From NCBI GenBank assembly GCA_022450155.1, contig JAKUQR010000014.1:2539-66538 (forward strand): a stretch of DNA of 64,000 nucleotides, given 5' to 3'. This document shows positions 1 through 64,000 of this stretch, piece after piece. A program made the position numbers and the translations under genes. The notes under the pieces are model-generated. The model searched no databases. It was not told the origin of the DNA and was given only the letters and a program-made list of their open reading frames with translations. The stretch is from Gammaproteobacteria bacterium. Its GTDB lineage: Bacteria; Pseudomonadota; Gammaproteobacteria; Arenicellales; UBA868. Each line of letters begins with the position of its first letter. Position 1 is the stretch's first letter.

Positions 1-1
1 G

Positions 2-850
2 ATCGGTTCATTCAAACTGCGCGGTGCAATCAACGCGATGCGCAGCACTGACCCTGAAAGGCTTAAAGCGGGTGTGTGGACTGCAAGCATGGGCAACATG
101 GCTCAAGGTGTCGCCTGGGCAGCACGTGAGATGGGCATCAAAGCAACTGTGGTCGTGCCCGAAGATGCGACCAGATCAAAACTTGCCGCAATGGAAGAAC
201 TGGGCGCATCCATCCGGACAATTCCCCGGGACGCCTGGTTCGACCTGATCTTACACAGTCACGACTACCCTGGCATGGTAGGGCTTTTCATTCACCCAGC
301 GAGTAACCGTGATGTCATGGCGGGCCAGGGCACCATCGGTCTTGAAATCCTGGAAGATCTTCCAGACGTCAATGCTGTCATTACTCCGTTTGGGGGCGGT
401 GGGCTCACCGCCGGCGTCGCCTCGGCGATCCAACTGCTTAAACCGTCCACCCGGCGCTATGCGTGTGAACTGGACACCGGGGCACCCCTGGCGCCATCAC
501 TCGCGGCTGGCGAACCCGTAACCATCACCCCCAAACCCGCACCACGCTATGCCTCGGGCTTCAGCGGCGCACCGTCTGTTGCGGAAGAAATGTGGCCCAT
601 CCTGAGTAGCGTCGTCGACGGTTCACTATTGATGTCGGTTAACGAACTGGCCACCACCATCAAACTGCTGGTTGAACGCAATCACATCGTCGCCGAGGGC
701 GCGGGGGCAGCAGCGGTTGCCACCGCCCTGGCTGGCCGTGCCGGTACCGGCAAGATCGCCTGCGTGGTCTCAGGCGGGCACATCGATCTTGATGAACTCA
801 ACCAGATTCTGAGTCCCTTTGACCTTACGTCACCTCAGACCTGTTACTAA
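2..850 (+). CDS. PLP-dependent (fold type II) threonine/serine dehydratase-family enzyme, 5' partial (gene starts upstream of window)
   Basis: Frame-2 translation from base 2 reads IGSFKLRGAINAM..., the PLP-lysine motif of tryptophan-synthase-beta-like enzymes. A glycine-rich GGGGL loop follows. TAA stop at 848-850. Confidence 0.8.
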   Translation: MGSFKLRGAINAMRSTDPERLKAGVWTASMGNMAQGVAWAAREMGIKATVVVPEDATRSKLAAMEELGASIRTIPRDAWFDLILHSHDYPGMVGLFIHPASNRDVMAGQGTIGLEILEDLPDVNAVITPFGGGGLTAGVASAIQLLKPSTRRYACELDTGAPLAPSLAAGEPVTITPKPAPRYASGFSGAPSVAEEMWPILSSVVDGSLLMSVNELATTIKLLVERNHIVAEGAGAAAVATALAGRAGTGKIACVVSGGHIDLDELNQILSPFDLTSPQTCY

Positions 851-958
851 AACAAAAAATATCAAAGGGATGTATCTCCTAACTCAGTGGGAATCTAGCT
901 CGAGTCGATGGCCCTAGCCAGTACACCACACATTACTTGCAGTTGCACACCCTCGTGC

Positions 959-1570
959 TCAACACACCAGTGTGGTGCCATCTGCGTCGATAATTTTCTC
1001 GCCTGCCAGTACATAGTCAACAATCAGGTGGATACGATCCTCGCTGCCGCCATTGACAACGCCGTGTTCCCGTCGATTGTTGATCTCCCAGAGTTCACCA
1101 GGTTTCATATGCACCTCGGTATCACCCACTGAAAACAGGTTCTGTTCATTGGTAATGATCGGCAGATGCATGCGGTGTGATTTTGATAGCGTCTCACCCT
1201 GGTCAACATGGTGCGGTATGCTGCCATTGGTTAGAAGTTTGACCAGGATCATACGGATGAAATAACCCCGACCATGCTTCTTCCGCAGGCGCTTGGCTTT
1301 TAGGGACTGCTCGAACTGTCGCCGGATGAAGGTTTCAATTGGCTCCAGCAGCTCTTTGTAGGTCTGATATGACGAATGGTAGGTGGGATCACGATGACGG
1401 CCGTCTTCGTCCATGATCAGCCGAATGGTTTGCGTCTGCTTGTGCACCTCATAAGTTTTCTGGCGAAAGGCATCAGCGGTCCAATCCGCGTCGGTAATTT
1501 TCGCCGCGTGCTGTGCAAACCGAGTGACGTCTATGTCTCCGATTTTCCTCAGATCGCCGTCAAAGTTCAT
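959..1570 (-). CDS. aspartyl/asparaginyl beta-hydroxylase-family (AspH-like cupin) 2OG oxygenase
   Basis: 203-aa ORF with HVDQGE...H pattern and a C-terminal cupin region, typical of the AspH/LpxO-like family. Confidence 0.55.
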   Translation of the reverse strand: MNFDGDLRKIGDIDVTRFAQHAAKITDADWTADAFRQKTYEVHKQTQTIRLIMDEDGRHRDPTYHSSYQTYKELLEPIETFIRRQFEQSLKAKRLRKKHGRGYFIRMILVKLLTNGSIPHHVDQGETLSKSHRMHLPIITNEQNLFSVGDTEVHMKPGELWEINNRREHGVVNGGSEDRIHLIVDYVLAGEKIIDADGTTLVC

Positions 1571-1756
1571 CGCTTCCCCTCACAACAACCAATTACTTCA
1601 TTCTACGAAACCCAACGATCAGCCTACCGACAGATATCTTAAAACTCCACAATCGTTTCAAGTAGCAGTATACCTGGTTCGTTCATTTTGATTACCCACT
1701 GTGCGCTGATTACAACGCGTAACTTGATGACGGGGGATATTTCTGATTAGAAGAAC

Positions 1757-2224
1757 CTAAAGCGCACTCTCCCATTTCCCTTCCGTATAAGTACCCGCCA
1801 CGGTCCCCCACTGGCTATAAACCGTGCCAGTCCACTTTCGGTTGTTCTGCCAAGCACCCTCAAAGCGAAGTCCGCCAGCCCACGTATAGACACCGTGCCC
1901 GTGGAACTTGCCACCCCTGAACTCGCCCTCGTAGCGCTCTCCACTGGCAAACTTAAATACCCCCTGGCCATGGTATTTTCCCTCGTGAAACGCCCCTTCA
2001 TATTCATTGCCGTTTGAAAAGAAGTACGCACCCTGTCCATGGAACTGGCCATTCTGAATCTCTCCCACATAACGATCCGCATTGGCAAAGGTCTGTGTAA
2101 TCGTCTCAGCAGCGGCTATCGGTTTAAGGGCACTCAATAACACACATCCTACGCATAGGCTAAGGAATACAATCGATTGAATGCTCCGGATGGCCATACT
2201 GCTATTGTTTATCGGTTGTCGCAA
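1757..2224 (-). CDS. MORN-repeat protein with N-terminal signal peptide
   Basis: Repeated YEGEFxxGKxHGxG units (MORN motif) follow a hydrophobic leader (FLSLCVGCVLLSALKPIAAA). The true start may be the internal Met at about 2197. Confidence 0.7.
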   Translation of the reverse strand: MRQPINNSSMAIRSIQSIVFLSLCVGCVLLSALKPIAAAETITQTFANADRYVGEIQNGQFHGQGAYFFSNGNEYEGAFHEGKYHGQGVFKFASGERYEGEFRGGKFHGHGVYTWAGGLRFEGAWQNNRKWTGTVYSQWGTVAGTYTEGKWESAL

Positions 2225-2353
2225 TTGTCAATTCTGTTGGCCTGTCATCGCTAAGGCGAAACGCCTTTATCGCTGTACTCGACAAACATCTCCGCCAAAC
2301 CTGTTGGATCGATCAACATCGGCTTGCATGTTCCTCATTAATCCATTTTGTGC

Positions 2354-3208
2354 TTACAACAAAAATTCATCCCAACACAGACGCGACAACCGGGCTGTCA
2401 GATCATAAGCCACGGTATGGCCCGGCTCGCCGGTCGGTAGTTCAGCGGGTACGTTGTCGGTATAGGCGCTGATCAGAAACAGCGGCCTATCCCCGGCATA
2501 GACAATACCGGCATCGTTATAATTCTTAGCTGTAGTTCCGGTCTTATGCGCCACCTTGGTTCCTAAAGGCAAGCGGGCGGGTATCCGGTTACGCAGTCGC
2601 TGCCAGCTCAGAATATCGATTGCCAACTGGCATAAGTCCGGTGTACATCCCAGTCGACCAGCGCTGGCCTCATCAACTACACCCTGCAATATGATTTCGA
2701 GCAGGAGAGCGACATCTGCCGGTGTGGTCGAATTGGTCTTGTCGGCCGGTAGATAGCCGGCCATACCGGCAGGCGGTATACCGTATCGATGTACCGTATC
2801 CACCATACCGATAGACTGGCACAACACATTGATCAATTCGAGACCTACCAGGTCCGCAACTGCGCCGGTGCATGTGTTGTCACTCACGATGATCATCATC
2901 ACCAGAGCGTCCTGAAGCTGAATCACAAAATCACTCTGTAAATGTTGAAAACACCCGGAATCGTTGTTCTTAAATCGAGATGCCATGGTCACCGGCTGGG
3001 ACAGCGAGAGCTCGCCCTCATTCACCGCCTTGAGCGCTGCCATCATGATCGCAATCTTGCGGGTACTGGCCGATGGCACCACAGCGTTACCATGACGTTC
3101 CAGTACAGCACCTGTTCGCAGGTTCTTGACGTACCAACCCGTGTGAAACGGCTGTTCATCACATAACTGGTTAAGTTCATTTTCTAGGGTGACTGACATG
3201 AATTCCAA
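2354..3208 (-). CDS. class A beta-lactamase-family serine hydrolase lacking a signal peptide
   Basis: All three class A motifs are present: SxxK (STRK), SDN (VSDNTC) and KTG (HKTGT). The N-terminus aligns with mature TEM-like enzymes, but there is no secretion leader. Confidence 0.75.
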   Translation of the reverse strand: MEFMSVTLENELNQLCDEQPFHTGWYVKNLRTGAVLERHGNAVVPSASTRKIAIMMAALKAVNEGELSLSQPVTMASRFKNNDSGCFQHLQSDFVIQLQDALVMMIIVSDNTCTGAVADLVGLELINVLCQSIGMVDTVHRYGIPPAGMAGYLPADKTNSTTPADVALLLEIILQGVVDEASAGRLGCTPDLCQLAIDILSWQRLRNRIPARLPLGTKVAHKTGTTAKNYNDAGIVYAGDRPLFLISAYTDNVPAELPTGEPGHTVAYDLTARLSRLCWDEFLL

Positions 3209-3286
3209 ACCTCTTGTTCTTTATCTGATCTATGACCTCAGTTATCCTAACCCAAACCATAAGCAAAATAACTTAGGTAGTCGAGA

Positions 3287-4105
3287 ATGACTGCATCACA
3301 ACAATCAGCGCAAACGCCCCTGCGCCGCCTGACCGAAGCCCAGGTCGAGCAGTATCAACGGTGCGGCTATATAAAGAATCTGTCGGTTATTGATGCTTCT
3401 AAGATTTCGACGCTCCAGGCGTCATTTGAGGAACTGGCCGCACGACTACCCGATAGCACCGATATCAATCAGGTCAATTTGTGGCACAAGTACAGCCGCA
3501 CGTTCTACGATCTTTCCCGCCACCCAGCCATTCTGGATTATGTTGAAGACCTGATCGGGCCAGATTTTTTCCAGTGGGCCGGTCAGTTTTTCGTGAAGTA
3601 CCCGGGAGATGGATCCGAAGTGCCCTGGCATCAGGATGCACAGTACTGGCCACTTTCCCCGCAGCAGACAGTTTCGGTCTGGCTCGCGGTTTACGATACG
3701 GACACCAACAATGCAGCCATGCAGGTGGTATCCGGCAGTCACCGCCGAGGACAGTTTGCCCACCATACAAACAATAACCCCCATCTTGTGCTGAATCGGG
3801 GAGCCGATATCTCAAATTGACAACCCGAAGACATCGTTACTATCGACCTCAAAGCCGGAGAAATTTCGCTCCATGATTCTGGTCTTTTGCATGGTTCAGG
3901 TCCAAACCAGTCGCAGCATATGCGCTGTGGTATGACGATGCGATTCTCCCCGACCCGCGTGCAGGCTGATCTTTCTGAATGGCCGACGTTCGAGGCCTAT
4001 ATGGCACGCGGCGTCGACCGCCTGCACTTGAATCCGCGGGGGCCCGTCCCGACGGGCGAAGATTATCCAGTGCGAAAATTTCAACACTCATCAGAGTTTG
4101 GGTAA
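3287..4105 (+). pseudogene. phytanoyl-CoA dioxygenase (PhyH) family gene interrupted by an in-frame TGA at 3818-3820
   Basis: ORFs 3287..3820 and 3887..4105 are in the same frame. The read-through is ...RGADISN*QPEDIVTIDLKAGEISLHDSGLLHGSGPNQ... The combined length of 273 aa is the normal PhyH size. HxD and the distal His motif are on opposite sides of the stop. Confidence 0.6.
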
Positions 4106-4151
4106 GACTCACCTGGCCACTGCCGACAACACGGTAAGTCATAAATCCACG

Positions 4152-4937
4152 ATGGGCAGTTCAGTTAACCGTTATGACCCTAGAAATATCGAGACCATGG
4201 AACTGGTCTATGGCAAGGGATACATGTCGGCCGGCGGTGACGCTGAGGTCGCACGAATAGTGACGGGCATCAAAATTCGTAACCGCCAACTGCTGGACAT
4301 CGGCTGCGGACTGGGCGGCGCTGCTATCTCGCTGGTCAAAGACCATCATGCGCGTCATGTGGATGCCCTGGATATCGATGACGATATCATCAGACGCGCA
4401 GGTGAACTGATTGAAGCAACAGACATGGACGATCGTATCACCCTGACACGGTTTGACGGCGGTGCACTGCCTTATCATTCTGACCAATTCGACGTGATCT
4501 ATCTCACAGCGACCAGCTGTCATCTAGAGGATTTGTACGGCTTTTTTTCCGAGATCCACAGGGTATTACGCTGCGGGGGCTGGGTGGTCGGCGGCGAATG
4601 GTTCAAGGCAGCAGACAATTCTGCTTACAGAGATTGGGACTCCCTGCTAAGGGAAAGAGGCCTTAACTTCTATTTTGTCTGCCGGTCGCATTTCGAAACA
4701 ACCCTGTCGAAGAGTGGCTTTGGGTCAGTGTCTGTCGTCGACCGAACCCAGGCAACTACAGACCTTGCCCGAGGCTACCTGGACCGTGTGAAAACAGAAC
4801 TCAAAGACACGCTACGGGCAAAACTTGGGAACAAGGACCTTGAGGCTTTTCTCAACTGGACCCGCGGGCGTTACGAATGCTTTGCCAATGGTGGTATGGC
4901 TTACGGACATTTTCGAGCGTTCAAAGTTGAAACCTGA
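4152..4937 (+). CDS. class I SAM-dependent methyltransferase
   Basis: LDIGCGLGG glycine-rich SAM-binding motif. The start was chosen at the internal ATG 4152 (MGSSVNRY...) to avoid overlap with the PhyH reading frame. Confidence 0.75.
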   Translation: MGSSVNRYDPRNIETMELVYGKGYMSAGGDAEVARIVTGIKIRNRQLLDIGCGLGGAAISLVKDHHARHVDALDIDDDIIRRAGELIEATDMDDRITLTRFDGGALPYHSDQFDVIYLTATSCHLEDLYGFFSEIHRVLRCGGWVVGGEWFKAADNSAYRDWDSLLRERGLNFYFVCRSHFETTLSKSGFGSVSVVDRTQATTDLARGYLDRVKTELKDTLRAKLGNKDLEAFLNWTRGRYECFANGGMAYGHFRAFKVET

Positions 4938-5015
4938 CCTGGGGTTCGGGTATACCGGTGCACTTCAGCACCAGCCACTAGAGAAACGTTCCCTTAAGCG
5001 TGGTGGCAAAAGCGG

Positions 5016-6320
5016 TTACGAATAGGCTGCATCCTGCCGGTCGTACCAACGCATCGCGAGCGGGACAAACCACGGATTTCCCGTGTACAGAGGGTGACTG
5101 CGAAACGTACGATCCGCAAATACAGTTGAAGCTTCTTGCAAACCCAGTACCTGTTTCGCTGCCTTGTCACCGAGGTAAGTGCCCATCGGCAGTCCGGCAA
5201 AACAGTACCCCAGCGCATAGTGCAGCCCATTGTGCATGCCCACATGCGGCCACAAATCAAATGTACCCGCACATTGTCCACTCCAGATACGCGAGAGTTT
5301 TACGTCACTCAATTCGGGGAAGATAACATCCAGACGGCTCTTCAGTTTTTCGGCTTTCGTGGATAATCGGTCAACCGGGCCACCGGTATAAGCGCCCATG
5401 AGCAGACGAGGTTGATCCGGCGCCTGGCGTATATACACCAGGTTGTTGTTGTAATCATGAAAAGTTCGGTTGTTGGGCAGAATCTGGGTAATCACATCTT
5501 CGGACAGAACATCGGTCGCGATCATATAACCGTGAAAAGGGATGACCCGGCGCCGCAACCAGGGTACGGCACTGTCGGTATACCCATTGGTGGCAACAAT
5601 CACATCTCTAGCCATCAAAACACCCCGTGGCGTATCAACTTGAAAACCGGTCCCATCAGGACGAACAGCAGTCACCGGTGTATGACCGATTATCTGCACA
5701 CTGGCCGACCGTGCAGTGTTCAGCAACCCCAGATGGTAGAGCCCGGGATGAATACTCCCGAGGTCTGGAATCAGCGCTCCCCCGACATAACGACCGGCCC
5801 CAATCTCTTCACTTTGCTCAGATTCAGAGATCATCTGAAACGGGTGACCGAGATGTTTGCGTCGCAACTCGAGTTCATCGGTCATCAATACCCGCTGCTC
5901 GGCATTCAGGGCGCCCATGAACCGGCCACAGCGCGTCAGGTAACAGTGTATGTTCTCCCGCGCTACCAGTTCGAACACAAAATAAAACGCGGCATCGAGT
6001 TCCCGGTACACCTGCACTGCGTAGCCAAGACCATAGGCTTGTAGCAGCGAACCAAAACTGTGCTTGAGCGTTCGCCCGACAAAGCCCGCATTGCGGGAAC
6101 TCGCACCATGACCCAGTGCTTTTGCTTCCAACACCACGACGTCGCGTCCTGCCCGGGCGAGTGTCAGCGCGGCAGACAGGCCGGTAAACCCGGAACCCAC
6201 CACGACGACATCGGCCCTGTCCGGAAAATTGTCCATCGTGGACTGCGCTGGCCGCGGTGCAGCATGCCACCACCATGGTTCCTCTATATAGTCGTCCGCT
6301 AAGAGATGATCATCCATCAC
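5016..6320 (-). CDS. FAD-dependent oxidoreductase (DAO family, gamma-glutamylputrescine-oxidase-like)
   Basis: N-terminal VVVVGSGFTGLSAALTLARAG dinucleotide-binding fold. 434 aa. Confidence 0.8.
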   Translation of the reverse strand: MMDDHLLADDYIEEPWWWHAAPRPAQSTMDNFPDRADVVVVGSGFTGLSAALTLARAGRDVVVLEAKALGHGASSRNAGFVGRTLKHSFGSLLQAYGLGYAVQVYRELDAAFYFVFELVARENIHCYLTRCGRFMGALNAEQRVLMTDELELRRKHLGHPFQMISESEQSEEIGAGRYVGGALIPDLGSIHPGLYHLGLLNTARSASVQIIGHTPVTAVRPDGTGFQVDTPRGVLMARDVIVATNGYTDSAVPWLRRRVIPFHGYMIATDVLSEDVITQILPNNRTFHDYNNNLVYIRQAPDQPRLLMGAYTGGPVDRLSTKAEKLKSRLDVIFPELSDVKLSRIWSGQCAGTFDLWPHVGMHNGLHYALGYCFAGLPMGTYLGDKAAKQVLGLQEASTVFADRTFRSHPLYTGNPWFVPLAMRWYDRQDAAYS

Positions 6321-6375
6321 AACTCAGTCTTCAGCGTCTACGCCAGAACGTAAACAAACACCGAAACCTACCACA

Positions 6376-7296
6376 CTAATCGGTATCCACGTCGTAGTAG
6401 CTCGGAGGCCCCTTTGCACTATGACTCACATGAAAACGGGATAACGCCGCAACCTGTTTGACCAGTTCCGGAGGACCGAGATCACTTTGCGCCGGATCAC
6501 GAACCCCATGCAGATAGTCCTTGGGATCCATATGGTCCACAACGCCCAGACTGCTCGAACCCAACGAATAACCGATCAGTTCCTGAATCTGGTCCGGCAA
6601 CTGCCGAGCCAGTTCCGGCGGCACAGCCATATACTGGTTCTCTTCCTGCCGCAACCAACCCAGGTTGTAATGCAAGGCTACACCGCTACGCGGACTCTCC
6701 GCGCGGTTCGCACCGCCGCCATGAATCGTATTTCCAGTGTAAATCAGTACTGAACCCGCAGGCATTTCAGTGGCCACGACCTCCTCAGGTTCTGGCACCC
6801 GGTCGTTGGACCAACGATGGGACCCCGGGACCAGGCGCGTGCCACCATTCTCCCGGGTGAAATCACTGAGCGCCCACATCGTCGCCACGGTCAACGGAGG
6901 ACACGGACTCGCAATCGGGTAGACCCCAATATCACGATGCAACACCTGCCGGGTTTCGCCCGGCTCAAGGTGCATCACGCCGGTATAGTGCACACGATAG
7001 CGGACACAATGAGGCAACAAGGCGTCGTCCGCGACCGCCAGTATCGTGGGGTGAACCAACAGAGTCTGAACCGCAGTCGACTTCGCAAGCAGCGCCCCAA
7101 ACCGCTTGGTGAGCTTGCCATAAAACTCTTCGTGCCCGTCATGCGCTTGCGCAAAATAGGGTGCCAGATCGGCTTTTACGGCAGCAACCGTATCGGCATC
7201 GACCGCATCACGCACGACAGCATACCCATCCTCAGCAACCGCCGCAGCAACCGTTTCCGGCCGCGCATCTCCTGCAAAAGTGTTCTTCAGTTCCAT
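6376..7296 (-). CDS. phytanoyl-CoA dioxygenase (PhyH) family 2OG/Fe(II) oxygenase
   Basis: HRD...H facial-triad region and PhyH-like length. The start was set at the internal ATG (MELKNTF...). The longer upstream extension is Cys/Arg-rich and looks spurious. Confidence 0.75.
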   Translation of the reverse strand: MELKNTFAGDARPETVAAAVAEDGYAVVRDAVDADTVAAVKADLAPYFAQAHDGHEEFYGKLTKRFGALLAKSTAVQTLLVHPTILAVADDALLPHCVRYRVHYTGVMHLEPGETRQVLHRDIGVYPIASPCPPLTVATMWALSDFTRENGGTRLVPGSHRWSNDRVPEPEEVVATEMPAGSVLIYTGNTIHGGGANRAESPRSGVALHYNLGWLRQEENQYMAVPPELARQLPDQIQELIGYSLGSSSLGVVDHMDPKDYLHGVRDPAQSDLGPPELVKQVAALSRFHVSHSAKGPPSYYDVDTD

Positions 7297-7336
7297 CGCA
7301 GTCGTTCCTTTTAGAGGTGTCTTTTTAAACAGCTTA

Positions 7337-7765
7337 CTAGTCCACCGATCCGACGGGGGGCAATTTTTTCCCACCGGCCAATATATCGAGTATCCAATGT
7401 GTCGCTGGCGAATACACATCGATAAACACAGCCGTTTCATCACCGATGATTTGACCGCCGTGGGGCACATTGCCGGCTGCATACCAGCCGTCGCCAGGGC
7501 CGATTTCCCGGGTCTCATCGCCCACCGTCAAAAGAATCCGTCCGGTCAGCAGCAGGCTGAACTGCTCATGCGGATGGGAATGCATGGGGTAGATCGATCC
7601 AGGCTCATAAACCGCGCGGATCAGATGCATATGTTCACCGCTGATGATCTGACATTCACTGCCATCCTCATCAAACTGGTAGCGATCGATATCCTCCCAG
7701 CTGAAAATTTGCCCGGCAAAGATTTCAGCACCATACGAGTTTGTTCGATTTATCTCGTTGTTCAT
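7337..7765 (-). CDS. cupin-domain protein
   Basis: HSHPHEQ...H cupin metal motif. The start was set at the internal ATG 7765 (MNNEINR...), which has a GAAGG RBS. Confidence 0.6.
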   Translation of the reverse strand: MNNEINRTNSYGAEIFAGQIFSWEDIDRYQFDEDGSECQIISGEHMHLIRAVYEPGSIYPMHSHPHEQFSLLLTGRILLTVGDETREIGPGDGWYAAGNVPHGGQIIGDETAVFIDVYSPATHWILDILAGGKKLPPVGSVD

Positions 7766-7781
7766 TTCCAAAAGCCTTCGG

Positions 7782-8216
7782 CTAACCCGTGTCGCTGACC
7801 AGATCCGCTGCGGCAATACCGTAGACAGCGGCTGCTTCGTCGTTATCCGACGTATCACCCGAGATACCCACCGCGCCCAAGAGGGCTCCAGCCTCGTCGT
7901 GGATCAGCACCCCACCGGGTACGGGCACAAAATTACCCTCAGCCAGGCCGTTGATCGCCTGAATAAAGTAGGCCTGCTGTTCGGCGCGCGCCATCAGCGC
8001 CCGCGTGCCCATACCCATCGCAATGGCCGCATTGGCTTTCCCCTGGGCAATCCGGGCCCGCAACGTACTGACACCATCTTCAGACAACACCACAACCAGG
8101 GTGGCTCTTGGATCCAACACCACCACACTGACGGGTTTTAAAGCCAACTCCCTCGCTTTGGCCAGACTGGCCGTAGCAATGGTCTGGGCCTGTTCAAGCG
8201 ATACGGACATCCTCAA
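7782..8216 (-). CDS. GlcG/DUF336 haem-binding-like protein
   Basis: 144 aa, Ala/Gly-rich. Ends ...GGVLIHDEAGALLGAVGISGDTSDNDEAAA..., characteristic of the GlcG family. Confidence 0.6.
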   Translation of the reverse strand: MRMSVSLEQAQTIATASLAKARELALKPVSVVVLDPRATLVVVLSEDGVSTLRARIAQGKANAAIAMGMGTRALMARAEQQAYFIQAINGLAEGNFVPVPGGVLIHDEAGALLGAVGISGDTSDNDEAAAVYGIAAADLVSDTG

Positions 8217-8244
8217 CCCCTCAATTTTGATTTAGTTCGGCACG

Positions 8245-11200
8245 ATGATAACCGAATCTATCGTGCCCCAAGAACCGGGTGTTCCGCACTCTACGCGGCA
8301 GTTTGAATACTCATCCAGTGAGCCTCATAGGCACTACAATGCCTTGATGCCTCTTTCCCATTTTCATCCGGCCGTTGCACGCTGGTTCAACAGCCAGTTT
8401 GATCAGCCCACCGAAGTACAGGCACAGGCCTGGCCCGCCATCCAGAGTGGTTCACACACTTTGATGGCCGCGCCCACTGGATCCGGCAAGACCCTGGCTG
8501 CCTTTCTCGCTGTCATTGACGAACTGGTGCGCGACGGTGAACTGTTCGGCCTGCCCGATGAAACCCGCATTTTGTATGTGTCTCCACTCAAAGCCCTGTC
8601 TAACGATATCAATCGAAACCTTGAAGCGCCACTGCTAGGTATCACACAGGAATTGCCCTTACCCAGTCCACTGTCGATCCGATCGGCCGTACGCACCGGC
8701 GATACACCTCAGGCTGAACGCGCCAAGATGCGCCGGCAACCACCGCACATCCTGGTCACGACCCCGGAATCGCTCTTTATTTTTCTGACCTCCGAGTCCG
8801 GTCGTCGGATACTGCAGACAGTGCGCACTGTCATTATTGACGAACTGCACGCGGTGGCTGGTAACAAGCGCGGAGCGCACCTGTCTCTATCGCTGGAACG
8901 CCTGGACGCCCTGTGTGTCAAACCTCCTGTTCGTATCGGGGTCTCCGCGACCCAGAAGCCGATCGACCACATGGCGGCTTTCCTGGTCGGCAACCGTCCC
9001 GGCAATGATGAGTGTCGGATCATCGACACCGGTTTCGTGCGTGACCGGGACCTTGCCATTGAACTGCCGCCATCACCCCTTCAGCCTGTCATGCCTGCCG
9101 AAGTCTGGGGCGAGATCTACGACCGCCTGGCTGATCTCATTGCCGAACACCACTCCACCTTGATTTTTGTCAACACCCGCCGCCTGGCGGAACGGGTCTC
9201 CCGGCACCTGGCGGAACGCATGCAGGAACGCGGACTCCCTGCCAGTGGCGTCACGGCACACCATGGCAGTCTTGCCCGAGACCACCGTCTTGATGCCGAG
9301 CGGCGTCTTAAGAATGGTGAACTGAATGCACTGGTAGCCACAGCTTCACTCGAACTCGGCATCGATATCGGCGCTATTGACCTGACCTGTCTGCTCGGCT
9401 CGCCCCGGGGCATTGCCACCTTCCTTCAGCGCGTAGGTCGCTCTGGCCATGGCGTTAAGGCCCTCCCCAAAGGTCGCCTGTTTCCACTATCGCGCGATGA
9501 TCTAATGGAATGTACCGCCCTGCTGGATGCTGTGCAACGCCAGGAACTCGATGCTATTCAACCGGTTAGACCCGCCTGGGATGTTCTCGCCCAGCAGATT
9601 GTCGCCGAGGTCGCAGCCGAGGAATGGCATGTCGATGAGTTGTATACCGTACTGTGCCGTGCCTGGCCCTACCGGGAAACAACCCGCGAGCGGTTTAACG
9701 AAATTATCCAGATGCTGGCCGACGGGTATACCACCCGACGGGGTCGGCGTGGGGCTCACCTGCATCTGGACGCGGTTAACGGCCGCGTGCGCGGCAGGCG
9801 CGGTGCGCGTCTCACTGCCATAACGAACGGCGGCGCAATACCCGACCAGTTCGATTATGACGTTGTACTGCTGCCCGAGGAGTTCCCCGTTGGGTCGCTG
9901 AATGAGGATTTTGCATTCGAGAGCCTCCCCGGTGATATCTTCCAACTGGGCAACACGGCATACCGCATCATCCGAATCGAACTGGGTAAGGTCTATGTCG
10001 AAGATGCGAAAGGACAGTCCCCCAGCATTCCATTCTGGTTCGGCGAAGCCCCGGGCCGCAGTGATGAATTGTCGCTTGCGGTGTCGAGACTTCGAGCACA
10101 GCTGGATCACCAGCTCAGCGCAACGAAAGACGGCATAGACCGAACTAGAGATTGGCTGCAGCGCACGATCGGCCTGACTGCGAGCGCTGCAGAACAGCTC
10201 GCGGAATATGCTGCCCTGGCCAAAGCCGCACTGGGCTCCCTGCCGACTCAGCGGCACATCGTTCTTGAACGATTCTTTGATGAGATCGGTGATACGCATC
10301 TTGTCATTCATTCGCCGTTTGGTTCTCGGCTGAATCGTGCCTGGGGTCTTGCGATCCGGAAAAAATTCTGCCAACGATTCAACTTTGAACTGCAGGCCGC
10401 AGCATTGGAAGACAGCATCATCCTTTCACTGGGTCCGACCCACAGTTTTCCGCTGATTGAAGTGGTTGACTATCTGCGGCCACACAGCGTACGAGAGGTG
10501 CTGATTCAGGCTTTGCTCAATGCGCCCATGTTCCCAGCCCGCTGGCGCTGGGTCGCGACCACAGCACTTGCAGTCCGTCGGAATCGAAACGGCAAGAAAG
10601 TGCCTCCACAGTTCCAGCGCAGCGATGCTGAGGATTTACTGGCTGTGGTCTTTCCAGACCAACTCGCCTGTGCCGAAAACATCACCGGCCAACGCGAGAT
10701 TCCTGATCATCCGCTGGTGGCCCAAGTGCTGTCCGACTGCCTGACCGAACTGATGGATGTCGACGGCCTGGAACGACTCATAGGTCAGCTCACTGATAAA
10801 GACGATTCCACTGACCCGATAGAAATAACCGTCCGTGAACTCGCCAGCCCATCACCACTGGCGGAAGAAGTGATCACTGCCCGGCCTTATGCCTTCCTCG
10901 ATGATGCACCGGCCGAGGAACGCCGGACACAGGCGATACGCAACCGCCACCTGTTTAATATTGAAGACGCTGCCCAGCTCGCCGAGCTCGATCCAGTTGC
11001 AATTGAGGCTGTACGTACTGAGGCCTGGCCCGATCCAAGAAACGCCGATGAACTCCACGATGCACTGGTGCTATCCGGGTTTCTTGAAACGGGCGAGATC
11101 CGTGAGTCACTGCCTGACTGGTCCAAGTTTTTCCTGCAACTGGTACTCGACAAACGGGCAACCGCAGTGTTGCTCGAGTCGGGAACCGTACTCTGGGTCA

Positions 11201-12816
11201 GTGCAGAACGCCTGTCACAGCTGACCCGGTGTTTGACCGGAGGCTACTCGCTGCAACCTGTAATCACGCCTGTGGGCACCGGGACTGAACAGCAGGAAGA
11301 TCCGGAGACTGCTGCGGCACAGGGACTGGTTGAAATTATCAGAAGCCGGCTCGAAACGTTGGGGCCCGTTACCGCCACAGCACTGGCCAAACCCCTGGAT
11401 ATAGATAAAGGACTTGTCAGTCGAGCGCTGCTGACGCTTGAGATCGAAGGATTCGCCATGCGAGGACTGTTTCGCGTCAACTCCATCAGTGCCTGTGAAA
11501 CCCGCTTTGGCGACAGCGAAGAATGGTGTGAACGTCGTCTGCTGGCACGCATCGGCCGCTACACCATCAGAACCCTACGCAAGGAGATCGAGCCGGTATC
11601 CCCTGCCGCGTTCATGCGCTTTGTACTGCATTGGCAGGGTCTTTCCGGTGAACGACAACGCGGGCCTGAGGCACTGCGCGACGCACTCTATCGATTACAA
11701 GGTTTTGCGGCCCCGGCCGTGGCCTGGGAATCATCCCTGTTGCCACACCGAATTTCGGCATACAGTCAGAACCAGCTTGATCAGTTGCTCACCGCCGGTG
11801 AGTTTATGTGGTTGCGCCCCTTTACACCGGTCAAAAGTACACGCCGTGTTGGACCGGTGCGTAATACGCCGATCATGTTTTTCGAGCGCAGTCAGATCCA
11901 GAACTGGTTGCCCTGGATCACACACCCTGACCTGACGGCCGGCAAGCTGACGGATTGGGCCTCGCTGTCGAGTCAGGCCAACTGCCTGCGGGATGTGCTG
12001 TTGTCAAACGGTGCATCATTTTTTGTCGATTTGATGTCGATGACCGGCCTGTTAAGAAGTCAGCTTGAAGAGGCCCTGGCGGAACTTGTCGCCTGGGGCA
12101 TCGTCACGTCGGACAGCTTTGCCGGTCTGCGCGTACTGATTACACCCTCGTCTAAACGGCCCGGAGCCGGGCGCGGCCGTCGAAACCGCAGCAGAACGGT
12201 CGAAACGGCCGGCCGCTGGTCTCTGGTTGAACTGACACTCTCCCATCAGACCGCACTCCCCGACGGATCCCAGGATAGCGACCCAATAGCACCTGTTCAG
12301 AATGTCGCCATCGAACCCGAACAGATCGCCGTGGCTTTGCTCGACCGTTACGGGGTCGTGTTCCGGGCACTGCTGATTCGTGAACACCGATCACTGCCGC
12401 ACTGGCGGGAATTGACCCGTGTCTTCCGCCGGCTCGAAGCCAGAGGTGAGGTTCGCGGCGGTCGTTTCGTCAACGGATTCAGCGGCGAACAGTTTGCGTG
12501 GCCGGAAGCAGTAGAACGCTTGCGCGAGTTCCGGGATCCGAACAATCAAACTGGCACGGCACGGCCCGTGATCGTGTCTGCTGCAGACCCATTGAATCTT
12601 CATGGCATCACCACACCGGGAAACAGGATTGCCGCGGTGTCTGGCAATCGTCTGCTCTACAAAGAAGGTGTCAGTATCGCTCAGCTGGTTGCGGGTGAAT
12701 TCCACTGGCAGTTGACACCCGATCCCCCGGCTGAATGGTCCGCCCGACAGTTGTTGATTCGAAACGACCCAACCACAGCGGTTGTCACCAACCTGCCTCG
12801 AACCGTTTCGAGTTAG
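8245..12816 (+). CDS. lhr: large ATP-dependent DEAD/DEAH-box helicase Lhr (long form)
   Basis: Walker A motif AAPTGSGKTLAAF and DEAD-like motif DELH. 1523 aa with a long Lhr-specific C-terminal region, matching the Lhr family size and order. The start is uncertain: the Met at 8347 (MPLSHFHPAVARWF) is an alternative. Confidence 0.85.
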   Translation: MITESIVPQEPGVPHSTRQFEYSSSEPHRHYNALMPLSHFHPAVARWFNSQFDQPTEVQAQAWPAIQSGSHTLMAAPTGSGKTLAAFLAVIDELVRDGELFGLPDETRILYVSPLKALSNDINRNLEAPLLGITQELPLPSPLSIRSAVRTGDTPQAERAKMRRQPPHILVTTPESLFIFLTSESGRRILQTVRTVIIDELHAVAGNKRGAHLSLSLERLDALCVKPPVRIGVSATQKPIDHMAAFLVGNRPGNDECRIIDTGFVRDRDLAIELPPSPLQPVMPAEVWGEIYDRLADLIAEHHSTLIFVNTRRLAERVSRHLAERMQERGLPASGVTAHHGSLARDHRLDAERRLKNGELNALVATASLELGIDIGAIDLTCLLGSPRGIATFLQRVGRSGHGVKALPKGRLFPLSRDDLMECTALLDAVQRQELDAIQPVRPAWDVLAQQIVAEVAAEEWHVDELYTVLCRAWPYRETTRERFNEIIQMLADGYTTRRGRRGAHLHLDAVNGRVRGRRGARLTAITNGGAIPDQFDYDVVLLPEEFPVGSLNEDFAFESLPGDIFQLGNTAYRIIRIELGKVYVEDAKGQSPSIPFWFGEAPGRSDELSLAVSRLRAQLDHQLSATKDGIDRTRDWLQRTIGLTASAAEQLAEYAALAKAALGSLPTQRHIVLERFFDEIGDTHLVIHSPFGSRLNRAWGLAIRKKFCQRFNFELQAAALEDSIILSLGPTHSFPLIEVVDYLRPHSVREVLIQALLNAPMFPARWRWVATTALAVRRNRNGKKVPPQFQRSDAEDLLAVVFPDQLACAENITGQREIPDHPLVAQVLSDCLTELMDVDGLERLIGQLTDKDDSTDPIEITVRELASPSPLAEEVITARPYAFLDDAPAEERRTQAIRNRHLFNIEDAAQLAELDPVAIEAVRTEAWPDPRNADELHDALVLSGFLETGEIRESLPDWSKFFLQLVLDKRATAVLLESGTVLWVSAERLSQLTRCLTGGYSLQPVITPVGTGTEQQEDPETAAAQGLVEIIRSRLETLGPVTATALAKPLDIDKGLVSRALLTLEIEGFAMRGLFRVNSISACETRFGDSEEWCERRLLARIGRYTIRTLRKEIEPVSPAAFMRFVLHWQGLSGERQRGPEALRDALYRLQGFAAPAVAWESSLLPHRISAYSQNQLDQLLTAGEFMWLRPFTPVKSTRRVGPVRNTPIMFFERSQIQNWLPWITHPDLTAGKLTDWASLSSQANCLRDVLLSNGASFFVDLMSMTGLLRSQLEEALAELVAWGIVTSDSFAGLRVLITPSSKRPGAGRGRRNRSRTVETAGRWSLVELTLSHQTALPDGSQDSDPIAPVQNVAIEPEQIAVALLDRYGVVFRALLIREHRSLPHWRELTRVFRRLEARGEVRGGRFVNGFSGEQFAWPEAVERLREFRDPNNQTGTARPVIVSAADPLNLHGITTPGNRIAAVSGNRLLYKEGVSIAQLVAGEFHWQLTPDPPAEWSARQLLIRNDPTTAVVTNLPRTVSS

Positions 12817-13394
12817 GCGCGAACGTCGGCGTCTTCTTGCCTGAACGGAAAGTCGGTCTCTGCTGACCAGCCTTTCCCATTGTGCTGCAGTAAGGTAATA
12901 CCGTCGGCTGTGAACTGGTCGGCAAAGGATTTGTGTTCAACCTCATCCCACAGCGACTTGAAGTGACACCGAATCAGATCGCGAAATGCGATGGTGACGT
13001 GCGGATGAAAAGTACGCAACGGCTGTTCGTCAGGGCCAACGATCTGATTTTGGATCAGTGTTCTGATCAGGTCATGTCGAACTGTGGACAGCATCTGGTT
13101 TTCAACAACACTGACAAATACCGCCCGGGGTAAAAAACAGCCAAAACCATTCAGTCCCACGGGGAAAGGCAGGTACACCGACGCAAACTCAGCCAGCACC
13201 TGCTTGAGATTCGCGACCTGATCCAGCGGCTGTCGAAACGGTGGCTGCAACGTGATGTGCGGCGGTGATCGGAGGGCTGCACGGCTATGGTAGGCCGTAT
13301 GTGCCCTATGCTGCAGAGTCCTTACCGCATCCGCTACCGGCGATGGCAGTACCACAGCAATGTAGTAGAGCGCCTTCAAACCCGATACGACCAA
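12813..13394 (-). CDS. 2H phosphoesterase superfamily protein (LigT/2'-5' RNA ligase-like)
   Basis: Two HxT/S motifs (HITL and HVTI) at the expected spacing. The stop overlaps the lhr stop convergently. Confidence 0.65.
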   Translation of the reverse strand: MVVSGLKALYYIAVVLPSPVADAVRTLQHRAHTAYHSRAALRSPPHITLQPPFRQPLDQVANLKQVLAEFASVYLPFPVGLNGFGCFLPRAVFVSVVENQMLSTVRHDLIRTLIQNQIVGPDEQPLRTFHPHVTIAFRDLIRCHFKSLWDEVEHKSFADQFTADGITLLQHNGKGWSAETDFPFRQEDADVRA

Positions 13395-13469
13395 GAATAC
13401 CCTTTAGGCGGCAAGGTCAACACCAACTGCAGGGGATGACTCTTGACAACTGATAACCGTCCGTTAATT

Positions 13470-15362
13470 TTAGCCGGCAGCGTCACCTGCCGATCGCGTG
13501 ACCCACTTCTGAAACACCGGTGTCCTGGGTGGCTCTAACGTGGTGTCCGCCTTGCAACGCGCTTTGAGTTCCTCAACGGTTCCGCCAAAATTGAATAAAT
13601 CTACCTTGCCCCGTTCTGACGCCATCTGGCGGCGGAGATTCGCCGTCGCAGACTCATCCACAGACAGGTCGGACTGCAGCACCACGCCATAGCGTCGGCT
13701 ACCTTCCACGCTCACCAGACCCCGTTGCACATCGAGGGAGACTTTTCCAGCGTCACGTTCAAGCGGATCACCCCATCCACCACCACCCCAAGTATTGAAA
13801 TAAAGCGTATCACCTACCGATACCTTTATCCGATCACATTTGGATTTCATCCATTCGTTTTTGCCATCCGCCCGAACCATGAGCTTGTTGCTGCGCTGGC
13901 CCGGCAGACCGCCTTTCACACCCCAGGGATGGGTCAACCAGCGATCATCATGGATCGAGATTTCACCGGGTTCCAGGAACTGGTAACCCATCGATAAGCC
14001 ATTGCCCCCGCGATGCAGTCCGGGACCGCCACTGTCGGGTATGGTTTCATAAGTGACGATCCGAAGCGGAAAGTACGCTTCCAGAAACTCATTGGGGACG
14101 TTGGTAAAGGCCGGCCAAAGCGAATGGCCATCGGGGCCGTCACCTGCCGGGCGGCCCGGTATGCCGCCGAAACCGATCTGATAAAGCTGGTACCACTCCC
14201 CATTACTGTCGTAGCCGGAATACATGAAATGTGGGCTATCCGAGAAACCAGCCGCACAGAGCGCATCCGGCGATCCCTGGCCCAGCAGGCCACTCATGAT
14301 GTCAAAGATACGGCCCAGCATATGGGTGCGCGAACTCAGTGCCGCTGGACGAATGGGTTTAAGAATAGATCCGCGCGGTATTCGTACATCAACCAGATCA
14401 TAAAACCCATCGTTGAACAGAATTTGTGGATCGAACAGATTGATAAAAAATGCACCCAGAAACATCTTGAACATTTCTTCATTGAGCAGAAAATTGACCG
14501 AGCTGATGGATTGCGGGTCGGTACCTTCGAAGTCGAAGATGACTTTTTCACCTTCCCGCCACATCGTACAGCTGACTTTATAAGGCCCCATCCCCATGCC
14601 GTCGTCATCGATGTAGTCCTCGAAATGCTGCTTTTTCTCGGGGATGACCATATTCAGGATCGCACCCATGGCTCGCTTGTTCCGGTCGAGCATTTCCACC
14701 ATGGCAACCACCAACTCGTCGACCCCGAAGCGGTTCGCCATCTCGAGCACCCGGCGTTCAGCCAGTCTCAGTGCGGCTACAAGGGCATTGAAATCAGAAC
14801 GGTTCCAATCAGGCAAGCGGCAGTTTCTAAGAATAAGTTCGAGTATCTCGGTATTCAACTCGCCATTTCGAATGATCTTGACCGGGGGTACCTGTATACC
14901 TTCCTCAAACACCTGTGCCGCATCTGTCGGCAGACTGCCCGGCACCTTGCCCCCGATATCGGTCATGTGGCCGAACATCGCTGCCCAAGCCACCAGGCGT
15001 CCGTCGATATAAATTGGCATCATCATCAACCAGTCATTGAGGTGACTGACCGCCCCATTACAGGAGTAGGGATCGTTGGTCAGGAAAACATCTCCCTCTT
15101 CGATAGTGCCGTCATAACCCTGCTGGAACCCCCAGAAAAACGAGCCAAACTGACCAACCACCATCTTGCCCTCATGATTGGCAATCATGGGGAACGCATC
15201 ATGCTGTTCTCTAATACCGGGTGACATCGCGGTACGAAACAGCACAGCATCCATCTCACTGCGTGCGTTTCTGAGGGCGTTCTCGATAATATCGAGCGTG
15301 ACCGGATCAACTGTTATGCTTTGAAACGGGGTCGTATTACTCTGTATGACTTGTGCAGGCAT
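13470..15362 (-). CDS. hyuB: hydantoinase B/oxoprolinase family protein (HyuB), module 1
   Basis: 630 aa with full-length similarity to N-methylhydantoinase B / acetone-carboxylase alpha-type proteins. About 70% identical to the HyuB core of the module-2 gene. Confidence 0.9.
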   Translation of the reverse strand: MPAQVIQSNTTPFQSITVDPVTLDIIENALRNARSEMDAVLFRTAMSPGIREQHDAFPMIANHEGKMVVGQFGSFFWGFQQGYDGTIEEGDVFLTNDPYSCNGAVSHLNDWLMMMPIYIDGRLVAWAAMFGHMTDIGGKVPGSLPTDAAQVFEEGIQVPPVKIIRNGELNTEILELILRNCRLPDWNRSDFNALVAALRLAERRVLEMANRFGVDELVVAMVEMLDRNKRAMGAILNMVIPEKKQHFEDYIDDDGMGMGPYKVSCTMWREGEKVIFDFEGTDPQSISSVNFLLNEEMFKMFLGAFFINLFDPQILFNDGFYDLVDVRIPRGSILKPIRPAALSSRTHMLGRIFDIMSGLLGQGSPDALCAAGFSDSPHFMYSGYDSNGEWYQLYQIGFGGIPGRPAGDGPDGHSLWPAFTNVPNEFLEAYFPLRIVTYETIPDSGGPGLHRGGNGLSMGYQFLEPGEISIHDDRWLTHPWGVKGGLPGQRSNKLMVRADGKNEWMKSKCDRIKVSVGDTLYFNTWGGGGWGDPLERDAGKVSLDVQRGLVSVEGSRRYGVVLQSDLSVDESATANLRRQMASERGKVDLFNFGGTVEELKARCKADTTLEPPRTPVFQKWVTRSAGDAAG

Positions 15363-15387
15363 TAGTTGTTCTCTCAGGGCCCGAACA

Positions 15388-17772
15388 TTAATCCGGCCGG
15401 ATCAGCAGATTACCCACCGGGTCGACTTCGCCGGTACATCCCGGAAGTACCAATGTGGTTGAATCCATTTCGGTAACAATCGCAGGACCACGCACACGAT
15501 CACCCGCTTTCAGAAGCGCCCGGTCGAAAATTGTTGCATCGTGGTGCTGGCCTTCGTAGTACACCTTAGACTGCGCGTACTTGGCCACGGACGGATCACC
15601 GTTACCGCTCACTAGCATCTGTGCTTCCGCTGCACTTTCACTACCTTGGACCAGGGCACGCAGAGTGTAGAGTTCGCGCTCAGCGTCGAGCGCAAATGTA
15701 AACAGCTGTTCGTGCATCGAATCGAACCGTTTCCCCAGTTCGTCAAGACCGCCGGACTCAAAATCCTCTGGCGAGATCTCGACTGTGAGCCGCATCCCCT
15801 GTCCCGAATAGCGGAGGTCAATCTGGTACACCGTTGACTGATCTGACCTGGCCACGCCCTCGGCGTCCAGGGTTGCCGCAGCAGAACCCGCGAGTTCCTG
15901 AAGAATGCCCAGTGTTTCGGCGTCACTCGTCTCTGAAAACCGTCGAACAAAGGTGCGCGATGCTTCATCACGGACGCGGGTTGTCGCATCACCGTAAGCG
16001 CAGAGCACACCGGGTCCTGGTGGGATGATCACTGGCCACGAATTCATCAGTTTTCCCAGTGCGTTGGCATGCAGTGGCCCAGCCCCGCCAAAGGCGACCA
16101 GCGCAAAATCCCGCGGATCAAAGCCCTGCTCGACAGATACGAGCCGCAAGGCACCAAACATGTTTTCGTTGACAATGTTAACGATACCTTCGGCAGAATC
16201 ATGCAGCGACAAACCCATTGCCTTGCCAATGGTCTCAACGGCAGCCTCGGCCTTGCCAGCGTCCATATCCATTTCACCGCCGAGTTTCGCACTCTCAGGC
16301 AGATAGCCCAACACCACGTTGGCATCCGTAACAGTGGGTTCGGTACCCCCTTGACCATACGCTGCAGGACCGGGTTCCGCACCCGCACTCTGAGGACCAA
16401 CACGCAGCGCTTTGGTGAGTTCCGGCACATAGGCAATCGATCCGCCCCCGGCGCCGACGCTGCGCACATCGATCGATGACGACCGCACCGTCACATCAGC
16501 CACCCGGGTTTCACGCCGGGCACTGGCAACACCGTTCTGGATCAGTGCAACATCCGTAGAAGTTCCCCCCATATCAAAACTTAAAAGGTCGGTGTATCCG
16601 GCCTGCCGGGCAATCCAGATCGCGCCCGAGACGCCGCCAGCCGGCCCGCTCATCAGAAGGTTCACTGGTGTTTCTTTCGCGGCTTGGGCGGATGCCAGAC
16701 CACCGTCTGATCGAAGAATATGCAACTGCATGCCGCTCATCCTTCGATTGAGTTCTGCTTCGAGGTTCTCGATGTAGGTCGACACCACCGGTCTGATATA
16801 GGAGTTGACAACCGTGGTCTCGGTACGTTCGTATTCATACATCTCGGGCACAACTTCAGATGAAATAGAAATCGGAATGCCTGGAAATATGCCATCTGCG
16901 ATCTGACGCACACGTTCTTCGTGCGCACCATTGGCATAAGAATTCATGAGCGAGATTGTCAGTGCTTCTATCCCTTGCTGTGAAAGAGCCGTTAACGACT
17001 GCTTGAGCGCTTCTTCGTCCAATGGCTGGACGATCTCGCCTTTGGCCCCGATTCGCTCGTTGGCCTCTATGGTCAGCTCGAGGGGCGCCAGTGGCTCGCT
17101 CTTGTTAAAGATCACCCAACCGCCCAAACCGCCCGGTACATATGAACGAGCAATCTGGAGGACTTGCTTGTAACCCTTGGTGGTGACCAGGCCGACACGC
17201 GCACCGCTGGCGGTCAGCACCGTATTCGTGGCCACCGTTGTACCGTGCATCACGTGACTGATGTCCGCTAAAGACACGCCGGCCTGATCACAGACCCGTT
17301 CTATACCGTTCAGCACACCGATTGAGGAATCCTTTGGCGTGGACGGTACTTTCGCGGTAAAACTGCGCCCACTGGCTTCTTCAATCAACAGGATATCCGT
17401 GAACGTACCACCGACATCTGCACCCAATCGATAACCCGACTGACCCGTGGCACGTGGACGCGAGACCTGTGAGCGCTCCGCTGCGACCGGTCTTTTCGAT
17501 TCACGCGTACTCGGCTCGCCGCGGGCCGTAGTCGAATCCTGATGGCGGGCTTCCTCCGCCCGAGACGGGACAGCGGGAATGGTCTCCCGGGCTTGGGTCG
17601 TGTCTGTCTTCTTCGGAGACTCAAAGGACCTTGACTCTCTCTCAGTTGACTTCTTCGCTGGCTCACGTGAGCGTAAATCCTGTCTGCTCCGTGCCAGCTC
17701 AGCAAAATCATCTTTTGCTTTTCGCAACTGCGCATCAAACCACTCAGTGGACTTTCGGGAATCTTTACTCAT
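15388..17772 (-). CDS. hyuA: hydantoinase A/oxoprolinase family protein (HyuA), module 1, with a charged low-complexity N-terminal extension of about 115 aa
   Basis: The core GADVGGTFTD...HGTTVATN matches the HyuA N-terminal ATPase fold. The first ~115 aa are K/R/E/S/T-rich and no alternative start lies near the core. Confidence 0.85.
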   Translation of the reverse strand: MSKDSRKSTEWFDAQLRKAKDDFAELARSRQDLRSREPAKKSTERESRSFESPKKTDTTQARETIPAVPSRAEEARHQDSTTARGEPSTRESKRPVAAERSQVSRPRATGQSGYRLGADVGGTFTDILLIEEASGRSFTAKVPSTPKDSSIGVLNGIERVCDQAGVSLADISHVMHGTTVATNTVLTASGARVGLVTTKGYKQVLQIARSYVPGGLGGWVIFNKSEPLAPLELTIEANERIGAKGEIVQPLDEEALKQSLTALSQQGIEALTISLMNSYANGAHEERVRQIADGIFPGIPISISSEVVPEMYEYERTETTVVNSYIRPVVSTYIENLEAELNRRMSGMQLHILRSDGGLASAQAAKETPVNLLMSGPAGGVSGAIWIARQAGYTDLLSFDMGGTSTDVALIQNGVASARRETRVADVTVRSSSIDVRSVGAGGGSIAYVPELTKALRVGPQSAGAEPGPAAYGQGGTEPTVTDANVVLGYLPESAKLGGEMDMDAGKAEAAVETIGKAMGLSLHDSAEGIVNIVNENMFGALRLVSVEQGFDPRDFALVAFGGAGPLHANALGKLMNSWPVIIPPGPGVLCAYGDATTRVRDEASRTFVRRFSETSDAETLGILQELAGSAAATLDAEGVARSDQSTVYQIDLRYSGQGMRLTVEISPEDFESGGLDELGKRFDSMHEQLFTFALDAERELYTLRALVQGSESAAEAQMLVSGNGDPSVAKYAQSKVYYEGQHHDATIFDRALLKAGDRVRGPAIVTEMDSTTLVLPGCTGEVDPVGNLLIRPD

Positions 17773-17817
17773 GATCGGGTGGTGGTTAATGAATTGCTGT
17801 TCTTGTTGGCCACACAG

Positions 17818-18459
17818 TCACGCCTGGGAGGCGCTCCACGCTCTGATTCGATCGATTGCGTCGTCTGCTGTGGTCAGATCACAATAACGCCGTTCCACAT
17901 CTCTCAGATTATCCCGGTGAGGACCTTCCGCCTGATCGCCAACACAATCTTCCGGTACCAGGGTTCTGAATCCCCACTGAAAACAGTCGACGATCGATGC
18001 CCGTACGCAACCGGACGTTGTGCATCCCACCACATACACCGTATCGACCGATTCTTTATTAAAAAACGCTGCGGCCGGTGTCTGAAAAAACATCGAAGCA
18101 CCTGATTTCCGCATCGCCACGTCGTAATCAGGGACATAGGTTCGAGGATCAAGCTCTGTCGCTGCCCGCCCTTCGATCAGATCTTCCATCACTGCGGATA
18201 TCTTCCAGTACGGCATATCTCGTTTCGAATTATAGCCCGTGTAACAGGTTGCAACGGGCACACCATTCTCGCGGGCAACAGCAAGTAATCGCGCTGAATT
18301 CTCCACAGCCCGCTGGACCAGTGGCGACCCACCGAGCGTATACGACGGGTCAGTAAATCCAAGCTGGAAATCAACCACAGCAATACCGGGTTTGCTACCG
18401 AAACCGATGGTCTCGCTGCCATAGGAGCGTTCGCTGTAGACATCCCGCTGATCAGTCAT
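17818..18459 (-). CDS. isochorismatase-family cysteine hydrolase (N-carbamoylsarcosine-amidase/RutB-like), module 1
   Basis: VVGCTTSGCVRAS catalytic-cysteine motif. 213 aa. Lies immediately upstream of hyuA on the same strand. Confidence 0.85.
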   Translation of the reverse strand: MTDQRDVYSERSYGSETIGFGSKPGIAVVDFQLGFTDPSYTLGGSPLVQRAVENSARLLAVARENGVPVATCYTGYNSKRDMPYWKISAVMEDLIEGRAATELDPRTYVPDYDVAMRKSGASMFFQTPAAAFFNKESVDTVYVVGCTTSGCVRASIVDCFQWGFRTLVPEDCVGDQAEGPHRDNLRDVERRYCDLTTADDAIDRIRAWSASQA

Positions 18460-18509
18460 TCTACTTTACTTTTTCCTCAGATCGATTCAGATCAACACCA
18501 GCACATCGT

Positions 18510-19466
18510 TCAGGCTTGAACAGAAGAAGCCACCTGACGAGCGATCACGTCGTCCGGGAATAAACCGGCCTTCATGACCTGTCCCGGCAGTGGATCATCG
18601 AAGTAGCCTTCTACCCAAGTCGCCACATTGATCAGCTGCGGCAGATCAATACCCGTTTCATAACCCATGTTGCGTAGGATATAAACCAGATCTTCGGTCG
18701 AAATATTACCGGTCGCCCGGGGTGCGAACGGGCATCCACCGATACCGCCAACAGAAGCATCAAGAATACGCACGCCCGACTCCACTGCGGCGACCGCGTT
18801 TGCTATTCCTGTGTTGCGGGTGTTATGGAAATGACAGCCGACAGCGACGGAGTCGCCCAGCGCCGACTGCAGCGCCTCCACACGCTGTCGAACCTGACTG
18901 GGCACCGCACAACCGATCGTATCGGCCAGCAGAATCTCGTCTACACCCAGGGCCTGCAGGCGAATGCCGATATCAACCACCGCTGAAGTCGTGACCTCGC
19001 CTTCAAACGGACAGCCAAAGGATGCGCCAATTACTGCCGAAAACACTTTGCTGGATGCATTGACCCGGCCAGCGATCGACTCCAGGCCGGTCATCGTCTC
19101 AGCGATGCTTGCCCCCTGGTTTTTTTGGTTGAAAGTCTCACTGGCGACCACCACGTAGCGCACCTCGTCGACACCCGCATCGAGTGCCCGTTCTACACCT
19201 TTCATATTAAGTGCAAGCCCTGCAATCCGCACGTTCACCTTGCGCTCTATCTGCGCCATGACTTTTTCCGCATCCGCCATTTGCGGCACCCGCTTTGGAT
19301 TGACAAAACTGACCGCCTCGATCCGCTGGATACCGGTATTCGCGAGACGATTGATAAGGTTAACTCGCTCAGCCACGCTCCAAATACGTTTTTCGCTCTG
19401 TAGCCCGTCACGCGCAGCGACATCACACACAGAAATACGGTTCTTACCGCTAGATGATGCCGTCAT
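18510..19466 (-). CDS. HMG-CoA lyase-like (DRE-TIM/HMGL-like) lyase
   Basis: DVAARDGLQ start and the HxH metal site (CHFHNTRNTG) typical of HMGL-like aldolases/lyases. Confidence 0.85.
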   Translation of the reverse strand: MTASSSGKNRISVCDVAARDGLQSEKRIWSVAERVNLINRLANTGIQRIEAVSFVNPKRVPQMADAEKVMAQIERKVNVRIAGLALNMKGVERALDAGVDEVRYVVVASETFNQKNQGASIAETMTGLESIAGRVNASSKVFSAVIGASFGCPFEGEVTTSAVVDIGIRLQALGVDEILLADTIGCAVPSQVRQRVEALQSALGDSVAVGCHFHNTRNTGIANAVAAVESGVRILDASVGGIGGCPFAPRATGNISTEDLVYILRNMGYETGIDLPQLINVATWVEGYFDDPLPGQVMKAGLFPDDVIARQVASSVQA

Positions 19467-20682
19467 TTTTCAGCTCCTGTAATTCAGCCTGGGTCATACC
19501 CAGCAGGCCGCAGTAGATCGCTTCATTGTGGGCGCCGACTTCAGATGAACCCAGCCACGCGGTCTCGCTCTTGGTTTCGCTCAGCACCGGAACAAAACCT
19601 GGCACCGCAATATCGCCAAGCTCATCATCCTGGTAACGCTGGATCATATCGCGGGCCTGATAGTGCGGGTCATTGGCGATGTCTTCTATCGTATAAATCG
19701 GACCGGATACCACGCCATACTGATCCAGTCGTGTATCCAGTTCGGTCGCTGTCAGTTCACGTGTCCAGTCGGCAATCCGGGCATCGAGTTCATCACAGTT
19801 CTCTCCGCGCGCCTGATGCGTATTGTATCGAGGGTCATCCGCCAGCTCCGGCTGCTCCATCGCATCACACAATCGTTTGAACATCGTATCCAGATTTGCC
19901 GCGATAACCACCCATTTTTCATCTTTGGTCGGAAATATATTCGACGGTGAGACATTGGCAAGGCCGGTGCCACTGGGCTGCCGGATAAAACCGACCTTGT
20001 CGTACTCCAGCAGTGCACTTTCCATCATTGCAAAGCACGACTCGGTGATGGAGGCATCAACAACCTGACCCTTGCCCTGGCCAATGGTATCGCGCCAGTA
20101 CAATGCCATTAGCACTCCCTGGGTCGCGAACAAGCCAGCCAGAGAATCACCCAGGGATATACCGGTTCGTGGGGGGGGTTGATTCGGAAACCCATTGATA
20201 TATCGAAGTCCACCCATCGCTTCACCGACACTGGCGAAGCCCGGTCGGTTCGAATAGGGACCTGTCTGCCCGAAACCGGATACACGCGCAATTACGAGCC
20301 CGGGGTTGATGGCATGCAGCGCCTCAGGCGCGAATCCCCACTTTTCCAGCGTTCCCGGCTTGAAATTCTCGACCAGCACATCTGCTGTTTCTATCAGCCG
20401 GCGCACCAGATCCTGACCCCGTTTTTCCCGAAGATTAGCCGAGACGGTTTTCTTGTTCCGCGCAAGAATTGGCCACCAGAGACTTCGACCCTTGTAACGA
20501 TGATGGCCCCAGTGCCGCATGGCATCACCCCGACCCGGGCTCTCGACTTTGATCACCTCGGCACCAAAATCGGCCATACGAGATCCGACGAAAGGCCCGG
20601 CCACAAGCTGTCCCATTTCGATCACCCGGACGCCGGATAGTGGCCCCTTCAACCGGTCATCAGCAGACGTGTGTTCAGCCAT
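19450..20682 (-). CDS. family III CoA-transferase (CaiB/BaiF family)
   Basis: GVRVIEMGQLVAGPF...ADFGAEVIKVE N-terminal signature of class III CoA transferases. The start was set at the internal ATG 20682 (MAEHTSADD...), which has an AGGA RBS. The gene overlaps the downstream lyase start by 17 nt. Confidence 0.85.
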   Translation of the reverse strand: MAEHTSADDRLKGPLSGVRVIEMGQLVAGPFVGSRMADFGAEVIKVESPGRGDAMRHWGHHRYKGRSLWWPILARNKKTVSANLREKRGQDLVRRLIETADVLVENFKPGTLEKWGFAPEALHAINPGLVIARVSGFGQTGPYSNRPGFASVGEAMGGLRYINGFPNQPPPRTGISLGDSLAGLFATQGVLMALYWRDTIGQGKGQVVDASITESCFAMMESALLEYDKVGFIRQPSGTGLANVSPSNIFPTKDEKWVVIAANLDTMFKRLCDAMEQPELADDPRYNTHQARGENCDELDARIADWTRELTATELDTRLDQYGVVSGPIYTIEDIANDPHYQARDMIQRYQDDELGDIAVPGFVPVLSETKSETAWLGSSEVGAHNEAIYCGLLGMTQAELQELKNDGII

Positions 20683-20779
20683 CAGCGCATCCTTACAGCG
20701 TGTCGTGGATCGTGTGATTGTATAGAAAGCAGCGGTTCTATTCCCATTGCATTGTTTCCGACCGTTACTGCCATCCTGC

Positions 20780-21583
20780 TCAATGCTTTTCGAGAAAAGA
20801 AAACAGAATATTGCAAAACTCAATCTTCTGGGCTTTGCCCGCAACCACATGTGCCGTGTTTTCCATCGTCACACCTTCAGCGCCAGAAATACCCTGTTCA
20901 ATCGGCAACGTGGTTCGTGGGCTGGTGACCATGTCCTTCGCTGCATGGATCACCAGCGTCGGTGTAGTGATATCTTTAAGTCTATTGGTCGTATCGTGTG
21001 TAAGGCAGGCATCAACCAACCGTTCGTGGGTCACATAGTTGTCTCTCAGTTCGCCCCACTCGCCGTCCGGACCAAGCAACCGATGCTTGTTCTGGTTGTA
21101 GAACTCCGGCAGAAAGGAGTAGATACAGACGAACTGCTGAAAAGCATAGAAACCGACTTCCCGATGCACTGTTCTGAACAGTTTCAGCTGATCACGAAGG
21201 TAGTCATCAACCGACGACCATGCCCCCATATTCACCATGCTTCTCACCAGTTCAGGTCGACTCAGTGCAACCTCCTGTGCCACACCACAACCCATACCGA
21301 CCAGGCCGATGAGATGTACCTGTTGCCAACCCAGTTGATCAAGCAGACCGATAAGATCAGCCGCGTAAAGTTTCATCGAGGCGGGAATATGCAGATCATC
21401 TCTGGATTGAGCGATACCGCGATAATCAAAAACCAGTACTTGATATCTGTCGGTCAGTCCCCGGGCCAGGCCGCGACCATCTTTGTGACAATAAGTCCCC
21501 CAGCCTCCCATACAGACTGCGGGTTCACCTTCACCGTGTATCTCGTAGTACACCTGAATGTTATTGACTGTGGCAATAGGCAA
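20780..21583 (-). CDS. alpha/beta-hydrolase fold protein
   Basis: ATVNNIQVYYEIHGEGEP... N-terminus, a GxGxG nucleophile-elbow region (GLVGMGCG) and a C-terminal His. The long 354-aa ORF to 21844 has a Cys/Arg/Trp-rich N-terminus that looks non-coding. The start is provisionally TTG at 21583. Confidence 0.6.
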   Translation of the reverse strand: MPIATVNNIQVYYEIHGEGEPAVCMGGWGTYCHKDGRGLARGLTDRYQVLVFDYRGIAQSRDDLHIPASMKLYAADLIGLLDQLGWQQVHLIGLVGMGCGVAQEVALSRPELVRSMVNMGAWSSVDDYLRDQLKLFRTVHREVGFYAFQQFVCIYSFLPEFYNQNKHRLLGPDGEWGELRDNYVTHERLVDACLTHDTTNRLKDITTPTLVIHAAKDMVTSPRTTLPIEQGISGAEGVTMENTAHVVAGKAQKIEFCNILFSFLEKH

Positions 21584-21815
21584 CTTAATTCTACTTTTGT
21601 TTTCTGTATCGCCTCTGTAGAGTTGGCATCGCCAGCCATCGCGTCCGTAGCGCGCATCGGGCCCTGAATGCCAAATCCAACCGACAGCTCGGCATCTTAA
21701 AAGGTAAGGGTCACCCAATTCAACCAAAGAGGTACGGCAACGCACTTGGCACGGGGCCACCTGTGTTATGGTGACTGACTCTGGCTGAATACTACAAACG
21801 TCGAGGTCTAGCGGC

Positions 21816-23213
21816 GTGGATACCTCTGTCTTTTCTCGGACCATCCAGGAACAACGAAAAGCCCTGGTTGAGGATCGCCTGTCGTCTGTCGAATTGGTGG
21901 CGCTCTATCTGGCCCGTATAGATCGATTTAACACCAAGTTAAATGCTTTTGCGGCAGTTTTTGCCGAAGAAGCGCTGCGAGCAGCGGCAGAAGCGGACGA
22001 AGCCAGGGCACTTGGTAAATCGACTGGCGTATTGGAGGGGATACCCTTTGGTCTTAAAGACATCATTGAATACCAAGACCACCCTGCGAGCTGGGGCAGC
22101 CGTGCGCTGGAGGGTCGGCGGTCACCCATGTCCGCCACAGTGGTGCAAAAGCTGCAGGACGCCGGTGCCATTATCATTGGCAAAACCCAGTCAGTTGAGT
22201 TTGCCTTGGGCGGCTGGGGCACCAATCAATATTTGGGTGCCCCCTGGAATCCATGGGATCTCGAAACCCATCGCGTGCCCGGTGGGTCCAGCAGTGGATC
22301 TGGGGTTGCCGTCGCGGCCGGATTGATCTCGGCTGCCCTGGGAACAGACACGGGCGGATCGGTACGACTGCCGTCCGCTTTCTGCGGTCTGGTTGGACTG
22401 AAACCCACTTTCGGACGAATCTCCAACCATGGTGTCATGCCGCTGTCACACACACTGGACACGGTCGGTCCGCTGGCACGCAGCGTGGCCGATGCGGCCC
22501 TGATTTATGACGTTCTCCAAGGTCCGGATCCCAACCACACCGATACCCTTTATCAACCGCCCGATAATTCGCCTCTTGAACTGAAAGAGGACCTTGCTGG
22601 TTTTTGTCTTGCCGCTTTGCCTGACGAGGAAAGGCGAGTCTGTTCCGATGATGTGAATCACGCTTACGATCGCACGTTGAAACACGCCGAAGATCTAGGT
22701 GCAACAATTATCATCCAGGGGCTACCCCACTCGTTTGAAACCTACCGCAATCTCTCTAATGTTGTGATCAGTGCGGAAGGCTATGCCCATGCCGCTGAAC
22801 TGGTTGACCAGACTGACCTGCCGATTGGCGATGCAACACTTCAAAGGATCCTACCGGGAAAAACCTGTTCAGCCAGGGATTACCTGAATGCCATGATGCA
22901 GTTCCAGCACTGGCGGGCAGAATTCAAAGCGCAGATGGCAGGGATCGATGCCCTGCTGACACCAACCACCACCGGGCCTGCTATACCCGTCGTCGACGTC
23001 GATGAACAACTGCTGCCCGCTCACTACACACGGGCTACAAACGTTTTGGGACTGTGCGCTCTGGCCATTCCCAATGGCCTGTCGAAAGAAGGACTCCCTC
23101 TATCGCTGTGCGTACATGGTCATCCATATACGGAATCCACAATACTCAGAATCGGCTGGTCACTGGAACAACAGTTCAAGGCACTGGTACCGTCACCCCC
23201 TGGTCTGGGCTGA
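21816..23213 (+). CDS. amidase-signature (AS) family amidase
   Basis: [14 protein letters not shown]...GTDTGGSVRLPSAFCG amidase signature with the Ser-cisSer-Lys triad context. 465 aa. GTG start. Confidence 0.85.
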   Translation: MDTSVFSRTIQEQRKALVEDRLSSVELVALYLARIDRFNTKLNAFAAVFAEEALRAAAEADEARALGKSTGVLEGIPFGLKDIIEYQDHPASWGSRALEGRRSPMSATVVQKLQDAGAIIIGKTQSVEFALGGWGTNQYLGAPWNPWDLETHRVPGGSSSGSGVAVAAGLISAALGTDTGGSVRLPSAFCGLVGLKPTFGRISNHGVMPLSHTLDTVGPLARSVADAALIYDVLQGPDPNHTDTLYQPPDNSPLELKEDLAGFCLAALPDEERRVCSDDVNHAYDRTLKHAEDLGATIIIQGLPHSFETYRNLSNVVISAEGYAHAAELVDQTDLPIGDATLQRILPGKTCSARDYLNAMMQFQHWRAEFKAQMAGIDALLTPTTTGPAIPVVDVDEQLLPAHYTRATNVLGLCALAIPNGLSKEGLPLSLCVHGHPYTESTILRIGWSLEQQFKALVPSPPGLG

Positions 23214-23256
23214 ATCTATTTGACGAATCAACGACCGGACCGAGCCGGAAACAGCG

Positions 23257-24156
23257 CTAGAGCAACGCCAGCATATTAGCGGCACTGCTGCTGCCCACAA
23301 TCGGGCCGGCCTCAACATTGAAATGCCTGATGACCCCATCATCCAGGATCATGGCATAACGCTTGGAACGCTTACCCAGACCAAAATCAGCGAGATCCAA
23401 GGCCAGACCCATTGCCCGAGTAAAGCTGCCGTCACCATCAGCCACCATACGGATGCGCCCCTTCACCTCATGCGCCTGTCCCCAAGCATCCATCACAAAG
23501 GGATCGTTGACTGCAATACAGACAACACTGTCTGCGCCCCGACTACGTAAGTCGGCGTAGTTGTTTAGGAACCCGGGCAGATGTTCAGCTGAACAGGTCG
23601 GTGTGTATGCCCCGGGCACGCCGAACAACACCACCTGCTGACTGGAGAAAAGTGTTTCGCTGCGTATGATTTCTGGCGCCTGTTCAACCAGCTCAAATAC
23701 ATTGGCATCGGGTACCTGATCACCGATCAAACGTCTTGAATCGAGATAGCTCAGCAGGTCTTCCAATTCAGTCTTCAGAGGCCGGCCAAGTGACCACTTC
23801 ACCACCCTACCAGCTGGATTGATCAGACAGAACTCGGGTTTTCCTGTCCCAACCAGCTTAGGCTTAAGTTCAGCGATAAGTTGACCGTCTGGATCACTCA
23901 GCACGTCAAAGAACAATTCAAAACGATCTGCAAACTGTCGATTCGCAGCCGTGTTTTGCCGGGTTACGGTGATGATCTTAGTATTACGAGCTGTAAATTC
24001 GGTGTAGTCCTCGCCCAACCAGTTCCAGACCTCTGAATCACCTGGCGCAGGAAATCCATCCAACCATAGCACCAACACGTGATGCCCTGCGTTATCTGCA
24101 AGTGCCGTCGGTATTCCGTACTGATTTGTAGGCATATGTTTCGAGGCCGCTCGCAT
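23257..24156 (-). CDS. peroxiredoxin (Prx5-type) with an N-terminal degenerate, Cys-less redoxin-like domain
   Basis: The C-terminal half carries PGAYTPTCS, the Prx5 peroxidatic-Cys motif. The N-terminal ~140 aa resemble an AhpC/TSA fold but have no cysteine. Confidence 0.7.
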   Translation of the reverse strand: MRAASKHMPTNQYGIPTALADNAGHHVLVLWLDGFPAPGDSEVWNWLGEDYTEFTARNTKIITVTRQNTAANRQFADRFELFFDVLSDPDGQLIAELKPKLVGTGKPEFCLINPAGRVVKWSLGRPLKTELEDLLSYLDSRRLIGDQVPDANVFELVEQAPEIIRSETLFSSQQVVLFGVPGAYTPTCSAEHLPGFLNNYADLRSRGADSVVCIAVNDPFVMDAWGQAHEVKGRIRMVADGDGSFTRAMGLALDLADFGLGKRSKRYAMILDDGVIRHFNVEAGPIVGSSSAANMLALL

Positions 24157-24196
24157 CGATGGAAACCAAACCTTCCGATGTCCTGGGAATTGATGC

Positions 24197-24643
24197 TCAG
24201 AGATACTCGATACACTGCCTCAAGGCATCGTCTACAGCAGACTCGTAGGCGGCGGACTCCGCCTCTCGCTCGTTTCGATATTCACCGTTCTCAGTCGTGG
24301 GAATCATCGCTGAACCGAACTGCGCTTTATGGATTTTATGGCTGAGCAGTTCGAGACGGCACAACACAATCACTTCGTTGTCCTGTCGACGACGATCTCG
24401 AATCTCATAACGCCAGGCATCGGGAAAATGCTGATTAAGCCACACGGCGGATTGCCCTTCGCCAATACTCTGTCTATCCAGACCTTCTGACCAGGTTGAT
24501 TCTTCCTCAATCTCGGCCACCTGGTTGACCGACCGGGGCGGTGTTGCACCTGACTGGCCGTATAACTCATTCAGTTGCTGTCGGTTACCTTCGATCAGCG
24601 CATCGAATGAGTCGAGTAAATCGCGAGTTGAACCGGGGCTCAC
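24197..24643 (-). CDS. small protein consisting of the uncharacterised HyuB-associated domain (stand-alone copy)
   Basis: 148 aa. The core ...WLNQHFPDAWRYEIRDRRRQDNEVIVLCRLEL...AAYESAVDDALRQC... is homologous to the N-terminal 140 aa of ORF 28336..30636 and to the C-terminal ~75 aa of ORF 39786..41930. Confidence 0.6.
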   Translation of the reverse strand: MSPGSTRDLLDSFDALIEGNRQQLNELYGQSGATPPRSVNQVAEIEEESTWSEGLDRQSIGEGQSAVWLNQHFPDAWRYEIRDRRRQDNEVIVLCRLELLSHKIHKAQFGSAMIPTTENGEYRNEREAESAAYESAVDDALRQCIEYL

Positions 24644-24670
24644 TGTTTTTCCTTTTCTAACTGGCTAACT

Positions 24671-25390
24671 TCAACTGCTGATAGACGTTGGCGGTGCAGC
24701 CTGCCACCAGCCGCGAAAATCATTATCCGCTTCTGCCGCGTCACCACCTTCTTCTACGAGTGAGCAAAGATACGACAACACGTCCTGTTCGGATTCAACA
24801 TCGCAGTATTTGGCATCCATATCAAACAGGTTCGCGTGGTGGGGCCCATCGGCCCGATCACCAACGCCCTCACGCACGACAATAGTCTGAAATCCATATT
24901 GCAGAGAATCGACGGCTGATGCCCGAACACAGCCGCTGGTCGTACAGCCGGTAATGATCACGGTGTCCACACCCATTCCACGAAAATACACATCCAGCTC
25001 AGTCCCGAAAAACGAGCTGGCAAATTTCTTGACGATCACATGTTCACCTTCTTGCGGTGCAATTCGATCATCGATCTCAACCAGGTCTGACCCTTCCACC
25101 AGTATCGACAACGAGGGTACTTTTTTTATAAACACACCGGCATCACGGTAGTCCGGCTGATAGGCAACCGTCGTGTAGACGACAGGCAACCGGCCTCGGC
25201 GGAATTCAGTCAGTAGCCTGGCCGTCGTCGCCAACTGCTGGTCAAAGTTCCCACCCAGAGGGGACTTGGGGTCGGTGAATCCATTGCTGAAATCGATAAT
25301 GAGCAGTGCCGGCTTGCTGCCATAACCAGACCGACCTGCAAGCCCTTTGCTCAAGTAGTCCTCACGAGTGCTGTCCTGCCAGTCGTTCAT
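24671..25390 (-). CDS. isochorismatase-family cysteine hydrolase, module 2
   Basis: IITGCTTSGCVRASAVD motif. Paralogous to 17818..18459 and 44113..44793. Confidence 0.85.
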   Translation of the reverse strand: MNDWQDSTREDYLSKGLAGRSGYGSKPALLIIDFSNGFTDPKSPLGGNFDQQLATTARLLTEFRRGRLPVVYTTVAYQPDYRDAGVFIKKVPSLSILVEGSDLVEIDDRIAPQEGEHVIVKKFASSFFGTELDVYFRGMGVDTVIITGCTTSGCVRASAVDSLQYGFQTIVVREGVGDRADGPHHANLFDMDAKYCDVESEQDVLSYLCSLVEEGGDAAEADNDFRGWWQAAPPTSISS

Positions 25391-25427
25391 TACTGCTATC
25401 CAAGTTCCTCAGAAAATACGATCAGGC

Positions 25428-25940
25428 TTACCTTGAAGCCCTGGGTGGTGTCCATCGGTGACGCCAACCGAGTCTGAATGCCCTTACGACCCGATGCAAT
25501 AGATAAAAGAGCACTGCCAAAACAACCAACAGGAAGATCGATAACAGGCGGCGGCCAAACTCCGCATCAATGACAGAACCGTCATTCATGAGGTGAACGC
25601 CCAGCATCTCCACCGCCTGAATAGTTGCACCTGCACACAGGATGACAGCCACCAGTACAGCGATCTGTAAAGTGTCAAAGACCAGATCCTGTGCATTCGA
25701 TTCTGTTACACCTTGGAATATGCTCTTTCTGAAAGACTGCCAGTGAGACACCGCAAAACTGACTACCGCCACAAGAGAGGCAAACCAGAACAAAATATTC
25801 GAAAAGTGTATGCGGGGAATGTTGTCGAGCAGATACTGCTCGAATGGTCTATAAAAAAGCAGGAACATGATCAATATGACAATTACAACCAACCCGATCC
25901 ACGAACGCGGCTCCTGCCACCGGCTTTTAGCTTCTTCCAT
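25428..25940 (-). CDS. four-helix integral membrane protein, uncharacterised family (paralogue of 38030..38497)
   Basis: Four hydrophobic segments. Shared motifs with 38030..38497 include WQ..W, FLLF.QPFE, HW.A.K, GATLQAV and FG.R. Confidence 0.65.
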   Translation of the reverse strand: MEEAKSRWQEPRSWIGLVVIVILIMFLLFYRPFEQYLLDNIPRIHFSNILFWFASLVAVVSFAVSHWQSFRKSIFQGVTESNAQDLVFDTLQIAVLVAVILCAGATIQAVEMLGVHLMNDGSVIDAEFGRRLLSIFLLVVLAVLFYLLHRVVRAFRLGWRHRWTPPRASR

Positions 25941-26254
25941 CAGTGTACTGACCCCCTCGTTGTGAAATACCGGGATTGATGTCTGTCCAGGCCCAGCCTA
26001 GCTCATATGCCAGTCACCAATGATAATTCAAGGACAGAACAAAGCCAAATTCTTGCCCAAGCCTGGACCTGCGCTGAGTAAGCGCCCTGATCCAAGACCG
26101 ATCAGAAAGATATCCCAGGCCCTTCTTTTCCTTGTTAGGCCTTCCAGCAAGTACCATTCTGTTGTAGATTTGTTTAGTTACAAACGGCAGTTAATAAATA
26201 ACAGTAACTCGAAGGATGGGCCTCGGCCCGCACTTCAGGGAGACTTAATCCGGC

Positions 26255-28321
26255 ATGTCTATTCGCCTGGGCATTGATGTTGGCGGTACGTTTACAGATT
26301 TACTTCTTTTCGACGAGGGGAAGGAAACGTTCCACCTGCATAAAACCCTGTCAACACCGGAAGACCAGTCTGTCGGCATTCTGGACGGTATACGCTCGCT
26401 TCTCGATCAGGCAAACCTCTCACCGGACGATATCCAATCCATACTGCACGGGACGACGGTGGCAACCAACATCGTGCTGGAAGAAAAAGGTGCCCGAGTT
26501 GGACTGCTGGTCACAGAAAACTTCGAGCAAGTCCTGCATCTGGCACGTTCGCAGACACCTGGGCCGTTGGCCGGCTGGATCACAATGGAAAAGCCACAGC
26601 CCCTGGCGGATCTAGAACTGACACGAGGCGTACCGGAACGGATCAACGCACAAGGTGAGATCCTGCAGCCACTCGATGAAAGTCGTGCGCGAGAGATGAC
26701 AGATGAACTTGTCCGCAATGGTGCGGATTCAATCACGATCTCACTTCTTCATGCGTATGCGAACCCCGTTCACGAACTAAGGCTCAGAGACGTTGTTGCG
26801 AGCGCCTATCCGGACCTGCCTATTTCTCTGTCATCAGAAATACTGCCGGAATTTCGGGAGTATGAACGCACGCTGGTGACCGTCATGAACGCTTATGTCA
26901 GACCCGGCATGCGGCGTTATCTTGATAATTTTCGTCATAAACTTGAAAACGAACGATTCAATTCCCGACTCCACATCGTGAGATCCGACAGCGGTCTGAT
27001 GGGTGTAGAACGAGCGATGGAATTGCCCGTCTACACCTTGCTTTCCGGCCCTGCCGGTGGCGTTGCCGGCGCCGCACATGTGTCGGGGCTCGCCGGATTC
27101 CCCAATGCTCTGGGGTTCGACATGGGTGGCACTTCTACCGATGTTTCTCTTATTCAGGACGGTGAGCCCACCTCGTCCCGTCAAACCTCACTGGGTAGAT
27201 ACCCCGTTAAGATTCCGTCGATCGAAGTACACAGTGTGGGTGCGGGTGGCGGCTCGATCGCACACGTACCGATGACCGGCGCTATTCGCGTTGGCCCCGA
27301 AAGTGCCGGCGCTTTCCCGGGGCCAGCCTGTTATGGCAAAGGTGGTACTGCCGCCACGGTGACTGACGCCAACGTCGTGTTAGGACGACTCCCCGAATCT
27401 CTGCTGGGTGGCCGTATGCCACTGGACACCAAGGCAGCCGAGGATGTAGTTGGCGCCTTAGGACACCCGCTCAATCTTGACCTGTACGAAACCGCTCAGG
27501 GCATTATCGATATCGTCAATGAAAATATGTTTGGCGCTTTGCGGCTGACCACTGTTCAGCGGGGGCTGGACCTGCGCAACTTCAGTCTCGTGCCATTCGG
27601 TGGCGCCGGCCCTCTGCATGCGAATGCGCTGGCAATGCTTGGTCAATGCTACCCTATCATTGTGCCGCTGACACCCGGTGTATTGTCGGCGCTTGGTTTT
27701 CTCAATTCGAGTATCCGCCATGAAGCGTCTCGGACGTTGATCCGGAATCTCGATGATATAGAGCCGAACCGTATTGAACAGATCACATCACAACTCGAAA
27801 ACAAAGTCGGGCAGTGGCTGAAAGAGGAAGGCATCGCCCTTACTGATCAGGCCATCCGATATGAGATCGACCTGCGCTACCTGCCTCAGGGCCATGAACT
27901 GTCGCTCATGTTTCAGGTACACGATCTAGAGAACAACCTACAGACGCTCAGAAGTCGCTTTGATACCCGGCATCAGGAACTCTACGGCTTTCAGGTTGAA
28001 AGCCCCGTCGAAATTGTCAACCTGCGGGTGATTGGAATCGGCCAGGTCGCGGACATCAAACCACCCAAGATGGTGGAGGAAAGCCCTGACGCGTCAGCGG
28101 CAATGACCGATGAACGACCGGTCTATTTTGACAAAAAATCCCATACAACTGCGGTCTACGAGCGGAATATTCTGAAAGCCGGCAACGAAATAGCCGGTCC
28201 CGCGCTGATCAGTCAAACGGACTCGACGACGCTGGTCCATCCGGACCATCTGGCCAGAATCGATGAATACCTCAATCTTGTTATCAGTCCGATAACCGAG
28301 TCAACGCAGGCGACACATTAG
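26255..28321 (+). CDS. hyuA: hydantoinase A/oxoprolinase family protein (HyuA), module 2
   Basis: MSIRLGIDVGGTFTDLLL... canonical HyuA start. 688 aa. GGAGA RBS. Confidence 0.9.
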   Translation: MSIRLGIDVGGTFTDLLLFDEGKETFHLHKTLSTPEDQSVGILDGIRSLLDQANLSPDDIQSILHGTTVATNIVLEEKGARVGLLVTENFEQVLHLARSQTPGPLAGWITMEKPQPLADLELTRGVPERINAQGEILQPLDESRAREMTDELVRNGADSITISLLHAYANPVHELRLRDVVASAYPDLPISLSSEILPEFREYERTLVTVMNAYVRPGMRRYLDNFRHKLENERFNSRLHIVRSDSGLMGVERAMELPVYTLLSGPAGGVAGAAHVSGLAGFPNALGFDMGGTSTDVSLIQDGEPTSSRQTSLGRYPVKIPSIEVHSVGAGGGSIAHVPMTGAIRVGPESAGAFPGPACYGKGGTAATVTDANVVLGRLPESLLGGRMPLDTKAAEDVVGALGHPLNLDLYETAQGIIDIVNENMFGALRLTTVQRGLDLRNFSLVPFGGAGPLHANALAMLGQCYPIIVPLTPGVLSALGFLNSSIRHEASRTLIRNLDDIEPNRIEQITSQLENKVGQWLKEEGIALTDQAIRYEIDLRYLPQGHELSLMFQVHDLENNLQTLRSRFDTRHQELYGFQVESPVEIVNLRVIGIGQVADIKPPKMVEESPDASAAMTDERPVYFDKKSHTTAVYERNILKAGNEIAGPALISQTDSTTLVHPDHLARIDEYLNLVISPITESTQATH

Positions 28322-28335
28322 AGAGAAGACTGCCC

Positions 28336-30636
28336 GTGAGCAATAAATCTTTATCCCTCGATGAACTGGTCAGAGCCAATAAGGACCAGTTTGATCGGAT
28401 ATTCAGTCACCAGATGCAGCAGACGAACCTTCAGAGCGGCTTCGAAGCGATACGCAGTGAAACCGGCGTAGCGGGAGAAACACGACCGGTCGTCGCATCG
28501 GCTTCTGACAGCAATATCGTCAACATTCTAAATCAGCAATATGGCGACGACTGGTCGCACGAACTGATCGAACACACCACAACCGGTAATGAACTACGGG
28601 TCGTTTGCAGACTGCAGGCCGGCGGAATAACTCAGACACAGAGCGGCACTGCCCAGGTCAGCGGCAATATTGGCATTGCCGTACAACGCGCTACGAACAA
28701 CGCTCTCGCGCAGTGTTACGCCCAAATCGACACCGCGAGCAGTAGCACCGCAAAGAAACAAGAGCCCCGATCTCCGGTCGGTGATGCCGCACCAGTGCGC
28801 GCGGCCGTTCCCACAGCCGCGATGCCTCTGCAGACAGGTCGTCGGGCCAGACCTGGCCAACCAATCGACGCCGTAACCCTGGATCTCATTGAAAACGCAC
28901 TGAGAAATGCACGACATGAAATGGATGCTGTTCTTTTTCGCTCGGCGATGTCGCCGGTGATACGCGAACAGCATGACGAATTTTCCATGATTACAGACCC
29001 AAAAGGTCGAATGATCGTGGGTCAATTCGGGTCGTACGTGGCAGAAATGCTGCGGGAAAATCGGTTCGACCTGGCGCCTGGCGATATTATCCTGCAGAGC
29101 GATCCCTACCAGTGCGGCGGTGCAGTCAGTCATATCAACGACTGGCTCGTCCTCATCCCGATCTTCCACAATGATACTTTGGTCGGCTTCAGTTCAATGT
29201 TTGGCCACATGATGGACGTCGGTGGCCCCGCTGCAGGCAGCATGCCGACCACCGCGCAATCTATTTTCGGCGAAGGTATACGCATTCCGCCAATCAAGAT
29301 CTATGACAGAGGTCAGCTGAATCAGGCCGCACTTGATCTTGTGCTGAACAATACCCGTACGCCTGACATGAACTACAGCGATCTGATGGCAATCATTGCG
29401 GGAAGTCGTACCGGTGAAAAGCGTGTGATCGAGATCTGTCAACGCTTCGGCACTGAAACATATTTCCAGGCTTGCGAGGAACTGCTATTGCGCACCAATC
29501 GGGCGATGCGCCAGCTGATTGTCCAGAACCTGTCGACTGAACCGAAATCGTTTGAGGACTACGTCGATGATGATGGGTGTGGGAATGGTCCATTTAAGCT
29601 CAAACTGACAGTCTGGCGCGAAGGTGAAGACGCCTACTTTGACTGGACCGGTACGTCGGATCAGGCACCCGGTCCAATCAATTTCTACCTGCACGAGGGG
29701 ATGTTCAAGATGTTCATTGGCGTTTACATGATCATGGCGTTCGATCCTCAAATCCTGCTTAACGACGGGTTCTATGACCTGATCCATGTCAAGATGCCCA
29801 AAGGATCGGTACTGCAGCCTGAGTTCCCGGCTGCCCTGGGATGCAGGACCCACGCCCTGGCGCGCCAGTTCGATGTCCTCGGTGGCGCGCTGAGCCATAA
29901 CGCACCGGAGATGGCGACCGCGGCCGGCTGCGGCTCGAGCCCGCATTTTCTATACTCTGGCGTCGCCAGCGACGGCGCTCCATTCCAGTTGATGGAGATC
30001 CTGTACGGCGGTATTCCCGGACGTCCGCTCGGAGACGGTATCGATGGGCACTCGTGGTGGCCTCTGTTTGAAAACATTCCCACAGAATACCTCGAGACCT
30101 ACTTCCCGCTTGTGATCGAAAGTTACACCAGCATCTGTGACTCTGGTGGTGCGGGGAAGCACCGGGGTGGCAATGGTGTGGAAAAAATATACCGTATTCT
30201 CGAGCCGGGCGAGATCTCAATCCACGATGACCGCCACCAAAGTCACCCCTGGGGGATTCTCGGTGGAAAACCGGGCGCCTGTTCAGCAAAATGGCTCGTA
30301 CAAGGCGATGGCGGCCGTAAGCCGCTACCCTCAAAGGTCGACCATGTCGGGGTTTACCCAGGTGATAAGATCATCTTCCAGACAGCAGGCGCCGGTGGCT
30401 GGGGTGACCCTTTAGAGCGAGATAGTGAGGCCGTCCAGAAAGATGTCGTCCGCCGACTCGTCACTATTGAAGTGGCACGGGAGGCCTACGGTGTCGTACT
30501 CGACCCTGCAACGCTACAGACCGAAACGAAGGAGACCGAGGCTTTACGCCAGAGAATCCGAAGCACACGAGGAGTGCCGACTGTCTTTGACTTCGGAAAG
30601 CAGGTTAAAGGAGAATTGGGATCAATGACGTCCTGA
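28336..30636 (+). CDS. hyuB: hydantoinase B family protein (HyuB), module 2, with an N-terminal ~140-aa HyuB-associated domain and a Pro/Ala-rich linker
   Basis: The HyuB core begins at ...PIDAVTLDLIENALRNARHEMDAVLF... It is preceded by ...NILNQQYGDDWSHELIEHTTTGNELRVVCRLQAGG...NNALAQC... and a linker. 766 aa against the usual ~570-630. Confidence 0.9.
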   Translation: MSNKSLSLDELVRANKDQFDRIFSHQMQQTNLQSGFEAIRSETGVAGETRPVVASASDSNIVNILNQQYGDDWSHELIEHTTTGNELRVVCRLQAGGITQTQSGTAQVSGNIGIAVQRATNNALAQCYAQIDTASSSTAKKQEPRSPVGDAAPVRAAVPTAAMPLQTGRRARPGQPIDAVTLDLIENALRNARHEMDAVLFRSAMSPVIREQHDEFSMITDPKGRMIVGQFGSYVAEMLRENRFDLAPGDIILQSDPYQCGGAVSHINDWLVLIPIFHNDTLVGFSSMFGHMMDVGGPAAGSMPTTAQSIFGEGIRIPPIKIYDRGQLNQAALDLVLNNTRTPDMNYSDLMAIIAGSRTGEKRVIEICQRFGTETYFQACEELLLRTNRAMRQLIVQNLSTEPKSFEDYVDDDGCGNGPFKLKLTVWREGEDAYFDWTGTSDQAPGPINFYLHEGMFKMFIGVYMIMAFDPQILLNDGFYDLIHVKMPKGSVLQPEFPAALGCRTHALARQFDVLGGALSHNAPEMATAAGCGSSPHFLYSGVASDGAPFQLMEILYGGIPGRPLGDGIDGHSWWPLFENIPTEYLETYFPLVIESYTSICDSGGAGKHRGGNGVEKIYRILEPGEISIHDDRHQSHPWGILGGKPGACSAKWLVQGDGGRKPLPSKVDHVGVYPGDKIIFQTAGAGGWGDPLERDSEAVQKDVVRRLVTIEVAREAYGVVLDPATLQTETKETEALRQRIRSTRGVPTVFDFGKQVKGELGSMTS

Positions 30637-30718
30637 CCCGAACAGCAGGTTAACAACCTACCAAGGCGTGAGAAATCAAGCGTAAAACATTAATGAATTC
30701 AAACCGGTAATACGACCC

Positions 30719-33283
30719 ATGACAATAGAAACATTCATTACTCTGGTGATCCTGGCCGTTATCGCGGTCGCGATCTTCTACATCATCTCGGTCTGGGTGT
30801 ACAAACGTGCCCCTGCAAACATGGGATTTATCCGCACAGGCTTTGGTGGCACCAAAGTCTGCTTTGGTCAAGGCGCTATGGTGTTTCCAGTATTCCACGA
30901 GATCACCTGGGTGTCGCTTGAGACCATAAAACTCATTGTCAGCCGTTCACGGGATCAAGCCATACTTACCGCCGACAAGATCCGCGTGGATGTGGTCGCC
31001 GAACTCTACACCCACGTTGGACATAGCGAGGATGACCTGCTGACTGCGAGCCGAAGCCTGGGAGAGAAAACCTTCGACGCCGACAATATCCGAAACCTGC
31101 TTGAAGCCAAGATTATCAGCGCCTTACGCAGCTATGCTGCCACGAAAACACTGACCGAGCTACATGAAAACCGGGATGTGTTTGCCAGGGACATCAAAGG
31201 CTACGTGCTGGAGAGCTTCAAGGTTAACGGACTTACTCTAGAAGAAGTCACCATCGTGACCATGGAACAAACAGGAAAAGAATACTTCAAGACCGACAAT
31301 GTGTTTGATGCAGAGGGTCTGAAAATCATCACCGCCATCACGTCCAAAGCCAAGCGGGAAATCCACGAGACGGAAAAGAAAGTAAGTGTGGCTATCCGCC
31401 AGAAAGAACTTGATACGCAACTCGAACTACTCGAAATTGAACGCCAGGAAGCGTTTGCACGGGCTAATCAGGACAAGGCCGTCTCCAATGAACAAGCGCT
31501 CCGGGTCGGTGAGAAACAACGTTATGTGCTTGAACAGAAAATAGCAGTCGAGGAAAAGGAGATTCATAACGAGCAGATACTCGAACAGCTGCGCACAGAG
31601 CGCGATATTGCCCTTATCGAGGAGGCCCGCAAACGTGAAGTGGCGGAAATCGATAAGACGCGTATCACGGAACAGGAACGTCGTGACCGGGAGATACACC
31701 TGATCGGAAAAGCCAAGCAGGAAGAACTGGCCAATATCCAGCGGAATTTAGACCTCGAAAAGGCAGAAAAAGACCGACAGATCGAACTGCACGAGAAAGC
31801 CAAGGAGGAAGAACTGGCACAGATTCAGCGTGACCGTGCGCTAAATAGCGCGCTCAAAGACAAGGAAATCCAGTCGATCTCTAACGAACGTGAACGAGAG
31901 CAGGCTGAGATACAGCGACAAACAGCCCTTGCAGCCGAGGAGGAAAAAGCACGAGAACAACGGAATCAAGCCGCCGAAGCCGCTGAAGTAGCCATTCAGA
32001 AACAGAAGCTTGAGAGCCGCCTGGCCCTGCTTGAAGTGGATAAAGACGATGCGTTCGCATCAGCAGCTCAGGAAAAGGCTGTTGCGGAAGAACAGGCTCG
32101 TGTCCTCACTGAAAAGCAGCTTTTTCTCCTGGAGCAGCGCTGGCAGGTCGAGAAGGAAGAGATCCAAAAGGAACTTTCTGTGGAACAGGCACAGATCGAC
32201 AAAGAATCTCAAGTACTGCTCGATTCTCAGAAGAAGGAAACTGCCGAGGTCCAGCGCTCACTGGCCCGCCAGCGAGAAGAACATGACCGTGAGATCGCCC
32301 TGGCCGCGAAACAGATGGAGCTAGAACAGGCTGAAGCCAAACGACTTGAGGCCACCGCAACAAGACAACGGGCCGAACACGAAGCCGAATCAGTTCGCCA
32401 CGTGGCTGATGCAGAACGTCAGCGAATCATCGACCTGATCGAAGCAGAGAACAATGCTCGAACACGTCGAGTTGAGGAAGAAAACAAAGCGCAGATTTCA
32501 AAAATGCACATGCTGGCCCAGGCCGAAGCCAGAAATGAGGCCGCTCAGCGGGAAGCCGATGCCACACTAACCCGGGCGCGAGCTTCGAGTGAAGCCCAGC
32601 AGATCAACGCTTTAGGCATAGAAAAAGAAGCAGCCGCAAAAGGACGCGCAGAAATGGAGGTCGAACAACTGCGAGTTCAAAATACCCAGCGTATGTTAGA
32701 AGCAGAGGCCAGCGGTATTGAAGCCAAAGCTGACGCATTAAAGAAATACAACGACGCTACCATGTTTCTCGAGTTATCTAAAATGCATATCGAAGCTGAA
32801 CGGCATGTGCGCAGCGACCAAGCCAAGGCCATGGGCAATGCCTTGCAGGGCGCTCAGATCCGCATGTACGGTGGTAGCGATGATGGCACCATCGACAGCA
32901 TCCGCAGCCTGTTCACCTCCGGCTTCGGCATCGGTGAGGCCCTTGAGGGTCTTGCTCAGTCAATGCCTGAGGGTTTGCGGCAGCGATTTGCAGAAAACGG
33001 TATCCGCGGGCTCTTCGGTGCCCCGAACGGCTCCGGACGTTTCCAGCACGCAGTGTCCGAAATTGGAGAACTACTGGCCCAGACACTAAAAACAAAGAAA
33101 AGCAGGGAGACTGCCGGCTTCAACGATGCCATGTCGCAACTCAAAGAGGCAGCCGGGTCCGACAAATCTAAAGCAGAGGCGGTTTCGTTGCTGTCCGATT
33201 TCAACCAGGCTGGTGTATTTGATGATGTACCGTTCGAGACCGTCTGGAGTTTGTTGTTGGCCACCTCAAAAAGCGTCGGCTAA
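30719..33283 (+). CDS. flotillin-like SPFH/band-7 protein with very long coiled-coil region (YqiK-like)
   Basis: N-terminal TM helix and an SPFH domain (GFIRTGFGG...). About 500 aa of E/A/R/Q-rich heptad coiled coil with internal repeats follow, then a conserved flotillin C-terminal region. 854 aa. Confidence 0.8.
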   Translation: MTIETFITLVILAVIAVAIFYIISVWVYKRAPANMGFIRTGFGGTKVCFGQGAMVFPVFHEITWVSLETIKLIVSRSRDQAILTADKIRVDVVAELYTHVGHSEDDLLTASRSLGEKTFDADNIRNLLEAKIISALRSYAATKTLTELHENRDVFARDIKGYVLESFKVNGLTLEEVTIVTMEQTGKEYFKTDNVFDAEGLKIITAITSKAKREIHETEKKVSVAIRQKELDTQLELLEIERQEAFARANQDKAVSNEQALRVGEKQRYVLEQKIAVEEKEIHNEQILEQLRTERDIALIEEARKREVAEIDKTRITEQERRDREIHLIGKAKQEELANIQRNLDLEKAEKDRQIELHEKAKEEELAQIQRDRALNSALKDKEIQSISNEREREQAEIQRQTALAAEEEKAREQRNQAAEAAEVAIQKQKLESRLALLEVDKDDAFASAAQEKAVAEEQARVLTEKQLFLLEQRWQVEKEEIQKELSVEQAQIDKESQVLLDSQKKETAEVQRSLARQREEHDREIALAAKQMELEQAEAKRLEATATRQRAEHEAESVRHVADAERQRIIDLIEAENNARTRRVEEENKAQISKMHMLAQAEARNEAAQREADATLTRARASSEAQQINALGIEKEAAAKGRAEMEVEQLRVQNTQRMLEAEASGIEAKADALKKYNDATMFLELSKMHIEAERHVRSDQAKAMGNALQGAQIRMYGGSDDGTIDSIRSLFTSGFGIGEALEGLAQSMPEGLRQRFAENGIRGLFGAPNGSGRFQHAVSEIGELLAQTLKTKKSRETAGFNDAMSQLKEAAGSDKSKAEAVSLLSDFNQAGVFDDVPFETVWSLLLATSKSVG

Positions 33284-33307
33284 CCCGCCGAGCGCGGTTA
33301 CGCCGTC

Positions 33308-34396
33308 ATGCCCGAGTACGACGTCGCCCTGACCGACGTCTGTAAGACTTTTCCCGGGGACACCCGGGCCGTGATCAATTTCACTGCTGAAATAGAGCAT
33401 GGTGAATTCGTGGCCCTGCTCGGCCCAAGCGGCTGCGGTAAGACAACAATCCTACGGATGATCGGCGGCATCGAAGAAGTCACCTCAGGCACGATTTATC
33501 TCTCTGGTACGGACGTTACGGATCTACCGCCGTCGCAGCGGGACACTGCAATGATGTTCCAGAGTTTCGCTTTATTTCCGCACCGTACCGTTTTCCAAAA
33601 CGTTGAATTTAGTCTCAAAATGCGAGGGCAATCCTCATCCGAAAGAGTAAAACCGGTCTGGGACATTCTCGACATGATCGGTATGTCCGACCTTGGGACC
33701 CGCTTTCCCCGCGATCTCAGTGGTGGACAACAACAGCGTGTTGCATTGGCAAGAGCGCTGATCAGTCGGCCTACCGTCTTGCTTCTTGATGAGCCGCTTG
33801 GATCGCTCGATTTCAGCCTGCGTCAGGCCATGATGGTAGAACTCAAAAAGATCCAGCAAAACTTCGGGATGACATTTGTAATGGTTACGCACTCACAACA
33901 GGAAGCGTTATCGATGGCCGACAAAGTCATCGTCATGAGTGATGCCGTAATCCAGCAGATCGGAACGTCTCGGGATGTTTATGAAAGACCTAAGACAAAA
34001 TTTGTCGCTGAGTTCATCGGTAACAACAATCTTTTTTCAGGGACGGTACGATCACGAAGTGGATCAGTTGTCATCCTACAGCGGGATGATCAATTGTTCT
34101 ATATCGCCGAGCATGGTTTTACTACCGACATAAGGATCGGCTCCGAAGGATTTTTTTCTGTCCGTGCCGATAAGATGAATACCAGTCAACATAAAGACAT
34201 GGCTAATCAGATCACCGGCAAATACATTGCAACCGAATATATTGGTTCACTTGAAACCGATGTATTCGAAGTTTCCAACAATCACTTCGTGCATGTGGAA
34301 CAACACAGGGATGCGGTCAGACGGAACTATTCTTTGGGTCAGCAAGTTGAGATCTTCTGGGCGGCCGGCGATGGGGTTCTTCTGACTAATATGTAG
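33308..34396 (+). CDS. ABC transporter ATP-binding protein (PotA/MalK-type with C-terminal TOBE domain)
   Basis: Walker A GPSGCGKTT, signature LSGGQQQRVALARAL, Walker B LLLDEP. Confidence 0.85.
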   Translation: MPEYDVALTDVCKTFPGDTRAVINFTAEIEHGEFVALLGPSGCGKTTILRMIGGIEEVTSGTIYLSGTDVTDLPPSQRDTAMMFQSFALFPHRTVFQNVEFSLKMRGQSSSERVKPVWDILDMIGMSDLGTRFPRDLSGGQQQRVALARALISRPTVLLLDEPLGSLDFSLRQAMMVELKKIQQNFGMTFVMVTHSQQEALSMADKVIVMSDAVIQQIGTSRDVYERPKTKFVAEFIGNNNLFSGTVRSRSGSVVILQRDDQLFYIAEHGFTTDIRIGSEGFFSVRADKMNTSQHKDMANQITGKYIATEYIGSLETDVFEVSNNHFVHVEQHRDAVRRNYSLGQQVEIFWAAGDGVLLTNM

Positions 34397-34484
34397 TTAA
34401 AAAGCACAATACTAGTTATCAATGTGCAGAGGATTGTTAGTACTTTTAGTAGCAAGTAGCAGTGCGGCTGGCCCAATAATTAAT

Positions 34485-35312
34485 TTAGTGGGTCCTGCGA
34501 TAAAGAATACTGTAAATCACCAAGAATAATCCGATCATCAGCAACGAAAATATGGTCGAGGCTGTACCTAACGCGAATAGGGTCGGGCGAATTCTCTGCG
34601 TCATTGAAGCATTGATATCCAACGGCAGCGTGTTGAACTCTCCAGCCAGCAATGTTGTTCTTGCAAATTCATCATAGGACAGGGTGAAGCCAAACAACCC
34701 GGCAGCAACTATTCCAGGAAGGATTATTGGGAAAGTGATCTCCTTAAATACCGTCCATTCATCGGCACCCATGTCACGAGCTGCTTCTTCCAGGCTGACA
34801 TCGAATCGATTGAACACAGCCATCATCACCAAGAACCCAAATGGCAGTGTCCATACAACATGAACACCAAGGCCTGAAGACCACCACGCTGCCGGTATGC
34901 CGACCTCTCGCAGTAAGGTCGCTAGGCCGAGACTTAAAAGAATACCTGGCACCATCAAGCCTGACATCACTGTATAGAAAAGAACATTAGATCCGAAAAA
35001 CCGTTTACGAAATGCCATTGCCAACATGGTCGAGAAAAGTGCTGTAATGACCATGACTATCAAAGCGAGAATTAGCGAACGCAATAATGCACCCTGCATA
35101 TCGCCCACTACTGATGGTTCGACCAATTTCTGCCACCAGTAGAAACTCGAACCTCTCATCGGAAAACTTGTACCACCACGTCGACCCTGAAATGACAATA
35201 TAAACATGGCTATCATCGGCCCATATATAAAAATCAAAAACAGTCCGTAATAACCACTGAAAAGTGTGGTGCCCAATGCCTGTTTTCGTTTTTGCTTGCT
35301 CCAGCGTGCCAT
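34485..35312 (-). CDS. ABC transporter permease (PotC-like)
   Basis: Six-TM permease with an EAA-like loop (ARDMGADEWTVFKEITFP). Confidence 0.85.
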   Translation of the reverse strand: MARWSKQKRKQALGTTLFSGYYGLFLIFIYGPMIAMFILSFQGRRGGTSFPMRGSSFYWWQKLVEPSVVGDMQGALLRSLILALIVMVITALFSTMLAMAFRKRFFGSNVLFYTVMSGLMVPGILLSLGLATLLREVGIPAAWWSSGLGVHVVWTLPFGFLVMMAVFNRFDVSLEEAARDMGADEWTVFKEITFPIILPGIVAAGLFGFTLSYDEFARTTLLAGEFNTLPLDINASMTQRIRPTLFALGTASTIFSLLMIGLFLVIYSILYRRTH

Positions 35313-35314
35313 GA

Positions 35315-36301
35315 TTACAATTCCTTTCGAATATTCACCAAGCGAAGAATAATTACTACGCCGAGCATCATTGCGAGCATCAACATAATTGCGTTTACAG
35401 CGGCAAAAGGGTAATTCGCTATCGCATAATAATTCAATATGACGGTACCTACAGTACTGGTCTTGCCACCAAAAACTACCACAGCTGTCGCAAATTCGCC
35501 CATAAGCATTACAAAAATAAAAATCATTCCGATGGCGACACCAGGAAGAGACAGCGGCAGAATGATCTCCCGGAATATTTGAAACGCCGTTGCACCCATA
35601 TCACGCGCAGCCTCGATAATATCTGTATCAATCTTAGCCAATGAAAAGAAGATGGGGCCAACAGACAAAACCACATAGAGCTGAGTCAAAGCAGTGGTGT
35701 AACCAAATTCCGAGTAAAGAAGAAAATCCACTGGTTTATCAACAAGGCCGAGAGAGAGTAATAATGAGTTGAGTAAACCTCGTCTGCCAAGCATTGGCAA
35801 CCAAGCAACCGCACGGATCAGATAGCTGGTCCAAAAAGGCACCATGCACACCATAAACAGTGCCATCTGCCACTTGAAACTAGTTACTCGCCGGGCGAGA
35901 AAGTAAGCAATTGGATAGCCAGTCAACAGGCACAGCACCATAACTTCCAAGGTATAAGCAAAGGTGCTACCCAGAGTGCGAATAAACACACTGAGTTTCA
36001 AAAAGTTTCGGTGTTCTGGATCAAAAAATCCCTCCGAAGAAAAATATTCACCATAATTTCCGATATTAAAACCAGGCTCTAGCCCATAACCCGTTGAAGT
36101 CCACAAACTGAAAACAAAAATACTGATAAGTGGTATCACCAAGAAAATCAATAACCAGAGAACACTCGGAGCGACCAACCATGACACTGGAAAACCTTCC
36201 ACACGCTGGCGACGTGAACTAGCATTTGGCAATGCCTGCTCGGTTGGCTCAGGTTGAACTCCAACTAGACCTGGGTGGTTTGATGAAGTTACCTGACCCA
36301 T
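35315..36301 (-). CDS. ABC transporter permease (PotB-like)
   Basis: Permease with EAARDMGAT...FREIILP loop. Separated by 3 nt from the downstream permease. Confidence 0.8.
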   Translation of the reverse strand: MGQVTSSNHPGLVGVQPEPTEQALPNASSRRQRVEGFPVSWLVAPSVLWLLIFLVIPLISIFVFSLWTSTGYGLEPGFNIGNYGEYFSSEGFFDPEHRNFLKLSVFIRTLGSTFAYTLEVMVLCLLTGYPIAYFLARRVTSFKWQMALFMVCMVPFWTSYLIRAVAWLPMLGRRGLLNSLLLSLGLVDKPVDFLLYSEFGYTTALTQLYVVLSVGPIFFSLAKIDTDIIEAARDMGATAFQIFREIILPLSLPGVAIGMIFIFVMLMGEFATAVVVFGGKTSTVGTVILNYYAIANYPFAAVNAIMLMLAMMLGVVIILRLVNIRKEL

Positions 36302-36442
36302 GACTCACCTAGCTCTACTTTCACGAGTAAATTGATCGACAATAGAAATGACACGGAAACAAGATGCTTAAACCTGTTCTTCATTATCTCTCTTAATCAT
36401 TCTGTGATACCACATTCCACATTATTTTGAAAAGTCCGGTAG

Positions 36443-36496
36443 AAAAAAAGCGGCGCCTCAACAGCCCAGCTGAACAGGCCAAATTGAGTCGCCGCT
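36443..36496 (-). terminator. Rho-independent terminator/attenuator between the substrate-binding protein gene and the permease genes
   Basis: On the minus strand a 13-bp imperfect GC-rich stem (AGCGGCGCCTCAA/TTGAGTCGCCGCT on the plus strand) is followed directly by TTTTTTT. It lies ~110 nt downstream of the SBP stop. Confidence 0.5.
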
Positions 36497-36602
36497 TGCA
36501 ATTTATCTCCGCTTGCGGACGTTAGTCGCGTGTCACCTCAAAATCAGTGCTACTGACTGTGTATAAATCACTTCAAGCGTTCATTGGTGCGGAGGAACAA
36601 CA

Positions 36603-37898
36603 TCAAGCGGTCAGGAATTCAGTCCAGCGCTTAACCAAATAGTCGTTCTCTTTCATCAACGAATTCCAGACACCGATGTTAGAAAAGCGGTCCAAGTAAG
36701 ACCCACCGTCGCGTACTTCCCCCTTTGGCACCAATGGATTACCAAACGGATCCATAAGCTCTTTCGCTGCCGCCTTACCCATGTACCAGTAGTCCCACTC
36801 TTCAGGCTCGAGGTACTTTTTAACATTCTCAGTTGGAGACATGTAGTATCCCTGACGGGCAACGAATGCCCCTGCCCATCCCTCCAGCCACCAATTGATG
36901 TACTCATAAGCTTGATCGAGCTTCTTGCCGGATACTTTGTTCGAGATCGAAAGCCCACCATGCCAACCTCGGTAACCTTCTTTGAGATCTGCATAGACAC
37001 AGGGGACACCTTCAGCACGGATCGCCGTCACCGCTGGCGACCACAAACTCTGAACAACAACTTCGCCCGATACCATGAGGTTGACTGACTGTCCAAACGT
37101 TTCCCAGAAGGCCCTAAAATGGCCTTCGCGTTTCTTCTCAATGAGAAAATCCATCAAAATATCGATTTCCCCGCGTGTCATATCACCTTTGTCTCCAAAC
37201 TTGACCAGACCTATGGCCTCCGCTCCCATCGCTGCATCCATCACTCCGATTTGCGGCACGTTCAGCAGTGCAACGCGACCCCGGAACTTCTCGTCAAAGA
37301 GCGATCCCCAGCTCTCCAGCTTTCCACCGGTCTCTTCCGGGTTGTAGCCCAGGGTGTCCGCATTGTGCCAAGTTGGAACAGCCGATACCCAGCGTGTCGG
37401 ACCCTCAACCAAGTCACCACTTTCGTTAAGCCACAACTTACGGAAAGGTGCATCACCGTCACCTTCCTTAGAATCAGGCGTCAACTTACCGGTCTTGCTC
37501 AGATCAGAGATCGAATCCCATTCTTTGACCCGCGTCGTATCTGTTGGATGCCAAACTTTTGCGGGAATAAACACGTCGAAGTCATTGTAGTAACCTTCAG
37601 CGATATCGTATTGATCGTTCTGGTTCAACATCTTCCCGAACATAGCGCCATAACCAAGCGCCTGACCACGAATCTCAAACCCCAGATCCTTCGACGCCTG
37701 ACTTTGAATCTCGTTGATGATGCTGACACCAAGTCCAATGGTGCGCAAAGGTTCATTTCCCGTTGATATGTACGGGAAACTGGCTGCCACGGTGCCCGCA
37801 GCCACAGCTTTTGCCGTCGTCCCCATAAACTGCCGGCGGGTTACTGCGGAACCGCTTTTAATTGCAGTCCGCTTTTTAATATTATCTACCATCTTCAC
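36603..37898 (-). CDS. ABC transporter periplasmic substrate-binding protein (PotD/PotF-like, family 1) with Tat-type signal
   Basis: N-terminal TRRQFMG twin-arginine motif followed by a hydrophobic h-region. 431 aa solute-binding fold. Confidence 0.85.
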   Translation of the reverse strand: MKMVDNIKKRTAIKSGSAVTRRQFMGTTAKAVAAGTVAASFPYISTGNEPLRTIGLGVSIINEIQSQASKDLGFEIRGQALGYGAMFGKMLNQNDQYDIAEGYYNDFDVFIPAKVWHPTDTTRVKEWDSISDLSKTGKLTPDSKEGDGDAPFRKLWLNESGDLVEGPTRWVSAVPTWHNADTLGYNPEETGGKLESWGSLFDEKFRGRVALLNVPQIGVMDAAMGAEAIGLVKFGDKGDMTRGEIDILMDFLIEKKREGHFRAFWETFGQSVNLMVSGEVVVQSLWSPAVTAIRAEGVPCVYADLKEGYRGWHGGLSISNKVSGKKLDQAYEYINWWLEGWAGAFVARQGYYMSPTENVKKYLEPEEWDYWYMGKAAAKELMDPFGNPLVPKGEVRDGGSYLDRFSNIGVWNSLMKENDYLVKRWTEFLTA

Positions 37899-38029
37899 TG
37901 TCCTCCATAGTTTACTGCGTTGAGTCTGTTACATCGGCAATCAGAACTCTGTTCCGTACCGACACCCCCATCCTGCCGTCTATCCTACATCTCTTTACAT
38001 CCATTCTGCCCAGCCTGCCCCGGTACTGA

Positions 38030-38497
38030 TCAGGCGTGAGCCGGTCGTATCAACTTCAACAACCAGAAAATAACACAGAAAATGCCCGTTATGGTCACCA
38101 AGGCAATGGTTGCGGCAATTCTTTTGCCAAAATTTGAATCGAACGCGTAGCCGTTCTGGAGTAAATACACGCACAAGTTTTGAACAGCCTGCAGAGTTGC
38201 TCCGCCACTCAGCAAAATAACGATAAATGTTGAACCACGAAGAGAAGTTAAAACCATTGATTCAACACTGCGCTGCTGAACGATATGAACTTTGTAAGCA
38301 TGCCAGTGGAACGTGCAAAACCCGATGATGCCGATGATGAGGGCAACCCAGAATATCGCATTACTGTAACTGACCCCGGTTAACACCAAGGTGAACAGAT
38401 CTTCAAACGGCTGGAAGAAATACAAAAAAATCAATACCAGTATGAGCAGGAGAAATCCTACTAACGTCCAGAACCACTGCCATCCTGCCATCGCCAC
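38030..38497 (-). CDS. four-helix integral membrane protein, paralogue of 25428..25940
   Basis: Same topology and the same conserved motifs as 25428..25940. Last gene of the module-3 operon. Confidence 0.65.
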   Translation of the reverse strand: MAMAGWQWFWTLVGFLLLILVLIFLYFFQPFEDLFTLVLTGVSYSNAIFWVALIIGIIGFCTFHWHAYKVHIVQQRSVESMVLTSLRGSTFIVILLSGGATLQAVQNLCVYLLQNGYAFDSNFGKRIAATIALVTITGIFCVIFWLLKLIRPAHA

Positions 38498-38660
38498 CTC
38501 ACCTGCACGTCTAACTCAGTCTAAAGCCTCAGCCTTACCTGAGACCTGCTCTATTCTTGATTCCCCCCACAATTATTTCCCCGCGAGGGCCTTAGTAATC
38601 TGACTCAAATTGGACCCGATTACAAGCGACAGGGCAGTGCTTTGCCGGCATCGCCATCCC

Positions 38661-39716
38661 TTAGGGTGCGGCACCCAATAACAGGATACCGTAAAGAACG
38701 ATAAAAACTGTGTCGCGAACCGCACCACCACCCTGCCTTTGCGACCCCCGGGTGGCGATCAAAGCAATGATCTCAATGACCATGAATAGGATTGCCAGAA
38801 TGGCGAACGGCCAAACCGAAGACCACCAGGGTAGGGTCTCAACTACATCCTCGACTGCATGAACCCATTGCCAAATGTAGAGCAGAACGGGTGTCAAAGC
38901 AAAATAGCCGTAGGCAACGAGAAAGCGGTATCGAGTAACCTTCCGATCCACCAGCCAGAACACAAAAAAGAAAAGAACCAGGTTCAAAAGATCCCAAAAC
39001 AAAGCATTGTAGGACTCGGCTGCAGCGAACTGGATCAGATTTAGGAAGCCAAGAAACACAAGAAAAACTGCTGCATCACAAAATACCCATTCTCTGAACG
39101 GTTCACCTTTAGCCTTGATCGACCAGGCTCGTGTTGCTTTGTCGAACAACAGAACCAGTGCCACACCCAGAACAGCCGGATAGATCAGACTGGCCATCAA
39201 TCGATACTGGCCGACCGTGTCCACATACACCCAGTTCAGGACCAGAAACGCCAACACCAAAACGAGTAAGCCAAGTAAACGAGTACCAGCCGGTGTCTGG
39301 ACAGGATCAGGCGCCGACGAAGCCGAACCCGACTCGGTTGCAGCCACTGGTTTGTCCGTCCGACGACGAGCAAACATACCGATCACAAACGCGACCAATG
39401 CCCCCAGGCCGACGACCATCATCGCCACCAGAAAGATCATCGATCGGGTCCCTCCCCGCCAGGCAGTCTCGTGTGCTATTCCTGAGGGGTACAGAAAAAC
39501 AATCACCACGATCACTGCAACAACCAGTGCAACCAGTGCCAAAACTGCGAGTAGGTATTCAAACCAGCGTTGACCTGAGGAAGGCCCGCTTCCAGAGGTG
39601 GTGTCGACAGATAGCCCTTCTTTATTGCGTACCACAAGATAAATGACGAATACAACCACGCCAATCAGGGCGAGAGCGGTCATCACCAGGACAAACGTCA
39701 GCGGTTGTGTTTCCAA
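38661..39716 (-). CDS. polytopic integral membrane protein, uncharacterised
   Basis: 351 aa with ~9 hydrophobic helices and two short Ser/Gly-rich loops. Immediately downstream of module-3 hyuB. Confidence 0.55.
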   Translation of the reverse strand: METQPLTFVLVMTALALIGVVVFVIYLVVRNKEGLSVDTTSGSGPSSGQRWFEYLLAVLALVALVVAVIVVIVFLYPSGIAHETAWRGGTRSMIFLVAMMVVGLGALVAFVIGMFARRRTDKPVAATESGSASSAPDPVQTPAGTRLLGLLVLVLAFLVLNWVYVDTVGQYRLMASLIYPAVLGVALVLLFDKATRAWSIKAKGEPFREWVFCDAAVFLVFLGFLNLIQFAAAESYNALFWDLLNLVLFFFVFWLVDRKVTRYRFLVAYGYFALTPVLLYIWQWVHAVEDVVETLPWWSSVWPFAILAILFMVIEIIALIATRGSQRQGGGAVRDTVFIVLYGILLLGAAP

Positions 39717-39785
39717 CAGCGTAACTCCGAATTAGTAACGCAGCATCAGTCCAACAGTATTGGGCACCCACTCAAAATAGAATTA

Positions 39786-41930
39786 TCAGTCGTTTTGCAG
39801 AAGTTTTTGTGCACATTTAACAAAGCTCTGTTCAGCCGCAGTCTGTAGCCGCTTCCCAGCAGAATAACCCGCCCCGGCATGTTCATGTGTGCCGGTCTCG
39901 CTGGCATAGGCCCCGTTGGCCCGCAATTCGCCTCGCACCTCGGTCAGGCTACGATTTGACGTATGGTAGACAATGTCGAAGCTCCAGTTGTCCCCGAACG
40001 TACCACGCAACTGGGAGATCGTCGACGCCACAGTCTGATCGGCTTCAAGAGACTTTGCGGGCTGCACAGGCTCGGATACCCGGGCACCAACACGGTCGCG
40101 CTGGGCGGGTGTCTCCCTGGCTACTTGTTGCACCTTGCGCTCTGGCGCTGAAGTGGTCGCCAGCGGTTGGCTGCGCATCTGCGTCCGTAGCGATTCTGTC
40201 GCAGACTCGTCCACGGTTTCCGTGGTGAGATCTACGACCACGCCGTACGCTTTTCTCGCGTGTTCAACCGTGCAGAAATCATCCAGAACGTCTTCGAGTA
40301 CCTGACTTGCCGGGCGTTCGAGCGGATCGCCATAACCACCGCCGCAGGGTGCATAAAACGCATGCACATCGCCAGCATTGATTTTGATGCCCGAAAACTT
40401 GGCTGGCATATCCTGGATATTATCGGGATCTGACACATTGTAGATCTCGACTTTGCCGGTTGCACCTGGCCCACCACCAAAAATACCCCAGGGGACATCG
40501 TGGTGCCTTTCGTTCTCGTGGGTAATAAATGCGTCAGTCAGAACGCGCTGCGACTTCACGACACCGATCCCACCCCGGTAACGGCCCGCACCGGGCAATA
40601 CGTCGTCACGCAATTCGTACCGATCACAGATCATTGGCAGGTGAATGGCCAGGTCTTCGAGGGGATTATTCCGGGTATTGGCCATCAGGTTATCAATACT
40701 GTCCGGACCGTCAGATCGCGGGCGTCCACCGTAAGCCCCTTCGTTTACCTCCAGGAAAACCCAATAATCACCAGACGGCCGGATACCGGAGTACGACACA
40801 AATGACAATGATGCCGAACTGCCAGCGATAATCTCATCCGGCAGGACAGGTGCCAGTGCCTTATAGATCAGATCGATCATGCGATTGCACTGCGTAAATC
40901 TGGCCTCAGCTGCCGCAGGAAACTTTGGATTGAAGATTGAGCCCTTGGGCGCGATCACTTTGATCGGTCTGAAAGACCCTTCATTTGAGGGTACCTCGAT
41001 CTCGGACGTATGCGCATCAAGCAGCAGGGAGCGAATTGCGCAAAAACACGCCACTTTCGTCGATCCGTCAAAAGGCACATTAAAACCCGTTTCCACCTGG
41101 TCGGCCGATCCTGTGAGATCAATTTCTATGCCATCGCCCTGGATCCGGACGCACACCTTGATTGGCAGCCGGACACCTCTGTTTTTGCCATCATCGTCAA
41201 GAAAGCCTTCGGCACGGTACTCACCGTCCGGTATTGTTTCAATCTTCTGCCGCAGTATTCGCTCGGTGTAATCCATCAGCTGCTGCGTTGCTGACAGTAT
41301 CTGGTCTTTGCCGTAGCGTTCCATCAGTTCAACAAACCGTCGCACGCCCAACTTCGCCGAGGCGATCTGGGCTTCGATATCGCTCTGTAGCTGTTTCGCC
41401 GCCCGGCTGTTTCGACCCAGGAACTCCCACATGGCCTCATTGCGAACACCTTTCTCGTACAGCTTGGTACCGGCAAATAACATGCCTTCGGCAAACACAT
41501 CTGGAATGTCGATAATCAGACCCGGAGTTGCCGCCCCGATATCCAGGTGATGAGCCGTGTTCGCCGCGAACCCGACCAACTCTCCCTTATAAAAGCAGGG
41601 AATAACGATCGCGAGGTCTGGCGAATGGCTGGCACCATAGTAAGGATGGTTATGGAGAACGACATCGCCTTCGTTCCAGGTGCCCCCCTGCAGGGTTTCC
41701 TGAATGCCATATAAGTATCCCGGTAGAGATCCTATATGCAGTGGTGTTGATTCGGATTCACACAGGGTATTGAAATCGGTATCGAAAAGACCTGCCCCAA
41801 GGTCTTGCGACTCACGAATGATCGATGAGAACGACATCCGGTACAGAATATGGCCCATCTCCTCGGCGATGGTATCCAGCGCCCCGCTGATAACCTGCAG
41901 AGTGATCGGATCGAGTTCGTCTGACGGCAT
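39786..41930 (-). CDS. hyuB: hydantoinase B family protein (HyuB), module 3, with a C-terminal HyuB-associated domain after a Ser/Pro/Ala/Gln-rich linker
   Basis: HyuB core from MPSDELDPITLQVISGALDT... to about aa 575. A linker follows, then ...QLRGTFGDNWSFDIVYHTSNRSLTEVRGELRANG...AAEQSFVKCAQKL. Confidence 0.9.
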   Translation of the reverse strand: MPSDELDPITLQVISGALDTIAEEMGHILYRMSFSSIIRESQDLGAGLFDTDFNTLCESESTPLHIGSLPGYLYGIQETLQGGTWNEGDVVLHNHPYYGASHSPDLAIVIPCFYKGELVGFAANTAHHLDIGAATPGLIIDIPDVFAEGMLFAGTKLYEKGVRNEAMWEFLGRNSRAAKQLQSDIEAQIASAKLGVRRFVELMERYGKDQILSATQQLMDYTERILRQKIETIPDGEYRAEGFLDDDGKNRGVRLPIKVCVRIQGDGIEIDLTGSADQVETGFNVPFDGSTKVACFCAIRSLLLDAHTSEIEVPSNEGSFRPIKVIAPKGSIFNPKFPAAAEARFTQCNRMIDLIYKALAPVLPDEIIAGSSASLSFVSYSGIRPSGDYWVFLEVNEGAYGGRPRSDGPDSIDNLMANTRNNPLEDLAIHLPMICDRYELRDDVLPGAGRYRGGIGVVKSQRVLTDAFITHENERHHDVPWGIFGGGPGATGKVEIYNVSDPDNIQDMPAKFSGIKINAGDVHAFYAPCGGGYGDPLERPASQVLEDVLDDFCTVEHARKAYGVVVDLTTETVDESATESLRTQMRSQPLATTSAPERKVQQVARETPAQRDRVGARVSEPVQPAKSLEADQTVASTISQLRGTFGDNWSFDIVYHTSNRSLTEVRGELRANGAYASETGTHEHAGAGYSAGKRLQTAAEQSFVKCAQKLLQND

Positions 41931-41954
41931 AGTGTACTGTCTCGCTAGCGGACT

Positions 41955-44033
41955 TTAATTGCTGCGCTCGATTGTCAGGTTTCCGAATTCCCCAGTCTGT
42001 GCGACGTACCCGGGAGGAATCAGAATGGTCGAGTTGTGCTGAATAATGATGGCTGGCCCCGAGACCGCATGACCGGCCAGGAGTTTGTTTCGATCGTAAC
42101 GCGGCGTCTGAAGAGTTTGCTTGTCGTCGAAAACGGTCTCCGCATGATAAAGCAGCGCATCCTCGGGCGTGTTCGCCGTACCGGCCTGATCCAGAGGCGA
42201 TACCTCCAGCGGCGTCACCCGCTCCATGCCAATGACACGGATTGTGATCAGCTCGACTTCACCATCTTCAAAGGTATAACCATAATCCAGGTGATGTTGA
42301 GCATGAAAACCCTCGACAATTTTAGAAATGTTCTCTGGCACGATATCGATATCTGGAATTGGCGCGCGCAACTCAAAACCTTGTCCGTGATAACGACATT
42401 CCGCGATACGCTGAAACTCCTGACGAGCCGTAGGTACGCCGTCCTTCTCGAGGTCCCGACGGCATTCAGATACCAGTTCTTTGACTAGACTGTTAATTCG
42501 GTCACTCGTCTCAGTCGAGGTATTAGAAAGTGATGTAATCAGCGAGCGGGCGTGCTCGTACTGCATATCGGTCTGTAAAAGCCCCATGGCGGCGGTGATG
42601 CCCGGTGCCACAGGGATAATGACATTTTTTGCAAATACGGCCTCTGCAAGGGCCACACCGTGCAGCGGTCCGGCCCCACCGAACGGCAGCAGTGAAAACT
42701 CACGGGGGTCCACACCCCGGGCAACTGAATTAGACCGAATCGCCAGTGCCATATTTGAATTAATCACCTTGATGATCCCCAGTGCTGCGTCAGTCACTGA
42801 GATATTAAGTGGCCGGGCGATCTTGGTCTCAATCGCGCGCTGTGCCAGGTCTCTATCCAGAGGCAGATCCCCGCCCAGCATCTTGTCCGTATCAAGTCGC
42901 CCCAGAACCACCTGGGCATCGGTTACCGTGGGTTCCTCTCCACCGCTGCCATAGCATGCAGGACCCGGGTCGGCCCCGGCAGAGCGTGGCCCGACATGGA
43001 AGCCACCGGCGGAGTCGACGTAAGCGACCGAACCGCCACCTGCGCCGATCGTAACTAGATCAATCATCGGGACCAGTATCGGATGGCCACTAACATAGGA
43101 ATCGCGGGCATTCATGATCTTGATCTGACCGTCAGGAATCGTGCTGATGTCTGCGGAGGTGCCGCCGATGTCTACCGTGATCATGTTGCGGCTGCCGCAC
43201 CACAGCCCCTCCGATTTCCCCCCAATCACTCCCCCCGCGGGGCCCGACATCAACATGGTCACCGCACGTTGCGAACAGGCCTCTACCGTGGAGATGCTTC
43301 CATTGGACTGCATCACCCGGAGATTGGCTCGGTATCCCTGGCCAATGAGTTTTTCCCGAAGATTGTTTAGGTAATAAGTAGTACTCGGCCCTACGAACGC
43401 GTTCATCGCTGCAGTGGAAAATCGCTCGTACTCACGCAGTACATTGGCGACATCCGAGGAGGTGCAGACGAAGGCTCCAGGCATTTCCTGCTCGACAATC
43501 ACCTTTGCCTGCCGTTCATGGACGTCGTTTAGAAATGAAAACAGGAAACCGATGACCACGGATTCGATACCACGCTTTTTGAACAACGCAATCGCTTCGA
43601 GCACTTCATTCTCATTCAGAGGTTCCTCGATCTCGCCTGTAGGCGGCAAGATGCGTTCCGTGACCGCTATACGGTTGCGCCGCTTGACCAATGGACGGCT
43701 CTGCCAAGGGACATCGAAATGAAGAGAAAAATTGTGTGGTCTCTTGTGCCGGCCAATATGAAGGATGTCTCTGAAATTTCGGGTAGTGATCATTCCCACC
43801 TCTGCCCCATTGTGTTCAAGGGTGACGTTGGTAGCGACCGTGGTTCCATGAACGATCAGATCAATCTGATCTGAGTTGACGCCAGCCTGCTCGCAAAGTT
43901 CGGACAATCCTTTCAACACACCTTCGGACTGGTCATGAGGAGTGCTGCTGACCTTGTGGAAATAAACCCCGTGATCGGCCTCCAAAACCAGATCTGTGTT
44001 GGTCCCGCCCACGTCAACGCCAACTCTAGCCAT
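41955..44033 (-). CDS. hyuA: hydantoinase A/oxoprolinase family protein (HyuA), module 3
   Basis: MARVGVDVGGTNTDLVL... canonical start. 692 aa. Confidence 0.9.
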   Translation of the reverse strand: MARVGVDVGGTNTDLVLEADHGVYFHKVSSTPHDQSEGVLKGLSELCEQAGVNSDQIDLIVHGTTVATNVTLEHNGAEVGMITTRNFRDILHIGRHKRPHNFSLHFDVPWQSRPLVKRRNRIAVTERILPPTGEIEEPLNENEVLEAIALFKKRGIESVVIGFLFSFLNDVHERQAKVIVEQEMPGAFVCTSSDVANVLREYERFSTAAMNAFVGPSTTYYLNNLREKLIGQGYRANLRVMQSNGSISTVEACSQRAVTMLMSGPAGGVIGGKSEGLWCGSRNMITVDIGGTSADISTIPDGQIKIMNARDSYVSGHPILVPMIDLVTIGAGGGSVAYVDSAGGFHVGPRSAGADPGPACYGSGGEEPTVTDAQVVLGRLDTDKMLGGDLPLDRDLAQRAIETKIARPLNISVTDAALGIIKVINSNMALAIRSNSVARGVDPREFSLLPFGGAGPLHGVALAEAVFAKNVIIPVAPGITAAMGLLQTDMQYEHARSLITSLSNTSTETSDRINSLVKELVSECRRDLEKDGVPTARQEFQRIAECRYHGQGFELRAPIPDIDIVPENISKIVEGFHAQHHLDYGYTFEDGEVELITIRVIGMERVTPLEVSPLDQAGTANTPEDALLYHAETVFDDKQTLQTPRYDRNKLLAGHAVSGPAIIIQHNSTILIPPGYVAQTGEFGNLTIERSN

Positions 44034-44112
44034 GACGCACTACCCGGAAGCTCACGGTTAATAAAATGAGGTGGCATTTACTGTTCATGACGTACCCGAC
44101 AACAATTCTCCT

Positions 44113-44793
44113 TCAGCTCGATTTATCAAGGTTTCCCAGATAACGCAACACATTCTCCAACGGCTCTACATCACCGAACTTGGCATCAATATCAAACAGG
44201 TTCCATTCGGTCACGGCAGGTACCCGGTCTCCGACCGCTTCACGCACAATGATCGGTCGAAATCCTTCGGCGATGGCATCTTCTGTAGTGTGCCGTACAC
44301 AACCCGCCATGGTCACGCCAGTAATAATCACCGTATCAACATCATGCGCACGTAGAAATCCGGCCAAATAGGTTCCATGAAATCCACTTGCCCGTTTTTT
44401 TACGATCACTAGTTCATCGCCCCGAGGCGCAATCCGCTCGTCGATGGCACAGGTCTCGGTCCCAGCCTGCAACAACTCTACCGGAATTTTTTTGTGCCAG
44501 AGTCCCATGTCGGAAGGATGTCCGCTCGTGACATCATACGCAGTGGTCGTATAGACAATTGGTATACCGGCTCCACGAGCTGCCTTGAGTAGTGCTTGTG
44601 TCGACGGGATGATCACATCCATGTTGTCGCAATAAAACACGTTACCCGGTCGTGTCCAGGCATTGGCCAAATCAATATTGAGCAGCGCGGGCCGCTCTCC
44701 ATACCCAATTCGGCGCTGAAAGCCCCGCTCCTGGTATAGCGCAGAATCAATCGCAAATATTTTGTCTAATGCGTCCTGAATTTCGTCTGACAT
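44113..44793 (-). CDS. isochorismatase-family cysteine hydrolase, module 3
   Basis: IITGVTMAGCVRHT motif with a K/D context shared with the other two copies. Lies upstream of hyuA on the same strand. Confidence 0.85.
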   Translation of the reverse strand: MSDEIQDALDKIFAIDSALYQERGFQRRIGYGERPALLNIDLANAWTRPGNVFYCDNMDVIIPSTQALLKAARGAGIPIVYTTTAYDVTSGHPSDMGLWHKKIPVELLQAGTETCAIDERIAPRGDELVIVKKRASGFHGTYLAGFLRAHDVDTVIITGVTMAGCVRHTTEDAIAEGFRPIIVREAVGDRVPAVTEWNLFDIDAKFGDVEPLENVLRYLGNLDKSS

Positions 44794-45022
44794 CTGTCAC
44801 TCCCAGAGAATAAATCAACTGACAATCACGAGCCCCTGTACCACAGCGTCAGGTGACCTGGTCAGTCTAACGCCGCAGGCTCGCGGCAACCCATCCTCTG
44901 AACAAGCCGCGCAGTGCATGATCAGTATACAACAGCGGCTTGAATATTAAGTCCTTACGGACCTACCTGACATCGCCAACGCCAACACAGGTGGTTGCGA
45001 TATCTACGCGGTACAAAAGTCG

Positions 45023-46003
45023 TTAGGGCATCATCTCCCCAATCAGGGGTAAAACTTCATCTGCAAACGCAGCCAGGTGGTCAAGTCGTTCCTCGTAGGG
45101 TCCTACAAGATCCAAGATGATATAACGAGCCCCCGCCTCGTAAAATTTCTGGAGGCTCTGTGCAATCTGCTCCGCAGTGCCCAACGCACAGTAACGCTCA
45201 GCGGCCCGACGAAAATCCATGTTGTAACGAACACTCAGGCTTTTGACCGCAGCATTCAGTGCGGTCTCGTAATCCTTATCCAGGCGTGCAAACAGCAGAT
45301 GGGCCGACACAAACTGTTCAATCGACCGTCCTGATCGATCGTACTCCACCTGAATCTTGTCCAATGATTCGCGGTACGTGTCTGGCGTCACCACATAGCT
45401 CATCCATCCATCCGCCATCCGTGCCGCACGTCGCAACGCCGGATCCGATCGACCACCCAGCCATATTGGCGGACCACTGAGCTGACATGGTGCCGGTTCC
45501 ATCTGGATATTCTCAAATTGAAAATGTCGGCCGGAATGACTTACCCTTTGTCCGCTCCAGAGCTTACGCATGACTTCAATTGATTCACTTAAACGACTGC
45601 CGCGTTCAACTATGGGTACGCCGGCAACGCTAAAGTCACTTTCAAACTCCCCACCTACACCCAAGCCGAATATAAACCGACCATTGGAAAGTAAATCCAA
45701 CGTAGCAATCTGTTTGGCTGTCGGTCCTGGATGCCGCAAGGGTTGAAGAAATACCGCAGTCCCGATCTTGAGACGGGTGCTGAAAACCGCGGCCTGTGCC
45801 AGTTGCACCACCGGATCGAGTATAGGCACAGCAAACGCCAGGTGATCTCCAACCCATATTGAGTCAAATCCTAGCTGGTCGACCAACTCAACGACGTCAC
45901 GACCGTCGTCCAGTGTCGGTATCCACGGCTTGGTCGATGGTTCAGTGCGCCGATGAATCGTCTGGACGCCCAGTGTCAGGCCTTCCGCAAGTGGTAACGG
46001 CAT
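45023..46003 (-). CDS. luciferase-like (LLM-class) flavin-dependent oxidoreductase
   Basis: TIM-barrel LLM signature regions (DSIWVGDHL..., GLGVGG...). The start was set at the internal ATG 46003 (MPLPLAEG...), which has a perfect AAGGAG RBS 8 nt upstream. Confidence 0.8.
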   Translation of the reverse strand: MPLPLAEGLTLGVQTIHRRTEPSTKPWIPTLDDGRDVVELVDQLGFDSIWVGDHLAFAVPILDPVVQLAQAAVFSTRLKIGTAVFLQPLRHPGPTAKQIATLDLLSNGRFIFGLGVGGEFESDFSVAGVPIVERGSRLSESIEVMRKLWSGQRVSHSGRHFQFENIQMEPAPCQLSGPPIWLGGRSDPALRRAARMADGWMSYVVTPDTYRESLDKIQVEYDRSGRSIEQFVSAHLLFARLDKDYETALNAAVKSLSVRYNMDFRRAAERYCALGTAEQIAQSLQKFYEAGARYIILDLVGPYEERLDHLAAFADEVLPLIGEMMP

Positions 46004-46187
46004 GAATTTTTCTCCTTTTCCAACAATCCAGTTGATTTTAACAAAGCGAACCTCTCCATAAATAGCCGACTTGATCGACACGGCAAGATCATCTAGCTGT
46101 AAAGGCACTACTGCAAGGCTGTACATCACTTGACGCGAGGCCTCGGGCCTGCAAGGCTTTACCGACTTAAATAAAGGTACTTACTTC

Positions 46188-47393
46188 ATGGCAACTACTG
46201 AGCTACACATTGAAGACCCCTACAACGCGATGATCCCCGGTAGTAACATTTGTATCGGTGGCAAACAGGACCAGCCCTTAAGTAATCTTCGTTTTGTTGT
46301 GAAGGACCTGTTTGACGTCGCTGATATGCCTACCGTAGCGGGTAGTCCAGACTGGCCAAGCACAAGGCCTGTGCCTGATGAACATGCCGCAATTGTCACC
46401 CAACTACTAGATGCAGGTGCCAAACTCATTGGCAAAACTATCACTGATGAGATTTCACTGGGGATTTTGGGCGAGAACAAATTCGATGGGACGCCCGAAA
46501 ATCCGGCCTGCCCTGGTCGCGTTCCGGGTGGATCATCAGCTGGATCTGCGGCAGCGGTCGCAGGCGACTATTGTGATTTTGCTTTGGCCTCTGACACGGG
46601 AGGGTCCGTACGTGTGCCAGCCAGTTTTTGTGGAATCTACGGTATCCGACCAACCCACGGTCGCCTGAACTTGGATGGACTGATGCCGCAGGCTCCTTCA
46701 TCCGACACCGCTGGTTGGTTTGCACGCAGTGCGGAGACCCTCTCTCGAGTTGGCCGCGTGCTTTACCAAGAAGATATTCCAGATCGTCTTAACCATCGAC
46801 TGCTGATCGCACGTGATGCTTTCGCTTATAGCGGCAGCGAAACTCAAACAGCGTTGGCACCAGGACTAAACCGCCTCAGCAAACTATTTAGAGAAGTCAC
46901 TGAAGTTGATATGGCGCTGAATGGACTTGATCAGTGGTCCGAAGCACAAAGAACAGTCCAGGCTGCCGAGTTCTGGCAGACCTTTTCGGATTGGATCGAC
47001 CGCCACAACCCCAGAATGTCCTATTCTGTCGCACGAAATCTATTCATCGCATCCAAAATAGAATCGTCGGTGCTTGAATCAGCACAACTAGTGAAACAAC
47101 AGGCGACCGAACGAATGAAATCACTGCTACCCCGTGGAACACTGCTGTGCCTGCCCACAACCCCATTCTGCGCCCCTCGCGTTAATCTACCAATTCATGA
47201 GACCGACGCACTTCGTCTACAGATTTCTGTATTGTGCTGCCATGGCGGCCTCACCGGTGTACCTCATGTCTCGATACCCGGTGCTACCACCGGACCAGAT
47301 CATGCACCGATCGGCCTGTCTATCATCGCTGGACATAATTACGATACTGACCTTCTTGCAGCCAGCCTAGCACTGGAGGCACAACATGACTGA
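46188..47393 (+). CDS. short amidase-signature family amidase (AtzE/malonamidase-like size)
   Basis: GGSSAGSAAAVAG...SDTGGSVRVPASFCG amidase signature. 401 aa. Confidence 0.85.
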   Translation: MATTELHIEDPYNAMIPGSNICIGGKQDQPLSNLRFVVKDLFDVADMPTVAGSPDWPSTRPVPDEHAAIVTQLLDAGAKLIGKTITDEISLGILGENKFDGTPENPACPGRVPGGSSAGSAAAVAGDYCDFALASDTGGSVRVPASFCGIYGIRPTHGRLNLDGLMPQAPSSDTAGWFARSAETLSRVGRVLYQEDIPDRLNHRLLIARDAFAYSGSETQTALAPGLNRLSKLFREVTEVDMALNGLDQWSEAQRTVQAAEFWQTFSDWIDRHNPRMSYSVARNLFIASKIESSVLESAQLVKQQATERMKSLLPRGTLLCLPTTPFCAPRVNLPIHETDALRLQISVLCCHGGLTGVPHVSIPGATTGPDHAPIGLSIIAGHNYDTDLLAASLALEAQHD

Positions 47394-47793
47394 AGACCTT
47401 GAAGTCAACCGCCCGGAAGTCGTGGATGAGATAACCCTACTGTTCGAGGCCTACGAAGCGGCCCTAGTCGACAAAAATATTGAAGTCCTGGATAACACTT
47501 TCTGGGACAGCGAACACACAATCCGTTACGCCATGCACGAAAACGGCTACGGATTTGATGAGATCCATCGACACCGGGTTTCGAGAAAGAAGGGGCCCGG
47601 CATCAAAGAAGAGCGACGACGGTTGGAGATTCTGACGCTGGGCGATCGCTTTGCGACGGTCAACCTTGAGTTCAAGATCAGAGGGACAAAAGACATCGGT
47701 AGACAAAGCCAGACGTGGATCAAGTTCCCCACTATTGGCTGGAAAGTGGTCACAGCGCATGTCTCGACAATGGAGAAGCACCCCCGCTGGTAA
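47386..47793 (+). CDS. small accessory protein translationally coupled to the amidase (possible NTF2-like fold)
   Basis: The start ATGACTGA overlaps the amidase stop by 8 nt. 135 aa. The fold assignment is tentative. Confidence 0.5.
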   Translation: MTEDLEVNRPEVVDEITLLFEAYEAALVDKNIEVLDNTFWDSEHTIRYAMHENGYGFDEIHRHRVSRKKGPGIKEERRRLEILTLGDRFATVNLEFKIRGTKDIGRQSQTWIKFPTIGWKVVTAHVSTMEKHPRW

Positions 47794-47839
47794 GATCACG
47801 GGCTCTCTTAACAAGCAACCCTTCACAATTCCACCGAAA

Positions 47840-48544
47840 ATGACAGAAAACGCATCAACCTGGGAACCGGCACACAACGTTTCCGCCGCAATCACCACAC
47901 GCCACTCCATCCGGAACTTCCTGTCGACTCCTATCCCTCGGGAAGCTATCGAGGAAATCCTCTCAGTTGCCCGGCGCGCGCCGAGTGGCACCAATATGCA
48001 GCCCTGGTGGGTGTATGTCGTGACCGGTGATGGGAAAAACAAATTGTCTGCCGCACTGGCCAAGGCCCATGACGTCGGTGCTTCTGCCTGGACGCCGGAG
48101 TACCAGTACTATCCTAGCGATTTTCAGGAACCCTATAAGTCAAGACGGCGAAAAGTAGGCTGGGATTTGTATGGTCTGCTGGGCATTGAGCGTGGCCAAA
48201 AAGAAAAAATGCATCAACAGCATGGCCGAAACTTTCGATTCTTCGACGCTCCGGTAGGCCTGATGTTTACGGTCGACCGGGAGCTGAAAATCGGCAGCTG
48301 GCTGGACTACGGCATGTTTATTCAAAACGTGATGCTGGCAGCCAGAGAAAAAGGGCTTCACACCTGCCCTCAGGCAGCATTTACCGGTCATCACCAGGTC
48401 ATCCGTGACTGTCTTCCGATGCCGGATGAACAATCCCTGGTGTGCGGGATGTCACTGGGCTATGCTGACCCTGATGCCATCGAGAACAGCCTTATCACTG
48501 AGCGGGAACCCGTTGATTCATTTACCCGCTTCATCGATAGTTAA
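47840..48544 (+). CDS. nitroreductase-family flavoprotein
   Basis: RHSIRNF...P nitroreductase N-terminal motif. The start was set at the internal ATG 47840 (MTENASTWEP...). The upstream part of the ORF overlaps the preceding gene in another frame. Confidence 0.8.
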   Translation: MTENASTWEPAHNVSAAITTRHSIRNFLSTPIPREAIEEILSVARRAPSGTNMQPWWVYVVTGDGKNKLSAALAKAHDVGASAWTPEYQYYPSDFQEPYKSRRRKVGWDLYGLLGIERGQKEKMHQQHGRNFRFFDAPVGLMFTVDRELKIGSWLDYGMFIQNVMLAAREKGLHTCPQAAFTGHHQVIRDCLPMPDEQSLVCGMSLGYADPDAIENSLITEREPVDSFTRFIDS

Positions 48545-48564
48545 GCTTATTCTGTCGCCGGAGG

Positions 48565-48861
48565 TTGCCTATGCCTGACAAAAGACCCGCCGCCACTCCG
48601 ACGGTGCAAATCGACAATGACAACACCATTGTCACGGAATGGCGCTTTCCACCGCACGGAGAAACCGGCTGGCATGTGCACCAGTACGACTATGTTGTTG
48701 TTCCTCTAGTCACTGGCGAACTGCAGCTTGAAACACCGGATGGGGAGCACCTGGCTGAACTGGTCACCGGTCAAGCCTACGCACGCAAGGCCGGTGTCGA
48801 GCACAATGTGATCAACAACAACGATTTCGAATTCGTATTCATAGAAATTGAACGCAAATAA
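48565..48861 (+). CDS. cupin-2 domain protein
   Basis: 98 aa. GWHVHQYDYVVV...H single-cupin motifs. Confidence 0.65.
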   Translation: MPMPDKRPAATPTVQIDNDNTIVTEWRFPPHGETGWHVHQYDYVVVPLVTGELQLETPDGEHLAELVTGQAYARKAGVEHNVINNNDFEFVFIEIERK

Positions 48862-48893
48862 CCCAGGTCATACAACTGAGCAAGGAATTCACC

Positions 48894-49544
48894 ATGACGG
48901 ATACCGTACCCACACAGACCTATTCTGAACTAAACGCCCTGCGCACGTTCATGGGAAAACCTTCCGAACTTGCGACCAAAAAAAGCATCACCCGGCTTGA
49001 CAAACACTGTCGTGAATTCATCAGTCGATCACCATTCGTCTGCATCGGCACGACCGATGGCACCGGCAAAGCCGACGTGAGCCCCAAAGGTGACCCACCC
49101 GGGTTCGTACAGGTACTGGACGATAAAACACTCTTTATCCCGGACCGCCCGGGCAACAACAGAATCGATTCAATGTCGAACCTACTCAAAGATCCGGCCA
49201 TCGCCTTACTATTTCTGATACCCGGCTTTGACGAAACACTCCGAGTTAATGGCAAAGGCACCGTAATTCGTGATGAAACTCTCAACGCAACCAGCACGGT
49301 TAAAGGCCGGTCACCCAAGATCGGTATCAAGGTGCAAGTTGATTCCGCATTTCTGCATTGCGCGAAAGCGCTCAAACGATCCCATTTGTGGGACCCCAAA
49401 AGTATTCAGAATCGGCAAGAAATGCCCAGTCTGGGTCGAATGATCATCGAACAGACCACACCGCCCGGCACAACGGCCGATCAGGCGGATATCTCAGATG
49501 CCGATGACCACGTCCAAGAGAGTATCCGTTCGCATTTGTATTGA
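48894..49544 (+). CDS. pyridoxamine 5'-phosphate oxidase-like FMN-binding (split-barrel) protein
   Basis: PFVCIGTTDGTGKADVSPKGD... N-terminal split-barrel signature. 216 aa. Confidence 0.65.
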   Translation: MTDTVPTQTYSELNALRTFMGKPSELATKKSITRLDKHCREFISRSPFVCIGTTDGTGKADVSPKGDPPGFVQVLDDKTLFIPDRPGNNRIDSMSNLLKDPAIALLFLIPGFDETLRVNGKGTVIRDETLNATSTVKGRSPKIGIKVQVDSAFLHCAKALKRSHLWDPKSIQNRQEMPSLGRMIIEQTTPPGTTADQADISDADDHVQESIRSHLY

Positions 49545-49589
49545 CGGTCTCTGCGGGTGCCCCCGCTGACAGTGAGGCAACAGACTCAA

Positions 49590-50036
49590 TCAGGTCATAC
49601 CTTCAAGCTTCTGGATCTTCTCGACCAGACCTGGCGGGAAATCACATTTTTTCTGCTTGCCGTAGTCGAAACCGACAATGACCGCCTTACTGTGGGCCGC
49701 AACCTTCTGATGATTACAGCTGAACACAACATGCTGTATGACAAAATAATCTTTTCCCAGCTCAATGACTTTTCCACCCACCAGGACTTTATCCGGCCAG
49801 GTCAGGGGTAGACGAAAGTTGCAATCTATAGACTTGAGTATGCCGGTTCTACCCGATTGCGCACCCATCGATTGCAGTTTCACTTTCTCGAAATACCCAA
49901 ACCGGGCCGTCTCCATCCAGCGGACATAGACGGTGTTGTTAACGTGCTGCATCGAATCCATCTCGCCCCACACGACCGGCAGTTCTACCACCACCGGGAA
50001 AGTATCGTAAACCGCCTGTTCGCTGAATAATTCCAC
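49590..50036 (-). CDS. hotdog-fold acyl-CoA thioesterase (YbgC/4HBT family)
   Basis: 148 aa. WGEMDSMQHVNNTVYVRWMETAR... 4HBT catalytic-Asp region. Confidence 0.7.
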   Translation of the reverse strand: MELFSEQAVYDTFPVVVELPVVWGEMDSMQHVNNTVYVRWMETARFGYFEKVKLQSMGAQSGRTGILKSIDCNFRLPLTWPDKVLVGGKVIELGKDYFVIQHVVFSCNHQKVAAHSKAVIVGFDYGKQKKCDFPPGLVEKIQKLEGMT

Positions 50037-50086
50037 AACTAATAAGATTTAAGTTCGCACTCTGACTATTTCAAATGCAATCTGTA

Positions 50087-51049
50087 CTATTGCGGACAAA
50101 TCTCGCACAGCAGCTCGATATTGCGCCGGCCCTCTTCGCCGGACACCTCTGGGTCCCGACCGTCTTCGATCGCAGAAACAAAGTCTGCAATCTCACCGGC
50201 GTAGGGATTGACTTCGGTAAATGTAATCTGACCGCTGTCAGTATCAATCCGGCCCCCTCCTCCTCGGCCAATAGTTTCGGAACAGTAGGCATAACCTGTG
50301 GTGCCACAGATTTCACCGCGATTGGGTGCCGCAAACAGGGCCGATGACACAAACTGGGCCACAGCACCGGATTCGAACTGAAGACTGACCGCGGCGGATT
50401 CGTCGTGGGCACTGCCCAGCACATTTCGGGTGATGGTGCTCGCGACCTCTGTCACCTCACCGCACACCGGCACCAGCATCCAGCGCAACCAGTCTAGGCT
50501 GTGTGTTCCGACGCCAGCCAGGCTCCACCAGCGCCCAACTTCATCGTGGGCCCGCCAGTTGGCCGCGTTGGATGCTTGAAATGTCCATTGCGCACGCGCA
50601 TGACGGATATCACCGAAGTCACCGGCATGTACGCGCGCAGCAAGTTCCCGGTGACCCAGGTGCCATCGTAAGTGGTAGGCAACGCCCAGTCGAACATCAG
50701 CGCTTCGGCATGCCTGGATCATGGCATCAGCATCTTCGACAGTAGTGGCCATGGGTTTTTCCACCAGAACGTGCTTACCCGCAGCTGCTGCTGCTATGGT
50801 TTGCTCGGCATGCAGCTTGTCTGGTGTAGCAATCACCACGGCATCGAGGTCTGGATCAGATAGAAAATGCTTCAGGTCATCGAAAGCCGGCGTCGGGGAA
50901 GCCGCGTCGTGCTCTTGTGCAAAGCGGGCGGCATTCGCCTTATCTCGGCTGAGCACGCTCCACAATGTGGCGCCATCAACTTCACCGATGGCTGGCGTCA
51001 GTGCATCACGACTGATGCTGCCTGTTCCAATTATTCCGAGTCTCAACAT
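50087..51049 (-). CDS. Gfo/Idh/MocA-family NAD(P)-dependent oxidoreductase
   Basis: MLRLGIIGTGSISRD... Rossmann start and EKP motif (HVLVEKPMA). Confidence 0.8.
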   Translation of the reverse strand: MLRLGIIGTGSISRDALTPAIGEVDGATLWSVLSRDKANAARFAQEHDAASPTPAFDDLKHFLSDPDLDAVVIATPDKLHAEQTIAAAAAGKHVLVEKPMATTVEDADAMIQACRSADVRLGVAYHLRWHLGHRELAARVHAGDFGDIRHARAQWTFQASNAANWRAHDEVGRWWSLAGVGTHSLDWLRWMLVPVCGEVTEVASTITRNVLGSAHDESAAVSLQFESGAVAQFVSSALFAAPNRGEICGTTGYAYCSETIGRGGGGRIDTDSGQITFTEVNPYAGEIADFVSAIEDGRDPEVSGEEGRRNIELLCEICPQ

Positions 51050-51295
51050 GGTTTACCCCAAAGTGCAAAACGTCGATTCTACCCTCGCGCAAACCATTTA
51101 CAATACGATTACAACAAGCCGCCGGCCATCACTGCCCGCACGATTCCAGAGTGACTTGATTCCAGATCGGTGCCAAATTGTGTTCGATCGCTGTGGACCA
51201 ATCTGTAGTCTACGCGGGTCGCAAAGCCCTTTCGCTCAACGCATAGACACCGTAATATTACAGTGACGTCTGATTCAGACCCCGGGAGTCACGTC

Positions 51296-52084
51296 ATGAA
51301 ACTTGATTGCGATCAGATAGAACAATTTAATTCCGAAGGGTATTTATTTATCCCAGGCTGTTTCTCGGCTACAGACGCATCCCGGCTGCTCCAGGAATCC
51401 AATAAGGTTTACGCCATGGCCCGGGAAGAAGTTGTTCGTGAAAAAAGTGGTGTTGCCCGTACTGCTTTTGCAGCACACACCTACAATGAGGGATTTCGCC
51501 TACTGGGCGCTCATCCGCGCCTGATTAAACCTGTCATGCAGCTACTCGACGAAGACGTCTACATGCACCAATACAAAGTCAATGCGAAAGCCGCATTTGA
51601 CGGGGAAGTTTGGCAATGGCACCAGGATTTCGGGACCTGGCATCGTGATGACGAAATGCCAGAACCCCGTGCCATGAACATTGCTATCTATCTGGACGAT
51701 GTCACCGCAGCCAATGGGCCACTACTGTTTATACCCAGAAGTCACAAGGATGGCACGCTGCCTGCTGGACATGACATCGAGACAACGTCGTACCCGCTAT
51801 GGACTCTGGACAGGGAAACCGTGACCCGGTTGGCTGAACAGGGTGGCATCGCAGCACCGGTGGGCAAGGCCGGTTCCATGGTGATATTCCACTGCAATTT
51901 GGTCCACGCCAGCCCACCCAATATCAGCCCTTTCGGCCGCACGATCGTATACTTAAGTCTTTGTGCGGTATCGAACCATATCCGTCGTTATAAACGGGCC
52001 GAGTTTATCGCCCACCGGGATTTCACCCCGATCGTTCCACTGGCTGACAACTGTTTGAGTGATCTGGGAGCAGAGTCTGCTTAG
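51296..52084 (+). CDS. PhyH-family 2OG/Fe(II) dioxygenase with ectoine-hydroxylase (EctD)-like signature
   Basis: WQWHQDFGTWHRDDEMPEP matches the EctD consensus signature W-H-x-D-F-x-T-W-H-x-x-D-x-M-P. The start was placed at ATG 51296 (GGGAG RBS) rather than the GTG at 51263. Confidence 0.75.
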   Translation: MKLDCDQIEQFNSEGYLFIPGCFSATDASRLLQESNKVYAMAREEVVREKSGVARTAFAAHTYNEGFRLLGAHPRLIKPVMQLLDEDVYMHQYKVNAKAAFDGEVWQWHQDFGTWHRDDEMPEPRAMNIAIYLDDVTAANGPLLFIPRSHKDGTLPAGHDIETTSYPLWTLDRETVTRLAEQGGIAAPVGKAGSMVIFHCNLVHASPPNISPFGRTIVYLSLCAVSNHIRRYKRAEFIAHRDFTPIVPLADNCLSDLGAESA

Positions 52085-52194
52085 GGCTGCCCACCCCCAA
52101 ATAACCGGGTTGCGTCACGAGCAGTGCCTGCCAGGCCAGCTTGCACTCTGTAATCCAAAACCTAACGTCTTAATCTCTTCGAATTCAGTACAGC

Positions 52195-53403
52195 ATGACC
52201 AACAGACTCAAAATTAACGGTACCCGTTTTCTCGAGGACCTCGATGCGCTGCGTGAATTCGGAAAACAAGGAATAGGCGTCGTCCGTCCCGCTTTCTCCG
52301 CACCGGATATCGCATCTCGGCGATGGCTGGCCAAAAAATTTGAAGCCTGTGGATTGATACCCCACTGGGACCCGGCTGCTAACCTGTTTGGTCTGCCACC
52401 CCAGTCGGGTCAGCCCATATTAATTGGCTCCCACTCCGACACCCAGCCCGAGGGGGGCTGGCTGGACGGTGCCTATGGCGTGATCCTTGCACTCGAAGTG
52501 GCCCGGTCCAGTCAGGAGTCCGGCGGTCCTCCAGTCGCTGTTGTTTCATTTCAGGATGAAGAGAGTGCATTCATGCCGCTGACCGGCAGTCGCTACTTCA
52601 GCAGGCATTTAAACCTTGATGCCTTATACGACCTGACCAATGCCGCGGGACAGCGTTATGGTGACGAGGCAACAGCGCTGCCGGAGCTCCAGGGGGTTGA
52701 GCCGCTGGAAACCAACTATTTCAGTCATTTTCTTGAGGCCCATATCGAACAAGGGCCCGTACTGGATCTCGCCAATGAGACTATCGGGGTCGTGGAGACA
52801 ATCGTCGGCAGTCGCCAGTTCGAAGTCGTGATTGAAGGACAACAAAATCATGCCGGTACAACGCCGATGTCATTGCGGCGCGATGCCGTAACCGGATTTG
52901 CGGCCTTTGTTGCCGCTCTGGAGCAGCGCTATACAGCTGCCGCTACGCCTCGTTCGGTGTGGACCATTGGCCGGGTACAAGTCCATCCCAATGCGCCCTC
53001 TATCGTGCCGGGCAGTGTCAGCTGTTCTGTCCAGATGAGAGACGGCGCGTTGAGCCAGCTGGACTTGATGTGCGAGATCACACGGGATACAGCACAAGAA
53101 ATTGCCGAGGCACGAAACCTGAAGATTTCATTAGCCCAAAACAAATCTGTTGAACCGGTCGACATGGATGAACGCGTGATCAGTGCTTTTTGTGAAGCGG
53201 CTAACCTGAACGCTCCTGGACGCTGGCGCCGTATGCCGTCGGGTGCTCTACACGACGCCATGAACCTCGCTGACCATATGCCAACCGGCATGCTGTTTGT
53301 GCCTTCGATCGGTGGTGTCAGTCATGCCTTCGAAGAGGATACCCGCAGGGACGATCTGGTTGCCGGGGTCCAGGTTGTGGCCGATACCGTAACTAAGCTG
53401 TAG
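52195..53403 (+). CDS. M20-family Zn-dependent amidohydrolase (allantoate amidohydrolase / N-carbamoyl-L-amino-acid hydrolase type)
   Basis: GSHSDTQP...GG metal-binding region and overall AmaB/AllC-like architecture. 402 aa. Confidence 0.8.
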
Positions 53404-55126
53404 TTGCCTCTTCCAAGCCGAGTTCTTCCGCCATCTTTGCCCGCATGATGAACTTTTGCGGCTTACCGGTCACTGTCATCGGGAACTCCTGGACCGTGTG
53501 GACATACCGGGGAATTTTGAAATGTGCGATTTGCCCGTTGCAATAGTTATAGACGTCATCAACCGACAACTCAATACCCTGGGCCGGAATGATCCAGGCA
53601 CAGATCTCTTCACCGTATTTTTCGTCTGGAATTCCGAAAACCTGGACGTCCTGAATCCCGGGATGGCCGAGCAAATACTCCTCAATCTCCCGCGGATAGA
53701 CATTCTCCCCACCTCGGATCAGCATGTCTTTCACCCGTCCGACAATGTTGCAGTACCCCTGCGAATCAATAGTGGCGAGATCACCCGTATGCATCCATCC
53801 ATCAGCATCAATAGACTCGGACGTGCGCTCCGGGTCGTCCCAGTAACCCCCCATGACCAGATAACCGCGGGTGTGCAGTTCACCTTGTTCTCCGACCACA
53901 ACCGTCTCGCCCGACTCATTCACAACTTTGGCTTCGACATGAGGATGAATCGTGCCAACCGTGGATACCCGCCTCTCAATCGGGTCGTCTACAGCACTCT
54001 GGAAGGAGACTGGGCTGGTCTCGGTCATACCATAGGCGATGGTCATTTCTTCGAGGTGCATCTCCGAAACGACGCGTTTCATCAGTTCAATTGGACAAGG
54101 TGCACCAGCCATAATGCCGGTCCGAAGGGTACGCAGGTCAAATTCACCGATATCCGGTCGATTCACCATCGCATTGAACATGGTCGGCACACCATGAACA
54201 CCCGTACAGCGTTCTTGGTGCATGGTCTGAAGGGTCTGAAGCGGATCGAATCCCTCGCCGGGAAACACCATCGTGCTACCAGTCGAGACACAGGCGAGGT
54301 TGCCTAACACCATACCGAAACAATGATACAACGGCACGGGTATGCACAGCCGGTCCTTGTGATTCAACCGCATTGAGTTCGCAACAAAACGCGCATTATT
54401 GACCACGTTACGATGAGTCAGGGTCGCGGCCTTGGGCGAGCCCGTGGTGCCAGACGTAAACTGCAGGTTAATGGCGTCGACCGCAGACAGCATCCGCCCG
54501 ATCGCGTCTAGCCGGGCCCGCTGGCCGGCATTGTCCTGCATAACGATGTCCTTGAAGCGGAACATGCCGTCGACTTCGTCATTGCCCATGTGAATGACGC
54601 TCTTAAGAGAGGGGAGCCGGGCAGCTGCGAGCTGTCCTGGACGGCAACTCGTGAGCTCTGGTGCGAGATCCTGGAGCATTTCAAGGTAATTACTGGTCTT
54701 GAACGTCTCGGCAGTAATCAACGCCTTAGCACCGGACTTGGCCAGCGCGTACTCCAGTTCCGTCCGCCGATAGGCCGGGTTGATGTTCACCAGTATGGCG
54801 CCGATACGCGCTGTGGCAAATTGAGTAAGCACCCATTCTGGCCGGTTGGGTGCCCATATACCGACCCGATCACCTTTGTAGATACCCAGAGCAAGAAGTC
54901 CTGCTGAAAGCTGATCGACCTTCTGCGCGAGCTGATCCCAGGTCCAGCGCTCGCCAAATTCAGAAAAGATACAGGCATCCCGGTTGCCATGCCTGGACAC
55001 GGTCCGGGCAAGGAAACTTGAGATTGTGATGTCTTCCAGGGCGGGCTCTGCTGTCCCTTTAACATGCGCCAGATTCGATCCGGAAACAAACCCAGACTGC
55101 TCTGATCCTGATTCAACTTCGACCAT
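53393..55126 (-). CDS. AMP-dependent acyl-CoA synthetase/ligase
   Basis: AMP-binding motif [12 protein letters not shown], the GYGMTE region and the C-terminal G-K-x-x-K (GKPQK). 577 aa. Confidence 0.85.
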
Positions 55127-55154
55127 AAGTGGGTACCTTCGCCCAAGTCCCGAA

Positions 55155-57497
55155 CTACATCTGCTTCCAGTCCCCTAATTGCTCAAAGGCATGCGCAGCC
55201 TGGTAGATGGTAGATTCACCGTAGTGACGGCTGATTAACATCATCCCGACTGGCAGGCCTTCACTCATCCCGCAAGGAACCGACATCGCTGGATGCCCCG
55301 TGACATCAAATGGACTGGTATTCGCGAGCATCTCGAACGCTCTCTGACAATACAAAGCCAGCGATGCATCTGGTGGCGGCAATGGCGTCGCTTTCATCGG
55401 CAATGTCGGCATTAAGAAAAGATCATACTGGCTGAGCGAGTCGTTGTAGGTCTCTTTCAGCTTGCGGCCCAGGTTCTGTGCCTTGGCATAGTAGTGACCC
55501 CGATAATGCCGGAGAAAATATTCACCAACGAACATGCTGATCTTGAGTGTGTCAGACAACTCGTCGGCACGATTCGGCCAGTTTGAATGGTGGTCGAGCA
55601 GGCTAGTCGAGTAAAGACCTTTCCAACCTGTACCAAAGCCATTACCCTTCATCATCTGATTGGTCAGGCCTTCCAGTGCTATCGGGGTCCAGATGGCCGC
55701 TCCCTCGTTGTGCATGGGAATCGATATTTCTTCCACATCTGCTCCCAAATCACGGAGTTTGTCAGCGGCTGTTCGAACCTTTGTATCAACATCAGACTCT
55801 GATTCAGGGCGACCGAATCCCTCCTGCACTACACCAATTTTAAGTCCCCGTACGCCACGACCCAAAGCTGATGTGTAGTGATCCACTTGGGGTGAATATT
55901 GGCGGGGGTCGAGACCATCTTTTCCCGCAATAACTTCAAGCAGCAGCGCGTTGTCGGCGACATTCTGGGTCATGGGTCCAGTATGGTCGATGGTAGTTTC
56001 AATAGGCATAACGCCGGTGTAAGGGACAAGTCCGTGAGTGGGTTTTAGACCATAACATCCACAGTAGGCTGCAGGCATTCGGATCGATCCACCCTGGTCA
56101 CCACCCATGGCCATGTCGACTTCACCGGAAGCCACCAAGGCACCGGAGCCTGAAGACGAACCTCCAGCCGAGTAACCCCTCTTGTGGGGGTTGTGACAGG
56201 GCCCCGTTGCATTGGTATGACTTCCACCAGAAAGGCAAAAATATTCGCAGTGTGCTTTTCCGACAATAGTGCCGCCTGCATCCAGAATACGGGTTACGAT
56301 AGTGGCATCGATATCGGGAATGTAGCCTTCTAGGGTTGAAGCACCATTCATCATCGGCACACCTGCAAGACTGATGTTATCTTTAAGGACAATCGTCCTC
56401 CCAGCCAGAGGTCCACGGGGTGCTCCCTTCACTTCGCACTTGATATACCAGGCATTCAGGGGATTCTCCTCGGGCGAAGGCCGATATCCCGGTGTTCTCG
56501 GGTAATCAACGGTCGGCAGGTAATCGGGCATCGCGTCAACTACGTCGTAGACTTTCATGGTGTCTTCCATGACGTCTAGAAACTCTGTAATCCGTTCGTC
56601 CGAAAGGTGCATTCCGAAATCCAGCGTGATCTCTCTGAGTTGTTCCTGAGTCGGTCTCTTAACAGTCATGTACGTATACCTCTCTTTGTCGGTTGGTGCA
56701 GTCGGTAGGGACTGGCTGACAGTTGGTGTGGTTTCCCTGGTGAGTTCTGTATGGGAGGTGGAAATTGACATCAAGGCCCCAGATCCGAAACCTACAAATT
56801 CTTCGATCAGTGCCGATTCGGATGAGTGCCCATCACCGACTTCGCCGATGATATCGCCTTTCTGCAGCAGCAGTACACGGTCAGACAACGAGGTGACGAA
56901 CTCAAGGTTCTGCTCAACAAGCACGATCGCGAGCCCTTGCTCTGTATTCAGCCTTTTGAGTAGATCACTGATGCCGTCAATGATGGATGGCTGTATACCT
57001 TCTGTGGGCTCATCCAGGAGCACCAGGTCTGGTTTGCTGATTAGGCAGCGTGCGAGGGCAAGAATCTGCTGCTCACCACCGCTCAAAGCTCCTCCAGACC
57101 GATCGAGCAGTGGCTGGAGAGCCGGAAATTCCTGAATGACAGCTTCGATTGCCTCGTGCTCTTCCTCTCCATGTTCCACGACTCCCATCCTGAGATTGTC
57201 GTAGACCGATAGCTGAGGAAATATCCCACGGCCCTGTGGAACATAACCCAACCCAAGCCGGGATCGTTCGTATGCCGGTTCGTCAGAAATATCCACCCCG
57301 TCGAACTCTATTCGACCAGAGGTTGCCGGAACGATACCCATCAACGTTTTGAGCAGAGTAGTCTTGCCCATGCCGTTGTGTCCCAACACCCCAACGATTT
57401 GACCTTCGTTGACAGAGAAATCGATGCCATGAAGCACGGGTACTCGACCATAACCCGCGTGCAGGTCCCGAACATTGAGGATCAGCGCTTCACTCAT
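55155..57497 (-). CDS. fusion protein: N-terminal LivF-type ABC transporter ATPase plus C-terminal amidase-signature amidase
   Basis: aa 1-~235 carry Walker [10 protein letters not shown], signature [15 protein letters not shown] and Walker B LVLLDEP. A ~35-aa linker follows. aa ~270-780 carry [14 protein letters not shown]...[16 protein letters not shown]. The ORF is continuous with no stop between domains. An internal ATG (56669) preceded by GAGAGG also exists. Confidence 0.85.
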
Positions 57498-58219
57498 TGT
57501 ACTTTCCTCTGGCCAAGATAGATCTCACGAACCCTGTCGTCCGCGGACACTTCATCCATACCACCCTCTATCAAGATTTGTCCTTGGTGAAAGACGGTGA
57601 CTCTTCGCGCGATCATGCGAATAAACTGCATATCGTGCTCCACAACGATCATCGTTGCGCTCTTGTTAATTTCCTGGATGATATCGGCAGTTCGTATGAC
57701 CTCGTCCTGGGTCATCCCAGCAGTAGGCTCATCCAAAATCACCAACCAGGGTTCACCTGCGAGAACCATACCCAGTTCAACCTGTTGTCTCTGGCCATGA
57801 GCCAGTGATCCAAGCTGTGCTGTCCGAACATCACCCAGTTGAAGTCGCTCAATGACCTCAGAGGTAATCACGCGCGCGCGCTTTATGCTGGCCGACTGGC
57901 TGGCCGACAACCAGATATTCTCTTCTACGTCTAGACCGTCAAATACATTTGGCACTTGTGTCTTAATGCCTACCCCCATTTTCGCCACCTGATGTGGCTC
58001 ACTGCCGGTCACATTGAAGTTCCGGATGAGAACATCACCGGCTGTAGGGCTCAACTGGGCGGTAAGACACTTAAAAAACGTGCTTTTACCCGCACCATTT
58101 GGACCAATCAGGCAGCGTAATTCATTCTCGCGCAGAGAAAAGTCCACACGGTCTACTGCCACGACGCCGCCAAAATGCATTGACAGGTTCCGGGTTTCGA
58201 GTACGACGTCACTCCTCAA
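57494..58219 (-). CDS. LivG-type ABC transporter ATP-binding protein
   Basis: Walker A GPNGAGKST, signature LAHGQRQQVELGM and Walker B LVILDEP. The start was re-called to TTG 58219 with a perfect AGGAGG SD 6 nt upstream. The GTG at 58249 would overlap livM by 41 nt. Confidence 0.8.
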   Translation of the reverse strand: MRSDVVLETRNLSMHFGGVVAVDRVDFSLRENELRCLIGPNGAGKSTFFKCLTAQLSPTAGDVLIRNFNVTGSEPHQVAKMGVGIKTQVPNVFDGLDVEENIWLSASQSASIKRARVITSEVIERLQLGDVRTAQLGSLAHGQRQQVELGMVLAGEPWLVILDEPTAGMTQDEVIRTADIIQEINKSATMIVVEHDMQFIRMIARRVTVFHQGQILIEGGMDEVSADDRVREIYLGQRKVQ

Positions 58220-59270
58220 CTGCGGCCTCCTTGACTCGGGATCGCCCACGACGCCTTATTCTTTTCGCGGAGCGAGCTGTCATCCGACGGGAGCGCCTTC
58301 GGTCCCATAGCTGCACCAGGGAGGGAACGATGCCCTTGGGAACGACCAGTACAAAAATGATCAGAACGAGACCAAGGAAAAAATTGATATTGACCACAGC
58401 CTGGCGACCAAGAAAAGAGGTGAGATAAAACAGGACCAAGGCCCCGAGAATCGGCCCAATTAGCGTTCCTCGCCCCCCAATAATGACCCAGATTATAGCC
58501 AGTGCCGCGTTATACAGATTGTAAACATCCGGGGTAATTCGGCCGATTGAATTCGCAAACATGACGCCGGCCAGTCCCGCGATGGCACCGCCAACAGTAA
58601 ACATTCCTAACTTATATAGGCGAATGTCGTAACCCAAAAGCTCCGAACGAATTTCATTCTCTCTGATAGAAACAGAAACTCGACCAAAATGGGACTTTGT
58701 CAGCCATACACAAAGGAAATACGCGCCCAGCAATGAGACCATGGCAACGTAGAACACGTCCTCGGGAAATAGAAACTGATTCGCATCCCAGGGATAATTA
58801 ATTGGCGGCACGTTGATCCCGTTAAAACCGCCAATTTTTGCGATCCCAATTTTATACTCAGGACCAGAGGTCCGCCTGATGACGCTGTAGAGAATGAGCG
58901 TTACTGTCAGGGTGATCACGGCCAGGTAGACGTCGCTCAAACGTCCGTAGAACATAAAGTAGCCTAGAACAGCCGCGGCGGCGCCGGCAACCACTATCGC
59001 GAGAACAATTGCACCTGTACTACCTCCAAAGTTCAGTGCTGCGATAGCGTACGCATAAGCACCAATACCAAAAAATGCTGTTTGTCCAAAACAAAGAATT
59101 CCCCCAAAACCCCAGATCAGCCCTAGGCTCAACGCCAGTATGGCAAGACTGACCGCAGTAGTCAGACTGATGATCCCAAAAAGATCAAGCGTCTGCGGTG
59201 CGCCAAATAAGATGATCAGCCCGACTATCCCGATCGAGATAAGCGCGTTCGTATCCCGAGATCGTTTCAC
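58209..59270 (-). CDS. LivM-type branched-chain/amide ABC transporter permease
   Basis: 353 aa, ~10 TM segments, LivM-like conserved loop. Arg-rich C-terminal tail. Confidence 0.85.
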   Translation of the reverse strand: MKRSRDTNALISIGIVGLIILFGAPQTLDLFGIISLTTAVSLAILALSLGLIWGFGGILCFGQTAFFGIGAYAYAIAALNFGGSTGAIVLAIVVAGAAAAVLGYFMFYGRLSDVYLAVITLTVTLILYSVIRRTSGPEYKIGIAKIGGFNGINVPPINYPWDANQFLFPEDVFYVAMVSLLGAYFLCVWLTKSHFGRVSVSIRENEIRSELLGYDIRLYKLGMFTVGGAIAGLAGVMFANSIGRITPDVYNLYNAALAIIWVIIGGRGTLIGPILGALVLFYLTSFLGRQAVVNINFFLGLVLIIFVLVVPKGIVPSLVQLWDRRRSRRMTARSAKRIRRRGRSRVKEAAVEE

Positions 59271-60136
59271 AGACTTCGCTTGAAGAAGCGGCCGGTGATG
59301 CCCTGAGGCATCAACCGAAGCAGAACGATCGCGAGCAGGAGCAGTGCTACTTCACCCATGGTTGGACCGATCACAAAACTGATGATGCCGTTAACCCCGC
59401 CTAACAGAATCGAGGCCGCAGCAGTACCCGCCAGGATCGCAGTGCCGCCAGAGATGACCGTAATGAATGCCTTTCCGATATAAATTGCCCCGATCGTTGG
59501 CAGGATACCGGTAATGGGTGCCAGCAATCCGCCAGCGAGACCTGACAGCGCAGCACCAATCCCAAAAGTCATGGAGTAGACGCGCTGTGTGCTAATACCC
59601 AGCGCAGCGGCCATATCAGCTGCCTGCATGGTTCCACGGGCAACCAGTCCCAGCTTCGTGTAACGCAACAGAAGATACAGCAGCAGGATCAGGATGATCG
59701 CCACAAAAATTAGGAAAACCTCGTACCCGCTGGAACTGAACTCGCCAATGGGAATTGGACCAAACGGTGCAGATATTGTCGTGGTCGTCTGGGCTCCGAA
59801 TATGGTGGTAATGAGTCCGATAAAAAGCAGGCTCAGTCCCCATGTTGCCAGCAGGGTATCGACCATACGGCCGTATAGAAACCGTATCAGTACCCATTCG
59901 ACGATCAGGCCAATGAGACCAACAACCAGCGGTGCCAGGATGAACATCGCTACCCAGATATTTACGCCGCTGTTTGTTGACACGATGACCGTGTAACCGC
60001 CCAACATCAGGAACTCACCATGGGCGAGGTTGATAACCCGCATCATGCCGAAAATAACCGCCAACCCGATGCTTATAAGCACCAGGTTGGCGATGCCATA
60101 GATGATTTGCAGCGTAAGAGCTGCAAAAAGATCCAC
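59267..60136 (-). CDS. LivH-type ABC transporter permease
   Basis: 289 aa polytopic permease with 4-nt overlap to livM, the typical livHM arrangement. Confidence 0.85.
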   Translation of the reverse strand: MDLFAALTLQIIYGIANLVLISIGLAVIFGMMRVINLAHGEFLMLGGYTVIVSTNSGVNIWVAMFILAPLVVGLIGLIVEWVLIRFLYGRMVDTLLATWGLSLLFIGLITTIFGAQTTTTISAPFGPIPIGEFSSSGYEVFLIFVAIILILLLYLLLRYTKLGLVARGTMQAADMAAALGISTQRVYSMTFGIGAALSGLAGGLLAPITGILPTIGAIYIGKAFITVISGGTAILAGTAAASILLGGVNGIISFVIGPTMGEVALLLLAIVLLRLMPQGITGRFFKRSL

Positions 60137-60173
60137 TGGCGGATTCCCTAGCGGCTATCGACCCAAGTCAGAT

Positions 60174-61427
60174 TTAATCGATTCCAGCCGCCTTTAACCC
60201 ATTTTCAAAATAAAACGTTGACTGATTAGGTTGTGCAATCAGATCACAAACCAGCTGGGTATCTGTCGGCTGTTGTTGCTCGTAAGTCTGGATAATGTTG
60301 AATTTTTGATCTTTCAATTCAGCCAAGTAGACATTCTGGACCACGTGGTGGGTCTGGGGATCAATTGTGATTTTTCCACTTGGCCCGTTAATACTCGTCG
60401 GTGCATCCAGTGCCTCGATCACCTTCATCCGATCAGCAGTTCCCGCGGCTTTAACAGCTTCTGCCCAAAGATAAATACCCTCATACTGACGGGCGGCAAG
60501 CTCGTTCAAATAGGGTGCGTCAGCTCCGAATCTAGCCTGGAACCGATCGACGAAGGCCTTATTGTCCGCCGATTCAATTTCCTCAAAATAACTGTAAGCG
60601 ACGATCATGCCATCGCCTTCTTCTGCAGAAATCATCAAGTGTTCATTACCAACACCAAAGGTAGTAGATGCAATCGGAACACTCTTGTTCATGCCGGCAG
60701 CAGCATACTGTCTGTAAAACGACACATGGGCACCACCGACCAACGCAGACATGACCATATCCGGCTTGGCTGCCTGGATCTTTTTGATGGTTGGTCCAAA
60801 GTTGGTCACATCAAGTGGGAAAAATTCCGTTTCGACAGGGTCACCACCATTGTCACGGACATATTTCTGGACCCAGTCGGCAGTGATGTGGCCGTAGTTG
60901 TAGTCAGCCGCAATGATGTAAACCTTCTTACCCCAATTGTTCATTGTATAGGGCACAAGTTTTTCTACGGTCTGGCCCGGTGTTGAACCTGTGCAATAGT
61001 TATTGGTATCGCAGACACCGCCTTCATACAGGGTATTGTAAAAATAAAGGGTACGGTATCGGCTCAATAATGGCCTGATTGACTCACGTGATGCTGATGT
61101 GATGCCAGCCTGAACAACATCCACCTTGTCACTGGTAGCGGCCTTTGTCGCGTATTGCGTATAGAACTGAATAGTCGACTGTGGATCGTAGACCGTCAGG
61201 TCCACCTGCTTGCCCAACAATCCACCTGCTGCATTGATCTCTTCGACTGCCAAATGACTCGCATCCACCATCGGTCTACCGTAGATATCAAGACCGCCAG
61301 ACTGATCTAAAATCACAGCCATCTTTAGCGCATCAGCCGCCTGAGCTTGTCCGATAAACGCTGGGGCTGTCAGTACCGTGGCAGTTGCCGAGGCTCCTTT
61401 TAGAAAGTTTCTTCGATTGATTGTCAT
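60174..61427 (-). CDS. LivJ/AmiC/UrtA-type periplasmic substrate-binding protein with Tat signal
   Basis: The start was set at ATG 61427 (MTINRRNFLKGASATATVL...AQA), which has a GGAGA RBS. Twin-arginine motif present. Type I periplasmic-binding fold. Confidence 0.85.
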   Translation of the reverse strand: MTINRRNFLKGASATATVLTAPAFIGQAQAADALKMAVILDQSGGLDIYGRPMVDASHLAVEEINAAGGLLGKQVDLTVYDPQSTIQFYTQYATKAATSDKVDVVQAGITSASRESIRPLLSRYRTLYFYNTLYEGGVCDTNNYCTGSTPGQTVEKLVPYTMNNWGKKVYIIAADYNYGHITADWVQKYVRDNGGDPVETEFFPLDVTNFGPTIKKIQAAKPDMVMSALVGGAHVSFYRQYAAAGMNKSVPIASTTFGVGNEHLMISAEEGDGMIVAYSYFEEIESADNKAFVDRFQARFGADAPYLNELAARQYEGIYLWAEAVKAAGTADRMKVIEALDAPTSINGPSGKITIDPQTHHVVQNVYLAELKDQKFNIIQTYEQQQPTDTQLVCDLIAQPNQSTFYFENGLKAAGID

Positions 61428-61521
61428 ATCATTGTCTCCCTTGGTTTTGAATTTGAGCGATCCCACTCCAGAATCGCCATGAACTCCATCTCTATTTCAG
61501 AGTTCTTTACCCCCGAAACGC

Positions 61522-63168
61522 TTATTCGGTGGGATTACTTTTCCACCGATCAAAGGCCTCTTGGTCTTCAGAAGATTCCTCACCGGCCTGGTTACTCGGT
61601 GGATTCGATATCTGATCAGAAATACCCTTAATACCGTCACCAATATTGATGCCGATTTCCTCACCGAGTTTCTTCACTGCAGGCAATTGCAGTGCCATCG
61701 ACAAAACACCATCAACCACCTGGTTGACAACAGCTTTATCCGTACCACTCCCGTCAGAACCACCGCCGGAATTACCAAACCCTGTGACGTGATTGATTCT
61801 GATGCTGTCGATCTTTTCAGCAGGCTTCACCATGCTGTCGACGACCTCGGGTAAGATTTCGAGCTTACGCATATGTAGCTTCATCTCGATAAGATCGTCA
61901 CTTTGACTGTTCTCTGATGCAATCAGGGCAGCTTCTCCTTCGGCACGCGCTATCAGTTGGATCCGTTCGGCCTCTGCCCGCGTCATCGTTGCATCCGCCT
62001 CGGCTTTCGCCATCGCGAGCAGCGTACCTGTCTCACTGCCAACTCGGGTTTCATCAACCTCAGCCTGTTCATGAGCACGGATCATTGCTAATTCCCGTTC
62101 ACGCTCTGCAACCGCAATCTCCCTTACCGTCTCAAGACCTTCTTTAGCCCGAACCTCCTCGGACTTGGCTTCTTCGACTTCGACCTGCGCCTTGGCGACT
62201 TCAGCCTGCTGCGAAGCAATCACAATCTCTCTTTCAAGTCGACGTAATTCTGATGCCTGCGCAGCGTCTAGTTCAGCCCGTCTTATTTCCCGGCCACTCT
62301 GAATCTCCTTCGCTTTGACTTCCTTGTCTTTTTCTATTCGTGCAAATTCCTGCCGCTGCTCAGAGCCAGATCTTTCTTCAGCTATGGCCGCGTCGCTAAC
62401 AGCGCGCTCACGCTCAATGTTTAACTGTTGTTGAATCTGGGCTTCTTCCTCCTCCTGCTCAATGTTCAGGCGCTCCTTCGTGGCGTCCAACTTACTCTTG
62501 CGAACCGCGACATCAGCATCAGCCTCAATGACAGCACGTTCTTTCTTACTGTTTGAAACAATCTCAGCCAATCGACGAAGGCCGATAGCATTGAAGGCAT
62601 TATTTTCGTCGAGTGTATTGAAAGGCGTTTGATCCAGTCGGGTCAAAGAAACCGACTCCAGTATTAGTCCGTTTTGGGACAGGTTTGGCTTCAACATCTC
62701 GTCGACCTGAGCAACGTACCGCCCACGCTCATTTTGGAGTTCGTCCATGGTGTAGTTAGCTGCCACCGACAATATCGCATCTACCAGTTTACCTTCCAGT
62801 GTCTCAGCAAGATCGTCGGGGCGAAATGTCTTGCCGGCTAAAGCCTGGGCCGCTGTCGCAACGCCTGAGTCGCTAGGATCTACTCGTACGTAGAACTCGA
62901 CGGTAACATCTACACGCAAGCGATCAACGGTAATCACAGATGTCTCACCAGAGCGTACAACCTCAAGACGCGTCGTCTTCATATTGACTTCTGAGACGCG
63001 GTGCAGAAACGGAAGAGCAAGAAAGCCCCCATCCGTGATAATTCTTTGTCCGCCAAGACCTGTTCGGATTAACGCAACTTCGCGGGACGCTTTTCGGTAA
63101 AAGCGGTTCAGCAAAACAATCGCCACAATGATGGCGATGACCACTACGATCAACCAGACCCAATACAT
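61522..63168 (-). CDS. flotillin-like SPFH/band-7 protein (second copy, YqiK-like)
   Basis: N-terminal TM helix, SPFH domain and E/A/R-rich coiled coil. Paralogous to 30719..33283. 548 aa. Confidence 0.8.
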   Translation of the reverse strand: MYWVWLIVVVIAIIVAIVLLNRFYRKASREVALIRTGLGGQRIITDGGFLALPFLHRVSEVNMKTTRLEVVRSGETSVITVDRLRVDVTVEFYVRVDPSDSGVATAAQALAGKTFRPDDLAETLEGKLVDAILSVAANYTMDELQNERGRYVAQVDEMLKPNLSQNGLILESVSLTRLDQTPFNTLDENNAFNAIGLRRLAEIVSNSKKERAVIEADADVAVRKSKLDATKERLNIEQEEEEAQIQQQLNIERERAVSDAAIAEERSGSEQRQEFARIEKDKEVKAKEIQSGREIRRAELDAAQASELRRLEREIVIASQQAEVAKAQVEVEEAKSEEVRAKEGLETVREIAVAERERELAMIRAHEQAEVDETRVGSETGTLLAMAKAEADATMTRAEAERIQLIARAEGEAALIASENSQSDDLIEMKLHMRKLEILPEVVDSMVKPAEKIDSIRINHVTGFGNSGGGSDGSGTDKAVVNQVVDGVLSMALQLPAVKKLGEEIGINIGDGIKGISDQISNPPSNQAGEESSEDQEAFDRWKSNPTE

Positions 63169-63472
63169 GTGCCCCCCGTCCCCCTTTTATATTTGCGAGT
63201 GTCGATTCATCATGGGAGCCAAAATACCATATTGATCCCATCACTCTGACTGTGAAATTGTATCTTTTGATGGATATTGCACAGTAGATGACAAGTCAGT
63301 CGTAAGTCAATACATCTCGTTGCCTTTTTAGACGATAATCGAGTAGTCCACAGAGGGTAATTCTCTAATATTTAAAAAGGGGTTTAGTATCCAACAAGCG
63401 ATTAACCACCGTTCCTTTTGCTCAAGAATTGACTAAATTTACCCACTGACCTTTAAATAATAAGTAGGAATC

Positions 63473-64000
63473 ATGAGTCTTGATGATCTGATCAACAGCG
63501 AACAGCCAATCATTCTCGATGGCGGGATTGGCACCGAGCTGGAACGGCTTGGCGCACCCATGGATCACGAAGCCTGGTGCGCGGTGGCTCTTGAGACCCA
63601 CCCCCAACTGGTTCGGGATGTCCATAGATCCTATATCGATGCCGGTGCCGATATCATCACCGTGAACTCCTATGCCACGACACGGCACGCACTCAACAAC
63701 GGTGGAATGCAGGAAAACTTCACGAGTTGGAACAAACTGGCAGTACAACTCGCCAAAGAGACACTCGATGCGAGTGAACCGGACAGAAAAATCCTGATTG
63801 CAGGATCAGTGTCGAATTTTGGCCACTTCGACGATAGATATACAGACGAACAACTGGCACCCAATTTCAGGGATCAGGCAGAGATACTGATCGAAAACGG
63901 TGTCGACTTCATTATTCTTGAGAGCCTGGGTGCCAAGACCTCCACTATTGTGACCGCACTGAATGCTATCGCTGCATTCGATGTGCCCATCTGGGTCGCC
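63473..64000 (+). CDS. homocysteine S-methyltransferase-family protein (MmuM/BHMT-like), 3' partial (continues beyond window)
   Basis: MSLDDLINSEQPIILDGGIGTELERLG... and the later GAD.IITVNSYATT are hallmark Hcy-methyltransferase motifs. ATG 63473 has an AGGA RBS. No stop before the window end. Confidence 0.75.
   Translation, partial: MSLDDLINSEQPIILDGGIGTELERLGAPMDHEAWCAVALETHPQLVRDVHRSYIDAGADIITVNSYATTRHALNNGGMQENFTSWNKLAVQLAKETLDASEPDRKILIAGSVSNFGHFDDRYTDEQLAPNFRDQAEILIENGVDFIILESLGAKTSTIVTALNAIAAFDVPIWVA

Follow-up and report, generated by a model that had tools for sequence, protein, structure and literature searches.

The region analysed here probably constitutes a nitrogen-scavenging island, in which three anciently diverged HyuAB pairs, predicted to be active ATP-dependent ring-opening enzymes, are each accompanied by an isochorismatase-fold cysteine amidase that is likewise predicted to be active. 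It lies within a stretch of 64,000 nucleotides, hereafter the window, and the evidence comprises gene content, catalytic motifs, the orthology of one module to solved enzymes and conserved synteny. Three isochorismatase/HyuA/HyuB triads had been predicted and were recovered with Pfam profiles where expected (Table 1), with E-values between 1e-27 and 1e-155 for the nine genes; among all ORFs of 130 aa or longer in the window, only these nine have any of the triad domains. In every pair, the A subunit contains all three HyuA domains and the B subunit contains Hydantoinase_B.

Table 1. Genes and domains of the ring-opening region, in window coordinates
Feature	Position	Strand	Assignment and basis
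HyuB1, metal-site subunit	13470..15362	-	Hydantoinase_B, E 9e-147; D/H/D/H ligands
HyuA1, ATP-binding subunit	15388..17772	-	Hydant_A_N, Hydantoinase_A, Hydant_A_C; ATP motifs
I1, isochorismatase-fold Cys hydrolase	17818..18459	-	Isochorismatase PF00857; D-K-C triad intact
HMG-CoA-lyase-family lyase	18510..19466	-	HMGL-like (Pfam)
Family III CoA-transferase	19450..20850	-	CoA_transf_3, E 3e-120; likely start near 20682
Alpha/beta hydrolase, PcaD/RutD-like	20780..21844	-	Abhydrolase_1; true start probably downstream of 21844
Amidase-signature enzyme between modules 1 and 2	21816..23213	+	PF01425, E 3e-101
Two-domain redoxin/peroxiredoxin-like protein	23257..24156	-	Redoxin and AhpC-TSA
u148, free-standing small domain	24197..24643	-	N-terminal helix, linker, then helix, three strands, helix
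I2, CSHase-like Cys hydrolase	24671..25390	-	PF00857; D-K-C triad, GDR motif
u170, ~4-TM protein, u155 paralogue	25428..25940	-	blastp to u155, E 3e-28
HyuA2	26255..28321	+	Hydant_A_N, Hydantoinase_A, Hydant_A_C; ATP-binding motifs
HyuB2	28336..30636	+	Hydantoinase_B at residues 178-692; 176-aa N-terminal extension with u148-type domain
854-aa SPFH/Band_7 protein	30719..33283	+	Band_7; one N-terminal TM segment, then long charged-residue-rich region
PotA-like ABC ATPase	33308..34396	+	ABC_tran; NCBIfam PotA-like
ABC permease	34485..35312	-	BPD_transp_1; both permeases 72-85% identical in L094
ABC permease	35315..36301	-	BPD_transp_1
Periplasmic solute-binding protein	36603..37898	-	SBP_bac_8; 73% identical in L094
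u155, ~4-TM protein, u170 paralogue	38030..38497	-	TM scan, blastp; 74% identical in L094, 56% in L089
u351, ~9-TM protein, no family	38661..39716	-	TM scan
HyuB3, N-methylhydantoinase-type	39786..41930	-	Hydantoinase_B; 609 bits to 7hk5 residues 701-1277, 52% identity
HyuB3 C-terminal u148-type domain	about residues 620-714		hhalign
HyuA3, N-methylhydantoinase-type	41955..44033	-	Hydant_A_N, Hydantoinase_A, Hydant_A_C; 624 bits to 7hk5 residues 1-687, 45% identity
I3, N-carbamoylsarcosine-amidase orthologue	44113..44793	-	PF00857; 268 bits, 58.7% identity to CSHase 1nba
Luciferase-like (LLM-class) oxidoreductase	45023..46129	-	Bac_luciferase; TIGR03619 188 bits, cutoff 167
M20 hydantoinase/carbamoylase-family amidase	52195..53403

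The copies share 36–48% identity in HyuA, 31–52% in HyuB and 27–46% in the isochorismatases, and because these values reach only 27–52% they are best seen as old paralogues; the original prediction had called them diverged, correctly, but its range of ~35–70% set the upper bound too high. Within the triads, the gaps are 45 nt between I1 and A1, 25 nt between A1 and B1, 14 nt between A2 and B2, 79 nt between I3 and A3 and 24 nt between A3 and B3. I2 is transcribed in the opposite direction to A2B2, within a divergent operon composed of u170, I2, u148 and the redoxin gene. The linkage is not due to chance: an isochorismatase gene lies no more than 10 kb from the module-1-type HyuAB pair in 45 of the 58 related loci that span 15 kb or more.

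Using motif definitions from PMC8453981, the ATP motifs DxGGTxTD, DxGGT and GxxPGP were all found in A1, A2 and A3, and the Asp/His/Asp/His metal ligands in B1, B2 and B3. The Asp-Lys-Cys triad is intact in I1, I2 and I3, and it is kept in 85 related sequences except for two truncated ORFs that show a gap at the Asp position. The motif around the Cys reads GCTTSGCVRA in I1 and I2 and GVTMAGCVRH in I3. The Arg of the GDR motif, located 25 residues past the Cys, is present in I2 (VGDRADGPH) and I3 (VGDRVPAVT); it corresponds to Arg202 of 1nba, a residue with a role in carboxylate binding. By family precedent, HyuA would spend ATP to activate a cyclic amide in its lactim form, hydrolysis of the activated intermediate would follow at the HyuB metal site, and the cysteine hydrolase would then remove the carbamoyl or amide group thus exposed, yielding NH3 and, from a carbamoyl, also CO2. 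The substrates of all three modules, and with them the three specificities suggested in the original prediction, we infer from sequence comparison.

Module 3 is, by sequence, orthologous to the solved N-methylhydantoinase and N-carbamoylsarcosine amidase. In NJ trees built with few reference sequences and leaving bacterial OplAB out, A3 and B3 group with 7hk5 (bootstrap 96% and 100%, respectively), and their bit scores of 624 and 609 to this structure compare with 388 and 216 to the caprolactamase 6yra. The Arthrobacter pathway (NMHase 7hk5/9h03 and CSHase 1nba) shares with module 3 the same domains, adjacent genes, identities of 45% (A3), 52% (B3) and 59% (I3), and the same catalytic motifs save for the fourth metal ligand, which is Gln in 7hk5 and His in HyuB3. 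It differs in that the Arthrobacter NMHase is a 1288-aa fusion, whereas module 3 encodes two separate subunits, the second with an extra C-terminal small domain, and in that module 3 lies beside an ABC importer and two unnamed membrane proteins, with no creatinine deaminase nearby. Copies of I3 that are 74–75% identical occur in distant high-GC genomes.

The original prediction had compared the modules with the creatinine pathway, in which NMHase and CSHase act together. This analogy is right for module 3 and reasonable for module 2, given that I2 is 51.2% identical to the solved chain 26st, named N-carbamoylsarcosine amidohydrolase; I1 is not CSHase-like. Creatinine degradation as such was not borne out, because the window contains no creatinine deaminase or creatininase; creatinase is also missing from it. 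In Corynebacterium glutamicum ATCC 14067, an adjacent, divergently transcribed cshA/hyuB pair was assigned to creatinine degradation on the basis of sequence similarity, induction on creatine and AmtR control (PMC8864220). There, too, CSHase-like and hyu genes are neighbours, in that case subject to nitrogen control, but they form a single module, with creatininase and CodA encoded elsewhere, in contrast to the three modules and different accessory genes found here.

The genes for the module 3 enzymes, the 9-TM and 4-TM proteins and the ABC importer share one transcription direction, and the module would most likely turn an N-methylhydantoin-like hydantoin, once imported, into an amino acid, for example sarcosine. 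The LLM oxidoreductase gene upstream of I3 could belong to the same unit; an LLM gene also adjoins an I3-type gene and a fused HyuAB in loci L095 and L096, where it is only 28% identical. The order of ring opening followed by decarbamoylation is supported at the level of synteny, because relatives keep the module 3 amidase and transporter while exchanging the ring-opening enzyme. In L094, the I3-u351-u155-SBP-permease unit carries a dihydropyrimidinase/D-hydantoinase (TIGR02033, 614 bits) instead of HyuAB, and in loci of sponge-symbiont Rhodospirillaceae the same unit carries an A1B1-type pair as the ring opener.

The same exchange bears on the choice of substrate. It is possible, if somewhat unlikely, that module 3 and its transporter unit act on 5-substituted hydantoins or dihydropyrimidines from seawater rather than on N-methylhydantoin or creatinine, which would leave the chemistry unchanged and alter the substrate and the ecological meaning. 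Besides the dihydropyrimidinase/D-hydantoinase of L094, this would agree with the lack of a creatinine-specific enzyme in the window, with the M20 amidase encoded there and with the gene order in L096, where an Asp_Glu_race-family gene separates I3 from the fused HyuAB. The Asp_Glu_race family includes hydantoin racemases, but the L096 protein matched no NCBIfam model. Three further points argue for the N-methylhydantoin-like substrate: I3 is 59% identical to the characterised Arthrobacter CSHase, the solved N-methylhydantoinase is the specific partner of A3 and B3 in the trees, and L095 has a sarcosine-dehydrogenase-like gene close to its I3-type gene and fused HyuAB. Classical hydantoin use (metal D-hydantoinase/dihydropyrimidinase with a carbamoylase; HyuA/HyuB/HyuC/HyuE of Pseudomonas sp. 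NS671) likewise opens a cyclic ureide and then decarbamoylates it, and a dihydropyrimidinase stands in for HyuAB in L094, but the carbamoylase here is an isochorismatase-fold cysteine hydrolase and not of the M20 or nitrilase type.

The original picture of three modules needs correction, as the three are not equivalent. Modules 2 and 3 are not independent, because they are contiguous in L087–L089 and because, in the window, the ATPase presumed to serve the module 3 permeases lies inside the module 2 operon. By these syntenic comparisons, module 2 is a conserved partner of module 3 rather than a separate module. The gene order in L089 is ABC-ATPase<-Band_7<-B2<-A2 followed by u170->I2->u148->A3->B3->u351->u155, and L087 and L088 are similar, in genomes of 61–70% GC. 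These contiguous loci often contain a single amidase for both HyuAB pairs. Apart from its two HyuAB pairs, the joint locus encodes one or two amidases, the ABC importer, the small domain, a large SPFH protein, and 4-TM and 9-TM proteins that match no Pfam family.

The accessory genes named in the original prediction (HMGL-like, CoA_transf_3, Redoxin, the small-domain protein and two membrane proteins) are real and also conserved elsewhere. Their allocation to single modules needed correction, as module 2 also has the membrane protein u170 and the small domain also occurs at the C-terminus of HyuB3. For u170, which has no Pfam match, at least 499 homologues were found, and in all six contexts examined it is divergent from HyuA-HyuB, with a Band_7 protein of 851–938 aa downstream of HyuB (one or two genes intervene in L087, L090 and L091). 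The long charged region of the Band_7 protein is assumed from its composition to be a coiled coil. An ABC ATPase follows Band_7 in L088, L089, L090 and L092. No Pfam or NCBIfam model matched u351; its homologues in L089 and L094 are 41–48% identical, and both lie between the enzyme genes and u155. The redoxin gene adjoins a u148 homologue in L007, L010 and L014. The amidase-signature enzyme has a 67% identical counterpart in the syntenic locus L007, and in the sponge-symbiont loci the interval from u155 to u351 holds an amidase of 35% identity.

Profile comparisons place the small domain in three settings: free-standing as u148, N-terminal on HyuB2 and C-terminal on HyuB3. It matched neither Pfam nor NCBIfam as u148, and homologues of u148 form 197 clusters among 1.8 billion representatives. 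The HyuB2 N-terminal extension, which is kept in L088, L089 and L092, aligned with u148 (blastp E 2e-8; hhalign probability 98.6%) and with the C-terminal domain of HyuB3 (97.3%); 90.3% was the third of the hhalign probabilities obtained. The AF2 model of u148, with a pLDDT of about 90 within the domain, gave a weak Rad52-like fold match.

A domain common to both B subunits, together with contiguous pairs that have one amidase in common in L087–L089, could also mean that A2B2 and A3B3 are subunits of one hetero-oligomeric enzyme, in the manner of acetophenone carboxylase, and not two enzymes, substrates or steps. The Apc core complex does comprise two HyuA-like and one HyuB-like subunit (PDB 5l9w matches; PMC5214803). 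Such an arrangement is nevertheless improbable: each pair has all the ATP and metal motifs of its own, no A3B3-type pair lies within 9 kb of the A2B2/u170/Band_7 core in L090–L092, and the A3B3 type is found fused and alone in L095 and L096.

For modules 1 and 2, family assignment is less direct than for module 3. A1 and A2, which are sisters (100% bootstrap), join the NMHase/A3 clade with 100% bootstrap, to the exclusion of CapA, Apc and Acx, with only 36% identity to 7hk5; the branching of B1 and B2 relative to NMHase and caprolactamase has a bootstrap of 9% in a tree with few references. Acx and Apc are the outermost branches of both trees. The clustering with carboxylases that had been named as evidence against a hydantoinase-like role does not occur, since no pair groups with Acx or Apc in these trees without bacterial OplAB. 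All six subunits miss every NCBIfam equivalog cutoff by far: their best models are those of caprolactamase CapA/CapB (209–568 bits, cutoff 1000), which rejects CapAB identity, and acetone/acetophenone carboxylase is rejected by 109–327 bits to the Apc models (cutoffs 1250–1500). Caprolactamase of Pseudomonas jessenii (6yra; PMC8453981) resembles the pairs in its two-subunit architecture, ATP motifs and Asp/His/Asp/His metal site, but the A subunits here group with NMHase, and the caprolactam route uses no cysteine amidase. Among the amidases, RutB ureidoacrylate amidohydrolase and BiuH biuret hydrolase were rejected at 27–53 bits against equivalog cutoffs of 378 and 370. That at least one pair is an acetone/acetophenone-type carboxylase, a plain lactamase or a 5-oxoprolinase, with the isochorismatases as unrelated neighbours, is very improbable: the CapA/CapB models, the weakly placed B1/B2 branches and the divergent transcription of I2 would suit it, but bit scores to solved proteins are lowest against the Acx and Apc subunits, the neighbouring genes in the window include no small carboxylase subunit, and the isochorismatase gene of module-1-type loci is often inside the same operon, in variable gene order.

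Module 1 belongs, by comparative evidence, to a separate cassette that is widespread in Proteobacteria and widely transferred. Orthologues of HyuB1 with 70–91% identity were found in 80 proteobacterial loci, and HyuA1 has a 114-aa N-terminal extension (a helix and a low-complexity linker) similar to that of many orthologues. The minimal cassette, on an Acidiphilium conjugative plasmid, reads GntR, HMGL | CoAT-HyuA-HyuB-Iso. The HMGL gene accompanies module-1-type HyuAB in 30 of 58 loci and a CoA-transferase copy with at least 40% identity is present in 24; HMGL or a CoA-transferase occurs in 47 of 58. The lyase matched NCBIfam NF004283 (HMG-CoA lyase subfamily) over its full length with 316 bits (cutoff 246), and the best match of the CoA-transferase, succinate-glutarate CoA-transferase, was below cutoff (250 bits against 750). 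The alpha/beta hydrolase, at about 78 bits to both PcaD and RutD and below both cutoffs, is often encoded next to I1-type genes elsewhere.

I1 lacks the GDR-motif Arg (VGDQAEGPH), the position being occupied by Q, H, A, V or M throughout its clade, and therefore a carbamoyl-amino acid or maleamate is an unlikely substrate. I1 is not classed as a CSHase, given this GDQ in place of GDR and the low identity (28–38%) to solved enzymes of that name. The best solved match is 4l07 (36% identity); 3ot4 and 4l07 are the maleamate amidohydrolases NicF and Ami. The alpha/beta hydrolase in the same operon recalls the pairing of NicF with the deformylase NicD in nicotinate and nicotine catabolism, and in other module-1-type cassettes the amidases that retain the Arg group close to NicF; I1 itself differs in being only 36–39% identical to NicF/Ami, in its Gln and in the absence of a ring-cleaving dioxygenase. 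The ring-opened, deamidated product of module 1 would presumably be a C5-type dicarboxylate, which the CoA-transferase would activate and the HMG-CoA-lyase-family enzyme would cleave. The HMG-type end product is presumed from family-level matches.

It is rather doubtful, but conceivable, that the region encodes two undescribed things together, a membrane-organised ring-opening machine and a mobile catabolic cassette. In the former, HyuB with or beside the previously unnamed small domain (with its conserved N-terminal helix and weak Rad52-like match), a giant SPFH scaffold and the family-specific 4-TM/9-TM proteins may link uptake of a cyclic ureide by the ABC importer to ring opening by two ATP-dependent enzymes in succession; the physical association of these accessory proteins we infer from sequence. 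In the latter, HyuAB, the cysteine amidase, the CoA-transferase and the HMG-CoA-lyase-type enzyme may degrade a cyclic imide or ureide as far as a 3-hydroxy-dicarboxylyl-CoA, which would then be cleaved, a route of which no description was found in the literature searched.

Marine and sponge metagenomic studies routinely count Hyu genes towards 'creatinine degradation' (PMC6742649). Blanket Hyu annotation warrants caution, because, judged by sequence, only the module 3 pair is a credible N-methylhydantoinase; modules 1 and 2 are conserved but uncharacterised gene clusters. The probable nitrogen-scavenging island points to testable routes by which oligotrophic bacteria could take nitrogen, and with module 1 also carbon, from cyclic amides. 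Its unnamed small domain, its two membrane families (u155/u170 and u351) and its SPFH protein may represent new accessory parts of a well-studied class of enzymes. The source organism is cosmopolitan in marine metagenomes, with exact matches to I3 in 425 indexed blocks of the assembly collection.

Three sets of an isochorismatase-family cysteine hydrolase (I1–I3), a HyuA (A1–A3) and a HyuB (B1–B3) were recovered by ORF listing and Pfam searches exactly where the original prediction had placed them, and a domain search of the window ORFs found these domains in no other window gene. Pairwise identity between copies is 36–48% for HyuA, 31–52% for HyuB and 27–46% for the isochorismatases; the proposed diverged paralogues were thus recovered, though less alike (27–52%) than the 35–70% first estimated. 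These identities exclude a recent duplication: the three module copies are old paralogues. The arrangement is not an assembly artefact, since six independent metagenomic contigs (L001–L006) share the gene order around module 3 (about 34–55 kb of the window) and the related locus L007 is syntenic with the window over 12.8–25.4 kb, with protein identities of 42–91%. Base composition is even throughout the region. Each HyuA retains the ATP-binding motifs DxGGTxTD, DxGGT and GxxPGP, and each HyuB the Asp/His/Asp/His metal ligands, both as defined for caprolactamase (PMC8453981), while I1, I2 and I3 all retain the Asp-Lys-Cys triad. In the promoter scan, promoter-like sites were rarer in the window than in shuffled sequence, and the terminator-like sites found by the terminator scan were mostly intragenic; neither scan counts as evidence here.

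Positions of the features discussed, relative to the window
Feature	Position	Strand	Description
B1	13470-15362	minus	HyuB, module 1
A1	15388-17772	minus	HyuA, module 1
I1	17818-18459	minus	isochorismatase, module 1
u148	24197-24643		free small-domain protein
I2	24671-25390	minus	isochorismatase, module 2
u170	25428-25940		~4-TM protein
A2	26255-28321	plus	HyuA, module 2
B2	28336-30636	plus	HyuB, module 2
SPFH/Band_7	30719-33283	plus	module-2 operon
ABC ATPase	33308-34396		presumed partner of module-3 permeases
u155	38030-38497		~4-TM protein
u351	38661-39716		~9-TM protein
B3	39786-41930	minus	HyuB, module 3
A3	41955-44033	minus	HyuA, module 3
I3	44113-44793	minus	isochorismatase, module 3
LLM	45023-46129	minus	LLM-class oxidoreductase
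Amidase	46188-47793	plus	PRK08310 amidase and overlapping HpxZ-like gene
UrtE-amidase	55155-61466	minus	fusion and the urea-type transporter that it heads
Flotillin	61522-63168	minus	second SPFH/Band_7 protein
PhyH	3287-3820; 6376-7518; 51263-52084		dioxygenase family
Lhr/LigT	8245-13394	plus/minus	convergent pair

Against characterised HyuAB enzymes, A3 scored 624 bits to N-methylhydantoinase (NMHase, 7hk5) and 388 bits to caprolactamase (CapAB, 6yra), and B3 609 and 216 bits; the corresponding values were 449 and 375 bits for A1 and 434 and 366 bits for A2. For these four proteins, matches to the subunits of acetophenone carboxylase and acetone carboxylase scored below both. In neighbour-joining trees (200 bootstraps; PDB reference sequences being the aligned parts taken from the alignments), A3 grouped with NMHase at 96% bootstrap (45% identity) and B3 did so at 100% (52% identity). 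A1 with A2, and B1 with B2, formed pairs at 100% each, and the A1/A2 branch joined NMHase/A3 at 100%, leaving CapA, Apc and Acx outside; the placement of B1/B2 relative to CapB had 9% bootstrap. A phylogeny of this kind had been proposed with the original prediction, for which clustering with carboxylases would count against an N-methylhydantoinase-like role; such clustering does not occur, as no HyuAB pair grouped with Apc or Acx. The module proteins fell far short of the NCBIfam equivalog cutoffs set for caprolactamase, acetophenone carboxylase, RutB and BiuH. A Rut-pathway reading, for which the window offers genes of the RutA, RutB, RutD and RutE families, was rejected because every match lies far below its equivalog cutoff.

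Of the three amidases, I3 shares 58.7% identity with N-carbamoylsarcosine amidase of Arthrobacter (CSHase, 1nba) and I2 51.2% with 26st, a second solved chain named CSHase, while I1 reaches only 28–39% to 1nba, 26st, 4l07 and 3ot4. A tree with 85 related sequences placed I1 in a separate clade, in which the Arg of the GDR motif, presumably Arg202 of 1nba, which we take to bind the substrate carboxylate, is Gln, His, Ala, Val or Met. Given this replacement, I1 is unlikely to act as a CSHase or maleamate amidase, and the CSHase-like role proposed for it is not upheld.

Modules 2 and 3 form one system, rather than two of three independent and equivalent modules as originally predicted. In loci L087–L089 (61–70% GC), the u170/HyuAB/Band_7 core directly adjoins genes for an isochorismatase, a u148-like protein, an A3-type HyuA (74–76% identity) and a B3-type HyuB (70–72%); in L089, u351, u155 and a permease come next. 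One amidase accompanies two HyuAB pairs, of I2 type in L089 and I3 type in L087. Within the window, the module-2 operon ends with the presumed ATPase of the module-3 permeases, and the membrane proteins u170 (170 aa, beside I2) and u155 (155 aa, downstream of B3), with about four TM segments each, are paralogous (E 3e-28). At least 499 homologues of u170 were found, with a Pfam domain in none. In six of six contexts, u170 is divergent from HyuA–HyuB and an 851–938-aa Band_7 protein lies downstream, usually followed by an ABC ATPase.

Variations on this core were also observed. L014 (CAJQRU010000072.1) carries I1-A1-B1, then Redoxin-u148-I2-u170 and then HyuA-HyuB-Band_7, modules 1 and 2 being directly adjacent; its second HyuAB is 41–45% identical to A2/B2, with 67–74% for I2, u170 and Band_7, and this pair may have been replaced inside a conserved frame. 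N,N-dimethylformamidase subunit genes (DMF_alpha, DMFA2_C) adjoin the core in L090 (11841–14409) and L091 (15987–18555); ABC permease genes accompany them in both loci, and SBP_bac_8 genes do so in L090. Between u170 and the amidase, L087 (9749–12487), L088 (9713–12059) and L092 (9525–12066) encode a polysaccharide-deacetylase-family protein (a family that we take to include PuuE allantoinase), a ~110-aa protein and a CobW GTPase. The window itself encodes two SPFH/Band_7 proteins: that of the module-2 operon has 854 aa and a TM segment at its N-terminus, and the other is a 548-aa flotillin adjoining the urea-type transporter.

Gene content indicates that the ring-opening enzyme is interchangeable within the I3-u351-u155-transporter unit. 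L094 encodes I3 (75%), u351 (48%), u155 (74%), a solute-binding protein (73%) and permeases (72–85%), and in place of HyuAB it has a dihydropyrimidinase/D-hydantoinase (TIGR02033, 614 bits, cutoff 393). In sponge-symbiont Rhodospirillaceae loci, the transporter/u155/u351 unit flanks an A1B1-type pair, mostly with an I3-type amidase. L095 and L096 have I3 (74–75%) beside a HyuAB that is fused (1286–1298 aa), as is the Arthrobacter enzyme, with a sarcosine-dehydrogenase-like gene nearby in L095 and an Asp_Glu_race-family gene in L096. Such non-orthologous replacement of HyuAB supports a pathway in which a cyclic ureide would be imported, its ring opened and the product decarbamoylated by the cysteine hydrolase; to this extent the predicted reading survives, shorn of three equivalent modules and a CSHase-like I1. 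Candidate ring substrates are N-methylhydantoin, other hydantoins and dihydropyrimidines. A luciferase-like gene was discarded as a conserved partner of I3 and HyuAB, the likeness being at family level only (28% identity). In three distant lineages (the window, L095 at 7946–8965 and L096 at 13316–14004), LLM-class oxidoreductase genes of differing TIGR subfamilies do lie beside an I3-type amidase and NMHase-type HyuAB.

The small-domain protein u148 has no match in Pfam or NCBIfam, and its profile found only 197 clusters among 1.84 billion representatives, most of 140–200 aa and a few of 750–780 aa with an N-terminal domain. A profile built solely from u148 homologues finds the B2 N-terminus and misses the B3 C-terminus, whose link to the domain comes from profile-profile comparison: u148 matched the B2 N-terminal extension (98.6% probability, E 5.5e-16), and the B3 C-terminal extension matched both the B2 extension (97.3%, E 1.9e-11) and u148 (90.3%, E 1.5e-6). 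The domain occurs in three forms: free, N-terminal on B2 and C-terminal on B3. In the AF2 model of u148, a disordered linker joins an N-terminal helix to a domain made of a helix, three strands and a helix (pLDDT ~90). Foldseek with this model against the PDB returned weak Rad52-like and dsRBD-like matches alone (TM 0.3–0.57), which are not taken to indicate a function. The helix at the N-terminus, S-[LF]-D-x-L-[LIV]-x-x-N-x-x-Q-[FL]-[DN], is kept in B2 orthologues without the small domain, and A1 (residues 1–114) and many of its orthologues begin with a helix followed by a low-complexity linker. Together, the domain, the persisting B2 helix and the A1-type helix and linker suggest, speculatively, docking onto other proteins, with the SPFH protein as one possible partner. 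The short helix of module-1-type HyuA proteins (e.g. DDVVKMYESRLGELERRLAQLE) precedes a Pro/Ala/Arg-rich linker in L007, L014, L027, L029, L031, L033, L035, L068 and L085; other such proteins start right at the ATP-binding motif.

Module 1 is part of a widespread cassette. Scanning a B1+B2 alignment against one genome per species yielded 80 loci, in Alpha-, Beta- and Gammaproteobacteria, with B1 orthologues 70–91% identical. Among the 58 loci with at least 15 kb of sequence, comparison of ORFs with the window proteins detected, within 10 kb, any isochorismatase in 45, any family III CoA-transferase in 45 (at least 40% identical to the window copy in 24), an HMGL-type lyase in 30 and the alpha/beta hydrolase of module 1 in 16. 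Gene order and orientation differ from locus to locus, a pattern that favours a functional link between the genes. In Acidiphilium multivorum, a conjugative plasmid carries a minimal cassette, in which an MFS transporter, GntR and HMG-CoA lyase are divergent from a CoA-transferase, HyuA (66%), HyuB (71%) and a GDR-containing isochorismatase; PGAP names these genes at family level only. The window lyase scores above the NCBIfam HMG-CoA-lyase cutoff, and the CoA-transferase falls under that of its nearest family, succinate-glutarate CoA-transferase. On the simplest reading, we infer a chain in which a cyclic imide or ureide would be opened to a half-amide or carbamoyl acid, hydrolysed to a dicarboxylate, converted to a CoA ester and cleaved in an aldol-type reaction. 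The closest relatives of the window B1 are labelled Acidiferrobacteraceae or Gammaproteobacteria; B1 orthologues of alphaproteobacterial, sponge-associated Rhodospirillaceae MAGs (L008–L025) are 83–87% identical to it, unusually high across classes, which suggests horizontal transfer of module 1.

Module 3 is of an already known type, since a study of C. glutamicum ATCC 14067 has reported a CSHase gene adjoining a hyu gene and, on indirect evidence, assigned the two to creatinine use (PMC8864220); sponge microbiome studies count such genes as creatinine degradation (PMC6742649). A literature search combining hydantoinase/oxoprolinase with isochorismatase, HMG-CoA lyase or CoA-transferase yielded no description of either other cluster, namely the locus that combines two HyuAB pairs with the SPFH protein, the membrane proteins and the small domain, and the cassette of HyuAB, amidase, CoA-transferase and HMG-CoA lyase.

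By annotation, nitrogen chemistry of amides and ureides is abundant in the rest of the window, including an M20 hydantoinase/carbamoylase-family amidase; the domain search of window ORFs found no creatinine deaminase, creatininase or creatinase. A gene pair divergent from the LLM-I3-A3-B3 operon encodes an amidase passing NCBIfam PRK08310 (427 bits, cutoff 391) and, in a reading frame sharing 8 nt with it, an AtzH-like/HpxZ-like 'oxalurate catabolism' protein (131.7 bits, cutoff 135); nitroreductase, cupin and PPOX-type flavoprotein genes follow. A urea-type ABC transporter (UrtD-, UrtC-, UrtB- and UrtA-like) is headed by a 780-aa protein in which a UrtE-like ABC ATPase is fused to a full amidase (829 bits to PRK07235), suggesting that import and hydrolysis of a small amide are coupled. 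The window also holds three scattered PhyH-family dioxygenase genes, and PhyH and TauD genes occur near the related loci L090 and L094. Finally, a 1523-aa Lhr-type helicase gene converges on a LigT/2',5'-RNA-ligase-family gene, the last on the module-1 strand, and this pair follows B1 in L007 too.

Follow-up and report, generated by a model that had tools for sequence, protein, structure and literature searches.

We found that a small domain encoded three times in a bacterial hydantoinase gene cluster is almost certainly a divergent, truncated member of the Rad52/Rad22 superfamily of single-strand-annealing proteins (SSAPs), as judged by profile comparison. The domain keeps only the Rad52 "stem": a pre-sheet helix, a three-stranded sheet and a long crossing helix (human RAD52 residues ~70-158). 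"The window" below is the whole stretch of 64,000 nucleotides that was analyzed.

Three copies of one domain

The original prediction described one free copy of the domain (c1) and two copies fused to hydantoinase B subunits (c2 in HyuB-2 and c3 in HyuB-3). The copies lie where it placed them, and all three open reading frames are as it described (Table 1). The pattern that it gave for them, LNQxF/YxDxW ... V.C.L ... G.A ... A...A..AL..C, is correct.

Table 1. Features of the window discussed in the text.
Feature	Position	Strand	Description and evidence
Redoxin	23257..24156	-	Peroxiredoxin-like gene downstream of c1; conserved position
c1	24197..24643	-	Stand-alone Rad52-like protein, 148 aa: N-helix, disordered linker, Rad52-stem core
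c1 core	24200..24457	-	Rad52-stem core, residues 63-148: helix, three strands, helix
c1 N-helix	24557..24631	-	N-terminal amphipathic helix, residues 5-29, LLDSFDALIEGNRQQLNELYG; AF2 helix pLDDT 53-68; N-helix HMM E 6.6e-6
Iso2	24671..25390	-	Isochorismatase-like amidohydrolase directly upstream of c1; Pfam Isochorismatase
TM170	25428..25940	-	Small multi-pass membrane protein, TM155 paralogue; conserved cluster member
HyuA-2	26255..28321	+	ATPase subunit, HyuB-2 partner; Pfam Hydant_A_N, Hydantoinase_A, Hydant_A_C; conserved synteny
HyuB-2	28336..30636	+	766 aa: N-helix, linker, Rad52-like core, Pro/Ala linker, Hydantoinase_B body (residues 178-692, Pfam)
c2 N-helix	28354..28416	+	N-terminal helix, HyuB-2 residues 7-27, SLDELVRANKDQFDRIFSHQM; N-helix HMM E 6.8e-5
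c2 core	28510..28728	+	Rad52-stem core, HyuB-2 residues 59-131; hhalign, c2-type vs bacterial Rad52
c2-body linker	28729..28866	+	Low-complexity Ser/Pro/Ala linker from c2 core to HyuB body, residues 132-177; sequence inspection; no Pfam coverage
SPFH	30719..33283	+	SPFH/Band_7 protein, 854 aa, TM anchor and long coiled coil; always downstream of HyuB-2
TM155	38030..38497	-	Small membrane protein, TM170 paralogue; BLASTP E 3e-28; conserved synteny
TM351	38661..39716	-	Multi-pass membrane protein; conserved downstream of HyuB-3
HyuB-3	39786..41930	-	714 aa: Hydantoinase_B body (residues 7-536, Pfam), disordered linker, C-terminal Rad52-like core
c3 core	39789..40028	-	Rad52-stem core, HyuB-3 residues 635-714
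c3 linker	40029..40175	-	Disordered linker from HyuB-3 tail to c3 core, residues about 586-634; AF2 pLDDT <50; varies among orthologues
HyuA-3	41955..44033	-	HyuB-3 partner
Iso3	44113..44793	-	Isochorismatase-like hydrolase, module 3

Pairwise BLASTP linked c1 to c2 (E 1e-8) and c2 to c3 (E 4e-8); the comparison of c1 with c3 was not significant by itself. Family profiles linked all three: c2-type with c1-type (99.8%, E 4e-30, spanning the N-helix, linker and core), c2-type with c3-type (97.1%, E 5e-11), and c3-type with c1-type (95.2%, E 2.8e-8). The hhalign alignment of the c2-type and c1-type families begins at residue 1. The idea of one domain in three architectures had been made to depend on such alignments; pairwise and profile comparisons agree on it, and at the level of sequence they confirmed that c1, c2 and c3 are homologous copies. 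A six-frame scan of the window with a profile of the three copies revealed no fourth.

The folded core is ~75-86 aa in each copy. In c1 and c2 the core is preceded by a shared N-terminal helix and disordered linker, which bring the unit to ~130-148 aa, and the N-helix motif is kept across the family. c3 has no N-helix.

Both host proteins matched Pfam PF02538 (Hydantoinase B / oxoprolinase) over profile positions 1-519, HyuB-2 with E 2e-142 and HyuB-3 with E 6e-155. Among NCBIfam models the caprolactamase beta subunit comes nearest, with a score far under the equivalog cut-off. Both fusions are real genes rather than gene-calling artefacts, because fusion orthologues of the same architecture (714-770 aa) are found on many independent contigs. 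HyuB-2 has orthologues of identical architecture in P0185 (762 aa), P0193 (752 aa) and loci L001, L003, L007-L009, L014, L022 and L032; those of HyuB-3 are P0233 (714 aa) and the genes at L007, L009, L020 and L027. The linkers between the core and HyuB, at its N- or C-terminal end, are 45-60 or more residues, low in complexity and variable in length, with pLDDT <50.

Rad52 ancestry and the DNA-binding groove

An exhaustive profile search of a library of 1.8 billion proteins recovered bona fide Pfam Rad52_Rad22 proteins (E 1e-10 to 1e-7). We compared the three family profiles with 15 Pfam-confirmed bacterial Rad52 proteins using hhalign. All three matched: c1-type at 99.5% (E 3.9e-22), c2-type at 99.0% (E 9.5e-18) and c3-type at 98.1% (E 6.9e-14). 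In the PDB, the bacterial comparison set in turn matches the RAD52 of yeast and of human (E 5e-6 to 4e-5). A HyuB-fused relative, P0178, exceeds the Pfam Rad52_Rad22 gathering score (23.3 vs 20.3 bits). The domain family and bacterial Rad52 share the motifs LNxxF..W, EVxV, KxQFG and A..A..AL.KC, including an invariant Cys, and the beta-beta-beta-alpha stem fold with its preceding helix was found in the domain.

That the resemblance is convergence or chance, and the three copies a lineage-specific orphan domain, is scarcely credible: the fold is simple and widespread and searches of Pfam (E<=0.1), NCBIfam and PDB sequences with the window copies gave no match, but the profile comparisons, with three independent families matching bacterial Rad52 at E 7e-14 to 4e-22 and P0178 above the Pfam threshold, already contradict this reading.

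The likeness to Rad52/Mgm101-type proteins, offered with low confidence in the original prediction, is thus borne out as true homology. For the same reason the domain is not an uncharacterised family, as had been proposed; it maps remotely to Pfam Rad52_Rad22, and a match to a described family was what the prediction itself had named as counting against that label. The further claim that the domain matches no known subunit of a hydantoinase, oxoprolinase or carboxylase held up, with Pfam and NCBIfam silent for the window copies.

Identity with double-stranded RNA-binding domains (dsRBDs) or the uS5 N-terminal domain was considered and rejected. There was no sequence-profile relationship, and for c1 the higher scores go to Rad52 proteins. 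Certain dsRBDs are purely protein-binding modules ("type B"), a functional analogy only.

The closest known systems are the Rad52/Rad22 proteins of bacteria and mobile elements (PF04098; e.g., P0219 and P0238) and the N-terminal domains of human RAD52 and yeast Rad52. The ssDNA groove of Rad52 is formed by the N-terminal beta-hairpin and the C-terminal cap. Compared with Rad52, the domain lacks the hairpin (the R...G....Y segment, with the Arg55/Tyr65 equivalents), and in c1 and c2 a family-specific N-terminal helix and a disordered linker stand there instead. Where canonical relatives carry IKxRxGxxGxxLxYVE, the domain family has a disordered P/A/S-rich linker, which precedes the core. The hairpin is considered essential for annealing (PMC11306251, PMC11783212).

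The C-terminal side is also missing. Canonical relatives run on for 70-190 residues past the conserved Cys and include the FGxGLxLY motif; the domain has neither this motif nor anything C-terminal to it. Most family members (74/107), c1 included, stop 4 residues after the Cys. c3 stops 8 residues past it, and in c2 the low-complexity linker comes next. The C-terminal "domed cap" (FGxxLGxxLY and the subsequent helices) was not found.

The inner-site ssDNA contacts of RAD52 are Arg55, Lys152, Arg153 and Arg156 (PMC11306251). The equivalents of Lys152, Arg153 and Arg156 are basic in 15%, 60% and 16% of the 107 family members, respectively, so that those of Lys152 and Arg156 are mostly lost, and the Lys152 equivalent is Ala in half of the family. 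In contrast, the Lys152 and Arg153 equivalents are basic in 13/13 canonical proteins. At the three positions c1 has R/Q/E, c2 has A/Q/A and c3 has V/K/Q, keeping one, none and one of the contacts. The Lys144 position is basic in 47% of the family, and c1-type members have a new RRR patch on the first hairpin turn.

Two other Rad52-like proteins offer comparisons. Mgm101, a mitochondrial Rad52-type annealase, binds ssDNA, and both its DNA binding and its ring stability depend on a basic and aromatic C-terminal tail (PMC3655812). Unlike Mgm101, the domain family stops at the crossing helix. RDM1 has a small Rad52-like motif and an unrelated domain, and is credited with a function distinct from that of RAD52 (PMC11783212). 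By description it is alike in joining such a motif to an unrelated domain; however, RDM1 has kept nucleic-acid binding and its partner domain is an RNA-recognition motif, whereas the partner here is a metabolic enzyme.

A conserved metabolic gene cluster

All c1-type loci (30/30) and the sole c3-type locus (L020) sit in a cluster of HyuAB, isochorismatase-like and SPFH genes. The conserved cluster comprises SPFH, HyuB-2, HyuA-2, TM170, the isochorismatase-like gene, c1 and Redoxin, and further includes HyuA-3, HyuB-3, TM351, TM155 and an ABC transporter. The small membrane proteins are paralogous, and every HyuAB module comes with one of its own. We found the cluster in metagenome-assembled genomes of Alphaproteobacteria/Rhodospirillaceae, SAR324 and Gammaproteobacteria, from marine and soil bacteria.

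The original prediction took the fusions and the free copy as Rosetta-stone evidence that the domain works with HyuB. This tie holds. Both fusions are kept across phyla, and HyuA-2/HyuB-2 lie no more than 10 kb from the stand-alone form in 12 of the 14 loci that reach that far. However, the free copy has its tightest links with the isochorismatase-like hydrolase and the entire cluster rather than with HyuB alone: an isochorismatase-like gene was directly upstream of the stand-alone form in 28/28 loci with enough upstream sequence. At L014 the stop and start of the free domain copy and the isochorismatase-like gene overlap.

We found no recombination, replication or phage genes linked to the domain in >30 loci, and no relatives in viral contigs or plasmids. 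The PHROGs annealase families did not match the window copies. One canonical relative sits among ParB, DUF932, RadC and SNF2 mobile-element genes. Joined to Hydantoinase_B in the fusions, or else linked with an isochorismatase-like gene, the domain differs from Rad52 in having a metabolic context rather than one of recombination or mobile elements.

The peroxiredoxin at L001 carries the N-helix motif at its own N-terminus, which suggests that the helix is a transferable docking peptide. The short amphipathic N-terminal helix and poorly conserved flexible linker on c1, HyuB-2 and this peroxiredoxin resemble microcompartment cargo peptides, an analogy of design only. Targeting of cargo to a microcompartment or encapsulin was rejected: a scan of window ORFs of at least 140 aa turned up no shell, BMC, EutN or encapsulin families.

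Possible role of the domain

By analogy with the RAD52 ring, we tentatively favor the notion that the domain is a Rad52-derived self-association or tethering module that clusters the metabolic enzymes. The domain would no longer anneal DNA and would be reused as a ring- or filament-forming tether. Long flexible linkers attach it to HyuB-2 at the N-terminus and to HyuB-3 at the C-terminus, and the third paralogous domain would be made separately, from a gene co-transcribed with that of the isochorismatase-like hydrolase. By assembling together, the three domains might gather two ATP-dependent HyuA/HyuB ring-opening enzymes and the partner hydrolase into one multi-enzyme assembly, in which the N-terminal amphipathic helix of c1 and c2 could be a docking peptide. 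A possible site for the assembly is the membrane, next to the cluster's conserved SPFH protein, small membrane proteins and ABC transporter. The benefit of clustering these enzymes is speculative.

Self-assembly is plausible because the stem of the RAD52 ring is the same beta-beta-beta-alpha unit, with adjacent stems in contact, and because the equivalent of Asn76, one of the stem-stem contact residues (PMC11306251), is retained in c1 and c2 and is frequent in the stand-alone family (the "LN" motif). However, a stem-only domain may form no rings, since elements of the missing cap also contribute ring contacts in RAD52 (PMC11306251) and ring stability in Mgm101 needs the short C-terminal tail (PMC3655812).

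Our results might also indicate a small subunit with an accessory or regulatory role. In that case the domain would bind HyuA/HyuB or the isochorismatase-like hydrolase, either one-to-one or as a dimer, with no large ring and with its Rad52 ancestry irrelevant to mechanism. Attachment at either end of HyuB, together with a free copy translationally adjacent to Iso2, fits a stoichiometric partner, as does the loss of the cap that helps to hold RAD52 rings; the c3 fold (helix, three strands, helix) scores about equally against dsRBD/uS5 domains. Other HyuA/HyuB-family enzymes bear small extra subunits: acetone carboxylase gamma and acetophenone carboxylase epsilon are small polypeptides beside the alpha/beta core. 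c1 has no similarity to these known small subunits in Pfam or NCBIfam, however, and they have no long flexible linkers. The long, length-variable disordered linkers of the HyuB fusions speak against a fixed docking site on HyuB, and HyuA-1/HyuB-1 (module 1) do not have the domain, which argues that it is dispensable for the basic chemistry. We consider this reading rather unlikely.

It is improbable that the domain still binds single-stranded DNA or RNA, whether to tether the enzymes to the nucleoid or RNA, to couple their activity to nucleic-acid status, or with c1 as a minimal annealase. Some affinity for nucleic acid is possible because the Arg153 (~60%) and Lys144 (about half) positions stay basic and c1-type members have the RRR patch; true homology to SSAPs and the RDM1 precedent (PMC11783212) point the same way. 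Against it stand the absent hairpin and cap, the loss of helix contacts, and the gene contexts and viral and plasmid searches described above.

A distinctly improbable alternative is that the module is mainly a device for targeting to the membrane or an SPFH microdomain. The N-helix or core would bind the SPFH protein or TM155/TM170 and place the enzymes beside an ABC importer, and self-assembly would not be required. The SPFH gene, TM170/TM155, TM351 and the ABC transporter are strictly syntenic with the domain genes across phyla, and the pairing of a small membrane protein with each HyuAB module is also consistent with this; the basis is, however, guilt by association, and c3 has no N-helix. 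This alternative and the enzyme-tethering reading are compatible, not mutually exclusive.

A more elaborate form of the tethering reading, which we regard as unlikely, has the three stem-only Rad52 paralogues building hetero-oligomeric rings or filaments together. The two HyuA/HyuB enzymes, the amidohydrolase and the peroxiredoxin would thereby be organised as a membrane-associated metabolon beneath an SPFH/flotillin-type cage, with the N-helix as recruitment peptide.

We found no literature on a Rad52-like domain attached to hydantoinase enzymes. Our results suggest that a DNA-annealing fold has been reused for a job that does not involve DNA. If the metabolon form of the tethering reading is true, the domain would be the first member of the Rad52 superfamily to act outside nucleic-acid metabolism, and the cluster would encode a type of bacterial system for organising enzymes that has not been recognised before.

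The repeated domain and its relationship to Rad52

We found that the window encodes three copies of one domain in three architectures: a stand-alone protein (c1), an N-terminal fusion to HyuB-2 (c2) and a C-terminal fusion to HyuB-3 (c3). The original prediction had the three open reading frames at the coordinates that we obtained (Table). Beyond the Hydantoinase_B domain delimited by Pfam, 177 further residues extend HyuB-2 at its N-terminus and about 180 extend HyuB-3 at its C-terminus. In pairwise BLASTP comparisons, c1 matched c2 (E 1e-8) and c2 matched c3 (E 4e-8); c1 and c3 did not match significantly by BLASTP alone. The triangle of homology was closed by profiles built from the orthologues of each copy (c1-, c2- and c3-type), all of which matched each other: c2-type with c1-type at 99.8% (E 4e-30, with the alignment starting at residue 1), c2-type with c3-type at 97.1% (E 5e-11) and c3-type with c1-type at 95.2% (E 2.8e-8). 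A six-frame scan of the window with a three-copy profile detected no fourth copy.

Table. Coordinates of features in the window and in loci of other genomes (L001, L013 and L014)
Feature	Sequence	Coordinates	Strand	Length	Remarks
c1	window	24197..24643	-	148 aa	
HyuB-2 (with c2)	window	28336..30636	+	766 aa	Pfam Hydantoinase_B, residues 178-692
HyuB-3 (with c3)	window	39786..41930	-	714 aa	Pfam Hydantoinase_B, residues 7-536
HyuA-1	window	15388..17772	-		
Peroxiredoxin	window	23257..24156			two redoxin-like halves
TM170	window	25428..25940	-	170 aa	
TM155	window	38030..38497	-	155 aa	
SPFH/Band_7 protein	window	30719..33283	+	854 aa	
Second, ordinary flotillin	window	61522..63168	-	548 aa	Flot + Band_7
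ABC-transporter ATPase/Amidase protein	window	55155..57497	-	780 aa	ATPase domain, residues 22-165; full Amidase domain, residues 354-764
Lhr-type large helicase and LigT-like 2'-5' RNA ligase	window	8245..13394		1523 aa (helicase)	adjoining module 1
Amidase	window	21816..23213			
Amidase	window	46188..47393			
Putative catabolic genes around the modules	window	3287..3820, 6376..7518, 51263..52084			
Putative catabolic genes around the modules	L014	11479..13238			
Polysaccharide-deacetylase-family gene	L001	6458..9038 (with the CobW-like GTPase and the 109-aa ORF)			
Polysaccharide-deacetylase-family gene	L013	1045..2127			
Polysaccharide-deacetylase-family gene	L014	7965..9068			
Peroxiredoxin-like gene	L001	10377..11024	+		3' of the c1 orthologue

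Direct family scans did not place the window copies. They had no matches in Pfam (E<=0.1) or NCBIfam (E<=0.01), and neither database currently has a model that recognizes them. Searches against PHROGs gave just two matches, both weak (E 8e-4 and 0.03) and both to families other than annealases. With the three-copy profile, PDB sequences yielded no more than weak, spurious matches of the N-terminal helix and linker to the chaperone Spy (E 0.5-1.5), and a 30-sequence family profile matched none. Homology to Rad52 could be seen only by way of bacterial Rad52 proteins as intermediates.

An exhaustive HMMER search with a 16-sequence profile, run against 1.84 billion cluster representatives, identified 351 proteins at E<=1e-3 (94 at E<=1e-10). 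Among the best 150 of the 351 matches, 107 were stand-alone c1-type proteins, mostly of 130-200 aa, 21 were c2-type, with the domain N-terminal to Hydantoinase_B (many on contig fragments), and 7 were c3-type; the family comprises about 135 clusters at 50% identity within these 150. Another 15 of the 150 were proteins of 175-300 aa that matched Pfam Rad52_Rad22 (E 4e-9 to 6e-17). An alignment of these 15 bacterial Rad52 proteins was matched by all three type profiles, c1-type at 99.5% (E 3.9e-22), c2-type at 99.0% (E 9.5e-18) and c3-type at 98.1% (E 6.9e-14), and itself matched PDB sequences of Rad52 from yeast and RAD52 from human (E 5e-6 to 4e-5). One HyuB-fused relative, P0178, scored over the Pfam gathering score (23.3 versus 20.3 bits), and a second, P0159, fell just under it (19.5 bits). 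In a fold comparison of c3, yeast Rad52 was the top match (7.7) and uS5 and dsRBD domains scored alike, so the assignment of c3 to Rad52 depends on the profile comparison. The resemblance to Rad52, at first a low-confidence suggestion, has become demonstrated homology through the profile comparisons and P0178. By these comparisons of sequence, the repeated domain is a divergent member of the Rad52 superfamily.

Genomic context of the domain

The three HyuA/HyuB modules in the window each have an isochorismatase-like hydrolase (Iso), and the Rad52-like domain is present in modules 2 and 3 and absent from module 1. Loci in other genomes were collected by scanning 185,579 species genomes with a 9-sequence alignment, by exact-protein look-ups and by a metagenome scan, and were compared with the window proteins by BLASTP. 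One candidate, L010 from Verrucomicrobiota, matched the pattern by chance, in an unrelated ORF, and was discarded. The loci shared a layout. On one strand are an SPFH/Band_7 protein (800-854 aa), HyuB-2 with its N-terminal domain, and HyuA-2; transcribed divergently from these is the membrane protein TM170, followed by Iso, the c1-type protein and a peroxiredoxin. In the loci with called genes between TM170 and Iso (L001 and L013-L015), these are a CobW-like GTPase, a polysaccharide-deacetylase-family gene or both. In several loci, HyuA-3, HyuB-3 with its C-terminal domain, the membrane proteins TM351 and TM155, and an ABC importer come directly next.

In every locus with enough upstream sequence (28/28), the c1-type gene was immediately preceded by the isochorismatase-like gene. 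HyuA-2/HyuB-2 were present in 12 of the 14 loci that reached far enough (exceptions, L005 and L028). The carrier metagenome-assembled genomes were labelled Alphaproteobacteria/Rhodospirillaceae and SAR324, and the close relatives of the window c1 Acidiferrobacteraceae/Gammaproteobacteria. No recombination or phage genes were linked to the domain in the compared loci. IMG/VR viral contigs yielded no relatives, and neither did PLSDB plasmids, searched by tblastn for cultured or annotated carriers. By contrast, the neighbours of one canonical Rad52 relative are ParB, DUF932, RadC and SNF2 genes, which are typical of mobile elements. The original prediction took the fusions and the free copy as Rosetta-stone evidence that the domain works with HyuB. 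This is supported by the synteny of the cluster, together with the absence of recombination, phage, viral or plasmid links. However, the domain belongs to the whole cluster rather than to HyuB in particular, and its tightest neighbour is the isochorismatase-like hydrolase.

Several other features of the region were observed. In L001, a CobW-like GTPase and a 109-aa ORF accompany the deacetylase-family gene; none of these three is in the window. TM155 and TM170, small multi-pass membrane proteins that match neither Pfam nor NCBIfam, are paralogues (BLASTP E 3e-28); there is one for each domain-bearing HyuAB module, and both are syntenic in other genomes. The SPFH/Band_7 protein, which always follows HyuB-2 in other genomes, combines an N-terminal transmembrane anchor with a very long coiled coil rich in E, K, R, Q and A; the window also encodes an ordinary flotillin. 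The window encodes no nucleic-acid enzymes other than the Lhr-type helicase and the LigT-like ligase, and these two are unlinked to the Rad52-like genes in other genomes. An unusual fusion of an ABC-transporter ATPase to an Amidase domain adjoins branched-chain-type ABC permeases and a binding protein. Around the modules are several PhyH-family dioxygenases, amidases, an HMGL-like lyase and a CoA-transferase, and in L022 and L023 such a lyase and transferase pair likewise lies downstream of the cluster. These genes hint that the modules belong to a larger genomic island for catabolism of a nitrogen-containing compound.

Domain anatomy and comparison with Rad52 annealases

AlphaFold2 models of c1 and c3 were built from family alignments. 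The c1 model has a helix at residues 5-29 (pLDDT 53-68), disorder at about 30-60, and a core (pLDDT about 87-94) of a helix (65-72), three strands (77-87, 90-99 and 104-113) and a second helix (125-147). The c3 model has 65 disordered residues followed by a core with the same helix/three-strand/helix make-up (pLDDT 90-96). From these extents, the folded core is about 75-86 residues. An N-terminal amphipathic helix (N-helix) is common to c1 (SFDALIEGNRQQLNELY) and c2 (SLDELVRANKDQFDRIF), as is a low-complexity linker, and an N-helix HMM matched only c1 and HyuB-2 in the window (E 7e-6 and 7e-5). About 45 Ser/Pro/Ala-rich residues separate the core from the enzyme in HyuB-2, and about 50 disordered residues separate the enzyme tail from the core in HyuB-3.

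Two further proteins have N-termini that look like the N-helix. The first 114 codons of HyuA-1 encode an unusual N-terminal extension, with a predicted helix (STEWFDAQLRKAKDDFAELARS) and about 85 residues of charged low-complexity sequence, a layout like that of the N-helix and linker of c1 and c2; the likeness is by eye, was not significant against the N-helix HMM, and we rejected it as a family N-helix. The peroxiredoxin-like protein of L001, an alphaproteobacterial genome, starts with SLDELFKASKEQFDNIFTTQM, nearly the N-helix of HyuB-2; the window peroxiredoxin has no N-helix. We also rejected P0206 (347 aa) as a fourth architecture, a fusion of isochorismatase to the Rad52-like domain. The N-helix is missing from P0206 and its Arg-rich middle seems to be read in the wrong frame; a frameshift in the assembly, where the Iso and c1 genes overlap, is the probable cause.

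Of the two parts of the RAD52 ring, one is a domed cap formed by segments N- and C-terminal to the stem (2.2 Å study, PMC11306251). Single-stranded DNA is contacted in the inner groove by Arg55, on the beta-hairpin, and by Lys152, Arg153 and Arg156 (PMC11306251). In HMMER and hhalign alignments, the family maps only to about residues 70-158 of human RAD52. The hairpin segment, in which canonical bacterial proteins conserve IKxRxGxxGxxLxYVE, is absent. In 74/107 family members the chain ends 4 residues past the invariant Cys of 'ALxKC'; canonical proteins continue for 70-190 further residues, through FGxGLxLY. At the position equivalent to Lys152, 49% of the family have Ala and 15% a basic residue; the Arg153 equivalent is basic in 60%; and at the Arg156 equivalent, 42% have an acidic and 16% a basic residue. 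Both the Lys152 and Arg153 equivalents are basic in 13/13 canonical proteins. In the window, the three positions are R/Q/E in c1, A/Q/A in c2 and V/K/Q in c3. Because the hairpin is absent, the chain stops early and the basic contacts are mostly lost, a canonical ssDNA groove is impossible in the family. Net charge and pI of the core did not distinguish the family from the stems of canonical Rad52 proteins; the median charges are alike (-1 versus -2), so net charge is uninformative on DNA binding. The domain is thus of the Rad52 superfamily by sequence and fold, but lacks the hairpin, cap, basic contacts and recombination context of a functional annealase.

Possible function and significance

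To our knowledge, all described members of the Rad52 superfamily act on nucleic acids. In the available text of a 2024 survey of 10,280 single-strand-annealing proteins, the pair of a beta-hairpin and a beta-sheet is the superfamily hallmark, and the words 'fusion', 'fused' and 'enzyme' do not occur (PMC11783212). The nearest precedent is RDM1, in which a Rad52 motif is joined to a foreign domain, though RDM1 retains nucleic-acid binding (PMC11783212). In the literature searched, we found no paper naming Rad52 together with hydantoinase or oxoprolinase, and no relevant paper linking hydantoinase, isochorismatase and SPFH.

Long disordered linkers of variable length attach the domain to HyuB at either end, a free paralogue is co-transcribed with the hydrolase, and three paralogous domains are retained together in one cluster across phyla. 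Such flexible tethers speak against a fixed catalytic role. The retained stem is the very unit that builds the stem of the RAD52 ring, in which neighbours touch each other (Asn76, Tyr81, Asn82 and Ser87 against Asp117, Tyr120 and His121; PMC11306251). Based on this unit and the tethers, the likeliest function, which we propose tentatively and with a mechanism that we infer from sequence, is self-association that would cluster the HyuAB enzymes and the hydrolase in one assembly. The assembly may be located at the membrane, alongside the SPFH protein, the small transmembrane proteins and the transporter, and the N-helix could be a docking element. However, cap elements also contribute to the stability of the RAD52 ring, and the C-terminal tail of Mgm101 does so in its ring (PMC3655812).

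The same fold can also serve as a simple one-to-one binding module. The domain might then be a stoichiometric accessory or regulatory subunit, which we consider rather unlikely. Some residual nucleic-acid affinity may persist in the family despite the losses at the groove, and the Arg153 equivalent is often basic; that the domain still binds nucleic acid is nonetheless less probable again. There is only a slight chance that it is purely a membrane or SPFH targeting device, a role compatible with self-association. A Rad52 resemblance arising by chance is negligibly probable beside the profile matches.

We found a branch of the superfamily that has no hairpin or cap, has gained its own N-terminal helix, and is fixed in a metabolic gene cluster, in three architectures and in three or more bacterial lineages. 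If the stem still self-assembles by itself, it would be a natural minimal ring or filament module and a clear case of a DNA-repair fold put to another purpose. It would also give a handle on the organization of an uncharacterized hydantoinase-family enzyme pair that appears to be widespread in marine metagenomes and probably is in soil metagenomes. Should the domain instead have kept its nucleic-acid binding, it would be equally unexpected for a catabolic enzyme for nitrogen heterocycles to be linked to DNA or RNA.
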